This document shows positions 1-64,000 of a stretch of DNA of 64,000 nucleotides, in pieces. Each line of letters opens with the position of its first letter. Positions within the stretch are counted from its first letter, which is position 1. Below the pieces are notes generated by a model. It saw nothing but the letters and a program-made list of their open reading frames with translations. It was not told the origin of the DNA and searched no databases. A program made the translations under genes and the position numbers. The stretch covers positions 2,627-66,626 of the forward strand of contig CASFQR010000007.1 in NCBI GenBank assembly GCA_949297275.1. Reading direction: 5' to 3'. The DNA is from an uncultured bacterium (GTDB taxonomy: Bacteria; Bacillota_I; Bacilli_A; RFN20; CAG-826).

Positions 1-668
1 TAATCGATAATATGATGCAATAATTCAGTTGTTTCCTTTTGTTTCATTACATAATCGATGACAGGTTGATCTAAACCAGTTAAATCTTTTAATTCATCAA
101 TCCAAAAAGGATTAGGGATATTGCGGGTATCAAAGACAATTTCCGCATCCATCGGCACACCCTTTTTAAAGCCAAAACTCGTGAAAGAGAGGCATAAGGT
201 ATTATCGTGATCGCCTTCAATAATTTTATAGATATAGCGACGCAGTTCCGAACTTTGAAGCTTAGAAGTATCGATTAAAATATCTAATTTAATTCTTAAT
301 TCATCAAAATATTTACGGTCGAGGGCAATCGCTTGACTAAGCGAGAGACCATGAGCTTGTCGCGGATGAAAGCGTCGCGTTAATTTAAAGCGTTCAATCA
401 AAGAAGTTTCACTACAATCTAAGCCTAAAAAGATTGTGCGAATATCATTCTTTTCTTTAAAGAAATTATTGAATTCTAAAGCGTCTTCAATTGGGACTGT
501 TAAAGCGAGATGTTCATATTTTTGAGGAGCGTTCTTAATTTCAAAATATAAATTTTCTTTTAAAGAAACTGGTAAATTTTCAATGATGAAATAACCAAGT
601 TCCTCCAAAGTATAAATTAAAGTGGTTTTGCCCGCTCCATTAACGCCTGTTATCAAAAATAGTTCCAT
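1..668 (-). CDS. rapZ: RNase adapter / nucleotide-binding protein RapZ (YvcJ family), N-terminal part; gene continues beyond window start
   Basis: Minus-strand translation from ATG (plus 'cat' at 666-668) gives MELFLITGVNGAGKTTLIYTLEELGYFIIENLP. This matches the RapZ/YvcJ N-terminal P-loop signature (MxLVIVTGxSGAGKSxALxxLEDxGYxCVDNLP) and runs open to position 1. Confidence 0.7.
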   Translation of the reverse strand, partial: MELFLITGVNGAGKTTLIYTLEELGYFIIENLPVSLKENLYFEIKNAPQKYEHLALTVPIEDALEFNNFFKEKNDIRTIFLGLDCSETSLIERFKLTRRFHPRQAHGLSLSQAIALDRKYFDELRIKLDILIDTSKLQSSELRRYIYKIIEGDHDNTLCLSFTSFGFKKGVPMDAEIVFDTRNIPNPFWIDELKDLTGLDQPVIDYVMKQKETTELLHHIID

Positions 669-931
669 CACATCTACCTCGTTAATATTATAACTAATCT
701 ACAAGATAAGTAATATTACCATTTATTAATGGTGACTTAATTTGTTCTGCAATTGCTAGTTTTGTCGTCTTTTTTTGTCGCTTGGTAATAAAGCGATAAA
801 TTGCTAAAGGGATAAAGATTATTAAAAAGAAAGAAGCGTAAGTAAAAACAAAGCCAATTAAATAGAGCCAAGGAGGATAAAAAACATTGTAGGCTGATAA
901 AGTTAAGGCAATGAGAGAAAAAGTAAGAAAC

Positions 932-1570
932 TTATGATAAATTTATATCCGTAATAAAAGTTAAAAATTGCTTTATTAGATAATCTGGCTGAGTAGTGAT
1001 TTTGTCTTTGCGAGGACTCCAACTAACTAAAGCAAATTTTATCATTGCGTTTTTGGCAGCGAGAGCGTCATATTCACTATCGCCGACATATAATGCTTCA
1101 CTACTATTAATGCCTAAGACATTTAAAGCATAAATTAAACCATCTGGAGCGGGTTTATTATGACTAACTTCATCAGGCGTCACGATCACATCGAATAGAT
1201 TATCTAAATGTAATTGCTCTAAGGTCATTTCTGTATGTACGCGCCTTTTAGAAGTTACTAAAGCAATCTTAATGCCGCGAGATTTTAAAGCATTAAGTAA
1301 GGTGATGACCCCATCATATAAACGAACATATTTTTGATATAAAGGTGGGGTAATTTTTAAATAATCATGATAAATTTTATCGATATCTTGTAAGGGAAAT
1401 TCTTTTTGCAATGTTTCTAGAATCGGCGGACCAGAAAAAGTTAAAGTATGAGTAAAATCAGCTTGTGTCTCTGGTTTATATTTTTGATATAAGATTTTGA
1501 AGGCTTCAAAAATCATTTGGTCACTATCTAAGAGTGTGCCATCAAAATCGAATAAGATCGCTTTAAACAT
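932..1570 (-). CDS. HAD-IA family hydrolase (PpaX / phosphoglycolate-phosphatase-like)
   Basis: Has the N-terminal DxDGTL motif (ILFDFDGTLLDSD) and a C-terminal GDSxxD motif (YVGDSEYDALAAK). It lies directly downstream of lgt, as in the B. subtilis hprK-lgt-yvoDE(ppaX) arrangement. Confidence 0.7.
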   Translation of the reverse strand: MFKAILFDFDGTLLDSDQMIFEAFKILYQKYKPETQADFTHTLTFSGPPILETLQKEFPLQDIDKIYHDYLKITPPLYQKYVRLYDGVITLLNALKSRGIKIALVTSKRRVHTEMTLEQLHLDNLFDVIVTPDEVSHNKPAPDGLIYALNVLGINSSEALYVGDSEYDALAAKNAMIKFALVSWSPRKDKITTQPDYLIKQFLTFITDINLS

Positions 1571-1575
1571 TTATT

Positions 1576-2856
1576 TTAAGCCGTAAACCAATTGCGAGGT
1601 TCTTTGCCTTTTTTCTTTCTAATATAGTCGTAAACATGGAAGGCAATAATTAATAAAATACCCGCTCCGACAAAGACAAAAGCTGTAATATAGGATTGAG
1701 AATAGGCAAAGGCCTCACCATCATTTCCCCAACCTTGTCGCATCGGTTCCATGACAATACGCGTTAAACCATACCATATAATATAACAAGCAGTTAGATC
1801 ACCTAAAGATAACCATTTTTTTAACGGTTGACCAATCGCGTAAGCGATGATGAAATAACCCGCTAAATTGGAGAGACATTCAATTAAAAATAAAGGAACA
1901 TAGATTTGGGTGCCACTAATCATTCCGTTAGCAAAATCTACCCCCATTTGGTTATAGATCATCGTCGGTAAAAAGGCCCAATTACTACCATCGGTCGCCG
2001 CCCCATAAACTTCGTGATTAAAGAAATTACCCCAGCGGCCAATCGCCTGGGCAATTAATATGGCGGGAACAATAATATCCATCGCCCAACGAATATTGAC
2101 ATATTTTCTTAAAGTCACCATCGCGATGACTCCAAAGATAATGCCAAAAATCGCCCCACCTTGAATCGCTAAACCGCCTTCCCAAATATATAAAATCTTG
2201 ATTGGGTCCGCTAAATAATGCGCGGGTTCAAGCACTAAACAATACCATAAACGCGCGCCGATAATACCCATCGGGAAAGCGATTAAAAAGATCGGATCGA
2301 GGATACCATGTTTTTTAAAGCGCTGATAGAAGCGGTGATCACAAACAAAATAAACTAAAACGGCGCCACTAACAATTAAGATGCCATAAAATTGAATATG
2401 GAATGAACCAATATTTATCCCGGTTACTAATGGATAAGTAAAATGCATCGCCATTCCTTCGCTCATTAAAAACATTGTCACAATCGCTAAAATAGCTGCT
2501 GGAAATAATGAATAAAAGAGATATTTACGGCGTTCGACTTCTAGTGTTGGTTTATAATAATATAAAACAAAGGCATAAATAAAATAAGAGATAAAAGCGG
2601 CAAAGAAATAAGAGCCGAAGGCTAAGAAAAGATATTCTTTGACGCTATAAACCCAACTTTGCATATAGCCGAGGAATAAATTGCTTAAAAAAGTGAAAAT
2701 GCCAGTAACAAAGACTGGAATTAAAAATCTTAAATAATCGATTTTATGGAGTTTATCATCATCTTTAGCTTTTATCTTTTTAATCACATAAACAAAGCCA
2801 TAAATAAATGTTCCTAAACCTAACAATAGAAAGATAATAAAAAATGCAATATTCAT
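1576..2856 (-). CDS. lgt: prolipoprotein diacylglyceryl transferase with an N-terminal membrane extension of about 100 aa
   Basis: The core Lgt region is recognisable (HRFYQRFKKHGILDPIFLIAFPMGIIGARLWY ... GRWGNFFNHEVYG). It is a polytopic membrane protein of 426 aa, against roughly 270-280 aa for a typical Lgt. Confidence 0.85.
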   Translation of the reverse strand: MNIAFFIIFLLLGLGTFIYGFVYVIKKIKAKDDDKLHKIDYLRFLIPVFVTGIFTFLSNLFLGYMQSWVYSVKEYLFLAFGSYFFAAFISYFIYAFVLYYYKPTLEVERRKYLFYSLFPAAILAIVTMFLMSEGMAMHFTYPLVTGINIGSFHIQFYGILIVSGAVLVYFVCDHRFYQRFKKHGILDPIFLIAFPMGIIGARLWYCLVLEPAHYLADPIKILYIWEGGLAIQGGAIFGIIFGVIAMVTLRKYVNIRWAMDIIVPAILIAQAIGRWGNFFNHEVYGAATDGSNWAFLPTMIYNQMGVDFANGMISGTQIYVPLFLIECLSNLAGYFIIAYAIGQPLKKWLSLGDLTACYIIWYGLTRIVMEPMRQGWGNDGEAFAYSQSYITAFVFVGAGILLIIAFHVYDYIRKKKGKEPRNWFTA

Positions 2857-2876
2857 ACGCGATTAGTTTAGCAAAT

Positions 2877-5732
2877 TTAAGATTTTTTTAAATAGTTATT
2901 TGCGTTTAAAAATGATTTGAGGTATTGCCCAGTATAAGATTTAGGATTATTTGCTACCTCTTCTGGTGTACCTAAGGCAATAATTTGACCACCACCATCG
3001 CCCCCTTCTGGCCCTAAATCAATAATATGATCGGCTAATTTAATCACATCTAAATTATGTTCAATAATTAAAACCGTATCACCATTATCAACGATTCTTT
3101 CTAACACTAACATCAAGCGCTTAATATCATCTTTATGTAAACCAGTCGTAGGTTCATCTAAAACAAATAAGGTTTTACCCGTTGGGCGCTTTTGGAGTTC
3201 GTAGGCTAATTTAACTCTTTGAGCTTCACCGCCACTAAGAGTAGTTGCTTGTTGCCCTAATTTCATATAACCTAAACCAACATCGCATAAAATATCTAAT
3301 TGCCGCTTAATTTGGATGCGATTAGCGAAGAATTCGCGCGCATCTTCAATTGTCATTTCTAAGACTTCATAAATATTTTTACCTTTATAAGTAATTTCTA
3401 ATGTTTCGGCGTTATATCTTTTACCATCACATTCATCGCATTTGACATAGACATCTGGTAAAAAGTTCATTGAGATGCGGCTAACACCCGCACCTTGACA
3501 GTGCTCACATCTTCCACCAGAAATATTAAAAGAGAAACGACCTTTATCATAGCCTTTAGCCCTCGCTAAAGGGGTTTCGGCAAATAAAGCGCGGATATCA
3601 TCAAAAACCCCCACATAAGTGGCCGGATTAGATCGTGGTGTCTTCCCAATTGGTTCTTGGGTGACATTAACGACTTTATCGATGTTTTTATAACCACTGA
3701 TGGATCTAAATTTACCTGGGTGATATTCGCCTTTTTTATTAATTTTAGCTAAAAGAGCAGGCACGAGGGTTTGATTAATTAATGATGATTTACCACTACC
3801 AGAGACTCCCGTAACTAAAATTAATGTGCCTAAAGGTAAAGAGATATTAATATTTTTTAAATTATTACATTCTGCACCACTAAGTTCTAAGAATTTGCCA
3901 TTACCTGTTCTCCGCTTACTTGGTAAAGCAATATCTAATTCATGCGAAAGATATTTACCAGTAATTGATCGCGGTTCTTTAATGATATCGGCTAATGTTC
4001 CTTTAGCAACCACTTCTCCACCATGCACCCCCGCTCCTGGACCAATATCGACAAGATAATCGGCTTCGCGCATCATCTCTTCATCGTGCTCCACCACAAT
4101 TAAGGTATTGCCTAAATCGCGCATTTCTTTCATCGTTTTAATTAAGCGCGCGTTATCGCGTTGATGTAAACCAATGGAAGGTTCATCTAAAACATATAAA
4201 ATGCCAGATAATTTAGAACCAATTTGTGTCGCTAGACGAATACGTTGAGCCTCACCACCACTTAAAGTAGCAGCCATTCTCGCTAAAGTTAAATAAGATA
4301 AACCAACATCAACTAAAAATTCCGCGCGATTAAGAATTTCTTTAATTACTAAATGCACAATCTGTTTTTGATAATCGGTTAAAACCTTATCTAAATCTTT
4401 AATAAAAGTGACTAATTGCTCAATGGATAGACGAGTAACTTCATAAATATTTAAACCATTGACTTTGATGGCTAAGACTTCTTTAGATAAACGCGCTCCA
4501 TGGCACATTTGACATTCATTATCGCGCATATAAAAGCCATATAATTGCCGCATCATTTCCGAATTAGTCTCATTATATAACCTAGTGATTTTATCCAAAA
4601 TTCCTTCAATATAACCACTGCGGTGCATTTTATTTCCACTCGCAGAAGTTAAGACATATTTAAAATGGCGATCAGAGCCATGAAAGATAATATTTCTTTC
4701 TTTTTTACTATATTCTTTAAAAGGGATATCGGTGCGAATTTGATATTGATCTAATAAAAATTTAAATTCTTGCCATTCTAAATTAGAAGTATTAACAGTA
4801 TTTTTAAACCAGCGAATAGCCCCCTTATCGATTGAGAGATTCTCGTTGGGCACTAAGATTTCACTCGATGCTTCTCTTTTAATACCTAAACCTTTACAAG
4901 ATGGGCAATAACCCATCGGGGCGTTAAAAGAGAATAATCGAGGTTCAAGTTTAGGAACAGCAAAGCCACAGATTGGACAAGCGTGATGTTCACTTAATAA
5001 CCTTTCTTCGATATCTGATAAAAAGATGACATAACCATGACCATAATCAAGGGCTAATTCAATCGATTCAAATAAGCGCGAAGCGATGTCTTCTTTAATT
5101 ATTAAGCGATCAATTACAATATCAATATGGTGACGAAGATTTTTTTCTAAAGGAGAAACTTCACTTAAACGCATGATTTTCCCATCGACCCGCACGCGTT
5201 CAAAACCTTGCTCTTTAATTCGTTTGAGTGTTTCAACATGCGTGCCTTTTTCTTCTTTAATAATTGGAGCTAAGAGATATAATTTAGTGCCCACTGGGTA
5301 AGCTAAAGCAATATCGCGCATCTTGGTCGGCGAAAAAGAAACGATTGGTATATTGTGATTTGGGCAATAAGGTACACCAACACGCGCGAATAATAATCTT
5401 AAATAGTCATATATTTCAGTTACTGTCCCCACTGTTGATCGCGGATTATGCGAGGTAGTTTTTTGATCGATTGAAATCGCAGGTGATAAACCTTCAATCG
5501 CATCGACATCTGGTTTTTCAATATTGCCTAAAAATTGTCGCGCATAACTAGAAAGCGATTCGATATAGCGCCTTTGACCTTCTTTAAAAATAGTATCAAA
5601 GGCTAGCGTAGTTTTACCTGAACCCGATAAACCAGTAAAAACAACCAATTGATTTTTGGGGATTTCTAAATCGATATTTTTTAAATTATTATCGCGAGCG
5701 CCTTTAATAAAAATCGTATTCTGTTCTTGCAT
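2877..5732 (-). CDS. uvrA: excinuclease ABC subunit A
   Basis: 951 aa with two ABC ATPase modules (GLSGSGKTTLAFDTI; GVSGSGKSSLINQT), LSGGEAQR signature motifs and zinc-finger CxxC pairs. Confidence 0.95.
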   Translation of the reverse strand: MQEQNTIFIKGARDNNLKNIDLEIPKNQLVVFTGLSGSGKTTLAFDTIFKEGQRRYIESLSSYARQFLGNIEKPDVDAIEGLSPAISIDQKTTSHNPRSTVGTVTEIYDYLRLLFARVGVPYCPNHNIPIVSFSPTKMRDIALAYPVGTKLYLLAPIIKEEKGTHVETLKRIKEQGFERVRVDGKIMRLSEVSPLEKNLRHHIDIVIDRLIIKEDIASRLFESIELALDYGHGYVIFLSDIEERLLSEHHACPICGFAVPKLEPRLFSFNAPMGYCPSCKGLGIKREASSEILVPNENLSIDKGAIRWFKNTVNTSNLEWQEFKFLLDQYQIRTDIPFKEYSKKERNIIFHGSDRHFKYVLTSASGNKMHRSGYIEGILDKITRLYNETNSEMMRQLYGFYMRDNECQMCHGARLSKEVLAIKVNGLNIYEVTRLSIEQLVTFIKDLDKVLTDYQKQIVHLVIKEILNRAEFLVDVGLSYLTLARMAATLSGGEAQRIRLATQIGSKLSGILYVLDEPSIGLHQRDNARLIKTMKEMRDLGNTLIVVEHDEEMMREADYLVDIGPGAGVHGGEVVAKGTLADIIKEPRSITGKYLSHELDIALPSKRRTGNGKFLELSGAECNNLKNINISLPLGTLILVTGVSGSGKSSLINQTLVPALLAKINKKGEYHPGKFRSISGYKNIDKVVNVTQEPIGKTPRSNPATYVGVFDDIRALFAETPLARAKGYDKGRFSFNISGGRCEHCQGAGVSRISMNFLPDVYVKCDECDGKRYNAETLEITYKGKNIYEVLEMTIEDAREFFANRIQIKRQLDILCDVGLGYMKLGQQATTLSGGEAQRVKLAYELQKRPTGKTLFVLDEPTTGLHKDDIKRLMLVLERIVDNGDTVLIIEHNLDVIKLADHIIDLGPEGGDGGGQIIALGTPEEVANNPKSYTGQYLKSFLNANNYLKKS

Positions 5733-5777
5733 ATATCTCTTTTAAAAAATAAATAAATGATTATAATAATATTTACT

Positions 5778-5854
5778 CGGGACGTGGCGTAGCTTGGTAG
5801 CGCGCTTCCTTGGGGTGGAAGAGGCCGTGAGTTCAAATCTCATCGTTCCGACCA
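5778..5854 (+). tRNA. tRNA-Pro (anticodon GGG)
   Basis: Folds as a cloverleaf. The 7-bp acceptor stem is CGGGACG/CGUUCCG with one G-U, the anticodon stem-loop is CUUCC-UUGGGGU-GGAAG (anticodon GGG), the T-loop is GUUCAAAUC, and a CCA end is encoded. Confidence 0.85.
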
Positions 5855-5865
5855 TTTAAATCATT

Positions 5866-5890
5866 ACATCTCTACATAGAGATGTTTTTT
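5866..5890. terminator. Intrinsic terminator hairpin (acatctcta-cat-tagagatgt) followed by a T6 run, between tRNA-Pro(+) and por(-)
   Basis: Perfect 9-bp inverted repeat followed by tttttt. Confidence 0.6.
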
Positions 5891-5934
5891 ATAAAAGGAG
5901 GCTACTTAATGTAGCCCCCTTAAGCAGTTAGGAA

Positions 5935-8900
5935 TTATAGACCAAATTTCTTGATTCTTTCATAGCGTGCCTTCGCGTGCATTTCAGATTTTTGTAATAA
6001 TTCTTCCGCGTGCTCAGGATTAACGATTGGGAGTTGTGAGAAGCGAGTTTCGCCCATCACAAATTCGCGGAATTTAGTGAAATCAGGTTCTTTCATATCT
6101 AAAGTGAGACAAGGTTTACCCATCGCGGCATTTCTAGGATCATATCTAAAGATGGGGAAATAGCCACTTTCTACAGCTTTCTTTTCGACTTTCATCGTGT
6201 TAGATAAGCCACCTTTAATCCCGTGGTTAGCACATGGTGCATAACAAATAATTAATGATGGACCATCATAACTTTCAGCTTCTTTTAAAGCTTGAATCGC
6301 TTTCATGGGATTTGCGCCCATCGAAATTTGAGCGACATAGACATGGCCATACGCCATCGCCATTAAAGCGAGATTCTTCTTCGCGCCGGTTTTACCACTA
6401 GCGGTAAATTTAGCGATTGAACCAGTTTGGGAAGACTTAGAAGATTGACCGCCGGTATTAGAATAAACTTCCGTATCTAAGACGAGGACATTGACATCAT
6501 CTTCATTGGCTAAGACATGGTCTAAACCACCATAACCAATATCATATGACCAACCATCACCGCCGATAATCCACACTGATTTATCTAATAAATCGCGTTC
6601 ATATTTTAAGACTTCTTGGATTGCTTCGTTTTTACTTTCTTTAACTAGTTTCACTAAAGTAGGAATAATCTTACGAGCTTCCTCTTTGTTTTTAATATTA
6701 TTTAAATATTGGTCAATTGTTTCTTTTAGTTCATCGCTAACATCACTAGCTGCTTTAGCAGCAGTTAAAATGCGAACGATTTGGGCTAATTTATAGTTAG
6801 TAGCAATGCGCATACCATAACCAAATTCAGCATTATCTTCAAATAAGGAATTCGCCCACGCTACCCCTTGACCATTCTTATCAGTGCAAAATGGCGTTAA
6901 AGGTGTCGAGCCACTATAAATTGAGGAGCAGCCAGTCGCGTTAGCCACTAACATATCTTTACCAAATAATTGGGAAACGAGGCGATAATATGGTGTCTCA
7001 CCACAACCAGCACACGCCCCACTAACTTCCATATAAGGCATTAAGAAACCAACGCCTTTGACGGTATTAGTTGGCACTAAGTTAGATTTATATTCGACAT
7101 GTTTATATAAATAATCAGCAGCGTCCTCAAGATGGAATTGTTCTTTGGCTTCTTTCATCACTAAAGCGTGTTTCCCCATCTTATTTGCCATACATTCACT
7201 AACGCATAACGCGCAGCCAACGCAGTTTTTAGGTGAAACTTGAATGCGGAATTTATAACCTTTTAAGGCTGAACCACCCATCGCATCAATAACATCATTT
7301 TTCACTGCTTCAGGCGCATTCTTTAATTCTTCTTCATTTAATAAGAATGGACGAATAGTCGCGTGTGGACAGACAAAGGCACATTGATTACATTGAATAC
7401 AATCGTCTTTATTCCATTCAGGAACCATATCAGCAATCGATCGTTTTTCTTTAAAGGTGATATCATTTTCCATCGTTCCATCAAGTAATTCAAATTCTTT
7501 AAATTTAGAAACCGGGATAGTATCACCATCTAATGAGCCAACAAGCGAGACATAAGAATCGAAATATTCATCACCTGTCATTTCACGGACGCGTTTAGGA
7601 TTAAGTTCGGCCCAAGTTGGATCAATTTTAACTTCGCGTAGGCCACTAGAACCCGCATCGATAGCTTGATAATTAAGTTCAACGACATCTTGACCTTTTT
7701 TCGCATAGGTTTTCGCAGCTAATTTCTTCATCCAAGCGCGAGCGTCTTCATAAGGCATGATACTAGGATTAAGATAGAAGAAAGAAGATTGTAATGTCGT
7801 ATTAGTGTGACGACCCATACCAATTTCATGGGCAATCTTATTCGCGTCAATAACATAGAATTTTGCATGTTTGGTCGCTAATTGATATTTAACGCGATTA
7901 GGCAAGGATTTAATTAATGCTTCATCATCCATGTCGGTATTAAGTAAGAAAATACCACCTTCCTTTAAATTCTTGAGCATATCAAATTTAAAGAGATAAG
8001 TATCAAGCGAACAAGAGATAAAGTCAGCATTTTCAACATAATAAGTTGAATGAATTGGTGATTTACCAAAGCGGAGGTGCGAACGAGTGACCCCACCAGC
8101 TTTTCTAGAATCGTAAGCAAAATAGGCTTGAGCGTATTGATGAGTGGCATCGCCAATAATCTTAATTGAAGATTTATTCGCAGAGACCGTACCATCACTA
8201 CCTAAACCATAGAATAAGCAAGAAGTATAATCACCTTTAATATGGAAAGAATCATCAACCGGAATCGATAAGTGCGTCACATCATCTTCAATCCCGACTG
8301 TGAAATTATGATGCGGTTGATGCTTTAAGAAATCAAAGACTGATTTAATGTGTTTGGGTTGAGTATCTTTGCTTGATAAACCATAACGACCACCATAAAC
8401 AGCAATCGATGTTTTGCCCATTAAATTAAGGGCACTGACGACATCTTCATAAAGTGGTTCACCACTTGCCCCAATTTCTTTCGTGCGATCTAAGACGGCA
8501 ATGCGCTTAGTTGAAGCAGGAATTTTTTCAACTAAATGTTTAGCGGAGAAAGGACGATAAAGATGGACTTTAACTAAACCAACTTTTTCACCATTCTTTG
8601 TTAAAGCGTCAATAACTTCAATTGCCGTTTCCGTAACTGAACCCATCGCAATGATAACATCAGTCGCGTCCTTAGCCCCATAATAGGTAAATGGTGCATA
8701 TTCGCGACCAGTTAATTCGCTAGCAATCTTTAAATATTTTTCAGCCACCTTTAAGACATTATCATAATGTTCGTTTTGGGCTTCGCGACCTTGGAAATAA
8801 ATATCATCATTTTCCGCCCCACCGCGGGTGACTGGATGAGTGTGAGGATTAAGCGCTCTTTGTCTAAAATCTTCAATTTTGTCCCAAGGTAATAATTTAC

Positions 8901-9480
8901 GATATTCTTCTTCATCGACAAATTCGACATTTTGAATTTCGTGAGAAGTGCGGAAACCATCAAAGAAATGGAGAATTGGTGCTTCGCTTTCCATCGCAAT
9001 TAAATGAGCGATTGGGGTTAAATCAGCAATTTCTTGCACAGAATGCGAACATAACATCGTAATGCCAGTTTGACGCACCGCATAAATATCTTGATGATCA
9101 CCAAAAATTGATAAAGCACGCGTAGCTAAAGAACGGGCTGAAACATGTAAAACAGCTGGCAATAATTCACCAACCCATTTATAAATGTTAGGAATCATTA
9201 ATAATAAGCCTTGGCTAGCGGTATAAGTTGTCGCATAAGCCCCAGCTTGTAAAGCCCCATGCACTGTTCCCGAAGCACCGGCTTCTGATTGCATTTCAAC
9301 AACTTTTACTGGTTGACTAAAGAAATTCTTTTGGCCTTTTGAGGCATAGACATCGACTAATTCGGCCATCGGTGAGCTGGGGGTAATTGGATAAATACCA
9401 GCTACTTCAGTAAAATGATAGCTACCCATCGCCGCGGCAGTATTGCCATCGACTGAGAGAAATGTTTTTTTAACTTCCAC
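5935..9480 (-). CDS. por: pyruvate:ferredoxin (flavodoxin) oxidoreductase, single-polypeptide NifJ/PorA type
   Basis: 1181 aa. Carries two 4Fe-4S ferredoxin motifs (CIQCNQCAFVCP; CVGCALCVSEC) and a TPP-binding GGDGW motif (IIGGDGWSYDIGYGG). Domain order matches PFOR. Confidence 0.9.
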   Translation of the reverse strand: MEVKKTFLSVDGNTAAAMGSYHFTEVAGIYPITPSSPMAELVDVYASKGQKNFFSQPVKVVEMQSEAGASGTVHGALQAGAYATTYTASQGLLLMIPNIYKWVGELLPAVLHVSARSLATRALSIFGDHQDIYAVRQTGITMLCSHSVQEIADLTPIAHLIAMESEAPILHFFDGFRTSHEIQNVEFVDEEEYRKLLPWDKIEDFRQRALNPHTHPVTRGGAENDDIYFQGREAQNEHYDNVLKVAEKYLKIASELTGREYAPFTYYGAKDATDVIIAMGSVTETAIEVIDALTKNGEKVGLVKVHLYRPFSAKHLVEKIPASTKRIAVLDRTKEIGASGEPLYEDVVSALNLMGKTSIAVYGGRYGLSSKDTQPKHIKSVFDFLKHQPHHNFTVGIEDDVTHLSIPVDDSFHIKGDYTSCLFYGLGSDGTVSANKSSIKIIGDATHQYAQAYFAYDSRKAGGVTRSHLRFGKSPIHSTYYVENADFISCSLDTYLFKFDMLKNLKEGGIFLLNTDMDDEALIKSLPNRVKYQLATKHAKFYVIDANKIAHEIGMGRHTNTTLQSSFFYLNPSIMPYEDARAWMKKLAAKTYAKKGQDVVELNYQAIDAGSSGLREVKIDPTWAELNPKRVREMTGDEYFDSYVSLVGSLDGDTIPVSKFKEFELLDGTMENDITFKEKRSIADMVPEWNKDDCIQCNQCAFVCPHATIRPFLLNEEELKNAPEAVKNDVIDAMGGSALKGYKFRIQVSPKNCVGCALCVSECMANKMGKHALVMKEAKEQFHLEDAADYLYKHVEYKSNLVPTNTVKGVGFLMPYMEVSGACAGCGETPYYRLVSQLFGKDMLVANATGCSSIYSGSTPLTPFCTDKNGQGVAWANSLFEDNAEFGYGMRIATNYKLAQIVRILTAAKAASDVSDELKETIDQYLNNIKNKEEARKIIPTLVKLVKESKNEAIQEVLKYERDLLDKSVWIIGGDGWSYDIGYGGLDHVLANEDDVNVLVLDTEVYSNTGGQSSKSSQTGSIAKFTASGKTGAKKNLALMAMAYGHVYVAQISMGANPMKAIQALKEAESYDGPSLIICYAPCANHGIKGGLSNTMKVEKKAVESGYFPIFRYDPRNAAMGKPCLTLDMKEPDFTKFREFVMGETRFSQLPIVNPEHAEELLQKSEMHAKARYERIKKFGL

Positions 9481-9612
9481 GATTTAAAATCTCCTTTTTA
9501 TATCGAAAATATTATAAATTTACCCACTTTAGATATCAATATCTAAAATGAAAAATAAATGATAAAAAATAAACTTAAAATAATAAAGGTAGAAGATGAA
9601 GATATTTAAAAA

Positions 9613-10029
9613 TTATTTATTCTTTTTCTTTGGGTGTAATTCTTCATTAATTAAGCGGCGAAGAACTTTTAAATCTTGAGGATTAAGGGTTAAATTTCGA
9701 TCAAAAAAGCCGGAAATTGTCAGTTTTTTATAAATGAAATCACTTACAGAAGCATATTGCTCTAATTGTTTTTTCTTGATGGGATTATGTTCTTTTTTAA
9801 CTGGTTCTTTTACTTCATTAACTTGATTAATATATTCAGTTAAAGCCGGGATTAAATCTTTCACATTATAATCTAAATCTAATTTAATTAAGGGATCAAA
9901 ATAAGATAAATCATTCGCAATAATATCGCTATAAATGCCGATTTTATTTGCTAACATATCTAAAGAAATGTATTTGCGGCGAATGCTTTCAATAATTTTA
10001 AGATATTTTCGCGCCTTACTTTTGTTCAT
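9613..10029 (-). CDS. Small protein with a Rex-N-terminal-like winged-helix DNA-binding domain; no Rossmann NADH-sensing domain
   Basis: ISLDMLANKIGIYSDIIANDLSYFD...DLDYNVKDLIPAL resembles the Rex DNA-binding region ([34 protein letters not shown]). The protein is only 138 aa and has a Lys-rich tail. Confidence 0.4.
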   Translation of the reverse strand: MNKSKARKYLKIIESIRRKYISLDMLANKIGIYSDIIANDLSYFDPLIKLDLDYNVKDLIPALTEYINQVNEVKEPVKKEHNPIKKKQLEQYASVSDFIYKKLTISGFFDRNLTLNPQDLKVLRRLINEELHPKKKNK

Positions 10030-10065
10030 ATGCTTATTATAGCATAGTGATTAAAAAGATAATAA

Positions 10066-10527
10066 CTAAGAAATATTCCAGCATTCATCGAATAAATTTA
10101 AAACAGTTTCGTTTAATTCGTCTTTTGTTAATTCCATTCTTTTAATCACATCAATAGGGACGATTCGCTCAGTCACGCGCATGGCATTTTGCTTTAAAAT
10201 ATCGGCGATTGGTTTTTTAAAATCAACATAGATTTTATGATCAAAGCCTGCAATTTCCCCATATTTTATGCGAAATTGGTTATACAAATTGGTTGCATCA
10301 ACAATGACAGTAATATTTTGATAATGGTCGCGGCCATAAATGATTAAATCATAGAATCGCTGCCACATTTCTTTTTCCTTCGTAAAATTTTGAAATTCGC
10401 CTGTCATCACTTTTCTTAATTCATCACTACTAACAATCATTGTAAAAGGGTGCTCTCTAGCGTATTTTCTTGCCCAGGTCGATTTTCCTACCCCAGGTAA
10501 ACCCGATAAAAGAATAAGTGTTTTCAC
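10066..10527 (-). CDS. small P-loop kinase-like ATPase (AAA_33-like)
   Basis: Walker A motif LLSGLPGVGKST near the N-terminus; 153 aa; no other domain. Confidence 0.55.
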   Translation of the reverse strand: MKTLILLSGLPGVGKSTWARKYAREHPFTMIVSSDELRKVMTGEFQNFTKEKEMWQRFYDLIIYGRDHYQNITVIVDATNLYNQFRIKYGEIAGFDHKIYVDFKKPIADILKQNAMRVTERIVPIDVIKRMELTKDELNETVLNLFDECWNIS

Positions 10528-10585
10528 ATATTTATTTTAGAGATTTATTTATAAGATACATTATGTAAACGCTTTCATTAGGAGA

Positions 10586-10800
10586 TTTATTTTTTAGAAA
10601 AAGAATAATTAGTATTTGCATAACAAAAAGGATTATTTTTAAATGAATTAAAAGTGCAAAAATTATCCTTTAATGGCAAATTTTTGCAGTATATTTCAAA
10701 AGTATCTTCGCAGCTTAAGTTTGGCTTAGCTGATTTAAACTCTTTAAATGACAACGGGAAAATATTAATTAGCCATCCTCGGCCACAAAATTCAGTTGCA
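10586..10800 (-). pseudogene. Fragment of a COG1373 (AAA_14/DUF4143) ATPase
   Basis: Minus-strand frame reads ...TEFCGRGWLINIFPLSFKEF..., matching the family motif L.GR....l.PlSF.Ef. It is bounded by stops, about 70 codons long, and has no start codon. Confidence 0.4.
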
Positions 10801-11032
10801 ATATCACTCTGCTTTTGTAAGTTTTAAGTTTTCAAACGCATCAAAATTTATTTCAATTATGTACTTTTCATCAGTCACATTATGCAATTAGTCTACTGCA
10901 AATTTTTGCCTAAAAAGGCATTTTTTTGTTTTAAATGTTATTGAAAACAAATTTCACTAAAAAATGCTTGGAAAACGCCTTAACTGACATCAAAATTGGA
11001 AAGCGAACGCCTTTAATGCCCAATAAAAGAGA

Positions 11033-11250
11033 TTAGTCTTCCTTTTTAAAAATTATTTCCCAATGTCCTGCTTTCAATGAACCGACGAGCTTTATTTCAT
11101 CGCTACTTTTGATAGTGCGAGCGATCGTAACCTTGGACACTCAAAGCTTTTCAGATAATTCCTTACGCTTTATAGAAGGATTATTTCTAATTTTGTTTTT
11201 AATTAAATCAATAATTTTGATTTTTGGGTGTCATTTTGGGTGTCATGAGT
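11033..11250 (-). pseudogene. Remnant of the C-terminal HTH domain of an AlbA_2/HATPase_c_4/HTH regulator paralog, preceded by a 12-nt repeat x2
   Basis: Minus-strand frame reads KIIDLIKNKIRNNPSIKRKELSEKLGVSKVTIARTIKSSDEIKLVGSLKAGHWEIIFKK*, paralogous to the HTH domains at 11671-11830 and 38869-39060. There is no upstream ORF in frame. Confidence 0.5.
11222..11245. repeat. 12-nt perfect tandem repeat x2 (ttttgggtgtca)
   Basis: Seen directly in the sequence; it lies immediately upstream (in gene orientation) of the HTH remnant. Confidence 0.8.
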
Positions 11251-11444
11251 ACCTATCGGATTCAAACTATGCAAAGTAACCATGGAATAACTCTTGCTAA
11301 CTCTTCATCTTGATAACCACAAAATCATCTCTATCATTTAAAATAACACTAATAAATTATCAATTTTTCAATGTCCACTTATCGTGTTGATTGATTCTAT
11401 TTGCAATAATGCCTTTTTTCTTGAAGAAACAAAAGTGCAGCGCA

Positions 11445-11618
11445 CTATGCCACAGAAATTCCAAGTTTCAAGGCAATTTCATCATAGGTTATATATGGAT
11501 CTGTTTTTATTAATTCGATGATTGTTTCTTCACGGGTTCTGTTAGAAAATTCTGGGTGCTCATCTGGGCGCTCATTTTGATTTAATTTGAAAACTACATC
11601 GGAATCATATGACATAAT
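11445..11618 (-). pseudogene. Truncated HTH-domain fragment ORF (57 aa) of the same regulator family
   Basis: MSYDSDVVFKLNQNERPDEHPEFSNRTREETIIELIKTDPYITYDEIALKLGISVA*. This is the first half of the HTH module (ELIKtdPyITydEIAlkLGIS); the rest of the domain is absent. Confidence 0.4.
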
Positions 11619-11670
11619 TATTAATATAAAACTATCGATAATATTAAAGATTTTTCAACATAGGATGATT

Positions 11671-13032
11671 TTAATCCTCTTTATCGTTTTCCACTATTTG
11701 CCAGTGGCCATTTTTATCTGAGCCGTCTCTATAAATTAAACCTTTATTCTTAAGAGAAACAAGCGTTCTTGCAACTGTGCGAAGAGATAGGTTTGTTTTC
11801 TCACACATTTCTTTTCTAGTAAGATTACCATTTAAAGAGTGGCGTCCATTATTAGTTTTTCTGATTTAGAAACTACACCATCATTTACAGTGCCATTTAC
11901 AGTGCCATTTACAGTGCCATTTACAGTGCCATCTTGATTAAATCCATTCTTATCAAACGGAATCGTAACAGTAATAGTATTGGCAGAAAATTTATAAGCA
12001 CCCTTGCCATAAACCTTCACCACTTCAGGAACACCGTGTCCAGAACGTTCAACAATGCGGCACGATTTAAATATGTCCATCAAGTCAGGATTAACGGGTT
12101 TAGAAATACCTGTTAAAAATTCTTCTTCAGTAAGACCATAAGGAAGTCCGCCTTGCGATTCTATTTCCATCCTATCTTCATAAATATAGATTTGCGGTGA
12201 AATATGGTTATCCCATGAGTTGTGGACACAGGCATTGATCCAAGCCTCCTCAAATGCTTTATTGTCAAACATTCTTTTTTCTTTTCGGGGTCTACTACTA
12301 ACATCGACATAAGTAGGGTTAATTGCCTCACAGTAATTTATCGCGTCCTTGTATGCTTGTATTAGCGATTTATTACCATATTCATTACGCATTAAATACT
12401 CGGTCTTATCTTTTCCTTTAAAAACACAAACCGCAATCGAAATCCTATTTTCATCTGATAATAAATCTGCTAATAAGTTGTATCTCCCTTCATTTGTTAC
12501 AAGGTTAAAATTACTTAAGAAAGTATCATCATTAATATGAATTTGATTTAAACGAAGCTTATCTCTTAATGTCTCAAATTTTAAATCGGTTCTATTAACA
12601 GGGATTTCGCTTAACAAGGTGCGCTTATAATTTAAAGAAGCAACGAATCTTCTATCTATCTCCTCTTCACTCATCGGCGTTGAAGATGTTCCATCTCGAT
12701 AGAAACAACCAGTCGCACTTCTCCCCTCTTTCTTAATGTAATAGAGTTTATTTCCTTTAGTTACTTTAATAACAATGATCGTTTTATCATCTTCAAGTAA
12801 TGAACCTATTTCACATAAACCTTCAGTAGATGGCAGAATCTGATCTCTAATAATATCTCTAATTTCTCTCATTGTTTTATCAACATTAGAAATATCTAAG
12901 ATATCATCATTATTATCAACACCTATATAGATAGTCCCATTTCTCGTATTAAGAAAAGCAACGACTTCTTATGCAAAGTCTTTCGTTAATGTTCTTTTAA
13001 GTTCGATAGTTTCAGATTCTTGAAATTTCATA
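11671..13032 (-). pseudogene. AlbA_2 (Schlafen-like divergent AAA) + HATPase_c_4 + C-terminal HTH putative regulator; disrupted by one in-frame TAA and one frameshift
   Basis: The N-terminal segment MKFQESETIELKRTLTKDFA is followed by an in-frame TAA (plus 12970-12972), then EVVAFLNTRNGTIYIGVDNND... continuing into ORF 11832..12872. That ORF contains the HATPase_c_4-like region HNSWDNHISPQIYIYEDRMEIESQGGLPYG and a (GTVN)4 repeat. The HTH domain HSLNGNLTRKEMCEKTNLSLRTVARTLVSLKNKGLIYRDGSDKNGHWQIVENDKED* lies in the -1 frame, from about 11840 to 11671. Confidence 0.7.
11879..11931. repeat. 12-nt tandem repeat, about 4.3 copies (ccatttacagtg), encoding (GTVN)4
   Basis: Seen directly; it lies at the linker between the HATPase_c_4-like region and the HTH domain. 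Confidence 0.85.
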
Positions 13033-13303
13033 ATAAAAAGGATTTTCTATCAAATATTATATAGAAAAAACCGACAGAATATCTAGGAATTTACGCTTAT
13101 TTTGTAGTAACTAAATCAACATGGCAAATTATCTTCTTATATCCTTATTTATAATTTACGAATATTCTAACTCGAAGGGCTACCTCGGTGTGCGTGCTTC
13201 GATGGTTTAAAGATTTAGAGGAGTTTTTGACTATTTCCATGGCTATAACATAATCCTAAAAATTTAGGATACGACATAGTAAGCACGAATTAGTAAGATT
13301 TGG

Positions 13304-13343
13304 TAAAAAAACCTATAATGACTAACATTATAGGCGTTTTTTT
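13304..13343. terminator. Bidirectional intrinsic terminator (cctataatg-actaa-cattatagg), A-run on one side and T-run on the other
   Basis: 9-bp perfect inverted repeat flanked by aaaaaaa and ttttttt; it sits just 3' of tRNA-Lys. Confidence 0.6.
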
Positions 13344-13348
13344 AAAGA

Positions 13349-13424
13349 TGGTACACCATACAGGGATCGAACCTGCGACCCACTGATTAAGAGTCAGTTG
13401 CTCTTCCAGCTGAGCTAATGGTGC
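13349..13424 (-). tRNA. tRNA-Lys (anticodon CUU)
   Basis: The reverse complement folds as a cloverleaf. The acceptor is GCACCAU/AUGGUGU (G1-U72), the D stem GCUC/GAGC, the anticodon stem ACUGA/UCAGU with loop CUCUUAA (anticodon CUU), and the T arm GCAGG-UUCGAUC-CCUGU. A CCA end is encoded. Confidence 0.85.
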
Positions 13425-13514
13425 AAGCGCACTAATAATAATATAAATAAAGATAATATTCAAGATAAAAAGGGGTCAAAATTGACCCCTGATTATTTTT
13501 TAATTAAGGAAAGA

Positions 13515-14765
13515 TTAAGCAGTAGCTAAAGCGATATCGCCTTCGTTCCAAGGCATGACTTCATAAGCGGCATCGGCTGTGCTTTCCCAGCCACTTTGAA
13601 CACCACTATTGAAATTCAATGTACCTTTAATCTTAAGGGTATCACCGCGTTTCACATTAGCTAAAACTTCCGCATAGGCATCGCCAATCCCAGCGTTTTC
13701 ACGATTGACATGGTAATTGTAGGCGATATTAAGAGAAGCACCACCAATATCGACAGCAAAAACGCAACGCGCGCCAGGAGTAAAGGCATCAATTTGATTA
13801 CCGTTTTGATCAAAATATTGACCTATGAAACGACCTTCAAATTCAACTGGACGGTGGCAATAACCATCAAATTGTGAAAGAGTATTATATAATTCAGCTG
13901 TCAATTGAATGGCTGGAGCTGGTTCTTCAACATTCGTTGTATTTTCTTCTTCAGGAACATCGCGAATAGCGTTCACAAAAGAAAGTTGAGGTGCACCATA
14001 GTAACTAGCTGTTTCAGCTCGCACTTCAATTAAATTACCAACTGTTAAATGACGATAATTAGAAGGAATTAAACCAGTGCCACTACCAGCATAAAGGGTC
14101 ATATAGTGTTCACCATCAGCGATTAAAGCTGTATTACCATCAGGTAAATAGCCAACAACATAACCGCGTGTCTTAACATAATAATAAGCCGAATCATTAT
14201 TAGTTTTTCCAATCCAGGAATAGCGGCCATCCTCGCCAGTTTCATATAATTCTTCAATGGTATATTCGACAAATTCTAATGTAGTTCCATAGGCCGTCGC
14301 GTTATAAGTGGAAGTTGCAGTCACTGTTTGGCCTTCAATTGAAGCGGTAACTTCAAAAGATAATGGGACTGATTGTTTATCAGGAATATTATCAAAATTA
14401 ACTTCAATCATACTAATCGCATCATTTTTAGGATCACTATTAGGAACAAAAGTTAAATAATCATTATATTGTTCGTCCCAACTCCAATCAAAATCGACGC
14501 GAATTTGTTTATTATAACCGCGCGGAGTAGTTAACATATAAGAGAAAACTTCGACATTGTCGCCGCTATCGCATAAAAGGTTATTCATCATATTTGCACC
14601 AGGCACTAGAGGAATACCACCACTACTCGTCGCACAAATCGCGCGAACATTAACAGCGTAATCAACATAAGCTTGATAATCTTCTTCGCTCATACAACTT
14701 GTTAATCCTGTAATTAATAGAGGAATAACTAATAAACCAGCAAATTTCGTTTTCATTATTTTCAT
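13515..14765 (-). CDS. lipoprotein, function unknown; first gene of the ABC/nuclease cluster
   Basis: Signal peptide with lipobox LTSC; 416 aa; no recognisable catalytic motif. Confidence 0.6.
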   Translation of the reverse strand: MKIMKTKFAGLLVIPLLITGLTSCMSEEDYQAYVDYAVNVRAICATSSGGIPLVPGANMMNNLLCDSGDNVEVFSYMLTTPRGYNKQIRVDFDWSWDEQYNDYLTFVPNSDPKNDAISMIEVNFDNIPDKQSVPLSFEVTASIEGQTVTATSTYNATAYGTTLEFVEYTIEELYETGEDGRYSWIGKTNNDSAYYYVKTRGYVVGYLPDGNTALIADGEHYMTLYAGSGTGLIPSNYRHLTVGNLIEVRAETASYYGAPQLSFVNAIRDVPEEENTTNVEEPAPAIQLTAELYNTLSQFDGYCHRPVEFEGRFIGQYFDQNGNQIDAFTPGARCVFAVDIGGASLNIAYNYHVNRENAGIGDAYAEVLANVKRGDTLKIKGTLNFNSGVQSGWESTADAAYEVMPWNEGDIALATA

Positions 14766-14772
14766 CCTTTCT

Positions 14773-16311
14773 TTAATTTGCTAAAAGTGGATAAACATAT
14801 CCACGAACATATGTGGAGCCATTCCATTCATAACGTGTAGAATCGAAATATGGTTCAGTGACTCCACTATTAAATAGCTGCAATTGGTAGGTGTCATAAT
14901 ATTTGCTTAAATAAGCGGTGACGCGATATGTTACACCGATATTAAAGAAGCTAACGCTCTTGGAATTAGTCGCTTCAAATTCCGAACGAATATTTAATTT
15001 CACATCCGTCTTAGCAACACTTCCATAAACAGTATAATCACCATCATCAGCTATTCGATAATAATTTTGACCTTCCGCCATATTAGAAGGCGCCTCATCA
15101 TTTTCATCCGCTGCCCGAATAGTTACATCCATTTGAACATATTGGCCGACTATTTTATCTAATTTATCAATCGTGTCAATATTTTCATCTAGATAACTAT
15201 AAGGGGCGATATTATAGACATATTCAGAATTAATTTCTCGTAGTTTAGCAGCGATTGCATTAATTTTAGTTTCGTCATTCCAATCTTCTTTATTTTCAAT
15301 CCCAAAAGATTCAACATTGATATGACGCGTAATACCGCGGCCTAAGAAAACATCATCTTGTAAATCGGTGAGTTGAATATTACCGCTATAAGTAGTCGCA
15401 CGGCAATAAACTTGGATGACATCGCCAATATGATAACGGTCGCGATAATCCTTACCAAAACCAACATATAGATAAATTGATTCATAGATATTATCGCCAT
15501 CAGGATCAACTAAATCACGCAAGACAAAATTGTGACCAATCATCCCAACAATGACACCCATCACATGTAGACGGACACCGCTACCACCTTCATCTTCCGT
15601 AACGCCATAATTGCTATAATTTTCTCTTAATTCATCAATTGTTACTTCTAAAATCTTATTAGTGTAATCATAATCAGGATCCATTTCGCCATTGACGCGG
15701 CGGCCGCTATTAGACGCAGCTAAACCCGCCCGATTAAAAGCTTCTAGATAAGGACAAAATAAAGAGAAAGTGCCTAAATTGTTAACCGAATAACAATTTT
15801 CAATTAATTCTAAATTTAATAAACGATAATCGTCACCTGCTTTTACTTGATACCATAAGAAGCATAAATAGCGTTGACTCGAGGTATTATCAGTAATATC
15901 AAACGAATCATAATCGTTTTGTAAAACAACAGAATAGACTTTTTGTTTATTATTAGTGTCATCCCAAAGAATATCTTTCACAAACGCCGAGGCTTTAACA
16001 CCCCAAGGTTGAACTTGCGCCGTACTTTCTGGGGTGTTAACACCAATTAATCGACAAGTAAAGGAGGATTCACTAACTTGATGAGGATTTTCTACTCGAC
16101 CATTTAAGAAATTCATCGTATCGCCATCAGTTACACCAGTTAAAGTTACTTCACCAATTGCCCTTACACCATCGCTAGGTTCGGTAAAAATTTGATTTTC
16201 AAAATTAGCAGTTAGTTTTAAGGCATCAGTTTCAGGTGTCTTAAAAGCGTTACAACCACTTAATAGCGGGATTGCTAATAATAACGATAAAAGTAATGAT
16301 CGATATTTCAT
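14773..16311 (-). CDS. Lipoprotein with an N-terminal SNase (staphylococcal/thermonuclease-like) domain and a C-terminal extension of about 350 aa
   Basis: Lipobox LLSGC. The segment VTLTGVTDGDTMNFL...FTCRLIGVNTPES matches the SNase catalytic core (DGDT ... RLxGIDxPE), with Asn in place of the usual Asp before TPE. Confidence 0.65.
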   Translation of the reverse strand: MKYRSLLLSLLLAIPLLSGCNAFKTPETDALKLTANFENQIFTEPSDGVRAIGEVTLTGVTDGDTMNFLNGRVENPHQVSESSFTCRLIGVNTPESTAQVQPWGVKASAFVKDILWDDTNNKQKVYSVVLQNDYDSFDITDNTSSQRYLCFLWYQVKAGDDYRLLNLELIENCYSVNNLGTFSLFCPYLEAFNRAGLAASNSGRRVNGEMDPDYDYTNKILEVTIDELRENYSNYGVTEDEGGSGVRLHVMGVIVGMIGHNFVLRDLVDPDGDNIYESIYLYVGFGKDYRDRYHIGDVIQVYCRATTYSGNIQLTDLQDDVFLGRGITRHINVESFGIENKEDWNDETKINAIAAKLREINSEYVYNIAPYSYLDENIDTIDKLDKIVGQYVQMDVTIRAADENDEAPSNMAEGQNYYRIADDGDYTVYGSVAKTDVKLNIRSEFEATNSKSVSFFNIGVTYRVTAYLSKYYDTYQLQLFNSGVTEPYFDSTRYEWNGSTYVRGYVYPLLAN

Positions 16312-16317
16312 ATTAAA

Positions 16318-17868
16318 TTAGATGCGATCTTCAACTGGAACAAATTGCGCAATTGAGCCAGTATAAAGATTACGATAAACATTAGGAATATCGTCTTCGC
16401 TTTCGCACATGAAGACTTGGGCCATGACATTATCAACTGCTAAACGAATTTGGGAAGAACCAATGAAGCCAGGATCAACGAATTTAACCCAGGCGACTTC
16501 GTCAGCGGTTTCTTCTAACATATAGTTTTCTTCATTAACGGTGAAACTTTCTTGATATAAAACTTGTGTCGCGGTTAAAGTGCTAGGATCAGCGGCAATG
16601 AAGTTTTTGTAAGTATCAGTTTCAGTAGCAGATTTACTAGCAGGATAATAACCAGTAGTAACTGACCATTTAGCTTGAGCTTCACCAGTTGATAACCAAA
16701 CGATTAAGTCGAAGGTATTTTGAATATCTTCTTCATCGCCTTGGTCAAATAAACCTAAAGATGTTCCTTGAGAAATAACATATTTACGAACAACTTCACC
16801 TTCACCATCATAATTTGTCACATTATAAGGAATCGGGGCTAAGTGGACTTCGCCGTTACCACCACTGTTATAAGATAAACCACCACTAGAGCAAATGGTA
16901 AAGATGCAGTTACCAGCTTTAAATTGGTCACTAGAATAATCACTTGTGCCACCCATATCAGTCGGGAAACCAAAGATACCTTCGCGATAGAGATTACGCC
17001 AATATTTGCTCATTTCTAAGGTGCGATTTGCGTTATCATTTTTAGTACTATAGAATTGGACAGTACCTTGACCATATTCATTAACTTCAGTATATTCTGA
17101 ACCCCATTGACGGACTAAGGTAATGAACATATTCGCTGCGCTATCCCAAGAGAAAACACGGAATTTATCAGCAGTAACTGAGCGTAAATCCATCGCAGTT
17201 TCTACACCGGCTGTTTCCACTGCTGCTTCCGTATCATAAACTTTATAATCCGTACCGATAATCTTACCAAAGAAACCTTGCATAGCTGGAATGATTTTAC
17301 GACCTAAAGTTGCCATTTCATCCCAAGTCTTAGGAGCAACAAATTCGTCGCCTTCAATGATGGTATCATCCACCGTATCAAGAGCTTCTAATAAAGTTAA
17401 ATTATAAGCCATTACTTCAGTTGATTTATTAAATGGTACGCCCATCGTATAATCTTCATAAAGTGTTTGGTTTTCTAACATGTAGTCAGCATAATAATCA
17501 TTTAACAAATCGGTACCATGTTCCGCATCATAGGCGGTAATATAATCATCAAGTGGTATCATAATTTGCGAAGAAATATAACCAGCAAAGTGATCGGGAT
17601 AGCCATTAGCCATATTTGGGAAGGCGTTTTGAGAGACCGAATTATTAATTGCTGATTGCAAATTATCATAGCCGCCTTTTGATTCGTGGTAGATTGATAA
17701 TTGACTAAGCTCTGAATATTCATCTAATAATGTTTCAAGTGCACCGGTATAACTAGAACCAAAGCCTGTCCAGAAGACAATATCATAATTCATCCCCGGG
17801 CAACTTGATAAAACAAGCGAAGCACCCATTAACATTGCTAGAGAACTAATTTTCAAATTCTTTTTCAT
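16318..17868 (-). CDS. ABC transporter substrate-binding lipoprotein (family-1 / CUT1 sugar-binding type)
   Basis: Lipobox LSSC; 516 aa; it sits immediately upstream of the MalF/MalG-type permeases and a MalK-type ATPase. Confidence 0.65.
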   Translation of the reverse strand: MKKNLKISSLAMLMGASLVLSSCPGMNYDIVFWTGFGSSYTGALETLLDEYSELSQLSIYHESKGGYDNLQSAINNSVSQNAFPNMANGYPDHFAGYISSQIMIPLDDYITAYDAEHGTDLLNDYYADYMLENQTLYEDYTMGVPFNKSTEVMAYNLTLLEALDTVDDTIIEGDEFVAPKTWDEMATLGRKIIPAMQGFFGKIIGTDYKVYDTEAAVETAGVETAMDLRSVTADKFRVFSWDSAANMFITLVRQWGSEYTEVNEYGQGTVQFYSTKNDNANRTLEMSKYWRNLYREGIFGFPTDMGGTSDYSSDQFKAGNCIFTICSSGGLSYNSGGNGEVHLAPIPYNVTNYDGEGEVVRKYVISQGTSLGLFDQGDEEDIQNTFDLIVWLSTGEAQAKWSVTTGYYPASKSATETDTYKNFIAADPSTLTATQVLYQESFTVNEENYMLEETADEVAWVKFVDPGFIGSSQIRLAVDNVMAQVFMCESEDDIPNVYRNLYTGSIAQFVPVEDRI

Positions 17869-17923
17869 AGGAATTTTTTCTATCTCCTTTCAATATATAT
17901 TAACGCAAGGCGTTAACACCAAA

Positions 17924-18874
17924 TTAACCTTTAATGCCAGAACGACTGACACCACGCATAATGTATTTTCTAAAAATTAAGAAGAAAACAAATAAGGGGG
18001 CGGTTACAACCGTTGAACCAGCAATCATTGCGGTATTATCATTACCAAAATCACCTTGGAAGAGTGCCATAAGACCATTGGACACTAAGCGCATATCATA
18101 ATCAGGATCAAAACGATACATCCCGTTAGCGACAAGTTGTGGCCAAACATAAGAATTCCATGCACCCATTAAAGAGAGAATCACAATTGTCATGACCGTT
18201 GGCATCCCAATTGGTAACATTACTTTCCATAAATAACCAATATCACCAACACCATCCACCTTCGCGGCTAGATATAATTCATTAGGAATTTGTTGGAAAG
18301 TTTGTCTTAAGTAATAAATATAGAAAATGGAAACACCATGGACTAAGATTAAGGCTGCGAAAGTTGATTCCCACCCAAAGGCAATCGTTGTTTGGTAATT
18401 AGTAATAACCATCATTTCACCAGGAATCATCATTGTTGATAATAAGAGGGTGAATAATAAATTTTTACCTTTAAATTCTAAGCGCGCGAAGGCAAAGGCC
18501 GATAAAACCGAAGTAATCACAGTAACAAGGGTCGAGCCAATTGCAACCACAAAGGTATTTAAGAAATATTGGGCAAAAGAAGTTCTTTCGACTTCGACAC
18601 CCATACTATTAGTCGTGGTCGCCGCAAAGATTTTTACATAATTATTAACTGTCCAATTATCAAATGCTAAGAAGGAGAAATCACCAGTAGCCGTAAATTG
18701 ACTAAAGGCCAAGGTATCAATAAAGCTACCCACGAGCATGAAGATAAAAGGTACGAGCATGAAGATTGCAAAAATTGTTAAGAAACCATAAAGGAGAATA
18801 TTAACAATGACGGTTTTTATTTTATAGTTGCGACGAGCTTTCTCATCAGCGAAATATAATTCACCAGTAGCCAT
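17924..18874 (-). CDS. sugar ABC transporter permease (MalG-like)
   Basis: Six-TM permease with the EAA-type loop region (YLAAKVDGVGDIGYLWKVMLP). Confidence 0.8.
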   Translation of the reverse strand: MATGELYFADEKARRNYKIKTVIVNILLYGFLTIFAIFMLVPFIFMLVGSFIDTLAFSQFTATGDFSFLAFDNWTVNNYVKIFAATTTNSMGVEVERTSFAQYFLNTFVVAIGSTLVTVITSVLSAFAFARLEFKGKNLLFTLLLSTMMIPGEMMVITNYQTTIAFGWESTFAALILVHGVSIFYIYYLRQTFQQIPNELYLAAKVDGVGDIGYLWKVMLPIGMPTVMTIVILSLMGAWNSYVWPQLVANGMYRFDPDYDMRLVSNGLMALFQGDFGNDNTAMIAGSTVVTAPLFVFFLIFRKYIMRGVSRSGIKG

Positions 18875-18886
18875 ATTTTCTCCTTT

Positions 18887-20077
18887 CTAGTAATGCACTC
18901 GCTTTTTACTGACCGCAAATTGCACGACAGTAATAACGAGAATAATTACTAATAACACTAAAGAACCGGAAGCCGCAATGCCAGGTTCAAACATTGAATT
19001 AACTTTTAATTCACGATAAATCCAACCGACAATCGGCATCCACTGCGTCCCATCACTACCACCGAAATAGTAGGCGTTGCTATCTAAGAAGACGGCTCTA
19101 ACACCGGTATACATCTTGAAGGCACCTATGAAGGATGTAATCGTGATATATAAGATTTGCGGTGATAATAAAGGAAGAGTAATTCTTCGCCAAATAGTTA
19201 AGCGCGAACTACCATCAACGCGCGCAGCGTCATAATATTGTTTATCGATTGTTGCTAAGCCGCTCATAAAGACTAAAATCTTAAAAGCTAAACCATCCCA
19301 AACCGCATAAGTAACAATAACAACGCCGGAAGCGAATTTCGTCGCTGATTGTGTCGAACTTAAATATAATAACCAGTTAACTGGTTCAATGCCAAACCAA
19401 CCTAAAACGATATTTACTAGACCACCGGCGTCGCTTTTAAATAACATATTGAAGATTAAACCTAAAGCGATAGTGTTAGTAACATAAGGTAAAAAGAAGA
19501 TCGTTTGATATAAACCTTTGAGAACTTTAATTGAATTCAAACAAGTGGCAATAACTAACGAAATAATAATCGTCAAAGGAACTTCGATAATAACCAAAAG
19601 GGCGGTATTACCAATCGCATTTAAAAATTCTCGATTGCTTAAAACTTCCGCAAAATTGCCAAAGCCAAAAGAAGGTACCTCACGCATGGGGTTAGGTTCT
19701 AAAACAGCGGTAATAAAATTACCAATTGTGAAAGAACCACCACCTCTAATCCAAGAGAAATCTTCAATAAAGGCCATGAAGAAGGTATTAATAATTGGGT
19801 AGAACATAAAGAGAACAATGAAAATTAACGCCGGAATCATTACAATCCACGCGGTTGCCCATTGTGGAAGTTGAATGCGTCGTCTTTTGGCTTCTAAGTG
19901 TAATAAAGCACTATTTGATTCTGCTGCTATCTTTTCATCTAAAACAACCATCGCTTCACCACTAGGAGAAACTATTGTTGAAGAAGCATTTTCCTTTTCT
20001 TCAACAAAAGTAACATCACTAGTTGTTAATGTTAAGTCGTTCTCTTTATCCTTTGTTTTCTTTTTAGCCATAATCAA
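18887..20077 (-). CDS. sugar ABC transporter permease (MalF-like) with an N-terminal Ser/Thr-rich extension
   Basis: Polytopic permease with the EAA loop (YYDAARVDGSSRLTIWRRITLP). Confidence 0.8.
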   Translation of the reverse strand: MIMAKKKTKDKENDLTLTTSDVTFVEEKENASSTIVSPSGEAMVVLDEKIAAESNSALLHLEAKRRRIQLPQWATAWIVMIPALIFIVLFMFYPIINTFFMAFIEDFSWIRGGGSFTIGNFITAVLEPNPMREVPSFGFGNFAEVLSNREFLNAIGNTALLVIIEVPLTIIISLVIATCLNSIKVLKGLYQTIFFLPYVTNTIALGLIFNMLFKSDAGGLVNIVLGWFGIEPVNWLLYLSSTQSATKFASGVVIVTYAVWDGLAFKILVFMSGLATIDKQYYDAARVDGSSRLTIWRRITLPLLSPQILYITITSFIGAFKMYTGVRAVFLDSNAYYFGGSDGTQWMPIVGWIYRELKVNSMFEPGIAASGSLVLLVIILVITVVQFAVSKKRVHY

Positions 20078-20088
20078 ATACCTAAATA

Positions 20089-21789
20089 TTATTTGATGCG
20101 CGAACCATCTTCTTCAAAGACGAAGAATTTTTTCGGAGTAAAGCGTAAAACTTTTTGTCCGACAACATCTTTGCTTAATTCACTAGGAATGATGATTTTA
20201 ACATGATGTTTTTGATCTTTAATTTTGCCAACGATGGTAATGTCGCGACCGATATGTTCCACAAAATCAACTTCGATAAAGATTTTGCCGTTTTGCGGAT
20301 CATAGGCAAAAGCTTCAGGACGCACTGCCACATTAACTTTACGATCATAAACATCTTTTTCATGCGTTTCGATACGCTTAATTGGGTCATCAGCAGGAGT
20401 TTTACCAGGATAGACCACTTCTTCTTTGGTAATTTGTTTAAAGGGATTTTGATAAATCTTATCGTTATCAAAGACGCCTTCATGAACATATAATTTACCT
20501 TTAACGATATTACCATCAAAAACATTAATGGCTGGTGAACCTAAGAATTTTGCAACAAATAAATTAGCGGGTTCATCATAAACATTTTGTGGTTTATCAA
20601 TTTGCTGAATGACGCCTTCTTTCATGACGACAATGGTATCAGAAATGGACATGGCTTCTTCTTGGTCATGGGTAACGAAGACGGTCGTAATCCCTGTTTC
20701 GCGTTGAATACGCTTAATTTCTTCACGAGTTTGTAAACGTAAACGAGCATCAAGGTTTGATAAAGGTTCATCTAAAAGTAAAACTTTCGGGCGTTTTGCT
20801 AAGGCGCGAGCAATCGCGACACGTTGTTGTTGACCACCAGATAATTCTTTAGGTTTACGGTCAAGATAAGGTTCAATGTCAACAATGCGAGCCATTTCAT
20901 GTGCGATGGCATTTTTATCTTGCTTAGTTAAGCGAGTACGCGTCGAAGAAAATTTACCTTTTAATCCTTCAATTTTTTCTTTTAAATCTGCTAAATCAGC
21001 CTTTTTTGTTTCTAAATCCGCTTTAACCTGTTCTAAAGAAGGGTCTTCGTTTGTTTCTAATTTAGCAATTTGTTGTTCGCTATTAGCAATCGCGTGTAAC
21101 GCTGCTTTATATTCTTTTTCTAATTGGACATATTCAGCGTAATTAGCTTTGGCTAAATTTAGAGCGCTTTCAGCTTTCGCTAAATCATTAGCGAGTTTTT
21201 CTAAACGATTGTTGAGTTCAACCAAACGATCGTTATTGACACTAATAGCCTTTTCAAATTGCGCTTTCTTTTCTTTAAGAACTTCAATTTCGACTTCGCT
21301 ATGATTATTCGCAACTAATTTATCAATATTAACATCAACTTTCGCACTTTCTTTTTCAAATTTAGCAATTTGCTTTTGAATATTTTTAAGATCGCGACTG
21401 GTGCTTCTAATATCACGCTTAATATCAAAAACACGATTCTTTTCCGCGCCATAAGGACCAGGTAAACGCACATTATCTAAAGGGAAAATAATGTTCTGAC
21501 GAACAGATAGATGTGGATAAAGAGCGTAGTTTTGGAAAACTAAACCAATCCCACGATTTTCAGGTGGGACATTGGTGACATCTTGGTCACCGAACCAGAT
21601 TTGACCACTGGTGGGTTTATGTAAACCAGCAATCATATAAAGAGTTGTTGATTTACCGCAACCACTAGGACCAAGTAAGCCGACTAATTTACCATCAGGA
21701 ATCGTAAAAGTCATTTGGCTAACAGCCGTCGTTTCCGCGCCTTTACGGCCAACGAAGGTCTTGGTAAGATTTTCAATTCTTACTTCCAT
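20089..21789 (-). CDS. ABC transporter ATP-binding protein (MalK/MsmK-like) carrying a coiled-coil insertion of about 190 aa between the Q-loop and the signature motif
   Basis: Walker A GPSGCGKST; signature [14 protein letters not shown] at about residue 315, against about 135 in a normal MalK; Walker B LLLDEPLSNLD; C-terminal regulatory domain. The insert is Lys/Glu/Ala-rich with heptad character. Confidence 0.85.
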   Translation of the reverse strand: MEVRIENLTKTFVGRKGAETTAVSQMTFTIPDGKLVGLLGPSGCGKSTTLYMIAGLHKPTSGQIWFGDQDVTNVPPENRGIGLVFQNYALYPHLSVRQNIIFPLDNVRLPGPYGAEKNRVFDIKRDIRSTSRDLKNIQKQIAKFEKESAKVDVNIDKLVANNHSEVEIEVLKEKKAQFEKAISVNNDRLVELNNRLEKLANDLAKAESALNLAKANYAEYVQLEKEYKAALHAIANSEQQIAKLETNEDPSLEQVKADLETKKADLADLKEKIEGLKGKFSSTRTRLTKQDKNAIAHEMARIVDIEPYLDRKPKELSGGQQQRVAIARALAKRPKVLLLDEPLSNLDARLRLQTREEIKRIQRETGITTVFVTHDQEEAMSISDTIVVMKEGVIQQIDKPQNVYDEPANLFVAKFLGSPAINVFDGNIVKGKLYVHEGVFDNDKIYQNPFKQITKEEVVYPGKTPADDPIKRIETHEKDVYDRKVNVAVRPEAFAYDPQNGKIFIEVDFVEHIGRDITIVGKIKDQKHHVKIIIPSELSKDVVGQKVLRFTPKKFFVFEEDGSRIK

Positions 21790-21985
21790 GTATTTTGTAC
21801 CTCCTAGGAAATTTGCATTGTTTATGCATGTACATTTCTAAAGAAATAATAACACAAACATTGATGAATAAACAATAAGATTTAATATGATTAAAACACA
21901 AGTTTTTTACTTGATAAAATATTAAGGTTTTGCAATATAATAATCAGAAAATTTTGAAAAAATATCCTCTTTTTGCACATCAAAA

Positions 21986-23293
21986 TTATTCATCATTTTT
22001 GGTTAAAGAAGAATTTTTATCCTCATTTTGCGGGTCTAAGATCTGCAAATCGCCACTATTTTCCTTAATTAATTTATCGACAGCATCTTGATTGACAATT
22101 TTATCCCCTATTTGAATAATATTTTGATTGACGAGTGGCTTCTTCTTATAGGCAGCAATCTTCCTTGCTAATTCACTTTCAATATCTTCTTCTTGATTCA
22201 AATTATCAAACCACACAGATTTTTTCGTATCAATCACATAAGTTAAGGCAATATAATCGTGGAGAGTTTTATGTTTTTTATTAAAGATTGTAATTATAAA
22301 TAAAACAAAACAACCAGCTAAAAGGGTAGCTAGATAAGACAAAATATAATTAATATTAAATTGGGCGGAGAAAATAGGAATAACGAAAAAGAAAACGCAA
22401 ATTTCAAAAATAAAGACTAATTGTCTTAAGAATATCTGCAATTTAGAAACTTGAAATTCTTTTTCATTTATTAACCCTAGCGATAACATTTTTTTACATA
22501 AAGTTTCGCCATTTTTAAATAAAAGTGGAACCATAAAATAATAAATTAATAAACAGATGAAAAAAGGAGGTAGATAAACCGCCATCGTCGCATTCATAAT
22601 CGCCTGATAATATTCTTGATAATAAGGGGAATAATACATATCCGCATTCGCCTCATAAATTGCTTGTTTAAAGAAATTGATAGCGTTTAATGCATTAACA
22701 TCATTATCTTCTTTTAATTCAATTATTTGACTATTCTCACTATTTAAAACAAATAAAGATTCTGGATTATCAAGATCAACAATGTTATTTAAATACCATT
22801 CAAATGTGTAATATTCACTTGGTAAAATTTCACTACCATCCGCCAAAATAAGCGGTTCATTATAATTAGGAGCCCTTAAAAGATTTAAATCAAAATTCTC
22901 GCTCGGCGCGATTAAATTTAAGCCGGTTTTATATGATAAATAATAATAACGAACATACTTTTCATAATCTTGAAAAGTAGGATTATCAATGACACCTTCA
23001 ATATCTTGGACTGAAATAATATTTGAGGAATAATCTAAATTGATTTTGCCTAAATCGTTCACTTCAAGGATGCGTGAGACACCATTATTATCCGTTTCAA
23101 CATAAACATATAAATGCGAAAAGACATTCATTTGGACAACGCTATTAATATTATTTTCTAAATTCATGGTTGCATCCATCAAGGGATTAAAGGCAAAGAC
23201 TACTAAAACTAAATAACTAAAAATAAATAATAAGACATCTAAGATGGACGCTAAAACGCGCTTAGCTAAATTACCAACAACAATATTTTTCAT
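21986..23293 (-). CDS. RDD-family-like membrane protein with a large extracytoplasmic insert
   Basis: N-terminal RDD-like motif (RVLASILDVLLFIFSYLVLVV), then about 200 aa of non-membrane sequence, then about 4 TMs. Paralog of 23290..24456. Confidence 0.5.
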   Translation of the reverse strand: MKNIVVGNLAKRVLASILDVLLFIFSYLVLVVFAFNPLMDATMNLENNINSVVQMNVFSHLYVYVETDNNGVSRILEVNDLGKINLDYSSNIISVQDIEGVIDNPTFQDYEKYVRYYYLSYKTGLNLIAPSENFDLNLLRAPNYNEPLILADGSEILPSEYYTFEWYLNNIVDLDNPESLFVLNSENSQIIELKEDNDVNALNAINFFKQAIYEANADMYYSPYYQEYYQAIMNATMAVYLPPFFICLLIYYFMVPLLFKNGETLCKKMLSLGLINEKEFQVSKLQIFLRQLVFIFEICVFFFVIPIFSAQFNINYILSYLATLLAGCFVLFIITIFNKKHKTLHDYIALTYVIDTKKSVWFDNLNQEEDIESELARKIAAYKKKPLVNQNIIQIGDKIVNQDAVDKLIKENSGDLQILDPQNEDKNSSLTKNDE

Positions 23294-24456
23294 TTTTTAT
23301 ATTGTTTCCGATCATAACTTAGAGGTACTTCGCCAAATTTCTTTAAATCTGGTTCAATATTTTCTTCTTTTGATAATTCAATTTCTTCTTCAATTGGATC
23401 TTTATAAATACACGAATTCTTCGCATCGATCACAATTGTAAAAGATAAATAATCATGCAAGGCTGAATGTTTAGGGGAAGCCATGGTGAAAACCCAAGAA
23501 ATTAATAATGGAACAATTAAAATCATCACATTGAGATATAAATTGATGTTCGGCGTCACTAAAAAGACAAATAAGAATAATAAAATAGCAATAATTGGAC
23601 GAAAAATAACTCGGTATCTACTTAAAGCATAGCCATCACTGTTACATAAGCCTAATTTAAAAATAAGTTTACCAAGCGTTTGACCTTGTTTAAAAATTAA
23701 GGGGAATAAAAGATAAGTTATTAAGATAGCAATTAAGATTGGAATTAGTATTGAAATACCTTGCATAAAATTTAAATTTAAGCGCACAGGCAAATAAAAA
23801 CTTTGATAAGTTAAATTATCATAAGCTTCCATATAGCGATTGCCATAATAGACACATAAATCTAATTGAGAAATTGGTAAAACACTACTACTAGAAGCAT
23901 CGTAATGTTTCTCTTTAGCGACACCTATTTTAGTTTGATCATATTGGCCACTACTATCTTTTTGATAAGTAAAATATCCCGTGTCATTTACATCATCTGG
24001 ATCAATACCAATCCCTAAAATTGTTTTGTTATACCACGCGATTGTGTAATAATCTTTTGGGAAAACTTCCTCACCATCTTCGAGCACAATTACTTCATTA
24101 CAATTAGGTGCAGCCTCATTAATATCAATCCCTTCGCCCGTTAAATAACTTAAATAATAATAAGTTAAGGCATTTTCGTAGATATGATAATCAGGATTAT
24201 TTACATCGTGCTCATAATACATTGGAAAACCATCATCATCGCGATAAAAAAGGTGCGAGGAGATTTGATAATCATTTAATTGATTGATTTTTTGATTATT
24301 GCCTTCGCGAAAAGCAAAATAAAAAGCCCCATAATATAAACCCAGAGTTAAAGCAAAACATATGACAAAATCAACAATTGCCGCCATATAGCGGCTACCA
24401 AAAGTCGCTAGGAGGGTTCTACGAGGCAAAGTGTTTCTATCGCGAATCTTTGACAT
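23290..24456 (-). CDS. RDD-family-like membrane protein, paralog of the preceding gene; 4-nt overlap
   Basis: RRTLLATFGSRYMAAIVDFVICFALTLGLYY is an RDD-like N-terminus; architecture as 21986..23293. Confidence 0.5.
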   Translation of the reverse strand: MSKIRDRNTLPRRTLLATFGSRYMAAIVDFVICFALTLGLYYGAFYFAFREGNNQKINQLNDYQISSHLFYRDDDGFPMYYEHDVNNPDYHIYENALTYYYLSYLTGEGIDINEAAPNCNEVIVLEDGEEVFPKDYYTIAWYNKTILGIGIDPDDVNDTGYFTYQKDSSGQYDQTKIGVAKEKHYDASSSSVLPISQLDLCVYYGNRYMEAYDNLTYQSFYLPVRLNLNFMQGISILIPILIAILITYLLFPLIFKQGQTLGKLIFKLGLCNSDGYALSRYRVIFRPIIAILLFLFVFLVTPNINLYLNVMILIVPLLISWVFTMASPKHSALHDYLSFTIVIDAKNSCIYKDPIEEEIELSKEENIEPDLKKFGEVPLSYDRKQYKK

Positions 24457-24515
24457 AAAAAAATTATCGTTTTATTAAAAATAAAAAGCAATAACAATTA
24501 ATGAAAACCTTCTAA

Positions 24516-25073
24516 TCACTGAATATTGTTTTCAATACTATTTAGATAATTTTCGATTTCTTCGACTTCCCAATCTAACGCTTGTCGAACACCTTCGACT
24601 TTTGCATCATAATCGTAGCTGCTATAACCAACAAAATAATAATGACCTTCATTTGATAAAAAGATTAGGCCCATCGTATTAAAGTCGCGAGAATTAAGAT
24701 CATTTTCACAAAGTGGTAAACCAAAATTAGCAATAAAATCTAATAAATACATCCGATTAAAAAGATTATCAGCGCTTTCTAGTTCAGCGTCACTACCACC
24801 ACTAGATAATGGTAATTTATATTCATATCCAATAGAGGGAAAACCATTTTCATCAAGAATATTCCAATCAATATAAGCAACATAGTTATTAACATTATCA
24901 GTGTACATATATGATTCACCGAAATAATGTATCTCATATCCCTTGGCAATAACTTCATTACAATAGTCAGTAATTAAGGTTCCAATATGCGTTGATTCAT
25001 AAACAGGGACATAAGGTCCACAAGAAGTTAATAGACTAACTAAGATAAGAAGTGGATATATAGTTTTTTTCAT
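24516..25073 (-). CDS. small lipoprotein
   Basis: Lipobox LTSCG; 185 aa. Confidence 0.55.
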   Translation of the reverse strand: MKKTIYPLLILVSLLTSCGPYVPVYESTHIGTLITDYCNEVIAKGYEIHYFGESYMYTDNVNNYVAYIDWNILDENGFPSIGYEYKLPLSSGGSDAELESADNLFNRMYLLDFIANFGLPLCENDLNSRDFNTMGLIFLSNEGHYYFVGYSSYDYDAKVEGVRQALDWEVEEIENYLNSIENNIQ

Positions 25074-25192
25074 AATTTTGTACCTCTAAATTTAAAATAA
25101 CATAAAAATAATAAAAAACAATTTTCGTTTAATTAATTAAAAAGCCCCTAACCATTAGGTTAGAGGCTAATAATCAATAAATATTAATTAAA

Positions 25193-26371
25193 TTATTTAA
25201 TGATGTCAGTAACGGTACCACTACCAACAGTACGACCACCTTCACGGATGGAGAATTTGGTACCTTTTTCAATCGCGACTGGGTGAATTAATTCAACGGT
25301 TAATTCAACATTATCGCCAGGCATAACCATCTTCACATCAGCAGGAAGAGTGATAACACCAGTAATATCGGTTGTACGGAAATAGAATTGAGGACGATAA
25401 TTGCTTAAGAAAGCTGTATGACGTCCGCCTTCTTCTTTCTTTAAGACGTAAACACTCGCGGTGAATTTGGTATGAGGAACGATCGAACCGGGTTTAGCTA
25501 AGACTTGACCACGGACAACTTGTTCACGGTTAATACCACGTAATAAGGCACCGATATTATCGCCTGGTTCAGCGTAGTCTAAGAGTTTACGGAACATTTC
25601 AATACCAGTGACAACGGTCTTTTGAGTTGGTTTAATACCAACAATTTCAACTTCGTCATTGAGTTTGAGAATACCACGTTCAACTCTACCAGTAACAACA
25701 GTGCCACGACCAGTGATTGTTAAAACATCTTCGATTGGGAGAAGGAATGGTTTGTCCTTATCATGAACTGGGAGTGGGAAATAGGTATCAAGAGCATTAA
25801 GTAATTCTTCGATACATTTGTCATCTTTACCTTCAAGGGCAAGACGCGCACTACCACGAACTACAGGTAAATCATCACCTGGGAAACCGAATTCAGAAAG
25901 AACACTACGAACATCCATTTCAACTAAATCAATGAGTTCTGGGTCATCAACTAAGTCGACTTTGTTTAAGAAGACAATGATGTAAGGAACACCAACTTGA
26001 CGAGCAAGAAGAATGTGTTCACGAGTTTGCGGCATGACACCATCGGTCGCAGCAACAACTAAGATTGCTCCGTCCATTTGGGCCGCACCAGTAATCATGT
26101 TTTTAACGTAGTCAGCGTGCCCTGGGCAGTCAACGTGCGCATAGTGACGATTTTCTGTTTCGTACTCAATATGAGCGGTATTGATGGTAATACCACGAGC
26201 CTTTTCTTCAGGAGCGGCATCAATTTCATCATAACCTTTTTTAGCCGCCATACCTTTATTAGCAAGGTAAGCAGTGATAGCAGCAGTTAAAGTTGTTTTA
26301 CCATGGTCAACGTGTCCAATGGTACCAACATTAAGATGTGGTTTGCTTCTATCAAATTTTTGTTTTGCCAT
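25193..26371 (-). CDS. tuf: elongation factor Tu
   Basis: [28 protein letters not shown]...; 392 aa; G1-G4 motifs present. Confidence 0.97.
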
Positions 26372-26468
26372 TAGAATTTCCTCCTTTTTTGTTCTTAAAA
26401 TTCTGCGAATTCATAATATAGCAACGAATTTATAAAATCAACACAAAGTGTTAATTTAACCATAATGG

Positions 26469-28544
26469 TTATTGCTTCATCCCAGATTTTTTCACAATTT
26501 CATCTTGGACGAAGCGTGGACATTCACCATAGTGATCGAATTGCATTGTATAGTTGCCTCGACCTTGGGTGAAAGAACGTAAATCGGTAACATACCCAAA
26601 CATTTCCGCTAATGGGACTTCCGCATCAACGACTTTAGCGTTACCTCTTTGCGTTTCTCCAGTCATTTGTCCCCGACGGCGAGTAATATCTGAAATGACA
26701 TCGCCATAATATTGTTCAGGAACGGTGATTTCAACTTTCATAATTGGTTCTAAAATGACTGGGTTACATTTTTTAGCAGCTTCTTTAAGGGCTAAAGAAG
26801 CAGCAATTTTATAAGCGGCTTCACTACTATCGACATCGTGGCTAGAACCATCGAATAAAGTCGCTTTAAGATCGATGACAGGATAGCCAGCAATTAAGCC
26901 TCTTTGCATCGCATCGACTAAGCCATCTTGCGTTGGACGAATATATTCTTTTGGAACAGTACCACCTACAACCGCATCGATAAATTCAAAGCCTTTACCA
27001 GGGTTAGGTTCAAAGCGTAACCAAACATGACCATATTGACCACGACCACCACTTTGTTTGATGTATTTACCTTCGCATTCCGCGCTTTGACGAATCGTTT
27101 CGCGATAACCAACTTGCGGTGCTCCGACATTAACTTGCACACCAAATTCTCTTTTTAAACGGTCGACAATAATATCGAGATGGAGTTCACCAACCCCAGC
27201 AATAATAGTTTGACCAGTTTCTGGATTAGTGTGCACTTTAAATGTTGGATCTTCTTCCGCTAATTTAAGTAAAGCAATTGTCATCTTTTCTTGATCGGAT
27301 TTCGATTTAGGTTCAACCGCTTCTTCAATTACTGGTTCAGGGAATTCCATTCTCTCTAAGACTACCGGATTCTTTTCATCGCAAAGGGTATCGCCAGTAG
27401 TTGTATTTTTTAATCCAACAATCGCTCCAATATCACCAGCGTGCAAAGCATCAACTTCTTGACGGTGATTCGAGTGCATCAAGACGACACGCGCGATGCG
27501 CTCCTTAACTCCTTTGGTGGAATTTAAGACATAAGAACCACTCTTTAAGGTGCCACTATAAATACGGACATAAGCTAAGCGACCAATGAAAGGATCGGTA
27601 GCAATCTTAAAGGCTAGGGCCGCTAAAGGGGCGTTATCATCAGGTTTACAAATGACTTTGTTACCTTCATTATCTTCCCCTTCCGCACTAGGAATATCAA
27701 GCGGACTAGGTAAATAATCTATTACACCATCTAAAAGTAATTGAATACCTTTATTTTTATAAGCTGAGCCGCAGAAAACTGGGAAGAACTCACCAGTTAA
27801 AACGGCTTTACGAATCGTTGATTTAATCATCTCAATTGGCACTTCTTCACCTTCGAGCACCATGAGCATTAAATCATCATCAAAGGCAGCCAGAGCTTCA
27901 AGTAATTTCAAACGAAGTTCTTCGACTTTATCAACATATTCTTCAGGAATTTGTCCTTCTTTAGGGGCTTCAGTTTTATCATCGCTATAAAACCAAGCGC
28001 GGCGTTCAATTAAGTCGATAACCCCTTTTAAAGATGATTCGCGACCAATTGGATATTGCACAGCCGCCGCATTAGCCGCTAAACGTTCATGTAAAGAGTT
28101 AACGCACATGTCAAAGTCCGCCCCAATCGCATCCATCTTATTGACAAAGACAATGCGAGGAACACCATATTTGCTACCTTGACGCCAAACTGTTTCGGTT
28201 TGAGGTTCAACACCATTTTTACCATCTAAAACAGTCACCGCACCATCTAAAACACGTAAAGAACGTTCGACTTCGACTGTAAAGTCAACATGCCCAGGAG
28301 TGTCAATAATATTGATACGATTGCCTTTCCAAAAAGCAGTTGTCGCCGCCGAAGTAATGGTAATACCTCTTTCTTGTTCTTGTTCCATCCAGTCCATCGT
28401 CGCCGCTCCTTCATGAACTTCGCCGATTTTATGGATTTTACCAGTATAGAATAAGATACGTTCGGTTGTCGTTGTTTTACCAGCGTCAATATGGGCCATA
28501 ATACCAATATTACGCGTATGTTCTAAATCATATTCACGAGCCAT
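26469..28544 (-). CDS. fusA: elongation factor G
   Basis: [15 protein letters not shown]...; 691 aa. Confidence 0.97.
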
Positions 28545-28559
28545 GGTATTACTCCTTGA

Positions 28560-29030
28560 TTACCAACGATAATGCGCGTAAGCCTTGTTGGCTTCAGCCA
28601 TACGATGGGTTTCTTCTTTCTTCTTAATTGAGGCCCCAACACCATTAGCCGCATCAATAATTTCGTTAGCTAAACGAACTTCCATTGATTTTTCATTTCT
28701 TAAACGGGAATAATTGACTAACCATCTTAAGCCAAGAGTAATTTTTCTTTCTTTAGAAACTTCAATTGGGACTTGATAGTTAGCCGCTCCGATACGACGA
28801 ACCTTAAGTTCGAGTTCAGGCATAATGTTATTGATGGCAGTCGCAAAGACATCCATCGCTGGTTTACCAGTTTGTTTTTCAATTAATTTAAAAGCATTGT
28901 ATAGAATCGTTTCCGCTGTTCCTCTTTTACCATCAATCATCAAACGATTAATTAAACGAGTCACAAGTTTTGATGAATAAATTGGATCAGGTAAAACTTC
29001 TCTTTTGCTAATATAACCTTTACGTGGCAT
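28560..29030 (-). CDS. rpsG: 30S ribosomal protein S7
   Basis: 156 aa; typical S7 sequence; str-operon position. Confidence 0.95.
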
Positions 29031-29047
29031 ATTTATCTTCTCCTTTC

Positions 29048-29467
29048 CTATTTATTCTCTTTAGGTTTCTTCGTTCCATATAATGAACGACCTTGACGAC
29101 GCGCATCAATTCCCGCGCAGTCAAGCGTACCTCTAACGATGTGATAACGCACACCAGGTAAGTCTTTAACACGGCCACCACGAATAATCACGGTTGAGTG
29201 CTCTTGTAGATTATGACCTTCCCCACCAATATAGGCAGTGACTTCATAACCATTTGATAAGCGCACACGAGCGTATTTTCTTAAAGCCGAGTTAGGTTTT
29301 TTTGGAGTCATGACACCAACACGAGTGCAGACACCTCTTTTTTGTGAACAATTTTGATTAGTTTCTTTGCTATGTAAAGAATTCCATCTTTTACCAAGCG
29401 CGGGTGCCTTCGTTTTCTTAACCGATTTTGAACGCCCTTCTTTAACTAATTGATTAATTGTCGGCAT
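29048..29467 (-). CDS. rpsL: 30S ribosomal protein S12
   Basis: MPTINQLV...[31 protein letters not shown]. Confidence 0.95.
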
Positions 29468-29744
29468 TGAATTTTCCTCCTCAATATCATCGTGTTATTT
29501 GTACACATTCTCGGGTGTATCATCAACTTTCAAAAAAAATGATGATTTCCCTTTTATGGGCACATCGCGCTTAATTATATACTGATTGAGATATTTCGCA
29601 AGTGAAAAATATGATTTTTATAGTTAAATCTACGAATTAACTTAATTTAAGTATTATTAAAGCACAAAAACAAAATTTTAAATTAATCCAAAAAATCGCT
29701 TTTAAAACATTTAAAAATCTAAAATAGATATTTTAATATTTCAC

Positions 29745-30983
29745 TTAGTTTTGTAATTGAGAAGAATCAGTAAGTGGAAACGGGACAAAACTTTCTAAAT
29801 CACTAGGAAAAGCTAATTCAATAGCCGCAAAATCAAAGGTGAAGCTAGTATTAAAAATTATATCGGCGGTTGTGGTGTCTGTTATGGAGGTAGTAACTAC
29901 ATTTTCATCGCCACTAGAAGAACTAGAAGTAGAACTTAGCCCGACCCTCATATCAACATCAGTCGCAAGATAAGAAACATAGCCACTTTCATTGATAATA
30001 ATATCAAAATTAAAATTGTTGACGCCAAATAAATCACCCATGATTTCTTTAACGTCCTCGACAGTATAAGGTGGAACACTGGGATCGGAACTTGAAAGAA
30101 TAGAAGCCAAAAACTCGCAATATTCGTCTTCAGTTATATTAATATTAATCAAAGTATCTTCACCGTTGCTTTTACAAGTAAAGAATTCTTTTAATAGTGG
30201 CGATGTGGTGAATGCATCATTAAAACTCTGGATTAATTCTTCAGAAGTTGGCAGCGAAGCAATAACATCACTAACCACAGGTAAAGGCGAGGAAGTAGAA
30301 TTATTTAAAGAACTTAAATCAAAGACAATTTTTTCTCCCATTTGCTCTAACATTGAAGCAATTTGTTCAACTTGATTTTCATCCCCATGAGAAAAAAGAG
30401 GAATAATTTCTAAGACTTGATCATAAATGTCACTCCCAGTGACATCAAGATATAAATCAGTTCCTTGTAAATAGGCATCAATACTATCAAAATTAATTTC
30501 AAACGCGACACTATTATTATCATCAGCCTTAGCGGCGAAATTAAAATCAGTATTACTAATATTGGCAACCGCCTTAAAAGCTTGATCAACTGTTTTAGTC
30601 GCGTCCATATTAATCGCTAAACCAATATCACTAGTTAAAGAAATTTTTGAATTAAGAGTACTACTACTTTCTAATTCACCGTCGACAAATGTTTGACTTG
30701 TTGTTGTCTTATCAATTTTCACATCAGTTAAATCTGCATTAATTTTTAAGCTTTCAGCGTTTAAAGTATTTTCGTAGGCTAAAGCAAAAACTTTTAAACC
30801 GTCTTCTAAGGTAATGTCTTGACTAAAATCATTGATATCAGGCACCGATGTCGAGATATCATCGTTACTAGTTGTGCTAGAATCCATTTCACTACCACTA
30901 CTAGACGAAGAAGTTGTTACTTTGCAAGCATCTAAAGTAAAAAGCAATGCGATTGAGCCAATTAAAGGTAATATTTTTTTCAT
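29745..30983 (-). CDS. Ser/Thr/Asp-rich surface lipoprotein, partner of M6 peptidase module B
   Basis: Signal peptide with a Cys at LDAC; acidic low-complexity sequence. Confidence 0.55.
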   Translation of the reverse strand: MKKILPLIGSIALLFTLDACKVTTSSSSSGSEMDSSTTSNDDISTSVPDINDFSQDITLEDGLKVFALAYENTLNAESLKINADLTDVKIDKTTTSQTFVDGELESSSTLNSKISLTSDIGLAINMDATKTVDQAFKAVANISNTDFNFAAKADDNNSVAFEINFDSIDAYLQGTDLYLDVTGSDIYDQVLEIIPLFSHGDENQVEQIASMLEQMGEKIVFDLSSLNNSTSSPLPVVSDVIASLPTSEELIQSFNDAFTTSPLLKEFFTCKSNGEDTLININITEDEYCEFLASILSSSDPSVPPYTVEDVKEIMGDLFGVNNFNFDIIINESGYVSYLATDVDMRVGLSSTSSSSSGDENVVTTSITDTTTADIIFNTSFTFDFAAIELAFPSDLESFVPFPLTDSSQLQN

Positions 30984-31145
30984 TTTATTTTTCTCCTTGA
31001 TTTTTGTTTTTTTAATTGTATCGATATAAAAAAATTATGCAATAAAATTAAAAGACAGGTGGAGTAAAAATGATATGGATTTTTAACTAAACACTAAGAA
31101 TAAATCTTGTTAATAAATGCATCAGTTATGGTTGATATAATTGTT

Positions 31146-32624
31146 TTACACTAATTTATTAATTTCAATTGTTGCTTCCGTGTTATTAAGCGCAGTAATA
31201 ACAAAATTATATTGGCAGGTACTTCCGTCATTAAAATGAAAATCGTTAAAGGTATTGATTCCAAACGAATCGCCTAAGGTAAATAATGTCTCATTATTAG
31301 CCTTATAACCATCTAAGAAGGTGTTTTGACCATTACTTTCTAATAAATGTAAAAGAAGATTTTCTGAAAAAGAATCGCCTAAGGTATAAGTATTATCGTG
31401 GGCAAAATATATCCGATAAGTACTTAAAGGATAAGTATTATCAGCAACATATTTAAATGGCAATAAAGTATTATTACTAATAAAACCCAACCTAGCGTCA
31501 ACATGATAAACTTTAATCCCAATTTGACTCATTAAAGCATCATTCGTCCTTCTAGCGTCTAAACTATTAAGATAATTTGGTGAATAAAATTCAATTAATA
31601 AATATTCATCAAAAGGCGTTTGATTCCAATCATCTTTTAGTAAAATTACATCACCAGTATTGGTAAATGGTCTTATTTTAATAGCAGTAGAATCGGTGAT
31701 TACTAAGGGAGTTATCCACCCTAATAGCATCTTAGAGAAAGAACTATGATCGCCTAAAGAATTATCCATCATATCCGCTCCACCAGTTGGATTATAACTT
31801 TCGCCATTTAAGTTATAGTAATCTTCTAAACCAAATAGATGGCCAACTTCATGAATAAATGTATGCGCATCGACGCGTCCAAATAAATCAGGATTCAATA
31901 AATGATAACTCGACCAAGAAAAAAGGGCTTCTTGGTTAACACTATATGCCCAAAAGACACTATCCTTAGCCTGCTCGCCTTGACTTAAAGGGGCGGAATA
32001 AACTAAATAAACTGGCACGCCATTGTCGCTGTTACCCGCAATATAAAAATCCACGAGGTTACCATATTTTTCCTCATACCAATTTAAGGCATCATGATAA
32101 ATATTTTTAATAATAGATGCGCGATTAGTCTGGCGATTAAGTTCACTCACACAATATTTTGAGCGATACCAATCACTAACAAACCCTGTTAAAGATAATT
32201 TGCCATAACTACTTTTATTGTAAAAACTCGCGACTGATTCAAATTGATTATTTTTATCATTACCAAAGAAAGCTTTTTTAATATTATCAAGTGTTTCTTC
32301 CTTGCTGCCTAAATTTGTTGCGGGATAATCATCAAAATCTACTGGAATCACTAATAATTTTTGTTCCCCTAGACTAGGTAGGGCTTGATGATAATTTTTG
32401 TTTTTTAATAATTGATAAAAATTAGTAATTGTCTGTTCTTCACCATTAACAATGTACGAATAATCTAAAAATTCACTTAATTTATAATAATTATCTGCTA
32501 TAAAACCATTATCTTCACCACTAGCATAAAAATTTTCATAAGGCACATAATGGTTATTTTTAGCGCAGGCACTTAAAGCAACAATTGTTAGAAGTGATAA
32601 AGAGATTAAATAACTTTTTTTCAT
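31146..32624 (-). CDS. M6 (immune inhibitor A-like) family zinc metalloprotease lipoprotein
   Basis: Lipobox LSAC. Zinc-binding motif HTFIHEVGHLFGLEDYY (HExxH + E, as in the M6 HEFGHxLGLxDEY motif), followed by DMMDN...GDH...SK..LGW. Confidence 0.7.
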   Translation of the reverse strand: MKKSYLISLSLLTIVALSACAKNNHYVPYENFYASGEDNGFIADNYYKLSEFLDYSYIVNGEEQTITNFYQLLKNKNYHQALPSLGEQKLLVIPVDFDDYPATNLGSKEETLDNIKKAFFGNDKNNQFESVASFYNKSSYGKLSLTGFVSDWYRSKYCVSELNRQTNRASIIKNIYHDALNWYEEKYGNLVDFYIAGNSDNGVPVYLVYSAPLSQGEQAKDSVFWAYSVNQEALFSWSSYHLLNPDLFGRVDAHTFIHEVGHLFGLEDYYNLNGESYNPTGGADMMDNSLGDHSSFSKMLLGWITPLVITDSTAIKIRPFTNTGDVILLKDDWNQTPFDEYLLIEFYSPNYLNSLDARRTNDALMSQIGIKVYHVDARLGFISNNTLLPFKYVADNTYPLSTYRIYFAHDNTYTLGDSFSENLLLHLLESNGQNTFLDGYKANNETLFTLGDSFGINTFNDFHFNDGSTCQYNFVITALNNTEATIEINKLV

Positions 32625-32765
32625 ATCCTAAACATATTTATATTACTCTATTTTGTCTAGCAAAGATAAAATTTAAAGAACGAAATAATTTTTTTCTTGA
32701 TTTATTAATTAAAAACGGCTTTAATCTCTAATATATTTTCTTAAAAGAAAAGGAGGAAAATAAAA

Positions 32766-35009
32766 ATGAATAAGAAATTCTTAGTCTTATTACCGGCATT
32801 AGCATTAATGCTAACGGCTTGTCCAGAAGGCGAAAGTGTTAGTTCAACTTCTTCAAGCGGTAATAGCGGAGATGTCAATGATTCAACCGGCAGCAGCGAA
32901 GGTGGCGATTCGTCAAGCGTTACCCCCGTTGATCCAATCGACTTAGAAAAAGCTCAGGCGATTGCAAACTTACAAGCGCTTTCTAACCCAGCCGTCGAAG
33001 CAAATGTCACATTGAATAATGGCGAAAAATCTAATATCTATCGAACCGTAGGAGTCATAGGTGAAGAATTAGGTTATTCGGCCGTTTATCAAGTTAGTGA
33101 TGCAGGCGAAGAACTTTATTTAGAAGAATTATATGTTAAAGAACCAGAAACTGGTTATTTAGCAAGCGAATTCTTAGGTATTGATAATACTATTCAATAT
33201 TCTCGCTATTCCTTAACTGGTAGTAATGAACCATTAATGTTTGATGATGTTATCTATGCACCATTTAGTGGTATTGATGACAATTCATCAATTTGGCACA
33301 CCGAAACTAAAACCTTAGAAGTAGTTGTCATGCTCGCGCTTGATGGTTTTGAAGCTGCTAGTTTAATCTTTATGCCAGTCTTTACCCCTACTCGCGTCAA
33401 TATTGTTTTTGATGAAGAATTAAATCCAGTCGCGATGGCTGCTACTTTAACTGAAGGGGAAATTACTTCTACTTTAGAAGGGCGATTTGTTAATGGTGAT
33501 GATGTGATTGCCACTATTGAACGCGTTCAAACGATTCCAATGGGCGAAGGAAAAGAACCATTAACGGAAATGATCAGCGCTCTCCATGATGCGAATAATT
33601 ACACCATTTCATATGGAAATACAACATCAGGTTTCAATATTTTAGTCGATAAAGAAAAAGGTGTCGTTGAACAATTTTATGAGGAAGGCGCTATTGCTCA
33701 ACAAAGTGGCACTTTCCGCGTCAACGATAGTGAATTTGTCCGTTTTAAAGGCGTTGAAGCTGATGGAACCACTGTCACCACTTCCACACCAAATTTAACC
33801 GGTGATCCGCTTGATGATTATTTTGATGATCAAACACCAAGCTTCAGCGTTTCAGCAGCTTTCTTTGATGTTGTTACTAACGAAGAAACTGAAGAAACTG
33901 TCTTCAAATTAAATTCTGCTTATGATCCTGTTACATTCTTAAGCGATTTAATTCCACTTTCTTTCTTTGCTGATCCTAGCACTGTTTTAAGTGGCTCAAT
34001 CGAGTATGATGATGGTACGGTCGAGGATGTTTCTCCAACTATTTCTGGCAATACAGAAAATGTCGTTGTAACTTTCTCTATGCTATATATGGGTGTCTAT
34101 GTTCTTCCTATCTCTATTACATTAACTAACATCGGCACGACCGTCTATCCATTTACCGCTAATAGTGAATATCAAATCCCAACTACTTGGGAAGAATTAT
34201 TCTATGATAGTTATGCAACTATTAATGAAAATTTAAGCACGGTTGGTAATGCTCATAATGAAAATGCCGTCTTAGAAAATGTCCCATTCTATTTTGATCC
34301 ATTAAATTCATGGGGCGAAGATACCTTAACAATGAATTATGGTGCCTTTACAATTTATGCCTTAATTGATAATGAGAATGATATTTTAACCTTCTATGAA
34401 GCTTATGTCGCGCTTTTAGAAGATGAGGGTTGGGAAGAAGTAACTAGCGAAGAAACCGGCATTTATATCTATGAAAACGCTACATTTGGTTTAAAAATAA
34501 CCTTGACGCTTTATTTAGATGCAGTTGAATTAACTGTGACGAATGTGGGCTTTACCTATAGTAATATGTTCTCAGATTATAGCGGATCAGGCTATACTCC
34601 TGATGTTTCTCACGAAGAATTAGTGAATTTCCCACTCTTAATGCCGGCAACAGGCATCCTTAACTGGGGAGTAGTCTCTAGTGATAACTGGGAAACATGC
34701 CAACATTTCATTCAAATTGGTCAAACCGATACATATATTAGTAGTATTGCTGCTGGTGTTGATGATGCAAATAGTGAATTCCAAGCTTTCTTAGAAGAAG
34801 AAGGTTGGACATTAAAAATTAATACCGATCCAACATATGAAGATATTAGCGAATATGTTTATAGCAAAGTCGTTGGTGATAGAACATATACAATCACTAT
34901 CACTTATCTATTTTTTGGTGGAGATACAGTTGATATCGCGGTTGTCTTAAGTGGATATGACACACCTACTTCCACCGACACTCCTAGTGAAGAAACACCG
35001 GTTGAATAG
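32766..35009 (+). CDS. large acidic surface lipoprotein
   Basis: Lipobox LTAC; 747 aa; Ser/Gly/Asp-rich N-terminal linker. Confidence 0.6.
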   Translation: MNKKFLVLLPALALMLTACPEGESVSSTSSSGNSGDVNDSTGSSEGGDSSSVTPVDPIDLEKAQAIANLQALSNPAVEANVTLNNGEKSNIYRTVGVIGEELGYSAVYQVSDAGEELYLEELYVKEPETGYLASEFLGIDNTIQYSRYSLTGSNEPLMFDDVIYAPFSGIDDNSSIWHTETKTLEVVVMLALDGFEAASLIFMPVFTPTRVNIVFDEELNPVAMAATLTEGEITSTLEGRFVNGDDVIATIERVQTIPMGEGKEPLTEMISALHDANNYTISYGNTTSGFNILVDKEKGVVEQFYEEGAIAQQSGTFRVNDSEFVRFKGVEADGTTVTTSTPNLTGDPLDDYFDDQTPSFSVSAAFFDVVTNEETEETVFKLNSAYDPVTFLSDLIPLSFFADPSTVLSGSIEYDDGTVEDVSPTISGNTENVVVTFSMLYMGVYVLPISITLTNIGTTVYPFTANSEYQIPTTWEELFYDSYATINENLSTVGNAHNENAVLENVPFYFDPLNSWGEDTLTMNYGAFTIYALIDNENDILTFYEAYVALLEDEGWEEVTSEETGIYIYENATFGLKITLTLYLDAVELTVTNVGFTYSNMFSDYSGSGYTPDVSHEELVNFPLLMPATGILNWGVVSSDNWETCQHFIQIGQTDTYISSIAAGVDDANSEFQAFLEEEGWTLKINTDPTYEDISEYVYSKVVGDRTYTITITYLFFGGDTVDIAVVLSGYDTPTSTDTPSEETPVE

Positions 35010-35137
35010 GAATCATAATCAATAATTACTAACTTAAAAGGGTCACGTTGTTGGCCCTTTTCTTTTGCTAAAAAGATTAAATTAAAGTCGAACGCACAAA
35101 TGAATTAAATTATGTTTATAAACATAACTATCAAAAG

Positions 35138-35157
35138 CTGTTAAATATAGCGGGGTT
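35138..35157 (+). repeat. Intergenic motif copy 1 (ctgttaaatatagcggggtt)
   Basis: About 20-nt motif AAAARCTGTTAAATAKRGCRGGGTY, also present at 35418-35437 and 44455-44474, all on the plus strand. Confidence 0.6.
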
Positions 35158-35417
35158 AAATAAAAAACTACATTATTTATTTAGCAATAACATTAAAACA
35201 AACAAAATAACCCCCTTTTGCGTAAAAAACAACGCAAAAGCTCAATATAAATAATTAAATTAGGTTGAAATAGCAGATTAAATAATTTTGGTGTTATTAA
35301 TATTGATATAAATAATATTTCTAATTTAAACAAACACATATTAGTGATTTTTTTGAAAATTAATCCATTCATAAATTAGTGAATTCATCACTTTATTTAT
35401 TATCGATATTGTAAAAA

Positions 35418-35437
35418 CTGTTAAATAGAGCAGGGTT
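35418..35437 (+). repeat. Intergenic motif copy 2 (ctgttaaatagagcagggtt)
   Basis: See copy 1. Followed by a 10-bp hairpin terminator aaaaggatcg-ccctagaaaa-cgatcctttt at 35451-35480. Confidence 0.6.
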
Positions 35438-35505
35438 ATTTATTAGATAAAGAAAAGGATCGCCCTAGAAAACGATCCTTTTACTAACAAATAATTTAAA
35501 TAAAA

Positions 35506-36678
35506 TTAACCTAACAAAGCACCTAAATTAAATAAATAAATGACATAAACATTTTCACTACTAATTAAATCATCAACCCCAATACCAAAAGTCAATGAAC
35601 TATTAACATACATGCCAAAAGATTCGTCATAACTAAAATTATTTTCGCTTAAGGATGCAATATAATTAGTCGCGACTGTTTTATCAGTTGTGTTAATTTG
35701 AATAACAAGCGCGCCCATATAAGGATATAAGGCATAGAAAAAGGCAAAAGCATCACCGCTAGCCTCAGGAATATTGTCGTTAGTAACATCATAATCAAAG
35801 AATGTTAAGGCAAGATTTAAGTCTTCACTTGGCCACGAAGAACCTATATAAGTCTTGGGTTGTAAGACAAGATATGTCACATCACTTTCATAATAAGTAA
35901 AAACATGAAGATATTCTTTAGGGCTAATAGCAAGGTAAGTTGTCATATTATCTTCAGTAGATGAAGAAGTCGTCCAACCTAGGGCCGCTAAAGAATCGTT
36001 ATATTCTTTACTGCCATCATAACCATAACCTAAGCCAATGACAAAGATGTTCATATTAGATATATAATCAAAGTATCCATATTCATCATAAGCATGGCTA
36101 GGAGTTGGTAAGGAAGTAATTTCCCCCAAAGATAAGAAGTCGGCGTAATAATTTACGCGATCATTTTCAAATGTATCATAGTGAATATAATAAAAATCAG
36201 CGACAAAATAACATAGACCACTACTAACTAAATTACCAGTTTGGTCAAAGCCATAAACATTCACCTCAATCGAGGTTAAAGCATTAACATAAATCGTTAG
36301 GGTGTAATCTAAATAATTCGCATCTTGATAAGTAACCGTAAAACCATCAATAATTAAAGATTTACGAAATTCATCAATATATTCGCTAGAAACAGTTCGC
36401 GAAGTCGTCTCATAAGAGACACAATCGTAGTCTTCATAATAATTGACTTCTGCACCGGGAACTTCATAATATGTCGGAACAAAGCCGCCTAAATGCGTGC
36501 TAAATAAATCCCTTTCTTCTTCCGTCCAATCTTTAGTAGGCTCACTGCTAATAGAGGTGGAAGAATTGACGCTACTAACATCGCTAGATGTAGGGCCAGG
36601 GCAAGATGATAAAGTTAGAGCTAATGCTGGTAAAATAAATGTTAAAATTTTTTTCATATTTTTCCTTTCTTTCCACAA
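35506..36678 (-). CDS. lipoprotein, partner of M6 peptidase module A; start probably at the internal MKKIL (about 36657)
   Basis: Lipobox LSSC after MKKILTFILPALALT; Tyr/Asp-rich. Confidence 0.55.
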   Translation of the reverse strand: MWKERKNMKKILTFILPALALTLSSCPGPTSSDVSSVNSSTSISSEPTKDWTEEERDLFSTHLGGFVPTYYEVPGAEVNYYEDYDCVSYETTSRTVSSEYIDEFRKSLIIDGFTVTYQDANYLDYTLTIYVNALTSIEVNVYGFDQTGNLVSSGLCYFVADFYYIHYDTFENDRVNYYADFLSLGEITSLPTPSHAYDEYGYFDYISNMNIFVIGLGYGYDGSKEYNDSLAALGWTTSSSTEDNMTTYLAISPKEYLHVFTYYESDVTYLVLQPKTYIGSSWPSEDLNLALTFFDYDVTNDNIPEASGDAFAFFYALYPYMGALVIQINTTDKTVATNYIASLSENNFSYDESFGMYVNSSLTFGIGVDDLISSENVYVIYLFNLGALLG

Positions 36679-36716
36679 AAAAAGAAGGATAAATCCTTCC
36701 TTTTTGTTAAATTAAA

Positions 36717-38342
36717 TTAAGCGATAGTGTTAATTTGAATGGTCGCTTCTTCGGGAGTGATAGAAACGATATCAATTGTATAACCAAAGGCTACTTTTTC
36801 ATCATTGCTATTACGCGTATGGAATAAGTAAGATTGGTAATTAGAACCTTCGCCATTAAAATTATCGCCTTGTTTAAATAGGGCTGCGTTATTAAATAAT
36901 ACGGAAGCACTATTACGGCCACCTTGTGGCAATAAGGAGATGAGATATTCATCCGGTTCAACGGTTTCAGTTTTGGTGTTAGAAGTAGCGATTTTCGTAA
37001 AGGTTGAACCACTAGTAGTCGATGAACGAATAATGCGGTTAGTGTACCCAGTAAAGACTTGGGTCTGAGTTTGTCCATTATAGTTATAAACACCTAAACG
37101 CGAATCAACATGGAGAATCTTAATGCCACTTTCAGTTGGGCAAGTTGGATAGGCTCCCCGCAAAGCAAATTGACTATCGCGTTCATTTAAACCAGTAGGA
37201 GTGTAATATTCTAAAACGAGATATTCAGCAAAATAAGTATTCTTATTTTCTTCTTCACTATCATAATAACCATAATAAGGAATAAAGATAGCGTCACCAG
37301 AACTAGCAAATGGACGAATCTTAATTTCTACTGAACCATTGACCATATAAGGCTTAACCCAACCTAAAATAGCTTTAGAATAGGCGTTATGATCACCAAC
37401 ATTATTGTCCATCATATCAACTTTACCTAAAGGAGCGATATTAGAATAAGAAGTATCATAATAGTCCCAAAGGGATAAAGCGTGACCAGTTTCATGAATT
37501 AAAGTGTGACAATCGACTTTAGCTTCACCGCTAGCGATTTGTTCAGCGGTCCAATTTTGGTGTTTACCATTTTCATCATAATAACCTTCTTCAAAGAAAG
37601 TTTGATAAGCAAAGAAGGCCCATTTACCAATATCTGGTTGTTGTTTATTGCCATCCGTGCTAGTGCCACCACAATAAGCCCAATAATAGCCATCTTCTAC
37701 ACCCATATCTTCACCATAATTAATTGGGGCCGAATAAACCATTGCTAAATAGTCGATTGAGCCATCGCCATCACTATCAAAATCTTGTAAAAGTTCATTC
37801 GCGCTTTCATAAAGAGGATTACCACTTTCATCAACGAATAAATTTTTATAATAACTAAAACTAGTTTTGATATTAGATAAGACCATGGTTGCATAAGAAA
37901 GTGGTTGGACACTTGTGGCAAAGGTATAGGCATCTAATGGTGTTTGTCGTTCAAAATCACTAAAGCCATATTGCCATGGCAAAACATAACCGCTAAAAGT
38001 TAATTTGCCATAACTACTTTCTTCATAATACGATTTTAAAGAATGCCAAATGGTATCACTCGCGTCCCCAAAGAAAGCGTTTTGCATATCTAAGCGGGCT
38101 TCTTCTTCGCTTTTACCATAAGTCTCTTCAATTTCAAAATCAGTAAATTTAATTGGAATTACTAAAACGCGCGCTTCGCCTTCTGAAGGACAATAATTTC
38201 CGACACCATAACCATCACGATTAACTTGCGAATTCGTGATATCTTCGGTTTCATATTGGAAATATTCGCCACCATTACAAGCACTTAAAATTGCCACTAA
38301 GGGAAGCATTGTTAGGATAGATAATAATTTTGTTTTCTTCAT
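36717..38342 (-). CDS. M6 (InhA-like) family zinc metalloprotease lipoprotein, paralog of 31146..32624
   Basis: Lipobox LSAC. Zinc-binding motif HTLIHETGHALSLWDYY and DMMDN..GDHNAYSK..LGWVKP; shares IKIRPF and the C-terminal IQINTIA/IEINKLV with its paralog. Confidence 0.7.
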   Translation of the reverse strand: MKKTKLLSILTMLPLVAILSACNGGEYFQYETEDITNSQVNRDGYGVGNYCPSEGEARVLVIPIKFTDFEIEETYGKSEEEARLDMQNAFFGDASDTIWHSLKSYYEESSYGKLTFSGYVLPWQYGFSDFERQTPLDAYTFATSVQPLSYATMVLSNIKTSFSYYKNLFVDESGNPLYESANELLQDFDSDGDGSIDYLAMVYSAPINYGEDMGVEDGYYWAYCGGTSTDGNKQQPDIGKWAFFAYQTFFEEGYYDENGKHQNWTAEQIASGEAKVDCHTLIHETGHALSLWDYYDTSYSNIAPLGKVDMMDNNVGDHNAYSKAILGWVKPYMVNGSVEIKIRPFASSGDAIFIPYYGYYDSEEENKNTYFAEYLVLEYYTPTGLNERDSQFALRGAYPTCPTESGIKILHVDSRLGVYNYNGQTQTQVFTGYTNRIIRSSTTSGSTFTKIATSNTKTETVEPDEYLISLLPQGGRNSASVLFNNAALFKQGDNFNGEGSNYQSYLFHTRNSNDEKVAFGYTIDIVSITPEEATIQINTIA

Positions 38343-38518
38343 ATCTATTTTCCTTCCTTTCTCAATAAAATAATTGCAACTTGCTTAAGCAAGTAGCAAG
38401 AGTATATCGCTTATTAATTTTCTTGTCAAAGTTTTTGTAATTTCGTCAGATGATTTTATATTTTTCAAGTGATAATGTCTTAAGTAGTTACAAGGGAAAA
38501 TGTCCTAAAAGCACAATC

Positions 38519-38812
38519 TTAAAAAAGAAAGTTACACACATATGGGAAAAGTGATACTAACTTCCTATAAACAACAATATCAATTTCATGTTTTACTGTA
38601 CGACTGATGCCAAAAAAAGATACATTTCTTTCAAACTCGACTTTATATTCCTTAAATTCATTTCTTTTTCTTTCAAACTCGACTTTATATTCCTTAAATT
38701 CATTTCTTAAAAAGATACCGAGTTCAAACTGTAAAGAAAATTCATTATAAATTTCTATTTTTTTCTCTTTTACATTATTTAAAAAATTTTCTATTATTTC
38801 TTTAAAATCCAT
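38519..38812 (-). CDS. Small hypothetical ORF containing a perfect 42-bp tandem duplication (protein repeat NEFKEYKVEFER); possibly a gene remnant
   Basis: Units at 38625-38666 and 38667-38708 are identical. There is no signal peptide, and the ORF ends just before the palindrome acttgcttaagcaagt (38381-38400). Confidence 0.3.
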   Translation of the reverse strand: MDFKEIIENFLNNVKEKKIEIYNEFSLQFELGIFLRNEFKEYKVEFERKRNEFKEYKVEFERNVSFFGISRTVKHEIDIVVYRKLVSLFPYVCNFLF

Positions 38813-38868
38813 TTTAAATACTCCTTTATCATGATCGTTAACAATCTCTTCGAATTGGCAATTACGCT

Positions 38869-39702
38869 GTCACGATACATTAGTTTTTTTATCTAATATT
38901 TCCCAATACCCAGTTTTATTTGAACCTTGTCTTTTTATATAATGTTTATCTTTTAAAACTTTAATATTTTTATCAATTGATGTTTTGCCTAACTCACATT
39001 TTATCATTAATTGAGATTTAGTAATATTAGGATTATTTCTAATTTCCGCAGGACTCGTATTTGAGATTTATTGAGTAATTTATTACCCACTTTATTACCC
39101 ACTTTATTACCCACATCATTTATGCGATTAAATGGTATAGTTACTACTATCGTATCTTTATTGATGGCTATTGCTTCTTTCCCGTATTTATTAACGATTG
39201 TAGGAATTCCTCTACCTGTTTTTTCACTGATGTGTAATTGTAAAAACAACTCTGATAGTTTCTCATTTACTGGTACTGAATGTCCTTCAAAAAAACCATC
39301 AAGAGTTTGCATAGGTGGTAAAGTGCCTCTTGATAAAATTTCGATTCGATCAGAATACAAAGTAATCATTGGCTCATTTAGATGAATCCATTTGTTATGT
39401 AAAAATGCATTGATAACGGCTTCTCTATAGCATTCAAAATCAAATAGCATTATTTCCTCTCTTTCCATAATTCTATTTTTTTCGTTTGCTTGAGGAATGT
39501 TTAAAACATCACCATAATTTAAAACATCATTTAAAGAATATAAGAGACATTTATAACCAAATTCCTTTACAGAATACATTTTAGAAGCTTTTGTTTTTCC
39601 CTCAAAGATAGCTACTCGAATCGGAACATGAGAATTATCAGATAATAACTGAGCCATTATATTAAATTTGCCATCTTTCGTTAATAAATGAAGATTTTTA
39701 AA
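38869..39702 (-). pseudogene. N-terminally truncated, frameshifted paralog of the AlbA_2/HATPase_c_4/HTH regulator (HATPase_c_4 part in ORF 39007..39657; HTH part in the -1 frame, 38869-39069)
   Basis: The ORF reads ...AVINAFLHNKWIHLNEPMITLYSDRIEILSRGTLP...(VGNK)3.... The downstream -1 frame encodes ISNTSPAEIRNNPNITKSQLMIKCELGKTSIDKNIKVLKDKHYIKRQGSNKTGYWEILDKKTNVS*. The N-terminal AlbA_2 part is missing; the alignable region (NLLADLLSDENR of the gene at 11671..13032 vs MAQLLSDNSH here) begins at the first codon. Confidence 0.65.
39079..39114. repeat. 12-nt perfect tandem repeat x3 (tttattacccac), encoding (VGNK)3
   Basis: Seen directly; it sits at the same domain junction as the repeat at 11879-11931. 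Confidence 0.85.
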
Positions 39703-39830
39703 AATAATATTAAAATTGTATTACCGATTACATCTTTGACTTTAGTTTCTGGTGATACTTTCTTATAGGTAGCCACTCTGTTCTTAGGAGACGCGTTAGA
39801 AACGCCAATGGTTAATTTGTGTTTCATAAC
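39683..39830 (-). CDS. Short ORF (49 aa; MKHKLTIGVSNASPKNRVATYKKVSPETKVKD...) with a strong Shine-Dalgarno (aggagg, 8 nt upstream); possibly a fused remnant
   Basis: ATG at 39828-39830 (minus) is preceded by cgcaggaggaaaaagtt. Its 3' part overlaps, out of frame, the upstream extension of pseudogene 38869..39702. Confidence 0.25.
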
Positions 39831-39948
39831 TTTTTCCTCCTGCGTTTTCTAAAGAAGAGCGAACACTACCCTTCTCACCATATGGAGATTTGGAAGGCGT
39901 TTTGATGGGGGTCAAAATTGAAAAAGTTACAAAATATTTTTAGGCAAC

Positions 39949-39986
39949 AAAAAAAGACCACCTAGATCAATAAGAACCAGATGGTC
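39949..39986 (-). terminator. Intrinsic terminator (10-bp stem GACCAUCUGG/CUAGGUGGUC with two G-U pairs) followed by a U7 run
   Basis: Reverse complement of 39956-39986 followed by aaaaaaa (plus 39949-39955). Confidence 0.5.
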
Positions 39987-40193
39987 ATTCAATATTATTA
40001 AAAAGGATAGGGTTGCAGTTGCCGTGTTTAGGGGTGCGCAAGGGTGTGCAAAATAGGGGTTACCGTGTAATAGTGCACATCTGCCGTTTCAAAGCGAGCC
40101 TTAAAAATGATGGTTTTTCTATGAATTTTGGAAATTTTGGCTCGCACTATTACAACGGCGTAATTTTAAAAAGCGGCTATTTAAGCCTAAAAT

Positions 40194-40241
40194 CAAAAAA
40201 AGTCTGCACACCCCTAGTCATCGACTAAGAATATATCAGAC
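40194..40241 (-). terminator. Probable tmRNA transcript terminator (GUCUG...CAGAC outer stem with inner hairpin CUUAGUC-gau-GACUAGG) followed by a U7 run
   Basis: It begins 15 nt past the CCA end of tmRNA on the minus strand; a U7 run follows (plus aaaaaaa at 40194-40200). Confidence 0.45.
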
Positions 40242-40255
40242 ATGTTGTACGTTTA

Positions 40256-40651
40256 TGGTGGAGCCGATGGGTAACGCTCCCATGTCCAAGAATAGTCTCA
40301 ATAAACTTCTACAGCTTAGTCGATATTAATCATTCACTATCATGTCAGTATCGACACATCCATTGATAGCTAGATGAACAAATTTTCATTTAGAATTAAC
40401 TCATCAACTTTCCTAAACTATCTTCTTGGTATGACACATTCCTTAAGCGTGAGAAGATGAAACCTTAAGATGCGCGCTGCCCGAACCTAGTTCGGAGTCT
40501 ATGTCGACTGCTATTAAGCAGCAGCGTAACTGAAGTTCATGGTAGAACTTCGATAACTACGATTGGCAGTTATTTTTGTTTGGTTAATAATGGGCACCGC
40601 CCAGCTGCAATTTATCTAGATCAATACCCCTGTCGAAACTTTTTCGACCCC
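40256..40651 (-). ncRNA. ssrA: tmRNA (ssrA), standard one-piece
   Basis: 5' end GGGGUCGAAAAAGUUUCGACAGGGG matches B. subtilis GGGGACGUUACGGAUUCGACAGGG. 3' end GGACAUGGGAGCGUUACCCAUCGGCUCCACCA matches B. subtilis GGACGUGGGUUCGACUCCCACCGUCUCCACCA. The 5' and 3' ends form a 7-bp acceptor stem. The tag ORF ...GCC AAU CGU AGU UAU CGA AGU UCU ACC AUG AAC UUC AGU UAC GCU GCU GCU UAA UAG gives ANRSYRSSTMNFSYAAA (plus 40511-40567). Confidence 0.88.
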
Positions 40652-40667
40652 AGGTGCGGTTATTATA

Positions 40668-41369
40668 TTATTCTTCAATTAAAATTTCAAATGCCCTTTG
40701 ATTATTTGCAAGACCTTCAACATAAATGTGAGGAGATTTATACCCTTTTAGAATTAAAAGATCGTTTTCATATAATTCTGTGGAATAATTAACCACTACT
40801 CTTTTAAAATTTTTCTTTTTTAATTCTGCATTAGAAAATAAATCTAAAACCATATCAATATAACGAGTGTTATTCATGTGTTGATTTAAATCAATGTCGG
40901 TAGAACGCACTCTTCTTTCTTCTAAAATCGCTCCTTCATTAGCCTCGATTCTTTTAGGATAGGCTAATTCATCTAAACGCGATTCATGATATAAAGGAAA
41001 TGTCATTTCATCTAAAACGACTGGTTTACGATTCGTCGAATCGATAATAAACCATAAAGCAATCATTTTTACTAAAACTTCGCCATTTTTATCGAGGAAT
41101 AAGTAATGACGAGGATAAATATAAGAACGGTTTTTACCAGGATAAGTTTCTAAAGTCACTTCTTCTAAATAATTGGGTAAGCGATTAATTTGTAATTCTA
41201 ATCGGGTAATGATCCATAAATAACCTCTTTCACGACAAATTTTTCCTAAGCCAAGATGTTCAACTTCCTCAACTGAAATATCTTGGGTTAATTTAAATAA
41301 AGATGATAATTTAAGTCGCAATGAAGCATCCACTTCACTTGATCCAATGATTATTTTTTTACTAAACAT
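40668..41369 (-). CDS. acyl-ACP thioesterase (hotdog fold)
   Basis: 233 aa; carries the NQHMNNTRYIDMVLD motif (N-H-V-N-N-x-x-Y) typical of acyl-ACP thioesterases. Confidence 0.7.
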   Translation of the reverse strand: MFSKKIIIGSSEVDASLRLKLSSLFKLTQDISVEEVEHLGLGKICRERGYLWIITRLELQINRLPNYLEEVTLETYPGKNRSYIYPRHYLFLDKNGEVLVKMIALWFIIDSTNRKPVVLDEMTFPLYHESRLDELAYPKRIEANEGAILEERRVRSTDIDLNQHMNNTRYIDMVLDLFSNAELKKKNFKRVVVNYSTELYENDLLILKGYKSPHIYVEGLANNQRAFEILIEE

Positions 41370-41855
41370 TTATTTATCCTCCTTGCCTTTATTTAAAAGG
41401 ATGTGTGTTAAGATTACACCACCATTAATTAATAATAAAATTCCCGATAAATATGGCCCTGATGCAACTACGACATTACTAAAATCAAGCATCGGGGTAA
41501 TTAAAGAGACACTTGTCGGCAATAAAAACGACATAATTCCTAAAATGAAAGATAACACTAATGCGATGTATTGATTTAAATTATTTCGCATTAATACAAG
41601 TGAAGCAATCGCGCATAATATAAGTAATAAATAATAAATAAAGAAGACAAGATTAAAATTAAACGCTAGGTCGTAAGTTACACCCCCGTCTTGATAATAG
41701 TAAGTAAGGGCAAATAATATTTGATAACCAAAAATATAAGCTTTATTACCATCATTAAGGTGCATTTTTAAGAAAGGGGTAAACACTAAGAGGAGAGTGA
41801 TAAGAGGTAAGATAGCAATAATGATGCGCAGGAACAATCTAGTAGTTTTAGACAT
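41370..41855 (-). CDS. small polytopic membrane protein
   Basis: 161 aa, about 5 TMs, abutting the thioesterase gene. Confidence 0.5.
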   Translation of the reverse strand: MSKTTRLFLRIIIAILPLITLLLVFTPFLKMHLNDGNKAYIFGYQILFALTYYYQDGGVTYDLAFNFNLVFFIYYLLLILCAIASLVLMRNNLNQYIALVLSFILGIMSFLLPTSVSLITPMLDFSNVVVASGPYLSGILLLINGGVILTHILLNKGKEDK

Positions 41856-41943
41856 AGAAATATTGTAGCAAAAACCATCATCAATGAATGAATTTTATTT
41901 AAAAATTTGCAAAATAAAAGCGAAAGAGTTATAAATTACAGAC

Positions 41944-43014
41944 ATGGAAAAAGAGATTAAAAAGTCTAAGAAAAAATTAATTATTGGTCTAAGTGTCTCG
42001 CTAGGTGTTGTTGTTTTTTTAATTATAAGTTTAGTGATTTCCCTTTTTATAGCCCCTAAAATTGTTTTAAACCAAGTCTTTGCTAAATCTCCTTTACCTG
42101 ATTATCAATTAGTGGCGGGTAATGTCACTTATGATCGTTATGATAAAGATACCTTCCCGCGAGTAGAAACAACTTTTTTATCAACCGAGGGTGAACTAGA
42201 TGCTTATTATTTTCCTAATTCTAGAAGCGATGATTTAATTCTATTTATCCCAGGGTTAAGCGAAGGTACGAATTCATATTTACCTTGGATTAAATATTTT
42301 TATGACCAAGGATATGATCTTTTTTCTTTTGATCCAACAGGAACATATTTAAGTGAGGGTAAAACGCAGATTGGTTTTCCTCAACGCATTATAGATGCTC
42401 AAAAAGCGATTGAATTTATTAATGAAACATACCAATACGATAACCTTTATGTGATGGGTCATTCAATGGGAGGCTACGCTTCTATCGGAGTCAATTATTT
42501 TTGTGATAACATTAAAGCATCCATTTCCCTTGCAGGCTTTAACAATAATGAAGATTTTATGCTAAGCTTTGCGTCGCAATATGTTGGTGATACTTTAGTA
42601 AATTTGACCGGTGTTTTTTTAAGAAATTATTCAAAACAAATATTTGGGGAATTATCAGATTTAAATATGTATGATGTTTTAAATGATCTTAAAGGGCGGG
42701 CGATGATTGTCCAAGGAACGGCAGATACAGTTGTAAAATATCATAACGATTCAATAGCCTATTACCAAAATTTAATAACTAACCCCGATATTCAATATGT
42801 TGTTTTAGATGGTGATTATGCTACGCATTCCGGAATCTTATTAAGTAACGAGGCGAATGCTTATCGCATAGAAGTTAACGAAGAATTTAATAATTTAGCT
42901 AACGAATCATATGAAATAAGATCACAGTTCATTAATGAAGTTAATCATTCTTTATATACTGAAATTAATCAAGAATTATTCTCCACTATTTTAGAATTTA
43001 TCCAAAGCGCTTAA
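41944..43014 (+). CDS. membrane-anchored alpha/beta hydrolase (esterase/lipase-like)
   Basis: N-terminal TM segment; nucleophile elbow GHSMGG (YVMGHSMGGYASIG). Confidence 0.7.
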   Translation: MEKEIKKSKKKLIIGLSVSLGVVVFLIISLVISLFIAPKIVLNQVFAKSPLPDYQLVAGNVTYDRYDKDTFPRVETTFLSTEGELDAYYFPNSRSDDLILFIPGLSEGTNSYLPWIKYFYDQGYDLFSFDPTGTYLSEGKTQIGFPQRIIDAQKAIEFINETYQYDNLYVMGHSMGGYASIGVNYFCDNIKASISLAGFNNNEDFMLSFASQYVGDTLVNLTGVFLRNYSKQIFGELSDLNMYDVLNDLKGRAMIVQGTADTVVKYHNDSIAYYQNLITNPDIQYVVLDGDYATHSGILLSNEANAYRIEVNEEFNNLANESYEIRSQFINEVNHSLYTEINQELFSTILEFIQSA

Positions 43015-43229
43015 GAAATAAAAATCTTGTTTTTGCAGTCTTTTTGGTTGCAAAAATAGATTATTTTTCTTAAATTTCAAAATAAGATATCTTTTATAAA
43101 TGAATTTTTTATTCCAATTTATTTTTAAAAGCGCAATAAATAGATTGCTAAAAGTTTCTAAGCAAGTAAAATTATGTTCATAATTGAAAAAATTATGAAT
43201 ATAAGATAAACTAAACGGCGGTCAAAAAT

Positions 43230-44435
43230 ATGAAAACATTCAAATTAATTCTTAAAAGTTTAATCTCTAATCAAACAGCAATTGATGCTTCAAAAAAGAA
43301 ACCATGGTATTTTGCTGTTATCTTTTATCTCCTAGCAACCGTTTTAGCGGTTATCCCTACGATGGTCACTTATCTAACCGCGACTGGTTCAGATTTTTTA
43401 AATCAAAGTTATGTCTATGGTTTTGATATTGCTACCACTAGATTTATCGAATCAATTAATGACAATGAAATCGATATGATTATCGCGAGTGAAAATGAAG
43501 ATACTAATTATTTATCAGTTGATATTAATAAGTGGAACACAGTTTATAATGAAGGTTTGCAAGCGGGTGATATTCGTTTTATTCACTGGGTACCTTCCCA
43601 AAACGCGAACGATTTAGACGTTTATTATACCGAGACTAGCGGAGCAGAATATAACGCCTATGTCGAAGATGTTTTAGGAAATTATTTACCTGGGACTGAA
43701 ATTAGAAACAATTCACTAGATTTAACTCGTCAATGTTCGGTTATTATCTTTGGGAAATATCAATATAATGTTTATTTATATCGTTTAGGAAATCCTTCTC
43801 CAATTTCAAGTAGTTCTGGTAATTATAATGCCTTTGAACCAGGCTATAATCTTCGCTCCATAATTGAAGTTTATGATAACGGTAATTTAGTCGATAAAAA
43901 TTCTCCAGGAACTTTATATCAAGTTTATCAACGCGGTGTTTATAATAATTTCAAAAATTTCTTTAATACTGGTTATATTGAAATTCGTAACACTGCTACT
44001 TGGCAAATGACCTTGATTATGTTTGCAATTAATGTTGCGATTGTCTTCTTCTTAGGTATCATTTTGTTCATCTTTACCCGCGGTCGCAATAATGTTTATA
44101 AGACATTAACTTTCTGGCAAACGCAAAAGATTGTTTATTGGTGTTCCTTCTCGCCAGGTATTTTAGCTATTATTTTAGGTTTCTTACTCTCTTCCATGAG
44201 TTATATTTTCTTCCCCTTATTTATTTCGGTCCGTTCAATGTGGGTTGTAACGAAAAATTTAAGACCTGAAAATCCGCAAGGAAGCGCTCAACCAACCGCT
44301 AAAGAACTCGCAGCCTATGAAGCGCGTGAAAAAGCGCGCAAAGAACGCGAAGAACAAAAGAAAAACAAGAAAAAAGGCCAAGTAATTGAAGCGGAAGTTA
44401 AAGACAAGGATAGTAATCCTAAAGATAAAAAATAA
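43230..44435 (+). CDS. membrane protein with an extracytoplasmic domain and a Lys/Glu-rich C-terminal tail
   Basis: One TM at residues about 25-45, a domain of about 200 aa, about 4 TMs, then a charged tail. Confidence 0.5.
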   Translation: MKTFKLILKSLISNQTAIDASKKKPWYFAVIFYLLATVLAVIPTMVTYLTATGSDFLNQSYVYGFDIATTRFIESINDNEIDMIIASENEDTNYLSVDINKWNTVYNEGLQAGDIRFIHWVPSQNANDLDVYYTETSGAEYNAYVEDVLGNYLPGTEIRNNSLDLTRQCSVIIFGKYQYNVYLYRLGNPSPISSSSGNYNAFEPGYNLRSIIEVYDNGNLVDKNSPGTLYQVYQRGVYNNFKNFFNTGYIEIRNTATWQMTLIMFAINVAIVFFLGIILFIFTRGRNNVYKTLTFWQTQKIVYWCSFSPGILAIILGFLLSSMSYIFFPLFISVRSMWVVTKNLRPENPQGSAQPTAKELAAYEAREKARKEREEQKKNKKKGQVIEAEVKDKDSNPKDKK

Positions 44436-44454
44436 TTTTTAATAAACAAAAAAC

Positions 44455-44496
44455 TGTTAAATAGGGCGGGGTCAAAACCCCGTTTTATTTAACAGC
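44455..44496. terminator. Extended hairpin (ctgttaaata-gggcggggt-caaa-accccg-ttt-tatttaacag) between convergent genes; contains intergenic motif copy 3
   Basis: Inverted repeats of 10 bp and 6 bp; it begins with the AAAAACTGTTAAATAGGGCGGGGT motif. Confidence 0.6.
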
Positions 44497-44497
44497 T

Positions 44498-47164
44498 TTA
44501 TTCGATGGATTTTAAAGATTCGACCATCTTGACCGAACGAGTTTTAATTGTTAAATAAATTGTGACTAATAAGGCCGTAAGGAAGGTAATTGCAAAAGCA
44601 ATTAAATAGGTTTGGGGATAAGTGGCATAAAGATAATCAACTAGAGGCGTTTGATTAACATATAAGACAAAACGCATGAGGGGATTACCTAAAAGCATAC
44701 CAAAGCCAATCCCTAGAGTCGTTAAACACATAATTTCCATCCCTAAAGATACTCCGATTTCTAAACGGGTAAAACCTAAGACCTTTAAGGTGGCAATATT
44801 TCGTAAACGCTCTTTAAAATTTAATAATGCGAGATTATATAAAACGATGATTGCTAATAAAATTGCAAAGACTTTAACCGCTAAAGTCATTAAAGATATC
44901 GATTCAGCATAGCTATTAATTTTATCGATAGTTTCTTGTCTAGTTGCGACATTTGACACCCCACTGATCGATTTAATTTGCTCATTGATATTTAAAACAT
45001 TGTCTTCGTTATCAACATTGACCCAGGCGAAAGTTAAATAATTAAATAATTCGCCATAATTTTGATAAGAGGCATTTAAATAAATGCCATTCATATAAAA
45101 GGCGGTATTAATAAACCCTACTTCGCCTTGATATTCTTTACCAACCGCTAAAAAGCGTAAAGTATCACCAACTTGAATATCTAACTCATCAGCTACTTTG
45201 CGGGTAATTACAATTTTATCTTTAATTTGATAATTATCATCGATTTTAAAGAAAGCGGAATCGTCTTGAATAATTGTGGCAATAGTAGAAGATGAACAAT
45301 CTTCTAATAAAAGGGTGATAGGAATTGAAGAATATTCTTCTACTAAGATAACGCCATCAATATTATAAATTTGATCTTTTTTAGAAGTCGTAGAAGAATA
45401 AGTCACAATCGTATCTGAATCATAAAAAGAAGTTAAATCGTGTTGAATACAATTATCTAAGGTGTCATCAATTCCAAAACCGCAGACAAGAAGAGCCGTA
45501 CAACCTAAGACTCCAATAATAACCATAATCGATCGCGGAATATTTAAGGCAATATTTCTAAAGGCCATCTTAAAAGATAAATTGAGAGGTTTTTCGTTCT
45601 TTTTAGATTGCCTTAAACTCTGTTTAAAGGATTTAGGCGAGGCAGGTCGCATTGAATCGGCTGGTTTTAAACTTACTTCTTTATAGACAATTAAGAAGGT
45701 AACTAAGGCCGTTAACGCTAAAATGATGATCGTAATAATAATGGTTTCTGGAACCGCAAGAACAAAACCGAGTTCAGGTAAAGAATACAAAATGGCATAT
45801 TTTTGATTCATAATAGCCGGAATAACAAAAGGACCTAAAATAATCCCAATAGCGGTCCCAATAAAGACGATGCTAATCCCCAAAATAATATAATGGAGAA
45901 TAATTTGAGTTTTAGAAACACCGATGGCTTTTAAAGTTCCAATATTCGTCCGATCTTTTAAAATTAATTGACTTAAAGTTGTTAAGACAACTAAAATCGC
46001 TACCACAAAGAAAATGATGGGAAAGACATAGGCTAGTTGCCTAGCTTGAACAATATCATTTTCAATTGTGACATTACTCGTTAAAGTATCTTTGGTTTGA
46101 ATTAAAAGCAAATTGTTATCTTCTTTTTGATTAAAATAATCTTCAATTTCGCTATTGATTGTAGTTAAAAGTGATTCGTCATTTAATTTAATGACATATT
46201 GATTAAGTGAAAAAGCACTAGCGACATAATTAGCAATCGTATCAACAAAACTTAAAGAGGAATAATCCTCTAGCGCCCTTAACAAAAAGATAAAGATTAA
46301 ATCTTCTTCGCTTGTCGAAGTGGAAATTGCTGGGATGGCAAAATTATCTTTTGCTAAAGAGATTAAAATGCGTTTAAAATAATCAGAATCTAAAAGAAAA
46401 GAGGAATCATTCATGGACGCTGATTGAACATTTTCTGCTGACATCATCGTGCCAGTTACTAAAAAGTCGGCTTCTAAATAAGCGGTATCAAAGATATTTT
46501 CTTTGCCTTTTTTAACGCACATATCTAATAACGACATTGTCGATTTAGAAGCTAAAAAGTCTTCAACTTCCGGTGTTAAAAATGGTTCAATTTGCCTTAA
46601 GGTTTCTTCGTCTAACACTAGTGGTAATAAATCATTTAAATTAAGCTGATTTAAAATATCGCGAAACATCGCAAAAGAGATTTCGACAGGTATTTCTTTA
46701 TATGTTCCATCTAGATTAAGCCAACTATTATCTTCATCAAAAGAATATTCTAAAATTCGTTCATCAATAATAAAGAAATCATCTACGGCTTGATTATCCG
46801 TGCGGTAAGGCTTATTAATTGTTGGCAATTCATTCATCAATAAGGCAGTCGCGGTTTTACCATTTACTTTCCCTTGAATCGAATAGCGAGTCTCAACTTC
46901 TCCAGCATCAGATACAATACTCTCAATTGCAGCCTTATCGCCTTCATCTTCATTTAAAACATTTACCCACAAAGAAGCCATATTTGAGCCATCGTAGAGC
47001 ATATTAACTCTTTGAGATAACCAATCAGCGTTACTAGTTAAACCAACAAATAAAGTCACAGCAATTGCCATAATAAAAATGACCGCAATAAATTGCGTGG
47101 GGCTTTTTAAAATCGTTCGTCTCCTCGAAGCGCTTAATAAAGAATAAAGTGATTTCTTATGCAC
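44498..47164 (-). CDS. ABC transporter permease, FtsX/MacB-like with two large extracytoplasmic domains
   Basis: 888 aa. TM pattern 1+3 ... 1+3 with long loops between, adjacent to a MacB/LolD-type ATPase. Confidence 0.75.
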   Translation of the reverse strand: MHKKSLYSLLSASRRRTILKSPTQFIAVIFIMAIAVTLFVGLTSNADWLSQRVNMLYDGSNMASLWVNVLNEDEGDKAAIESIVSDAGEVETRYSIQGKVNGKTATALLMNELPTINKPYRTDNQAVDDFFIIDERILEYSFDEDNSWLNLDGTYKEIPVEISFAMFRDILNQLNLNDLLPLVLDEETLRQIEPFLTPEVEDFLASKSTMSLLDMCVKKGKENIFDTAYLEADFLVTGTMMSAENVQSASMNDSSFLLDSDYFKRILISLAKDNFAIPAISTSTSEEDLIFIFLLRALEDYSSLSFVDTIANYVASAFSLNQYVIKLNDESLLTTINSEIEDYFNQKEDNNLLLIQTKDTLTSNVTIENDIVQARQLAYVFPIIFFVVAILVVLTTLSQLILKDRTNIGTLKAIGVSKTQIILHYIILGISIVFIGTAIGIILGPFVIPAIMNQKYAILYSLPELGFVLAVPETIIITIIILALTALVTFLIVYKEVSLKPADSMRPASPKSFKQSLRQSKKNEKPLNLSFKMAFRNIALNIPRSIMVIIGVLGCTALLVCGFGIDDTLDNCIQHDLTSFYDSDTIVTYSSTTSKKDQIYNIDGVILVEEYSSIPITLLLEDCSSSTIATIIQDDSAFFKIDDNYQIKDKIVITRKVADELDIQVGDTLRFLAVGKEYQGEVGFINTAFYMNGIYLNASYQNYGELFNYLTFAWVNVDNEDNVLNINEQIKSISGVSNVATRQETIDKINSYAESISLMTLAVKVFAILLAIIVLYNLALLNFKERLRNIATLKVLGFTRLEIGVSLGMEIMCLTTLGIGFGMLLGNPLMRFVLYVNQTPLVDYLYATYPQTYLIAFAITFLTALLVTIYLTIKTRSVKMVESLKSIE

Positions 47165-47167
47165 TTT

Positions 47168-47872
47168 TTACCACTCAATCTCCTCAACGCTTTTAGGTTT
47201 TTCAATTTTTTGATCTAAAATTATTTTGCCATCTTGCACTCTTATTAAGCGATTACCGACTTCGGCAATTTTAGAGTTATGCGTCACAATAATGACTGTT
47301 TTATGATATTTAGCAGAAACATCTTTTAATAATTTAATAATCATCGCGCCGGTTTTACTATCGAGCGCTCCGGTGGGTTCATCACATAAAAGCAAGGTTG
47401 GATTTTTAACAATAGCGCGCGCGATTGCTACTCTTTGTTGTTCGCCGCCTGAAAGTTGACTAGGAAATTGCTTCTCATGACCTTTTAGACCAACTGATTC
47501 AAATATTTCAAAAGCATCTAAACCTTTAGGCGCGACACTAGATGCTAAGGTCACGTTTTCTAAGGCTGTTAAGTTAGGCATTAAATTATAAAATTGGAAA
47601 ACAAATCCAATTTCATTGCGGCGGAATTTCCCTAAAGCCTTTTCGGATAACTGGGTGATATTTTGACCATTGATATAATAATCACCACTACTAGCGTTAT
47701 CCATTCCGCCTAAAATATTTAAGATGGTTGATTTACCAGCTCCACTCGCCCCTAATATAATGACAAATTCGCCTTCATCAATTGTAAAAGAAACATCATC
47801 TAATGCTTTTACAAGATTAGTTTTGACGGTGCCATAAACCTTTGAAATATTTTTAAAAATAATTTGTGACAT
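47168..47872 (-). CDS. ABC transporter ATP-binding protein (MacB/LolD type)
   Basis: Walker [10 protein letters not shown], signature [14 protein letters not shown], Walker [13 protein letters not shown]. Confidence 0.9.
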
Positions 47873-47874
47873 TT

Positions 47875-49194
47875 TTAATATTTAATTAATTTATTGATGG
47901 TCTTACGACCAATGGAATGATATTCAACCCCACTCATCTTATCAAGGGAATATAAATTGCGACCATCAAAGACAACTGGTTCTTTTAAATTTTTAATAAA
48001 ATCTTCGTTTGTTAAAAGTTTAAATTCTTTTGAATCATTCAAAATCACCGCAAAATCAGCTTTTTTTAAGGCATCAATCGCATAATCACAATATTTAATC
48101 CGCCCAAAACGAGAGAAAGCTTTATGAAAATTATCTTCTGCGAGCGGATCATAAAGTTGAATATTAGCGTTCTTATCTAAAAGCGCGCGAACTACTGGAA
48201 TAGCAGGTGAAGATCGAATATCTTCAGTGCCACCTTTATAACCAACACCCAAAACTGCAATCGTTAAATTATTTAATGATTTATAGCGACGATAGATTTT
48301 TTGGAGGAAAAAATCTGGTTGTGTCATGTTAATTTGGGTCATCGCCTTAATTAATAAAAGTTCCGAATTTTGTTTTTCACCAATATATTCTAAAGCGCGC
48401 GCGTCTTTAGGTAGACAAGCACCACCATAACCTAAACCAGCTTTTAAGAAAGCTCCACCAATCCGCGGATCCTTACTCATCCCGTAGGCGACTTGTTCAA
48501 TATTCGCCCCCACCTTTTCAGCAAGGCGGGCCATGGAATTAATAAAAGAGATCTTTAAAGCTAAAAAGGAATTAGAAGCATATTTAATAAGCTCGGCGTT
48601 TTCAGGTGAGGTGACAATAACATCAATTTTTCTTGTAATAAAATCACTTAAATATTCACGAATGACACCTTCTCCTTCCGGTGAAGAAACCCCAACGACA
48701 ATTCTAGAAGGATTTAAGATATCATAGACCGCTCGACCTTGAGAAAGGAATTCTGGGAAAGAAATTATTTCAAATTTATATTTTGAATGACTCTCTAAAT
48801 ATTCTTTTGTCTTACGATTTGTGCCAATTGGCACGGTTGAGCGAATAATAATAAAAGAATCGCGAGTTGCTTCATTAGCAATATCATCGAGCACTTCGTA
48901 AAAAGCTGTTAAATCTGGCGAACCGTCTTTTTCGTTTGGTGGCGTCCCAACAGCAATTAAAAAAATATTATTTGGCCTAATGGCGTCCCGCGCATTCGTG
49001 GTAAAGCGTAAATTAAATTTGGCTTCAGTTAATAAGGTTTGAAGGTTAGGTTCTTCAATTGTCGCAACTCCTTCTTTTAAAAGTGAAACTTTATTTTTAT
49101 CAATATCTAAGCCGATCACTTTATGGTCATAGGACGCTAAAACAACAGCGTTAACTAAACCAACATAACCTAAACCAATAACAGTTATATTCAT
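47875..49194 (-). CDS. ugd: UDP-glucose 6-dehydrogenase
   Basis: MNITVIGLGYVGLVNAVVLA (N-terminal NAD-binding GxGxxG); catalytic Cys region GGACLPKD; 439 aa. Confidence 0.85.
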   Translation of the reverse strand: MNITVIGLGYVGLVNAVVLASYDHKVIGLDIDKNKVSLLKEGVATIEEPNLQTLLTEAKFNLRFTTNARDAIRPNNIFLIAVGTPPNEKDGSPDLTAFYEVLDDIANEATRDSFIIIRSTVPIGTNRKTKEYLESHSKYKFEIISFPEFLSQGRAVYDILNPSRIVVGVSSPEGEGVIREYLSDFITRKIDVIVTSPENAELIKYASNSFLALKISFINSMARLAEKVGANIEQVAYGMSKDPRIGGAFLKAGLGYGGACLPKDARALEYIGEKQNSELLLIKAMTQINMTQPDFFLQKIYRRYKSLNNLTIAVLGVGYKGGTEDIRSSPAIPVVRALLDKNANIQLYDPLAEDNFHKAFSRFGRIKYCDYAIDALKKADFAVILNDSKEFKLLTNEDFIKNLKEPVVFDGRNLYSLDKMSGVEYHSIGRKTINKLIKY

Positions 49195-49199
49195 TAATA

Positions 49200-50102
49200 T
49201 TACCTTCTACGACGAATGAGTCGTTTCTGCGCGAAATAATTATTTTTGCAATAACGCGCGATTTTTTTAGCGATGTGCACGCCGGTAGCTTCTTCTAATA
49301 AGTTGGTGCGCATGGCAGCGTTTATTTCTAAAATTAATGGATTGCCATAAACATCTAAAACCATCTCAATAGCGGCAAAGTCTGCTTCAATTGCTTTAGC
49401 GGCTTTCACTGCTAATTTTTGCATGCGTTTATTAATTAAACGCGTTTGTTTTAAAGCGCATTGGCCATTTGGGTGCATGATAAAATTACCATCGACGACG
49501 CGTTCTGCTCCACAAAGATATTTATCACCTAACACCATTAATTTAAAAAATTTACCTTCATTAAGAGGAACAAATTCTTCCACAATTATTTCTTCGTTTG
49601 TTTTAACTTCTAAAATCTTTTTTAAAAACGAATCATTTTTTGCTAAATAAAATGTTTCATTAATCCCAATTTGACGATTTTTAACTACCAAAGGATAAGA
49701 CATTTTATTATTTTCAATTTCTTCTTTAAGGCGTTCAAAATATGGTAAATTGCTTTGGCCCGCTAAATAGGGGATAGTAATCTTTTTAGTTGTGGGCAAA
49801 TGTAAATTTTTTAAGATACGGTGTGTTAAAATACGGTCGCGCGAAATATTTAACGCATAACTATTATTGAAAGTAGGAATACCCATTCTTTCAATTGTCT
49901 CAGCTAGCTCAGCATCTTTATCCCACATAAAAACAAAAGATAGATAATCTTTCAATTTACGACAATAATCTAAAGCTTCACTATTATTAATTGCATAAGA
50001 GGTTACACCCACTCTTCTAAAAGAGCGAATGAAAACATTAATCTGCCTTTCCCATTCTCTGGTATGTTTTCTTGCAACATTATAAATAATTAAAGTATGC
50101 AT
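49200..50102 (-). CDS. ATP-grasp fold protein (RimK-like ligase)
   Basis: The C-terminal half aligns to the ATP-grasp pattern (PLVVKNRQIG...EEFVP...EINAAMRTNL...GVHIAKKIARY). Confidence 0.5.
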   Translation of the reverse strand: MHTLIIYNVARKHTREWERQINVFIRSFRRVGVTSYAINNSEALDYCRKLKDYLSFVFMWDKDAELAETIERMGIPTFNNSYALNISRDRILTHRILKNLHLPTTKKITIPYLAGQSNLPYFERLKEEIENNKMSYPLVVKNRQIGINETFYLAKNDSFLKKILEVKTNEEIIVEEFVPLNEGKFFKLMVLGDKYLCGAERVVDGNFIMHPNGQCALKQTRLINKRMQKLAVKAAKAIEADFAAIEMVLDVYGNPLILEINAAMRTNLLEEATGVHIAKKIARYCKNNYFAQKRLIRRRR

Positions 50103-50192
50103 AAATTACCTGCTTATTTATTTTGCAATAAATTGAAAAAATATACAATCTTATAAGTTAATTTAATTATCTAAGAAAGATAATTATCACGA

Positions 50193-50531
50193 TTAATCGC
50201 CATAATCCGATCCTCGCGATTTATCTTCAACATAAATGTGTAAAGGATCTAAAATATCTGTAATTTCTTGATAAATATACCCATCAATTTTCACATATGG
50301 TGTTTCATAATCGTGGGTAAACACTACTCGTTTATTTTTTAACACTATTTCTTCCATTCTTTTTAAAATTAAGGGGTATTTATCTGGATAAATTTCTTCT
50401 AAATAATTTAATTGCGTATAAAACATTGGTTCAAGATAAAAATTTGATCCATCGGGATAGAAAAATTGATTGCAAAGAGGGTAAAGCGGATTAATTTCTT
50501 TTTTTAAAGATGACCATTCTAAATATTTCAC
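50193..50531 (-). CDS. hypothetical protein
   Basis: 112 aa; Tyr/Pro/Glu-rich; no recognisable motif. Confidence 0.35.
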   Translation of the reverse strand: MKYLEWSSLKKEINPLYPLCNQFFYPDGSNFYLEPMFYTQLNYLEEIYPDKYPLILKRMEEIVLKNKRVVFTHDYETPYVKIDGYIYQEITDILDPLHIYVEDKSRGSDYGD

Positions 50532-50571
50532 AATGAAAAATATAACGAATTAGATTAAAATAGCAATAGAA

Positions 50572-51366
50572 ATGAAAAAACACGAGATCAAAATTATCTT
50601 TACCGACATCGACATGACCCTTTTTTCGCATCGCACTAAGAGAGTTCCTGAAAGTGCAATTAAAGCGATTCGTGAATTAAGAAAGAAAGGCATTAAATTG
50701 TTTTTATGTTCAGGACGCAATTTCTATTTAATTCGTAAAACGGGTATTTTAGATGTCATTGAATATGATGGGTTAGTCACGATGAATGGGGCTAATGCAA
50801 TTATTGGTGACAAAATTATTTATAAATATCCCATCCCAAGCGATGTTGTTGATGCAATTATTAAATTCTCTAAAAGACTAAGATTTGGCTTAACTTTAAT
50901 TGAAGAAAACGAAGGACATATTAATTATGTCGATGACCATGTGATTAGTGCCCATGAAAAATATGGCACGCGCTTCCCCCAACCCCGTTCATATCCCGAT
51001 CATTATGACCGCGTAGTCTATCAAATGATTGCATTTTGCGATGAATTAGATGAATCGCTCTTCCTTCCCCACTTAAAAAATTGTAAATCCGCGCGTTGGG
51101 ATGAATATGCTGTTGATATCATGCTCAAAGATAGCGATAAGGCAAAAGGCATCTTAGCAGTCCTCCAATATTATGGTTATAAACCGGAAAACGCAATGAG
51201 CTTAGGCGATAACCCAAATGATATTGAAATGCTACAATTTACTGGTGTTTCAGTCGCGATGGGCAACGCGATTGGTGAAGTGAAAGAGGTGGCAGATTTT
51301 GTCACAAGTGATATTGATGATGATGGCTGGGCTAAAGCAATGAAACACTTTGGCCTTATTGATTAA
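50572..51366 (+). CDS. Cof-type HAD-IIB phosphatase
   Basis: FTDIDMTLF (DxD motif), ...GDNPNDIEMLQFTGVSVAMGNA (GDxxND motif). Confidence 0.8.
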   Translation: MKKHEIKIIFTDIDMTLFSHRTKRVPESAIKAIRELRKKGIKLFLCSGRNFYLIRKTGILDVIEYDGLVTMNGANAIIGDKIIYKYPIPSDVVDAIIKFSKRLRFGLTLIEENEGHINYVDDHVISAHEKYGTRFPQPRSYPDHYDRVVYQMIAFCDELDESLFLPHLKNCKSARWDEYAVDIMLKDSDKAKGILAVLQYYGYKPENAMSLGDNPNDIEMLQFTGVSVAMGNAIGEVKEVADFVTSDIDDDGWAKAMKHFGLID

Positions 51367-52105
51367 CAATTGATGTAATCGCAAATTGTTCAGCAACTTG
51401 GATATGATAATTAGTGGGTTTAAGACCCACTTTTTTAAAGATTTTGTGATAGGCTTTTAACGCTAACTCAGGAGTATTAGCCTCTTGAGAAATATGCGCA
51501 AGAATAATATCGGTTGTTTTATCGCCGATGAGGGTAGATAAATACATTGCCGAATCCTCATTAGAAAGATGTCCTAAATCAGATAAAATACGCAGCTTCA
51601 CATCAGCCGGGCGAAGAGTTTGGTGAAGCATTTTTTGATTGTGATTAGCCTCAAAAACATAATAATTAGCGTTCTTTAGATATCTTAAAGTGCGAGAAGG
51701 CAACATACCGGTGTCAGTAATATAAACAAGTTTTTCCTTTGATGATTTAATTACAAAACCAACAGGATTAATTGCGTCGTGACTAAGAGAAACTGGGCGA
51801 ACTTCTAAACCGATAATATGATATTTTTGATAAGGTTGAATATAGGTAATATCGCTATTAGAAGAATAAGTACCTTCCGTACAAAATATTGGGGTATTGC
51901 GGAGATATTTAACTCCAGAAATATGATCTGAATGATTATGTGTGATTAACAAAGCATCAATATTATTTACTTCGACATTTAAAAAATCTAGACACTTTTT
52001 TAGATAAGAAAAAGAAACACCCATATCAATCAATAGATAATGACCATGGTGTTCTATTAAAGTTGAATTACCCTTTGAGCCACTAGCTAAACAATAGATA
52101 TTCAT
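51356..52105 (-). CDS. MBL-fold metallo-hydrolase
   Basis: HxHxDH motif (ITHNHSDHISG). Confidence 0.75.
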   Translation of the reverse strand: MNIYCLASGSKGNSTLIEHHGHYLLIDMGVSFSYLKKCLDFLNVEVNNIDALLITHNHSDHISGVKYLRNTPIFCTEGTYSSNSDITYIQPYQKYHIIGLEVRPVSLSHDAINPVGFVIKSSKEKLVYITDTGMLPSRTLRYLKNANYYVFEANHNQKMLHQTLRPADVKLRILSDLGHLSNEDSAMYLSTLIGDKTTDIILAHISQEANTPELALKAYHKIFKKVGLKPTNYHIQVAEQFAITSIVNQ

Positions 52106-52106
52106 T

Positions 52107-53561
52107 TTATTCTTCGGAAATACCTAATTTTCTTTGGTTTTCTAAATAAGAATCAATAAATTCTTTTGAAGGAGTATCAAATTTCATGTAGTCGCGTCGG
52201 AATAACAATTGAATTGAGCCGGTACGACCACTACGGTTTTTAGCGATTTTAACATTCATTAAAGAAGTTCCGCGTTCAAGATTTTGACTCTTAACTGTAT
52301 CCATCGCGCTTTGATTGAATTTATCTTTTTTATTAGATTTAGAGGCACTATCATAATAATCGTCTCGCGATAAGAACAAAACGATATCCGCATCTTGTTC
52401 TAAAGAACCCGATTCACGTAAATTAGATAATTCTGGCGTGCGGTTAGGATTTTTATCAACTTCACGGTTTACTTGGGCCACCCCAATAACTGTCACATTT
52501 AATTCCATTGCTAAACGTTTTAAGTTAATTGAAATATCTTGTATTTCTTCTTGACGAGATTTTGTATTTTTACTAGATTGGACTAAACCGACATGGTCAA
52601 CAATTACTAAAGATAAATCTGGATCGCGCGCTTTAAGTTGACGGCACTTAGCTAAAATATCTAAAACTTTAATACCTTGTTCTTCGTGAAAATAGAATTT
52701 TGTCTTATCGATTTTTTGACAAGCCTCATCAATTGATACACGGTCACGCGCATTAATAAAGCCAGTAATTAAAGAATCGTGCGGTACATTACTTTCAGCG
52801 CTTAATAAACGCTTCATGACTTCTGTTGATTTCATTTCTAAAGAAAAAAGGGCTACCGCAGCGTTGCCTTTAGTCGCTACATTGTAGGCTAAATTAAGGA
52901 CAAAAGCGGTTTTACCTACCCCGGTTCGCGCGGCAATCACAACATAAGTTCCTTTTTGAAAACCGTGAATATATTTATTTAATTCAGGAAAACCAGTAGT
53001 AACCCCAATTAACGAACTCGAGCCTTCGACGGCGTTCTTTTTTAAGATATCTAATTCTTTCTTAACTTTTTGAGTAACTTCACTAGCGGGCCTAAATTCA
53101 GAAACTCTTCTTTTACGAGTAATATCAGTAATTTTGGCTTCACTATTCATGACAAAATCATTGATATCTTCAATCTTTTTAGAATTGTAATCGTTAATAA
53201 TGCCATCCATAGCAAATAATAAACTGCGTAAAGAAGAAGTGTTTTTTAAGATTGTGACATAATCTTCAAAACGCGTGTAGGTGACGGCTTTATCACTTAA
53301 TTCGAGTAAATAATCTGTCCCACCAATATCTTCTAATTGTTTATTGTTAATAAGTTCGGTCGTAATCGTTGTAACATCTATAGGAATTCTTTTATCAAAC
53401 AATTCCATGATAGTATTAAAAACAATTTTGTTTTTCTTATCATAAAAATCATTCGTGTCAATTTCCCCTAAACTTTCACTAAACATTGTTGAGGAAACAA
53501 TGATTGCACCTAAAATCGCTTGCTCAACTTCTTTATTAAAGGGAGGTTGTTTAATTGCCAT
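52107..53561 (-). CDS. dnaB: replicative DNA helicase
   Basis: DnaB N-terminal domain (EVEQAILGAII), Walker A AARTGVGKTAF, and position rplI-dnaB. Confidence 0.92.
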   Translation of the reverse strand: MAIKQPPFNKEVEQAILGAIIVSSTMFSESLGEIDTNDFYDKKNKIVFNTIMELFDKRIPIDVTTITTELINNKQLEDIGGTDYLLELSDKAVTYTRFEDYVTILKNTSSLRSLLFAMDGIINDYNSKKIEDINDFVMNSEAKITDITRKRRVSEFRPASEVTQKVKKELDILKKNAVEGSSSLIGVTTGFPELNKYIHGFQKGTYVVIAARTGVGKTAFVLNLAYNVATKGNAAVALFSLEMKSTEVMKRLLSAESNVPHDSLITGFINARDRVSIDEACQKIDKTKFYFHEEQGIKVLDILAKCRQLKARDPDLSLVIVDHVGLVQSSKNTKSRQEEIQDISINLKRLAMELNVTVIGVAQVNREVDKNPNRTPELSNLRESGSLEQDADIVLFLSRDDYYDSASKSNKKDKFNQSAMDTVKSQNLERGTSLMNVKIAKNRSGRTGSIQLLFRRDYMKFDTPSKEFIDSYLENQRKLGISEE

Positions 53562-53563
53562 AA

Positions 53564-54013
53564 TTATTTCTTTTCCTTCACATGCACATTAATGGTGCCA
53601 ACGACCCCTTTAAATAATTCAATAGGTAGGCGGGTATAACCAATATGATCAACTGGGATGCGATCAATAATTTTTCTTTTATCAATTTGAATATTATGTT
53701 CAGCTTTTAATTTTTCTTCAATTTGTTTATAAGAAATAGTCCCAAACATTTGACCATCGCGTCCAACATTTGCCTCAAATTCCACTGTAACCTTTTCTAA
53801 TTGTTTTTGGATTAATTTTGCCTCTTCTTCGGCTTTTAAACGCGCGTTTAAGGCATCTTCATTTTGTTTATTTAAAACATCGAGGGAGCGTTCTGTCACC
53901 TTTACGGCTATCCCACGAGGAATTAATAAATTTTCGGCATAACCATCTTTGACGACTTTAATTTCGCCTCTTTTACCTAATCCCTTCATATCTTTTAATA
54001 ATAAAATTTTCAT
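53564..54013 (-). CDS. rplI: 50S ribosomal protein L9
   Basis: MKILLLKDMKGLGKRGEIKVVKDGYAENLLIPRGIA. Confidence 0.9.
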   Translation of the reverse strand: MKILLLKDMKGLGKRGEIKVVKDGYAENLLIPRGIAVKVTERSLDVLNKQNEDALNARLKAEEEAKLIQKQLEKVTVEFEANVGRDGQMFGTISYKQIEEKLKAEHNIQIDKRKIIDRIPVDHIGYTRLPIELFKGVVGTINVHVKEKK

Positions 54014-54034
54014 CTTATCACCTTCTATCTAATT

Positions 54035-56056
54035 TTAATTTGTTACTTTTCTAGCATCATTTAAATATTCACTTAAAACATCTAATAAACGCGTTTCTGC
54101 TCGGTCGATGGAATAATTAGTAAAGATGACGGCTGAGGAAGTAAAGTGACCGCCCCCACCATCGCCTTTCATTTTTTCCGCTAAAAGTTGCACATTAATT
54201 GTTCCGTCACTGCGGCAAGAAATTTTCGTTTTCTTTTCACCAATATTACCTATCACAAAGCAAGCATTTACACCCTTCATTTGTAAGCATTGATTAGCTA
54301 CTTTAGCAATCGTTGCTTGTTCAATTAAATCATCTTCATCGGCCTTACAATAGACAATGCCATAATAAGGAGTTTTCATCGTCGAAATAATATGAGTAAT
54401 TAAGGAATATTCTTCAAATTCATCTTTTAAATAATCGTCCGCGGTCGAATTGTCCGCTCCATATTCTTTTAAAATCATTGAGGCTTCAAAAGTGCGAATC
54501 CCACAAGATTTCGATTTAAAGAAATTCGTATCTAAAAAGATCCCTGAGAGCATAATTGTCGCGTAAGAAGATGGAATCATCACGCGAGGATTAGCCCCAG
54601 AATATCGCACTAGTTCAGCAATTAATTCACAACTACTAGAAGCACTTGGTTCAATATAAGAGAAGATAGGGTTTTCAATAAATTCTTCAGCGCGACGATG
54701 ATGATCGATTACAAGCACTTTGCTAGCTTTTTCTAATAATTTAGGGGCTAAAGTCATGCTAGGACGATGAACATCAACAACAACTAATAAAGTATTAGCT
54801 TTTAATTTTTCTAAAGCTTCGCTCGGAGTAACAGTCAATTTATTTAATTCATCGCGGGTAAATGCGCTTGTCATTGCTCCGCGGGTTTTTCTTTCGGTTA
54901 ATTTCGGCTCATAAACGACCCAGCAATCTTTTTCAAAATGTTTGGAAATAGCAGCGATGCCTAAGCACGCTCCAATGGCATCCATGTCGGTTTCAGTATG
55001 ACCCATTACAATGACATTTTTAGCGTTTTTAATTAAGGAAAAAATAGAATCGGCTAAGACACGCACCTTAACTTTATTTCGCGCTTCAACCGCTTCTGTT
55101 TTTCCGCCATAGAACACTAATTCTTCGCCGTATTTACTAACAACAACTTGGTCACCACCTCGACTCATCGCGATGTCGATAGCGGATGTTGCCATTTCAT
55201 TTAATTTATTCGCATCAGGAAATTCATGAGCAAAGCCAATCGATAAAGTGGGAGGAGTTTCTTCTTTTTCACCGATTTTATGAACTTTCTCTAATAGAGA
55301 AAATTTATCTTCTTGCATACTTTCTAATGCTTGATAATCGCAGATCGCAAAATAGGCGTCATTGCGATATCTTCTTAATAAAACATGATATTCTTTTGCA
55401 TATTCAAAGATAGCGTTTCTAACTTTTGAAACGACATCATTAAAGTCATCAGCGACCCCACTAATATCGCTATAATTATCAATCATGATAATGCCAATGA
55501 CTAAGGCATGATCTTTTGAATATTTATCAAGGGAATAAAATTCAGTAATGTCTTTAAAAATATATAATCCGGCTTCAGCAATAAATTTAACTTCATAATT
55601 TCGCGAATTAACTTCAACACGCACAACACTTTCGCCAGTCGCATCTCTTAAAGCTGGTTGCCATTCTAAAATATTATTGTCAATAATATCAATTTGACGA
55701 TCTTTAAATAATTCACTCGTCCATAAAACTAAGCCACTTTCATTAGTCACCACAAGACCAATCATCCCGAAGTTATAAGCTTCTTGAATATCAGCCCCAA
55801 TTAAATCAGCAGCCGTCAAATCGTTTAACCGACGAATTTTATTAAATTTAATAATTGCCACCATCAAAACTAATAAATTAAAGATGATGATGACTGCCAA
55901 AATAGTAAAAACATAAATTAGTAAATTAGGAATGTCTCTAAGATTAAAAAAGTTATAAAAATACGCGACGAGGAATAAAGCTAAGATAGCTATTTCAATA
56001 ATGGCGATGATAAATGTAAGTAAGCGTAAGGAACGTAATTCTTTATTCATGGACAT
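54035..56056 (-). CDS. gdpP: c-di-AMP phosphodiesterase GdpP (2 TM + degenerate PAS/GGDEF + DHH-DHHA1)
   Basis: DHH motif LVIDHHRR and DHHA1 GGGH motif (GDGGGGHFTSSA); position between rpsR and rplI as in Firmicutes. Confidence 0.85.
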   Translation of the reverse strand: MSMNKELRSLRLLTFIIAIIEIAILALFLVAYFYNFFNLRDIPNLLIYVFTILAVIIIFNLLVLMVAIIKFNKIRRLNDLTAADLIGADIQEAYNFGMIGLVVTNESGLVLWTSELFKDRQIDIIDNNILEWQPALRDATGESVVRVEVNSRNYEVKFIAEAGLYIFKDITEFYSLDKYSKDHALVIGIIMIDNYSDISGVADDFNDVVSKVRNAIFEYAKEYHVLLRRYRNDAYFAICDYQALESMQEDKFSLLEKVHKIGEKEETPPTLSIGFAHEFPDANKLNEMATSAIDIAMSRGGDQVVVSKYGEELVFYGGKTEAVEARNKVKVRVLADSIFSLIKNAKNVIVMGHTETDMDAIGACLGIAAISKHFEKDCWVVYEPKLTERKTRGAMTSAFTRDELNKLTVTPSEALEKLKANTLLVVVDVHRPSMTLAPKLLEKASKVLVIDHHRRAEEFIENPIFSYIEPSASSSCELIAELVRYSGANPRVMIPSSYATIMLSGIFLDTNFFKSKSCGIRTFEASMILKEYGADNSTADDYLKDEFEEYSLITHIISTMKTPYYGIVYCKADEDDLIEQATIAKVANQCLQMKGVNACFVIGNIGEKKTKISCRSDGTINVQLLAEKMKGDGGGGHFTSSAVIFTNYSIDRAETRLLDVLSEYLNDARKVTN

Positions 56057-56189
56057 TTAAAATTATATCAATGAAAGGTAAAAATATAAAGAGATAAATA
56101 AAATCTATTGATTTCATTTATTGATTTCACTTAATAAGAAAAAATCCCCGCAATTCACGAGGATTTTTCATTTAAATAAATTTGTTTAA

Positions 56190-56417
56190 TTAATCTTGAA
56201 CGTAAGGTAATAAAGCCATATAACGAGCGTTTTTAATGGCTTTCGCTAATTGACGTTGATATTTTGCGCATGTTCCTGTTGTGTGACGAGGAGCAATCTT
56301 ACCATTCGGGGTAATAAAGCGTTTTAATAAATCAACATCTTTATAATCAATGTGAGTGATTTTATTTTTAGTAAAATAGCAAGCCTTACGATGTGGGCGA
56401 ACTTTTTTAAATTTCAT
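56190..56417 (-). CDS. rpsR: 30S ribosomal protein S18
   Basis: 75 aa; ...[40 protein letters not shown]. Confidence 0.9.
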
Positions 56418-56428
56418 AATTATCCTTT

Positions 56429-56866
56429 CTAAAATGGTAAGTCATCTTCAGCGACATCGATCGATTCTAAATTTTGCGAATCTTCTTTCGCGACATCTTC
56501 ATCCGAGACATAACCACCATCATCAATACCCGCGCGATCTCCTTTTGGCTCGAGGAAAGTAACATTATCCGCTACTACTTCAAAAGCAGTACCTCTAGAA
56601 CCATCGCGTCTTTCAAAGTTGCGTTGACGCACACTACCATCAACCCCTACAAGTGAACCTTTACGGCAATATTTTGCAACATTTTCCGCTTGACGATTAA
56701 AGATGACACAATTAATAAATGATGTCGTGCGGTTACCATCTTGGCCTTTAGTTCGATCGTCAACTGCCAAAGTAAACGATGTAACAGCCACATCACTATT
56801 TGTTCTTCTTAATTCTGGGTCTCTAGTAAGACGACCAACTAATACAATACGGTTTAACAATTTCAT
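56429..56866 (-). CDS. ssb: single-stranded DNA-binding protein
   Basis: [22 protein letters not shown]... OB fold, with the acidic C-terminal tail DDLPF. Confidence 0.9.
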
Positions 56867-56879
56867 TGTCCTCCAATTT

Positions 56880-57161
56880 TTAGATAACCGTAACTAAATG
56901 ACGGATGACATTGCGATCGATTTTCGCTAAACGAGCAAATTCGTTTAATGCTTCCACTTCTGCGTTTATTTCAATGACAACATAAAAACCTTTTTTCATG
57001 CCATTAATTTCATACGCAAAATCTCTTAAGCCCCATTCTTTTACTTCGAGGACTTTCGCACCTTTACCTTGAAGAATGCCGTGTAATTTTTCAATCTCAG
57101 CTTTGCGATCTTCTTCTGATAAATCGCTCTTCAAGATATACATAATCTCGTATTTCTTCAT
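56880..57161 (-). CDS. rpsF: 30S ribosomal protein S6
   Basis: MKKYEIMYILKSDLSEEDRKAEIEKL... Confidence 0.9.
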   Translation of the reverse strand: MKKYEIMYILKSDLSEEDRKAEIEKLHGILQGKGAKVLEVKEWGLRDFAYEINGMKKGFYVVIEINAEVEALNEFARLAKIDRNVIRHLVTVI

Positions 57162-57331
57162 TTTTACACCTCCCTTTGGACATCTGGCTAACTATTATTT
57201 AGTTAGCAGAGAGTTAATTTGCTTTAAGCGTGTTAATTATAAACTGAAGAAAATATAAGTAAAGAATTATTTTTTGTTCACCCATCAATTTAATTTAGGT
57301 TATCACCTCCTTTCATCACCTTTTTAATAGT

Positions 57332-57355
57332 AAAAAAGCGACCACTTGGGTCGCC
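57332..57355 (-). terminator. lysS intrinsic terminator (gcgacc-acttg-ggtcgc) followed by a U6 run
   Basis: 6-bp GC-rich stem followed by a U-run on the minus strand (plus aaaaaa at 57332-57337). Confidence 0.6.
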
Positions 57356-57382
57356 TCAATAAATAAAAATAGGAATAACGAA

Positions 57383-58870
57383 TTATTTTTCGTCTTTCAT
57401 GCAAGGGAAGAGTAAAACTTCGCGAATTGATTGTTGATTAGTCATTAACATTACCAAACGATCAATCCCAATGCCGATGCCGCCTGTAGGTGGCATGCCA
57501 TATTCTAAGGCATTTAAGAAATCAGTATCTAAATCGTTTGCCTCCTCATCCCCGCGATTCTTTGCTTCTAGTTGTTTAATAAACCTATCTCTTTGATCAA
57601 GCGGATCATTTAATTCGCTATAAGCATTTGCATATTCAGTCGCGTTAATATAAAACTCAAATCGCTCGGTAAAGCGTGGATCTTTAGGTGACTTTTTCGC
57701 TAATGGTGTCACTTCAAGAGGATAGGTATGAACAAAAGTAGGTTGAATTAATTTTGCTTCACATTTTTCTTCAAAGAAAGCGTTAATAATATAACCAACC
57801 GAATTCCAATGTTTTTCTAAAGGAACATCGTTTTCTTTAGCAAGTCTAACCGCTTCTTCAAAAGAAATATCTTGTGAAAAATCGATTCCGGTTTCTTCCT
57901 TAATTAACTCCACCATCGAAACCCAGCGAAATGGTTTTTCTAAATCAATGATTTTATCGCCATAAGGAACTTGCAATGAACCAACTACTTCTAAAGCAAT
58001 TTGACGGAAGATTCCTTCGCATAAAGTGGCCATATCTTTTAAATCGGCGTAAGCCTCATAAGCCTCTACAGTTGTAAATTCAGGATTGTGTTTGGTGTCC
58101 ATTCCTTCGTTTCTAAATAAGCGACCTATCTCGTAGACTTTTTCCATCCCACCTACAATTAATTTTTTTAGTGGTAATTCAGTTGCAATTCTTAAATAGA
58201 AATCTTTATCAAGGGTGTTATGATGGGTGATGAAGGGTCGAGCATTCGCTCCTCCAGCAATTGGATTTAGAACACTAGTTTCAACTTCCATAAAACCTTT
58301 ATTATCTAAAAATCGCTGCAAAACCCTAATTATTTTTGTTCTTTTAATTGCCACATCCATCGCAAAATCATTCATAATCAAATCGACATAACGATGACGA
58401 TATCTTTCTTCAACATCGGTTAAACCATGAAATTTTTCTGGTAAAGGTTTAAGGGCTTTTGTTAAATGGGTAAATTTAGTAACTTTTAAGGTTAGTTCAC
58501 CAGTTCGTGTACGCATCGCCTTTCCTTCTAGGCCAACAATATCACCAATATCTGATAATTTAAAAATTGAATAAGCTTCTTCACCTAAGACATCAATAGC
58601 AACATAGCCTTGCATTTTGCCAGTTAAGTCTTTGATAGTTAAAAAAGATGCTTTTCCCATCTTTCTTAAGGAAATAATTCGACCCGCAATAGTGGCAACA
58701 ATATTTTGTTCATTAAGTTCTTCATCAGTTAATTTATCGCATTTTTCATGCAATGATTTCGCGTTATCGCTACGAGTAAATTTTTTGCCAAAAGGATCAA
58801 CGCCTAACGCGCGGTATTTCGCTAATTTATCGCGGCGAGCAATTTCTTGATCAGTTAATTTAATTTCCAT
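57383..58870 (-). CDS. lysS: lysine--tRNA ligase (class II)
   Basis: 495 aa; class II motifs (FRNEG; GGIGIGIDRL). Confidence 0.95.
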   Translation of the reverse strand: MEIKLTDQEIARRDKLAKYRALGVDPFGKKFTRSDNAKSLHEKCDKLTDEELNEQNIVATIAGRIISLRKMGKASFLTIKDLTGKMQGYVAIDVLGEEAYSIFKLSDIGDIVGLEGKAMRTRTGELTLKVTKFTHLTKALKPLPEKFHGLTDVEERYRHRYVDLIMNDFAMDVAIKRTKIIRVLQRFLDNKGFMEVETSVLNPIAGGANARPFITHHNTLDKDFYLRIATELPLKKLIVGGMEKVYEIGRLFRNEGMDTKHNPEFTTVEAYEAYADLKDMATLCEGIFRQIALEVVGSLQVPYGDKIIDLEKPFRWVSMVELIKEETGIDFSQDISFEEAVRLAKENDVPLEKHWNSVGYIINAFFEEKCEAKLIQPTFVHTYPLEVTPLAKKSPKDPRFTERFEFYINATEYANAYSELNDPLDQRDRFIKQLEAKNRGDEEANDLDTDFLNALEYGMPPTGGIGIGIDRLVMLMTNQQSIREVLLFPCMKDEK

Positions 58871-58980
58871 AATGCACCTCTACTAATCGCCTTATTATAG
58901 CATTATTGTCATATTGATTAAGAAAATTTATTTTCTTTTACATATAGAAAATTTCTTGATTATGTCATAACATTTATTAT

Positions 58981-59697
58981 ATGTATTGTAAAAAATGTGG
59001 TTTTATTACACGCGGACATGAAAAATCTTGTCCATATTGTGGCGAAATTTATGAACCAAAAGGCAAATATGATAAGCCAATAACTTTTCTCAATTGGTTT
59101 GAAATTAGCCCGCGGGTTTTAGTGGAACTAATTCTTACTAATATTTATATTATCTTAGTTATTGCTGACATCATCTTAATTTATGGCTTAGATAATTCTA
59201 TAAATGTCCATTTATCATTTTATGGTTTTATTGCCATTTATGGCTTGATATTTATCTTTCATGATTTTTTGTTTCCTAAAGATCGTCGGCGAAATTTTTA
59301 TTTTTTAAAAACTTATTCTTTTGTTGTTTTAGCCGGAATAATTATGATGTTATCATTCCCGAGTTGGAATAATGATTTATTACCACTAATTAATATCTCA
59401 TCATTTAATTTCTGCTTTGGCTATTTATACCCAAGTTTAATTATCTTTTTAGTCTTAACTGGTACCTGCCACTTTTTTATTCATAAATTTTTCAATATTT
59501 TTTCAACCGTATTCTATATTTTGATATTAATCTTTTCAGGATTAACTTTATTTATTATGACGTTCTTCCCTAGTCTAGGATTTAACACCATTAATCGAAT
59601 TTTAATTTATATCTCATTTGGTACGGCTATCTTTACAATGATTAATTTAGCAATTGTCTTTTCTTTAAAACTCCGCACAAGAGGAGTGAGTGAATGA
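58981..59697 (+). CDS. Zinc-ribbon (CxxC-x13-CxxC) N-terminal domain fused to a polytopic membrane domain of about 6 TMs; first gene of the patatin operon
   Basis: MYCKKCGFITRGHEKSCPYCGE, then hydrophobic segments. The stop overlaps the start of the next gene (ATGA). Confidence 0.55.
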   Translation: MYCKKCGFITRGHEKSCPYCGEIYEPKGKYDKPITFLNWFEISPRVLVELILTNIYIILVIADIILIYGLDNSINVHLSFYGFIAIYGLIFIFHDFLFPKDRRRNFYFLKTYSFVVLAGIIMMLSFPSWNNDLLPLINISSFNFCFGYLYPSLIIFLVLTGTCHFFIHKFFNIFSTVFYILILIFSGLTLFIMTFFPSLGFNTINRILIYISFGTAIFTMINLAIVFSLKLRTRGVSE

Positions 59698-60542
59698 AAA
59701 TCGGATTATGCATTTCCGGTGGTTTTGCGCGTGGGGCGGCCCAAGCTGGCTTTCTTAAAGCCTTTTTTGAAGAAGTTAAACGAGAAGATATCGCTTTAAT
59801 ATCAGCGTGTTCAATCGGGGCAATTAACGCAATCAGCGTTGCAAATAATTCATTAGATTATTTAGATTTTTTATGGCGAACGATTGATGTTTTTGATTTT
59901 AAAAATCTCAAAATTAATTTAGGTAATAAAGTTGTCGATCGTTTATTGGAAGATATCTCTAATCCTAGTCGCAAAATTGAAATACCAATATATGTTACTG
60001 GTACCTGTTTAAACACTTTATCAACTCATTATTTTTATTTAAATGATAAGACTCCTCGCGAGGATGTTATAAAAGCATTAAATATCACTTTAACCTTCCC
60101 TTTTGTAAATGGTCTATTCCGCCGCGAATACCACCGCTTCTATCTTGATGGTGGATCAACTGATAATATTCCTGTTTATCCTTTTTATTATTACGATTTA
60201 GATATGATTATTGTTTTACATTGCCACCCAAATTATCTTCCGCCTCGCAAGATGATTTTAGGAAAAACACCAATTATTGATATCGATGTCACGGCTTTAT
60301 GTAAAAATACAATTTCTACTTATTCGTTTTCTAATAAAAATTTAAATCGCCTCTATGAATTAGGATATCAATATGGTTTAAAATTTAAACAAGAAGTGCT
60401 AGTAGGTTTAACGAAAGAAAATGCGAAAACAAGATTCCAAAAATTTCTCCGCGAGAATGCAGATTTAAGAAAGCAAAATAAAATTAATTTAGGCGCGGCT
60501 ATCTTCTTTAATAAACTAATGAATTCAAGGTATCTAAAATGA
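59694..60542 (+). CDS. patatin-like phospholipase (PNPLA) domain protein
   Basis: Oxyanion motif CISGGFARG, nucleophile motif ACSIG (a GxSxG variant) and DGG motif (YLDGGSTDN). No signal peptide. Confidence 0.7.
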   Translation: MKIGLCISGGFARGAAQAGFLKAFFEEVKREDIALISACSIGAINAISVANNSLDYLDFLWRTIDVFDFKNLKINLGNKVVDRLLEDISNPSRKIEIPIYVTGTCLNTLSTHYFYLNDKTPREDVIKALNITLTFPFVNGLFRREYHRFYLDGGSTDNIPVYPFYYYDLDMIIVLHCHPNYLPPRKMILGKTPIIDIDVTALCKNTISTYSFSNKNLNRLYELGYQYGLKFKQEVLVGLTKENAKTRFQKFLRENADLRKQNKINLGAAIFFNKLMNSRYLK

Positions 60543-61747
60543 AAAAGAAAATTGGCTTAGTATTAGCAGGTGGTGGCGGGCTTGGTTCCTATGAATTAGG
60601 TGCCTTTTTAGCCCTGCATGAAGAGGGAATTAATTTTGATATTGTTACTGGCACTTCCATCGGAGCGCTTAATGGAGCGTTTATAGCCGCGAATAATATC
60701 CAAAAGATGGAAGATTTGTGGGATGAAATTACACCAGAAAAAATCATGGTAAACGGCATCAATTTTCGCACTGACTTAAGATATAATCTTCAAGATCCAA
60801 AAGCTTTAACTAAATTCATTAAAACCTTTCTCAAAAATAAATCGGTCGATATTGCCCCTTTTAAAAATTTAATTAAAAAACATCTAGATTTAGAAGCTTT
60901 AAAAAATAGTCAAACTAAATTAGGGATTGTCACAACAAATATTACCCGTAACGACGAAGTAAGAATTATTGTTAATGATTTAGATCAAGAAATGATTCTA
61001 CCTTATCTCCACGCCTCTAGTGCCTGCGTGCCCTATTTTCCTAGCGAAGAAATTAATGGTGAAAAATATGTCGATGGTTTCTTTAAAAATAATTTTCCTA
61101 TTCATTATGCTTTTTTGCTAGGGGCTGATGAAGTCTATGCCGTTGATTTAAAATTATTTAATCTTGAATCTAAGAATCAATTTTTAACTAAACTACACAA
61201 TGTAAAATATATTGCCCCAAGAGTATCTTTAGGATCGATGATTGATTTTTCGCAAGAAACGATTCAAAAGAATAAAAAACGAGGTTATAACGACACTAAA
61301 AAGTTATTGGGTCATCTTCGTGGCTATATTTTTACCTTTGAGAAAAATGAAAATTTTGAAAAATTCGCGAGTGAATTTGAAACCATAATTTTTAAAGAAA
61401 ATGGTGAAGGCGTTCAACGCTTAAGAAAATTCTTAAACGAACATAATAACGAAAATACTTGTCCATTAGGATATAAATATTCTTTATTTTTAACTTGTTT
61501 AGAATTTGTTGGACTTAAATACGAGATGCCTGATGAGACTATTTATGATGTTTTAGATTTTTATCAACAATTACACACGAAATATTTGCATTCGCGTCCT
61601 TCATTAAAACAATATATCACCCGCGCGAAAACTAATTTATTAGAAGAAATTAAAAGAGAAAATCCCAATTTATATCTTGAAGGAGCTTTAGATCATATCG
61701 ATAATATCTTTTTATATTTAGGAATCGCTATGATGCGAATTAATTAA
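60539..61747 (+). CDS. patatin-like phospholipase domain protein with a C-terminal helical extension of about 180 aa
   Basis: LVLAGGGGLGSYELG (glycine-rich loop), GTSIG (GxSxG), and YVDGFF (DG dyad position). The 4-nt ATGA overlap with the upstream gene indicates translational coupling. Confidence 0.7.
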   Translation: MKKKIGLVLAGGGGLGSYELGAFLALHEEGINFDIVTGTSIGALNGAFIAANNIQKMEDLWDEITPEKIMVNGINFRTDLRYNLQDPKALTKFIKTFLKNKSVDIAPFKNLIKKHLDLEALKNSQTKLGIVTTNITRNDEVRIIVNDLDQEMILPYLHASSACVPYFPSEEINGEKYVDGFFKNNFPIHYAFLLGADEVYAVDLKLFNLESKNQFLTKLHNVKYIAPRVSLGSMIDFSQETIQKNKKRGYNDTKKLLGHLRGYIFTFEKNENFEKFASEFETIIFKENGEGVQRLRKFLNEHNNENTCPLGYKYSLFLTCLEFVGLKYEMPDETIYDVLDFYQQLHTKYLHSRPSLKQYITRAKTNLLEEIKRENPNLYLEGALDHIDNIFLYLGIAMMRIN

Positions 61748-63128
61748 CTAAAATTTCTTCAACATTAATCGTGGATGAACCTAGACGAGAATAAATACAT
61801 GTAATATTTTTTTCAACATATTGAGGTGCATCAACTTCACTTTCAATTAATTGACTTGCATCAATGGTAATGGTCATCATAGGAGCGATTAGCGAATTAG
61901 TAATAATACTTAAATTATTAATTTCCATGGATGTTACATCTTCTTGCACATCATTAAAGAGAATATTAATAAAGGCTTGATAATAAGCATTTGTGTTAAT
62001 ATCAGCATCAGATTTTAAGGAATAAACATCTGTTAAGATACGTTCAAAATCTAAAAACGTTTGGTATTCTTCATCGCTGATTTTGCTTGCAAGTAAAAAA
62101 GTATCTTCCACCATATAATAAGGTTGAATTGTGGTGCTTTCTATTGAATTTCCCCACAAATCCCCAATATTTCTTTGATAAGTGAGATAACCTAAATGAT
62201 TAGAATTATTCACCAGCAAAACTTCATTATTTTGATTTATTTTATGTAAGGCGTCTTCGGTGGCAATAACGCTATTTTGATAAGAGGTTTCACTAATAAT
62301 TTCATCATTAGGAATAACTGTACCATCATCATTTATTGTAACGCTATATCGCGTCTCATTGATTTGAGCACTTAAGGTGTAATTCGGTCCAAATAATGAA
62401 TTACCAAAATGTGAACTAATAAAATTATTTAAAGCAAAGTCGCTAGTGGGTATTTCTCCACTAAGAAGATAATTTTCTAAAGCTTCAATAGTGGTCATAT
62501 TAATATCATAAATATCATAAATAATCGTTCGTGAGGTATCGTTCCATGAAGAAATTGTCATCACTCCTTCATCATTAATTCCTAAAGTTAGATGAGTTAA
62601 ATTTTCTGATTGAGCGTTCACTAACGGACCAAAGATATTACCTAATTCCCCATCGTTAGGAATAATCAATTCGTTATTGTCAGCATCATAAAGATATTCA
62701 TCAACATTAAGGTGACTTAAATCGATAAAAGTAGGCGATGATTCACTAGTTAATGTAGTGACATTTAATGAAGCAGTATCACTTACATCATTCATCGTAA
62801 ATTCATGCCATAAATTATCACTTAATAAAAGTAAACCGCTAGTAAAAGTAAAGTCACTAATGGAAAAAGAGGTTGCCTGATAATTTTCATTTTGGTAAAT
62901 GGTTACTAAGCCATTTGAGGCGGTAAAATTAATCGAGGCATCAGTTAATAAAACTTTTAAATCTCTTCTAAGTATCTCTTCGGATGTTAATTCCACAATC
63001 GATGTTGATTCGCTACTAGGAGAGGAATCTATAGAGGAAGGTAAAATTACTGTTGTTCGTGTCTCTTCACAAGACATCATTAGAACACCGATAACCGCTA
63101 ATAAGATAAATCCTTTTTTATTCATCAA
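61740..63128 (-). CDS. surface lipoprotein, Ser/Thr/Asn-rich
   Basis: Lipobox LMMSC; 462 aa. Confidence 0.55.
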   Translation of the reverse strand: MMNKKGFILLAVIGVLMMSCEETRTTVILPSSIDSSPSSESTSIVELTSEEILRRDLKVLLTDASINFTASNGLVTIYQNENYQATSFSISDFTFTSGLLLLSDNLWHEFTMNDVSDTASLNVTTLTSESSPTFIDLSHLNVDEYLYDADNNELIIPNDGELGNIFGPLVNAQSENLTHLTLGINDEGVMTISSWNDTSRTIIYDIYDINMTTIEALENYLLSGEIPTSDFALNNFISSHFGNSLFGPNYTLSAQINETRYSVTINDDGTVIPNDEIISETSYQNSVIATEDALHKINQNNEVLLVNNSNHLGYLTYQRNIGDLWGNSIESTTIQPYYMVEDTFLLASKISDEEYQTFLDFERILTDVYSLKSDADINTNAYYQAFINILFNDVQEDVTSMEINNLSIITNSLIAPMMTITIDASQLIESEVDAPQYVEKNITCIYSRLGSSTINVEEILVN

Positions 63129-63143
63129 TTATTATTATAACAA

Positions 63144-63968
63144 CTAATCGAGCAAATTACATTTTTCCAAAATTAAGTGAACGATTTTAAGAACATCTTC
63201 GCGATATTTAATTGTTTTAGTTAATAAATCGCGATAATAACGATAATTAGGGAAATTTCGGATAAATTTAGGTCCACTGCCCCGGAGATATCGAATGGCT
63301 TTTTCTTCGCCTTTTTCAGCAATTAATAAATCCATAAAAGTGACTAAATAATTCATCTGCAATTTTATATCATTACCATAATTTATCTTTTCACCACTAG
63401 TGAAATATTTTTCAATTGCTGTAATTAATTCAGGATTACCTAATCCGCCACGCGCAACCATAATTCCGCTTGCATGGGTAATTTCAGATGCTTTAATGGC
63501 GTCTTCTAAAGTAAAGATATCGCCACTAATTATTAATGGTACCGACATTTTATCTTGTAAATTAGTTAATAAATCGTAATGGCATTTACCTGTATATAAC
63601 TCTTTAGCGGTTCTAGCGTGCAATGCAATTGCTTTAACTCCCGCTTCTTCCAATATACGAATGGTCTCAAGAAAATTAATTGAATTATTATCATAACCTA
63701 AGCGTATTTTAGCGGTAACTGGTCGTTTAGATTTAAGCACAATCGCTTCAATTGTCTCTTTTGAGCGTTTTAAATCTTTTAAATAAGCGGAGCCAGATCC
63801 CGAATTAATTATCTTTTTGACTGGGCAAGCAAAATTAATATCTAAAATATCGTATTTAAGATCTAATTCATCTAAAACATCAATAGCCTTTAAAAGCGTT
63901 TCTTTGGAATTTCCAAATAACTGAATAGCTAAAGGTGCATCGTCTTTATTAATCGTTAACATTTCCAA
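63144..63968 (-). CDS. dus: tRNA-dihydrouridine synthase (Dus family TIM barrel); apparently lacks the usual N-terminal 50 aa
   Basis: PLAIQLFGNS...LDINFACPVKK(I) matches the Dus core. The upstream in-frame stop is at 63984-63986 and the start is TTG/ATG at about 63968/63962. The window ends at 64000. Confidence 0.6.
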   Translation of the reverse strand: MEMLTINKDDAPLAIQLFGNSKETLLKAIDVLDELDLKYDILDINFACPVKKIINSGSGSAYLKDLKRSKETIEAIVLKSKRPVTAKIRLGYDNNSINFLETIRILEEAGVKAIALHARTAKELYTGKCHYDLLTNLQDKMSVPLIISGDIFTLEDAIKASEITHASGIMVARGGLGNPELITAIEKYFTSGEKINYGNDIKLQMNYLVTFMDLLIAEKGEEKAIRYLRGSGPKFIRNFPNYRYYRDLLTKTIKYREDVLKIVHLILEKCNLLD

Positions 63969-64000
63969 GGTATTAGGGTTTTTTAAAATTAGACCACAAT

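Follow-up and report, generated by a model that had tools for sequence, protein, structure and literature searches.

What does it mean when several related genes in one stretch of bacterial DNA each carry a 12-nt tandem repeat in the linker before a C-terminal helix-turn-helix (HTH) segment, and each encode that segment in the -1 frame? A first-pass annotation of the stretch analyzed here (the window, 64 kb in length) recognized three such copies, A, B and C, and considered transcriptional slippage, a -1 frameshift of the programmed type or a tolerated split into two polypeptides, with independent decay as the fallback. Comparison with homologues makes it very likely that the copies, of which there are four, are ordinary dead genes with their own single-base deletions, and that the 12-nt repeat is a genuine, length-variable linker found throughout the family.

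We defined the family by its AlbA_2, HATPase_c_4 and winged HTH (wHTH) architecture (Pfam PF04326 plus PF13749). An intact member is a protein of ~440-460 aa that starts with a Schlafen-like AlbA_2 domain, continues through a degenerate HATPase_c_4 domain of the GHKL type and a short tether, and ends in a wHTH. When copy A is repaired, it matches SLFN_AlbA_2 with 65.3 bits (Pfam cut-off 25.3) and HATPase_c_4 with 56.8 bits, the latter domain being found in copy B with 48.2 bits (cut-off 26). The Pfam HTH matches fall marginally under their curated cut-offs (HTH_24, 18.6-21.7 bits vs 21.9). In the AlphaFold model of P0002, an intact orthologue of copy A, the C-terminus folds with high confidence into three helices plus a hairpin, a domain with matches to MarR, SlyA and MecI and a resemblance to MarR-type wHTH proteins, and on this model the C-terminal domain by which a protein joins the family is predicted to be a wHTH. 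The model further matches DIP2311 of Corynebacterium diphtheriae (PDB 3LMM), an uncharacterized structural-genomics target, over its whole length (E = 2.7e-20), and its N-terminal domain matches the nuclease domains of Schlafen proteins (SLFN5, 7CUX; SLFN13, 5YD0), with low sequence identity to the 3LMM and Schlafen structures (13-19%). We know of no nuclease or ATPase activity for this family, and the term 'regulator' applied to it is an annotation. Intact orthologues have dN/dS values of 0.06-0.16, and the gene is therefore functional elsewhere.

In the window, none of the four copies is a single ORF of about 430-470 aa; all are interrupted or truncated, and are therefore pseudogenes of this family, which turns over rapidly. 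All lie on the minus strand. Copy A (11671..13031, not 13032 as had been annotated), delimited from sequence, ORFs, frames, Pfam matches and in-frame homologues, is a full-length pseudogene whose codon 21 is TAA (12971-12969). Its linker repeat, (aatggcactgta) x4.2 at 11882..11932 (TRF, period 12, 100% match), encodes (GTVN)4, and 42 nt downstream the frame changes from 0 to 2 at the HTH. Here, alignment with the intact orthologue (L002/P0002), GCCA[T]CTC, reveals the loss of a T between 11840 and 11839; the HTH thereby falls into the -1 frame, and frame 0 stops at 11834-11832. The best homologues of copy A, with 86, 83 and 81% identity (449, 444 and 449 aa), are all single-frame. Copy B (38870..39712; sequence, frames, Pfam, DNA alignments) is a 5'-truncated pseudogene, homology to full-length relatives beginning at about 39704-39712; HATPase_c_4 and HTH are present as had been proposed, but the AlbA_2 domain ascribed to it is absent. 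Its repeat, (gtgggtaataaa) x3 at 39079..39114 (TRF, period 12, 3.0 copies, 100% match), encodes (VGNK)3, and the frame changes from 0 to 2 a further 30 nt downstream, one G being missing at 39049/39048 (CCTG[G]CGG) with the HTH displaced to the -1 frame. This deletion is absent from both L037 (93.6% DNA identity) and L038 (94.4%), and the best relatives of copy B, at 97 and 94% identity, read through in a single frame.

The other two copies are 3' remnants. Stub C, delimited from sequence, frames and alignment to the sister-species locus L008 and relatives, derives from a third family member; its repeat, (tgacacccaaaa) x2.1 at 11222..11246 (TRF, period 12, 100% match), encodes DTQN-DTQK and lies where it had been reported, but the stub itself spans 11033 to about 11300, its upstream extent reaching beyond the previously given 11250. 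The A-run at 11225-11221 is A5 vs A6 in L008, which causes a -1 shift immediately after the repeat (frame 2 to 1, 0 nt downstream), and a nonsense codon, TGA, follows at 11143-11141; the L008 counterpart is a single-frame ORF of 83 aa. The count of three copies overlooked stub D (11360..11660; sequence, tblastn, HMM, DNA alignment), the remnant of a different family member with the last HATPase_c_4 strand, linker and wHTH (HMM positions 345-441) and its own 12-nt repeat, (tgagcrcccaga) x2.1 at 11551..11575 (TRF), which encodes ERPD-EHPE; DEHP repeats occur in homologues such as P0094. Here, the linker and the start of the HTH share a frame, and the HTH itself is interrupted by two more -1 shifts, with single G deletions at 11449/11448 and 11426/11425. 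Stub D aligns at 92% DNA identity, with two 1-nt gaps, to the gene in L022 at its 3' end; the L008 counterpart is a 109-aa ORF without stops, and the window stub combines L008-like with L022-like segments as a mosaic. Of HATPase_c_4, stubs C and D retain the last strand alone (tblastn, HMM), and 5' truncation has removed AlbA_2 from B, C and D alike.

The three repeats named in the first-pass annotation are present where it placed them (TRF: 11882-11932, 39079-39114 and 11222-11246), and account for half of the six tandem repeats scoring at least 50 in the 64-kb window; their presence is therefore not due to chance. Across the family, the linker zone has at least two tandem units in 159 of 208 homologues, with a period of 4 aa in 133, as against tandem units in 7 of 208 in a control zone. 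In nearly every locus, near-perfect repeats of 2.0-7.4 copies occur at query residues about 355-374, with a unit of 12 nt generally and of 33 nt in L017 and L018. Whole repeat units are gained or lost between near-identical alleles: within 90%-identity clusters, protein lengths step by 4 aa (474/478/482/486; 437/441/445/449; 435/439/443), repeat counts vary in line with these steps, and copy number differs among alleles with >90% identity (2, 3 or 4; 7-10), as in a hypervariable in-frame tetrapeptide (dodecamer) repeat. Copy number also varies among relatives of copies A, B and C: orthologues of copy A have the same or a near-identical 12-nt unit in 2.2 to 7.4 copies, L037 and L038 have 2 and 4 copies vs the 3 of copy B (with 2, 3 or 4 B-class copies inside one 90%-identity cluster), and alignment gives 2 or 3 copies in relatives of stub C. 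The proposal that this is a hypermutable, length-variable linker is thus strongly supported. Replication slippage would be the likely mechanism of unit gain and loss. With a 12-nt unit, each gain or loss lengthens or shortens the tether by four residues without turning the gene off; the repeat accordingly does not fit an on/off phase-variable contingency locus, the frame being preserved by the 12-nt units (33 nt in a few relatives). The P0002 model has a pLDDT of 90.5 overall that falls below 50 at residues 366-376, which are the repeat; by this prediction the repeat is a disordered tether that connects the enzyme-like body with the wHTH. The repeat and its own HTH travel together as an exchangeable C-terminal cassette: in one cluster the same body is fused to three different linker+HTH modules, and L016 is a mosaic locus.

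In the literature, the nearest counterparts are found in the Rpn toxin-antitoxins, with their four-amino-acid repeats, and in HsdS, with its TAEL repeat. In the recombination-promoting nuclease 'genes within genes' RpnL/RpnS, strain-variable four-amino-acid (dodecamer) repeats (bioRxiv 10.1101/2023.05.02.539157; PMC10327210) stand at the start of the C-terminal domain of a larger enzyme-like protein, a domain that is small, variable and helical and resembles an HTH, and the RpnS antitoxins are encoded within or downstream of the rpn genes (bioRxiv 10.1101/2023.05.02.539157). The present family has in common with Rpn the repeat before a C-terminal HTH-like module, the extra copies of the module downstream, and the occurrence as multi-copy genes that move horizontally although they lack transposase features, and that tend to fuse or be lost. 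However, the Rpn body is a PD-(D/E)XK nuclease, as opposed to Schlafen-like AlbA_2 plus HATPase_c_4; the Rpn repeat extends a dimerization helix rather than forming a predicted disordered tether; and the downstream modules in the present family are 5'-truncated stubs of other paralogues, of varying length, rather than second copies of the C-terminus of the gene itself. With such a body, and with no in-frame start found close to the repeat in the class A sequences, the family does not belong to the Rpn-type gene-within-gene toxin-antitoxins. The TAEL element of Type IC HsdS (EcoR124I/EcoR124II/EcoDXXI) is a 12-bp in-frame tetrapeptide repeat of 2 or 3 copies, which is part of a coiled-coil helix between two target-recognition domains, with a proven N6 versus N7 gap effect (PMC3874165). 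Both repeats are 12-nt in-frame elements between two functional modules of a DNA-recognizing protein, in which unit steps alter spacing and do not switch the gene off; unlike TAEL, the repeat of the present family has different units in different cassettes, its segment has a prediction of disorder, and it is not known to affect DNA recognition.

As had been observed, the HTH of copies A, B and C is indeed in the -1 frame relative to the repeat, and the shifts do lie within ~40 nt of it. They were not, however, preserved as the sequences diverged: compared with in-frame relatives at 80-97% DNA identity, each proves to be a lineage-specific deletion of single bases, private to its copy and absent from the nearest relatives. 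In the sister species, the locus syntenic to the A-D-C block (L008; 82.5% identity over window positions 13093-11024) has all three parts in frame, and orthologues are single-frame in L002, L003, L008, L009, L010, L011, L013, L024, L037 and L038. Intact in-frame versions without the repeat in related strains had been named as what would refute the first-pass proposal; intact in-frame versions do exist and refute it, although they have the repeat. Every copy bears additional inactivating lesions, namely the TAA in A, the 5' truncations of B, C and D and the TGA in C. In bacterial pseudogenes base losses outnumber base gains, and all five indels in the window copies are single-base deletions; the shared shift follows from these two facts, because a one-base deletion always gives the -1 frame. 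Each leftover copy has thus evidently decayed through ordinary point mutations and single-base deletions, the explanation that had been offered as the fallback. In related genomes, class-A orthologues are likewise broken in about half of the cases, each at a different site: nine class-A-like loci are uninterrupted and eight are broken, with lesions at HMM positions 32, 64, 100, 264, 272, 304, 344 and 366-398. Three of the five deletions lie at most 45 nt downstream of a repeat, an excess over uniform decay (binomial about 2.5e-3, computed post hoc) that may reflect error-prone events beside the repeat.

Were the body joined to the HTH by programmed -1 ribosomal frameshifting or transcriptional slippage, so as to regulate the output of the DNA-binding domain, the common -1 position of the HTH in A, B and C, 0-42 nt from the repeat, would find an explanation, as would the coincidence of the stub C shift site with an A5 run. 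Programmed sites such as those of dnaX and the IS3-family transposases likewise involve overlapping 0/-1 ORFs with the downstream ORF encoding a separate domain. Yet, unlike those sites, the window copies have no slippery heptamer, stimulatory structure or conserved shift, and have extra inactivating lesions. No X_XXY_YYZ heptamer or long A/T run was found in any of the 0/-1 overlap zones of A, B and C, in which the longest homopolymer is A5, and no stable stem-loop was found downstream (pseudoknot-free MFE vs dinucleotide shuffles, z = -0.88, -0.26 and -1.82). Against in-frame relatives, the shift points of A and B align as gaps of one base, at sites that are not slippery and that fall within the first wHTH helix; orthologues and near-identical alleles are in frame; and no frameshift could rescue a full protein from A, with its stop at codon 21, or from B, C and D, which lack their 5' parts. 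This explanation is effectively refuted. It is also highly improbable that the shifts are sequencing or assembly errors in genes that are truly intact. Single-base deletions are a typical error type, and one of the five sits in an A-run, but the other four lie outside homopolymers, and the nonsense codons and 5' truncations are not explicable as indel errors. A metagenome contig (L001; 99.97% identity over 6238 nt, 2 mismatches, 0 gaps) has the same deletions in A, D and C and the same repeat numbers; for copy B, which rests on a single assembly, no second independent contig was found. The remainder of the 64-kb window consists of densely packed, uninterrupted ORFs, and there is therefore no general indel problem.

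The parallel with Rpn raises a further alternative, namely that separated linker+wHTH modules are functional small proteins that bind and restrain full-length members as RpnS does, making a split gene or a stub tolerated or even useful. Rpn displays the same set of traits, with variable four-aa repeats before an HTH-like C-terminal domain and extra copies downstream (bioRxiv 10.1101/2023.05.02.539157). The L008 counterparts of stubs D and C are open ORFs with an ATG, and dN/dS is 0.19 for stub C vs L008 and 0.09-0.31 for C-type stubs at other tRNAs. The stub C value could mean that it was once maintained as coding sequence for a time, but gene conversion from functional paralogues fits equally well. 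However, both window stubs are broken inside the HTH, D by two deletions and C by a deletion and the TGA, and stub D of L008 vs L005 gives a dN/dS of about 1. The C-type 'small ORFs' are stop-free upstream for differing lengths (101, 135 and 182 aa), resembling the end of a full-length parent, and their shared 'start' is therefore a conserved internal Met. Moreover, class A yielded no internal start, and the repeat is predicted to be disordered, as opposed to being part of a helix in RpnS. We accordingly consider this alternative unlikely, and favor the decay of ordinary genes.

It is a speculative thought, on the doubtful side, that the family as a whole might be a conflict (defense or toxin-like) system, with the tether+wHTH cassette as a fast-diversifying, RpnS-like module for specificity or self-control. 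If so, the length of the tether would be tuned in four-residue steps and cassettes would be swapped between paralogues, the stubs after tRNA genes would act as gene-conversion donors or free inhibitor domains, and the same mutational process would, as a side effect, produce the excess of lesions beside the repeat.

The genomic setting of the dead copies points to how they may have accumulated. Copies A and B both lie immediately 3' of a stable-RNA gene on the same strand: tRNA-Lys(ctt) (13349..13424, minus strand), whose 3' end is 317 nt upstream of copy A, anchors the A-D-C stack, and the 3' end of the tmRNA gene (ssrA; 40256..40651, minus strand; Rfam, 98.9 bits) is about 550 nt upstream of the truncated copy B. 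We posit that new family members were repeatedly brought in beside a tRNA or tmRNA gene, as the order and orientation of the stubs suggest, and that each arrival would have overwritten the promoter-proximal part of the resident copy while sparing its 3' end; stub C would then be the oldest in the stack, followed by D and then A. Variable genes at tRNA/tmRNA-linked genomic islets, and displaced 'orphan' C-terminal modules or 3' gene fragments at rhs/cdiA loci, provide precedents. As in these, variable genes lie directly 3' of the tRNA or tmRNA with 3' fragments of earlier residents downstream. Unlike in these, neither an integrase gene nor an att duplication was found in the window: the neighboring ORFs encode an HTH protein, a small kinase, an M6 protease and PFOR, and a search for tRNA/tmRNA-to-downstream direct repeats of at least 14 nt (attR) gave none. 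Further, the window fragments are distinct paralogue classes, as opposed to tips displaced from one conserved core, and immunity genes are absent here, in contrast to rhs/cdiA. The gene-after-tRNA layout recurs in most related loci, with 10 other tRNA slots in relatives and a same-strand tRNA 60-1800 nt upstream in L002, L004, L005, L006, L009, L013, L022, L024, L026, L039 and L043. At the site of copy B, L016 shares the flank corresponding to 39716-39989 (85%) and has a different family member in its place.

The window (34% G+C, standard bacterial code, closely packed and long uninterrupted ORFs) carries four dead members of the AlbA_2 (Schlafen-like)/HATPase_c_4/winged-HTH (wHTH) family, all on the minus strand. 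Copy A (13031-11671) is full-length, with a TAA at codon 21 (12971-12969) and a frame change between MDA and SLNGN, and copy B (about 39712-38870) is missing its first ~170 codons and changes frame between VL and AEIRNNPN. Stub D (about 11660-11360) retains the final HATPase_c_4 strand, an ERPD-EHPE repeat and the wHTH, with two frame changes within the HTH; stub C (about 11300-11033) is a similar 3' piece, with a frame change directly after its repeat and a TGA at 11143-11141. On an HMM profile of the family built from 126 full-length homologues, copy A covers positions 22-380 and 395-441, copy B 171-392 and 390-441, stub D 345-410, and stub C 410-441 plus an upstream part recognized by eye. 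Pfam detects SLFN_AlbA_2 and HATPase_c_4 in the repaired copy A and HATPase_c_4 in copy B, while its HTH models score just below their cut-offs. Each member has a tandem repeat in the linker between the HATPase_c_4 body and the wHTH, and Tandem Repeats Finder (TRF) places these, on the minus strand, at 11882-11932 in A (period 12, 4.2 copies, 100% match, encoding (GTVN)4), 39079-39114 in B (period 12, 3.0 copies, 100% match, encoding (VGNK)3), 11222-11246 in C (period 12, 2.1 copies, 100% match, encoding DTQN-DTQK) and 11551-11575 in D (2.1 copies, 92% match, encoding ERPD-EHPE). Six repeats in the window score 50 or more, and three of them are the linkers of A, B and C; the pattern is therefore not due to chance. 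By three-frame translation, the repeat and the wHTH of these three are out of register, the wHTH being read in the -1 frame. The three repeats and shifted HTHs reported in the first-pass annotation are thus real, with small coordinate corrections and stub D as an extra member. The top-scoring repeat of the window (TRF score 168) is a perfect 42-nt tandem duplication at 38625-38708, inside a minus-strand ORF just downstream of copy B (38519..38812, 97 aa) in which it doubles 14 residues (NEFKEYKVEFERKR/NEFKEYKVEFERNV); this ORF has no match in NCBIfam or PADLOC.

The frame changes trace to the loss of single bases. Relative to P0002, the intact class-A orthologue from locus L002 (GCA_964327785.1, 83% identity), copy A is without one T at 11840/11839, GCCA[T]CTC, and reads MDAISLNGNLTRKEM once this T is put back. 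Copy B is without one G at 39049/39048, CCTG[G]CGG, relative to L037/P0122 and L038/P0121 (DNA identity 93.6% and 94.4%). Stub D, compared with the 3' end of the D-class gene of L022 (92% identity), has single-G gaps at 11449/11448 and 11426/11425, and stub C has A5 (11221-11225) as against A6 in L008, a MAG contig whose synteny with the window covers 13093-11024 (82.5% identity). L008 carries the A-D-C block too, with A in one frame and with D and C as stop-free ORFs of 109 and 83 aa. Its otherwise intact class-A gene has ATA instead of an ATG start (L008:537-539) and may also be heading for inactivation. All five indels in A, B, C and D are one-base deletions, which places every downstream segment in the -1 frame; since a deletion bias is well established for bacterial pseudogenes, this uniformity is unremarkable.

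A programmed -1 frameshift, which the first-pass annotation had raised as one possibility for the common -1 shift, is rejected. No X_XXY_YYZ heptamer in frame 0 occurs in the three 0/-1 overlap zones of A, B and C, where the longest homopolymer is A5; RNA folding of 121 nt across each site (z = -0.88, -0.26, -1.82) is no better than that of dinucleotide shuffles; and the only Rfam matches at gathering thresholds are two tRNAs and the tmRNA, neither a frameshift element nor a riboswitch being among them. The shifts are private to these copies, their relatives being in frame, and homologue alignments place the deletions of A and B inside the first wHTH helix. Errors of assembly are excluded for A, D and C: a separate metagenome assembly (L001, sample ERZ17292900) agrees with window 13412-7175 except at two mismatches, has no gaps against it and reproduces every repeat and deletion of the three. 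For copy B no second contig with the lesion was found, and an exact look-up of its 216-aa frame-0 ORF returned no record.

Homologues numbered 455 for A and 1048 for B in a protein search; among the listed matches with a complete C-terminus, the linker and HTH share a single frame except in a few broken relatives (e.g. P0007 and P0019). In a survey of one genome per species, nine class-A-like loci have no interruption (L002, L003, L008, L009, L010, L011, L013, L024 and L026) and eight, including the window, are broken, each at a different place: by stops at codons 32 (L006), 64 (L007) and about 264 (L005), a frameshift at about codon 100 (L014), breaks at about 100, 272 and 304 (L029) or about 344 (L019), and a deletion over positions 366-398 (L004). 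With their private deletions, in-frame relatives and scattered lesions, we conclude with high confidence that the window copies are ordinary pseudogenes that arose through independent decay, an option also raised in the first-pass annotation. A 12-nt repeat stands no more than 45 nt upstream of three of the five deletions (11840/11839, 39049/39048 and 11221-11225; post-hoc P about 2.5e-3), and in relatives the L004 deletion spans the linker and the L019 break lies immediately ahead of it; mutation may be raised beside the repeat. The intact class-A orthologues are under strong purifying selection (dN/dS of 0.06-0.16 at dS 0.5-0.6); together with the scattered breaks, this shows a gene that is functional in some lineages and often lost. 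Such frequent loss is typical of accessory, conflict-type genes. The pseudogene finding itself is of little importance: the copies should be annotated as pseudogenes and there is no recoding to seek.

The length-variable linker proposed for the window copies is supported and extends across the family. At least two tandem units occur in the linker zone of 159 of the 208 homologues with a complete C-terminus, as against seven of the 208 in a control zone of equal length, and the period is four residues in 133 of the 159 and seven in a few. At the DNA level, a near-perfect 12-nt repeat is present at query residues about 355-374 in nearly all family genes fetched; the unit is 33-nt in two loci (L017 and L018). 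Class-A orthologues have the unit ATGGCACTGTAA, or single- to few-base variants of it, in 2.2, 2.4, 3.1, 3.2, 4.2, 6.0 or 7.4 copies. Within 90%-identity clusters, protein lengths differ in four-residue steps that are accounted for by repeat count, with (VGNK) x 2, 3 or 4 in the B class and (xTVN) x 7-10, (APVN) x 2-5 and (DTEN) x 2 or 3 in other clusters. An AlphaFold2 model of P0002 (70-sequence alignment; overall pLDDT 90.5) matches the uncharacterized DIP2311 structure (3LMM) overall, its N-terminus matching Schlafen N-domains and its C-terminus MarR-type wHTH proteins. Residues 366-376, which correspond to the repeat, have pLDDT below 50, and the model thus indicates a flexible tether joining the body and the wHTH.

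The repeat also marks a boundary of exchange. Five proteins of one 90%-identity cluster (P0066, P0325, P0326, P0327 and P0338) combine a shared body of ~360 residues with three unrelated linker-wHTH modules bearing GEET, GVVN and GEIT repeats, implying that the C-terminal cassette is swapped as a unit from the start of the repeat. Locus L016 (466-1791) encodes a mosaic that is nearly identical to class A over its first ~130 residues and of the NGEE-repeat class thereafter; it has the tmRNA-side flank in common with copy B (window 39716-39989, 85% identity), but as a different, mosaic family member it was rejected as an intact orthologue of B. Stub D of the window is likewise mosaic, with L008-like ends and an L022-like HTH. 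Between genomes, stub D (L008:1861-2187 versus L005:7367-7693) has a dS of only 0.06, with dN/dS of about 1, as opposed to a dS of 0.54 for the adjacent A genes, and its HTH segment in the window (11350-11660) shares 92% identity with a full-length paralogue from another locus (L022:5020-5335); the stubs are thus involved in recent exchange or gene conversion. That D and C are silent cassettes recombining into A is unlikely, given that the three are of distinct classes whose flanking 'body' segments resemble one another little at the DNA level; conversion does occur between stubs and same-class paralogues. The C-type ORF of 82-88 aa was considered as a small conserved gene in its own right: its 17 database matches are all small (45-144 aa), most start at one shared Met, and dN/dS is 0.09-0.31. 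This is rejected, since the upstream stop-free lengths differ (101, 135 and 182 aa) and the upstream sequence reads as the terminal part of HATPase_c_4 in a full-length parent, making the shared Met an internal residue. Further 3' stubs with their own repeats lie behind family genes in L005, L008, L012, L013 and L022. In L002, two full-length paralogues (6001-7335 and 7719-9050, 60% identical) stand in tandem, each followed by a 12-nt repeat (ATTTATTTCGCC; 7554-7578 and 9271-9328) whose opposite strand reads GEIN units; these may be inverted stubs.

Most relatives' loci have a same-strand tRNA upstream. In the window, tRNA-Lys(ctt) (13349-13424) and the tmRNA gene (40256-40651) share the strand of the copies, the former ending 317 nt upstream of A and the latter about 550 nt upstream of B; in all, family genes or stubs follow a same-strand tRNA at a distance of 60-1800 nt in L002, L004, L005, L006, L009, L013, L022, L024, L026, L039, L043 and the window. 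The slot gene varies by genome (Gly-ccc, Arg-tcg, Ala-ggc, Arg-cct, Arg-tct, Phe, Trp, Leu-cag, Lys-ctt and tmRNA), and C-type stubs are also found behind tRNA-Leu and, after a Fic gene, tRNA-Trp. From the stubs and the upstream tRNAs, we posit that new copies would enter on the tRNA side, overwriting the 5' portion of the copy already in place. No integrase gene was found in the window, and no direct repeat of the tRNA-Lys or tmRNA 3' end of 14 nt or more lies downstream of the stubs, so that a classical island with attR gains no support here. In L037, the copy-B allele (1026-1775) is cut off no more than ~15 nt from where the window copy is truncated and abuts (at 1808) a serine recombinase gene (Resolvase and Recombinase domains), not the tmRNA flank; the shared point may reflect a site-specific event there. 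At the tRNA-Trp slot of L039 (also L040-L042), the C-type stub (4001-4267; three DAQN repeats and a wHTH) lies ~670 nt downstream of the Fic-domain gene (2075-3334), whose product ends in what, by eye, resembles an HTH-type segment of its own; these slots therefore also hold other toxin-like genes. Two small minus-strand genes between the window's stubs and a pyruvate:ferredoxin oxidoreductase core gene (10066-10527 and 9613-10029), one for a KTI12/AAA_33-like P-loop kinase (weak PADLOC VakA match at 2e-7) and the other for a protein of 138 aa whose N-terminus carries a Rex-like HTH, are possible accessory cargo of the tRNA-Lys slot.

The family is very large, with thousands of members, prokaryotic and uncharacterized, and is usually annotated as 'ATP-binding protein', 'RNA-binding domain-containing' or 'RecG-like'. 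The repaired copy A has no NCBIfam match and only weak wHTH-type matches in PADLOC (CasR, E about 3e-4), so it cannot be assigned to a known defense family; Schlafen domains have been linked to prokaryotic immunity (PMC13462974). While the frameshift finding is of low interest, the by-product at the family level is of moderate interest and may be useful: a strain-variable dodecamer repeat at a consistent place, a wHTH cassette that can be exchanged and a marked tendency to follow tRNA genes together offer a concrete experimental handle on the family. A literature search of incomplete coverage found no account of the linker repeat in this family, and nothing beyond the Rpn and HsdS systems. The closest published parallel is the Rpn toxin-antitoxin system, in which a small, variable, HTH-like C-terminal domain has four-amino-acid (dodecamer) repeats that differ in number by strain and set partner specificity, and extra copies of the domain are encoded downstream; its authors' first hints of anti-phage defense were that such genes diversify rapidly, move horizontally and cluster with defense genes (bioRxiv 10.1101/2023.05.02.539157). 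The present family shares the variable dodecamer repeat and the downstream C-terminal modules, known here from sequence and model, but unlike Rpn it has a Schlafen-like and GHKL-like body and a repeat predicted to be disordered. An in-frame 12-nt repeat varying in copy number also recalls the TAEL repeat of HsdS, the Type I specificity subunit, where a 12-bp unit gives a recognition gap of N6 when present twice and of N7 when present three times (PMC3874165).

Follow-up and report, generated by a model that had tools for sequence, protein, structure and literature searches.

What could bring together, in a single operon, a small membrane protein with a zinc ribbon and two patatin-like lipases? 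Intracellular patatin-like hydrolases are abundant in bacteria, and to our knowledge a role or a regulator is known for almost none of them besides toxins and CBASS effectors. The three genes lie within the 64-kb stretch of DNA that was analysed (the window), where ORF calling placed them on the + strand at 58981-59697 (gene 1, 238 aa), 59694-60542 (gene 2, 282 aa), and 60539-61747 (gene 3, 402 aa). Both junctions read ATGA in the sequence: the ATG of gene 2 (59694-59696) overlaps the TGA of gene 1 (59695-59697), and the ATG of gene 3 (60539-60541) overlaps the TGA of gene 2 (60540-60542). These are the 4-nt overlaps described in the original prediction, which was made from the same DNA. A GGAG Shine-Dalgarno sequence for gene 2 (59682-59685, +) is located within the 3′ end of gene 1, 8 nt 5′ of the gene 2 start; this sequence and the overlap at 59694-59697 point to translational coupling. 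The proposal of a co-expressed, conserved, uncharacterised unit is supported. The 110-nt intergenic region between the divergent lysS gene and gene 1 contains a candidate sigma-70-like promoter (TTGTCA-17-TATTTT, 58906-58934, +), which is weak because it matches at only 9 of 12 positions and because sites of this kind are no more frequent in the region than expected from shuffling. A promoter and terminator scan of the locus found nothing above chance, and Rfam RNA elements were absent from it. Comparison with a relative that is 83-92% identical gives pN/pS values of 0.07-0.11 for the three genes, which indicates purifying selection on each of them.

The protein encoded by gene 1 (58981-59697, +) combines an N-terminal zinc ribbon with six transmembrane helices. 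The C4 ribbon spans residues 1-24 (MYCKKCGF...CPYCG; 58981-59052, +), and none of the 49 relatives in the family alignment departs from C3, C6, C17, P18, and C20 (CxxC...CPxCG); several of these relatives match zinc-ribbon Pfam families. An AlphaFold model built from 49 sequences (pLDDT 89.8, pTM 0.80) was used in place of an earlier, poor one from 6 sequences (pLDDT 58). It defines a six-helix membrane domain at residues 44-237 (59110-59691, +), with helices at 44-69, 78-97, 103-125, 141-168, 173-193, and 203-237. Counts of Lys and Arg place both termini on the inside together with loops 2-3 and 4-5, and hence the ribbon is cytoplasmic. The invariant Cys residues, the model, and this topology bear out the original description of a cytoplasmic C4 zinc ribbon followed by about six helices. 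The membrane domain also carries conserved polar residues within the bilayer, N54 in 48 of 49 sequences, D/E/N63 in all 49, and N/D/Q222 in 47 (N54, D63, and N222 in gene 1 itself), as well as a Pro at position 151 in all 49. Judged from the alignment, these intramembrane residues suggest that the protein may be more than a passive anchor.

Gene 1 itself matched nothing in Pfam (E ≤ 0.1), NCBIfam, or PADLOC, and its 49 family members gave nothing meaningful against NCBIfam. The model had no fold match in the PDB or BFVD, and the family profile retrieved only zinc ribbons from the PDB, plus a chance-level match to LptF. A relationship was nonetheless found to DUF6320 (PF19845), a bacterial family of uncharacterised membrane proteins with the same architecture (an N-terminal zinc ribbon plus a six-helix membrane domain, about 220-260 aa). 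Gene 1 does not reach the PF19845 gathering cut-off of 29.9 bits, having no match at E ≤ 0.1, and only 6 of the 49 family members match the model at E ≤ 0.01. When ten members were scanned singly, two scored above the cut-off, P0203 with 184.7 bits and P0194 with 33.9 bits. The gene 1 profile recovers P0203, a true DUF6320 member, over its full length (E 5.1e-6), and hhalign aligned the gene 1 family with the DUF6320-like group over 215 columns (99.6%, E 1.8e-23). We therefore assign gene 1 to the DUF6320 superfamily, as a divergent member beyond the boundary of the current model; unlike distant family members, gene 1 and its close relatives fall short of that model. The family is small. A profile search of 1.84e9 proteins yielded 55 representatives (clusters), a rarity that argues against a general housekeeping function. 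None of the papers found mentions DUF6320.

Downstream sequence was readable at 35 loci with a gene 1 relative, which represent 14 lineages and range from 100% down to about 20% identity; at every one of them a patatin of the gene 2 type (280-293 aa) follows directly. The clades involved are the lineage of the window, Ca. Alloenteromonas, and Erysipelotrichales MAGs. The junction is usually an overlap of 1-20 nt or a gap of at most 4 nt, and the genes that flank the pair vary from lineage to lineage. Gene 3 follows the pair in 9 of the 14 lineages and is missing in 5. The trio had been taken for a conserved unit, but the invariant core consists of genes 1 and 2; gene 3 belongs to a widespread patatin family and is mostly found without them, as the fetched flanks of 77 of 80 sampled metagenome gene 3 loci contained no relative of gene 1 or gene 2. 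A true DUF6320 gene (L032) lacks an adjoining patatin on its short, 2.4-kb contig. We found no paper in which a zinc-ribbon membrane protein partners a patatin, in line with the statement in the original prediction that no described system is built this way; the Lipocone paper brings up patatin in unrelated contexts only.

Are the two patatins intact enzymes? Both are patatin domains well above the Pfam gathering cut-off (PF01734, 27.7 bits), gene 2 (59694-60542, +) with 63.5 bits and gene 3 (60539-61747, +) with 111.1 bits, and the loop, Ser, and Asp noted previously are in place. In gene 2, the constant neighbour of gene 1, the Gly-rich oxyanion loop is SGGFARG, in which G9, G10, F11, and G14 do not vary among 25 sequences; GGFxRG, S40, G42, and D152-G-G are invariant in the family alignment, and a C-terminal FFNKL helix is conserved. 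The accessory gene 3 has the loop GGGGLG (family consensus GGGSLG; G11, G12, and G16 invariant) and the family-invariant G-T-S40-I-G and D179-G. A GxSxG motif had been assigned to both proteins. Gene 3 possesses it (GTSIG), but the nucleophile elbow of gene 2 is A-C-S40-I-G (family pattern [S/C/A/T/G]-x-S-x-G, with Ser40 and Gly42 invariant), a GxSxG variant in that most family members replace the first Gly with Ser, Cys, Ala, or Thr. Because the domains begin at residues 5 (gene 2) and 7 (gene 3), there is no room for a signal peptide, and the assignment of both patatins to the cytoplasm holds. In one trio lineage (L115), a gene 2-like protein that has lost the Gly-rich loop and the catalytic Asp (S-G-T instead) still sits between gene 1 and gene 3. 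The retention of a protein with these losses suggests an adaptor function that is conserved and independent of catalysis.

Genes 2 and 3 are paralogs, as proposed, but only distant ones, with 22% identity at the profile level (hhalign 98.6%). With so low an identity, and with the two belonging to different subfamilies, a recent tandem duplication was ruled out. The extra helical domain of about 180 aa ascribed to gene 3 corresponds to a C-terminal region of about 200 aa; the patatin domain (residues 7-191) is followed by a lid-like stretch that is conserved only to about residue 267, and the remainder is a variable helical tail. For both proteins the closest solved relative is the passenger domain of PlpD from Pseudomonas aeruginosa (PDB 5fqu; E 9.8e-21 for the gene 3 family and 9.3e-9 for the gene 2 family), with which the Gly-rich loops, Ser elbows, and catalytic Asp residues (DGG or DG) align. 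PlpD is type Vd-secreted through its own POTRA and β-barrel domains, whereas genes 2 and 3 lack a signal peptide, POTRA, and barrel, and the only additional Pfam match is a sub-threshold DUF3734 (14.5 bits), which places them outside the PlpD/FplA group. A secreted or T5SS/T7SS toxin was discarded as a candidate since signal and secretion domains are absent. Gene 3 is a normal member of the stand-alone COG1752/RssA-like patatins of Firmicutes (400-445 aa, GTSIG, DG, and a conserved stretch after the domain), which differ in that most lack the gene 1 and gene 2 partners. Neither gene 3 (61.5 bits) nor gene 2 (21.3 bits) reaches the 272-bit cut-off of the RssA equivalog NF007623. Members of the gene 3 family, for which 359 homologs were found, carry source labels such as ‘NTE family protein’ and ‘predicted acylesterase/phospholipase RssA’. 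Conserved lipid-gene neighbours were looked for around the stand-alone homologs and none were found.

In the window, the trio is flanked upstream by the divergent lysS, an assignment that was verified (693.6 bits, cut-off 468), and downstream by a convergent gene for a putative lipoprotein, with dus beyond. Relatives that are 83% and 55% identical share the position between lysS and dus, which is syntenic in three species-level relatives, and the divergence of the trio keeps step with that of neighbouring genes. Inheritance in close relatives is syntenic and vertical, as for housekeeping genes, and housekeeping genes also form the flanks in the annotated neighbourhoods. The GC content of the locus is host-like (30-32%). 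No relatives were found in the plasmid, phage, and viral (IMG/VR) collections searched, and cargo of a mobile element was rejected on this basis. One of the grounds on which the original prediction was to be dropped, a universal housekeeping trio at this position, thus half holds: close relatives share the position, distant relatives carry the trio at other places, and the family is rare rather than universal. The lipoprotein neighbour is absent from other lineages, and neighbours of unassigned kind at other loci had no Pfam matches. Genes for lipid metabolism adjoin the module in only 2 of the 14 lineages: in one, a cardiolipin synthase, an Mbeg1-like lipase, and a FakA-like fragment, and in another, DegV/FakB. 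A gene for a cholesterol-dependent cytolysin lies directly upstream of the module in one lineage. The host had been pictured as wall-less and sterol-scavenging, a view we found unsupported: TGA serves as a stop codon in this DNA, and next to the pair in one relative lie genes for SpoVA and PBP5.

Taken together, we read the locus as an intracellular acyl-hydrolase module that is docked to the membrane and serves lipid turnover or remodelling, and we put the probability of this reading at roughly 0.45. Gene 1, with both termini inside, would dock and probably regulate the soluble gene 2 patatin through its zinc ribbon, its cytoplasmic loops, or both, and would thereby tether it to the membrane’s inner face; the location of the ribbon on the same, cytoplasmic side as both patatins counts for this arrangement. 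In the present lineage the operon appears to have gained gene 3 as its second patatin, a long and more conventional one, which translational coupling would yield in fixed proportion. The complex may deacylate membrane lipids, whether the cell’s own or imported (phospholipids, lysolipids, or glycolipids), in the service of lipid turnover, remodelling, or fatty-acid salvage. The 64-kb window also encodes an acyl-ACP thioesterase, which makes it less likely that strict fatty-acid auxotrophy drives the module; the rarity of the family, the small number of lineages with lipid neighbours, and the patatin-free contig of L032 also count against our reading. The sequence data establish the gene structure, the coupling, the topology, the retained catalytic residues, the strict linkage of genes 1 and 2, and the vertical, housekeeping-like inheritance; that the proteins bind each other, what they hydrolyse, and what they do for the cell we infer. 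A functional analogy, and only that, is offered by PlaF of P. aeruginosa, a phospholipase A1 bound to the cytoplasmic membrane that remodels endogenous glycerophospholipids (PMC9132575): there, too, an intracellular lipase is kept at the cytoplasmic membrane and remodels the cell’s own lipids. PlaF differs in having an α/β hydrolase fold and a transmembrane anchor in cis, whereas the proposed anchor here is a separate six-helix zinc-ribbon protein. Lipid remodelling had been named as the alternative to anti-phage defence, and it fits better than defence. The strict linkage, the catalytic residues that both patatin families retain, the housekeeping-like behaviour, and the lipid neighbours in two lineages count in favour of our reading.

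The membrane protein may instead be the active partner in lipid uptake or presentation. As a transporter, flippase, or scramblase, gene 1 would bring exogenous or outer-leaflet lipids inside, where the patatins would strip their acyl chains. Six helices with polar residues at positions 54, 63, and 222 within the bilayer and an invariant, helix-kinking Pro151 would suit such a protein, and the cytolysin gene 5′ of one module, the DegV/FakB neighbour, and the FakA-like fragment are consistent with it. We consider this reading doubtful, with a small chance of being correct.

Patatins are also classic membrane-destroying effectors, and so a regulated lytic role remains compatible with the sequence taken by itself. 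In this scenario (abortive infection, programmed lysis, or a toxin), gene 1 would sense a signal and release or activate the patatins against the cell’s own membrane. CBASS patatin effectors work in this way: CapV/CapE share the patatin fold and cytoplasmic location of genes 2 and 3, and attack the membrane of their own cell under the control of a partner from the same operon. Gene 3 has weak similarity to a CBASS lipase (E 2.8e-6) and to PADLOC phospholipase effectors (E 5.6e-8), a cUMP-AMP-activated phospholipase is among the nearest PDB matches of its family, a membrane protein with conserved intramembrane polar residues in so tight an operon would suit a sensor, and the gene 1 family is rare and lineage-restricted. 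However, the scores lie far under the cut-offs of the defence models, which points to generic patatin similarity: gene 3 reaches 26.8 of the 200 bits set for CapV/CapE (NF041079), for which gene 2 has no match; a second score is 19.7 against a cut-off of 400; and the PADLOC effector models give at most 30.5 bits. Against PADLOC, the gene 1 family produced two chance-level matches among its 49 members (E 0.004-0.01). In the present module a membrane protein takes the place of that partner, and a signalling gene or defence-island context as in CapV/CapE systems was not found in the annotated neighbourhoods. Cyclases, sensors, nucleases, NTPases, and other defence genes were uncalled in all annotated neighbourhoods, as was any nucleotidyltransferase that could be a CD-NTase partner, and the window itself offers only lysS and the putative lipoprotein and dus genes beside the trio. 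Defence islands, which the original prediction proposed to look for around homologous trios, did not appear. The syntenic lysS-dus position in three species-level relatives with divergence that tracks the neighbours, the host-like GC content, and the absence of relatives from the plasmid, phage, and IMG/VR collections likewise speak against destruction of the membrane. We saw no positive evidence beyond generic similarity for anti-phage defence, one of the two original proposals, and regard it, like a lytic role of any other kind, as unlikely.

The substrate could be an acyl compound other than a phospholipid (a glycolipid, diacylglycerol, a lipoteichoic-acid anchor, or the acyl group of a lipoprotein), in which case the module would serve envelope maturation or editing. 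The gene 3 loop, GGGGLG, lacks the Arg or Lys of the classical phospholipase motif GGGxRG, as is the case for PNPLA enzymes that act on neutral lipids, and the convergent neighbour encodes a putative lipoprotein. Gene 2, however, retains the Arg (GGFARG), and the lipoprotein gene is missing in other lineages, and we judge such a specialisation quite improbable. Finally, 4-nt overlaps are frequent in small AT-rich genomes, but adjacency at 35 of 35 loci in 14 lineages, with rearranged flanks and down to about 20% identity, makes it hardly credible that gene 1 and the patatins are unrelated and merely packed into a compact genome.

Returning to the membrane-docked acyl hydrolase, what would it mean? 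Its immediate impact is limited because it touches no long-standing question and the organisms are uncultured. For DUF6320 and its unmodelled relatives, the linkage provides a first firm functional association, with a dedicated patatin across very deep divergence. A bolder version, which we hold only tentatively and give a slim chance, is that the DUF6320-type protein acts as a membrane-embedded regulator or sensor that gates a heteromeric patatin pair, in which gene 2 is an adaptor able to become a pseudoenzyme. If true, this gating would be an undescribed way for bacteria to switch on an intracellular phospholipase at their own membrane, and the module might serve as a Lands-cycle machine in bacteria or else as a new form of membrane lysis set off by stress or phage. 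If the docking or regulation is real, it would provide a simple two- or three-protein system for biochemistry and would show how small-genome gut Bacilli control the degradation of their own membrane lipids.

The original prediction had placed three co-expressed genes on the plus strand, and the exact coordinates and both junctions were verified: gene 1, a membrane protein (58981-59697, 238 aa ORF), gene 2, a short patatin (59694-60542, 282 aa ORF), and gene 3, a long patatin (60539-61747, 402 aa ORF). Read from the sequence, the genes are coupled by ATGA at the gene 1/gene 2 and gene 2/gene 3 junctions, where each start codon shares bases with the TGA stop before it. The Shine-Dalgarno sequence of gene 2 (GGAG) lies inside gene 1, 8 nt 5′ of the start, and the gene 3 start has only a weak AAGG. 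Unlike the divergent lysS, which carries GAGGTG, gene 1 lacks a Shine-Dalgarno sequence ahead of its conserved MYCKKCG start (window 58871-58980), which suggests that translation of the membrane subunit starts at a low rate or in an unconventional way. TGA acts as a stop codon and table 11 leaves long ORFs uninterrupted, which means that this is not a code-4 mollicute. The upstream neighbour is indeed lysS (693.6 bits). A putative 462-aa lipoprotein gene (61740-63128, minus strand), encoding a signal peptide followed by Cys and lacking a Pfam family, converges on gene 3 with an 8-nt overlap of the 3′ ends. The following dus ORF (63144-63968, minus strand) has its start listed as a TTG at 63968; its relatives are 329-342 aa long, and the gene probably runs past the window end, making the listed start an artefact.

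Genomic context was inspected around relatives of gene 1, relatives of gene 2 and more distant family members, and every locus was scored with family HMMs. At all 35 loci with a gene-1 relative and readable downstream DNA (14 distinct lineages), a gene-2-type patatin of 280-293 aa lies directly downstream. At nearly every locus the two genes overlap by 1-20 nt or lie at most 4 nt apart, the sole exception being a 108-nt gap in locus L118, and adjacency persists at about 20-24% identity (gene-1 family proteins P0186, P0190 and P0209). A gene-3-type patatin comes next in nine lineages and is missing from five. Scanning metagenomes with the gene-3 family gave 80 loci, only 3 of them trios; at the remaining 77, a gene-3-type patatin (400-445 aa) stood without any relative of gene 1 or gene 2 in the flanking DNA retrieved, which spanned up to 4 kb, or less where the contig was short. 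The predicted conserved, uncharacterised unit is thus real, but its core is the gene 1/gene 2 pair, since only this adjacency is unbroken; gene 3 belongs to a widespread, mostly solitary family that has become part of the operon in some members of the clade.

Gene 1 had no match in Pfam, NCBIfam or PADLOC. Six relatives were found by a word-indexed search of 5.8e9 proteins and 55 representative clusters by an exhaustive profile search of 1.84e9, nearly all members being full-length (about 215-260 aa) with some truncated fragments. Positions M1, C3, C6, C17, P18, C20 and P151 are invariant, G21 and N54 are nearly so, and polar residues are kept inside TM1 (D/E/N63) and TM6 (N/D/Q222). An AlphaFold model from 49 sequences (pLDDT 89.8, pTM 0.80) combines a small beta ribbon with six long helices, and matched nothing specific in PDB or BFVD. 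By Lys plus Arg counts, both termini and loops 2-3 and 4-5 lie inside, so the ribbon is cytoplasmic, as are the patatins. Cysteines, helices and topology agree with the zinc ribbon on a protein of about six TMs that had been proposed. Six distant family members match DUF6320, a family for which a literature search found no paper (two above the gathering score among ten scanned individually), and a profile-profile comparison of the close gene-1 subfamily with this DUF6320-matching group gave 99.6% (E 1.8e-23, 215 columns); judged by these profiles, gene 1 is related to DUF6320 but divergent from it. In locus L032 (151-2074), the start of a bona fide DUF6320 gene (184.7 bits) is preceded by an overlapping 423-aa gene without a Pfam match, and an Amidase_3 fragment, with no patatin, comes next; given this locus, the patatin link may not extend to the whole family.

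Genes 2 and 3 score 63.5 and 111.1 bits against Pfam Patatin (cut-off 27.7 bits). The matches begin at residues 5 and 7, respectively, so neither protein has a signal peptide, as anticipated. Gene 3 carries GGGGLG, G-T-S40-I-G and D179-G, invariant among 34 relatives. Gene 2 carries GGFARG, A-C-S40-I-G and D152-G-G; among 25 relatives Ser40, Gly42 and DGG are invariant, and the first Gly of the elbow is mostly S, C, A or T. The expected Ser and Asp are therefore in place in both, but the gene-2 elbow is not GxSxG, and the supposed paralogs, although homologous, are distant (22% identity, hhalign 98.6%). The PlpD passenger domain is the nearest solved relative of each. Conservation in the C-terminal half of gene 3 ends near residue 267, the last ~130 residues being variable. 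In a distant trio (L115 5737-6609; also L116 and L117) the Gly-rich loop and catalytic Asp of the gene-2-like protein are gone (SGT replaces DGG), yet the protein retains the Ser and still lies between genes 1 and 3. It is likely a pseudoenzyme, and its retention after these losses points to a conserved non-catalytic scaffold or adaptor role.

Close relatives have the trio at the same position, between lysS and dus. In two of them identities are 83% and 55% for gene 1, 92% and 69% for gene 2, 88% and 51% for gene 3, 92% and 84% for LysS, and 86% and 60% for Dus; the trio is vertically inherited and diverges in step with neighbouring genes. Its pN/pS is 0.07-0.11, and its GC content (30-32%) is like that of the surroundings. 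The putative lipoprotein (75% and 36% identity) diverges far more quickly than its neighbours, LysS included. Elsewhere the flanks differ from lineage to lineage: YccF-TM2 and folD (L001, L007), a Na/H exchanger and DegV (L013), peptidase M29 and a sigma factor (L033), rpmB and proBA (L118), HhH-GPD glycosylase and DUF898 upstream (L012), or cardiolipin synthase (cls), an Mbeg1-like lipase and an 83-aa FakA-like fragment before the operon and a hydrogenase after it (L115). Lipid-metabolism genes adjoin the module in two lineages. The fixed position expected of universal housekeeping genes, the other outcome considered, is seen in the close relatives only; the family is rare and confined to MAGs labelled uncultured Bacilli, Ca. 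Alloenteromonas and Erysipelotrichales, which disfavours a general housekeeping role.

A thiol-activated (cholesterol-dependent) cytolysin gene lies immediately 5′ of the pair in one lineage (L005 6241-7965; L006 5886-7610), preceded by a Band_7 plus zinc-ribbon protein and several membrane proteins without a Pfam match. Small YccF and TM2 membrane proteins adjoin the module in several unrelated lineages (L001 7134-7911; L005 2667-3344; L007 7049-7901; L035 5338-5535; L049 2480-2845) and may be loosely linked extra membrane components; TM2 is immediately 3′ of gene 3 in L035-37, and in L049 YccF adjoins a stand-alone gene-3-type patatin. In both lineages of the Ca. Alloenteromonas type, the gene immediately after the trio encodes an aldo-keto reductase (L012 8092-8862; L019 4472-5245; L020 8814-9587; L023 8805-9575). 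Within the window, a tmRNA (98.9 bits) adjoins the gene for an acyl-ACP thioesterase, and an alpha/beta-hydrolase is encoded close by (40256-41369 and 41944-43014); the thioesterase argues for acyl-ACP metabolism in the organism. For seven large ORFs (390-747 aa), no Pfam family reached E<=1e-5 (plus strand, 32766-35009 and 43230-44435; minus strand, 36717-38342, 14773-16311, 31146-32624, 35506-36678 and 29745-30983).

The best-supported reading, with a probability of roughly 0.45, is that the genes encode an intracellular acyl-hydrolase complex docked at the membrane. Through its cytoplasmic ribbon or loops, gene 1 would recruit the dedicated gene-2 patatin to the inner leaflet and probably also control it, gene 3 would be an added second catalytic subunit, and the complex would remove acyl chains from membrane lipids, serving lipid turnover or remodelling, or the salvage of fatty acids. 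The data establish the architecture, the coupling, the topology, the retained motifs, the strict linkage and the vertical inheritance, whereas binding, substrate and physiology are inferred from them. PlaF (PMC9132575) would be a functional analogue, although its structure is unrelated. That gene 1 instead presents or transports lipids is an unlikely alternative. Slightly less likely is a regulated membrane-lysis or defence system, as originally entertained; the rarity of the gene-1 family and its restriction to few MAG groups would suit it, but the CBASS lipase model scored 26.8 bits against a cut-off of 200, a generic similarity, PADLOC gave no meaningful gene-1 match, no cyclase, nuclease, STAND NTPase or other defence gene occurred in any neighbourhood inspected, and no gene-1 or gene-2 relatives were found in plasmid, phage and IMG/VR collections. 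We consider it less probable again that the hydrolases act on a non-phospholipid substrate. Chance adjacency of gene 1 and the patatin is highly improbable given so strict and deep a linkage. The module combines patatin hydrolases with a dedicated DUF6320-type membrane partner that was previously undescribed.
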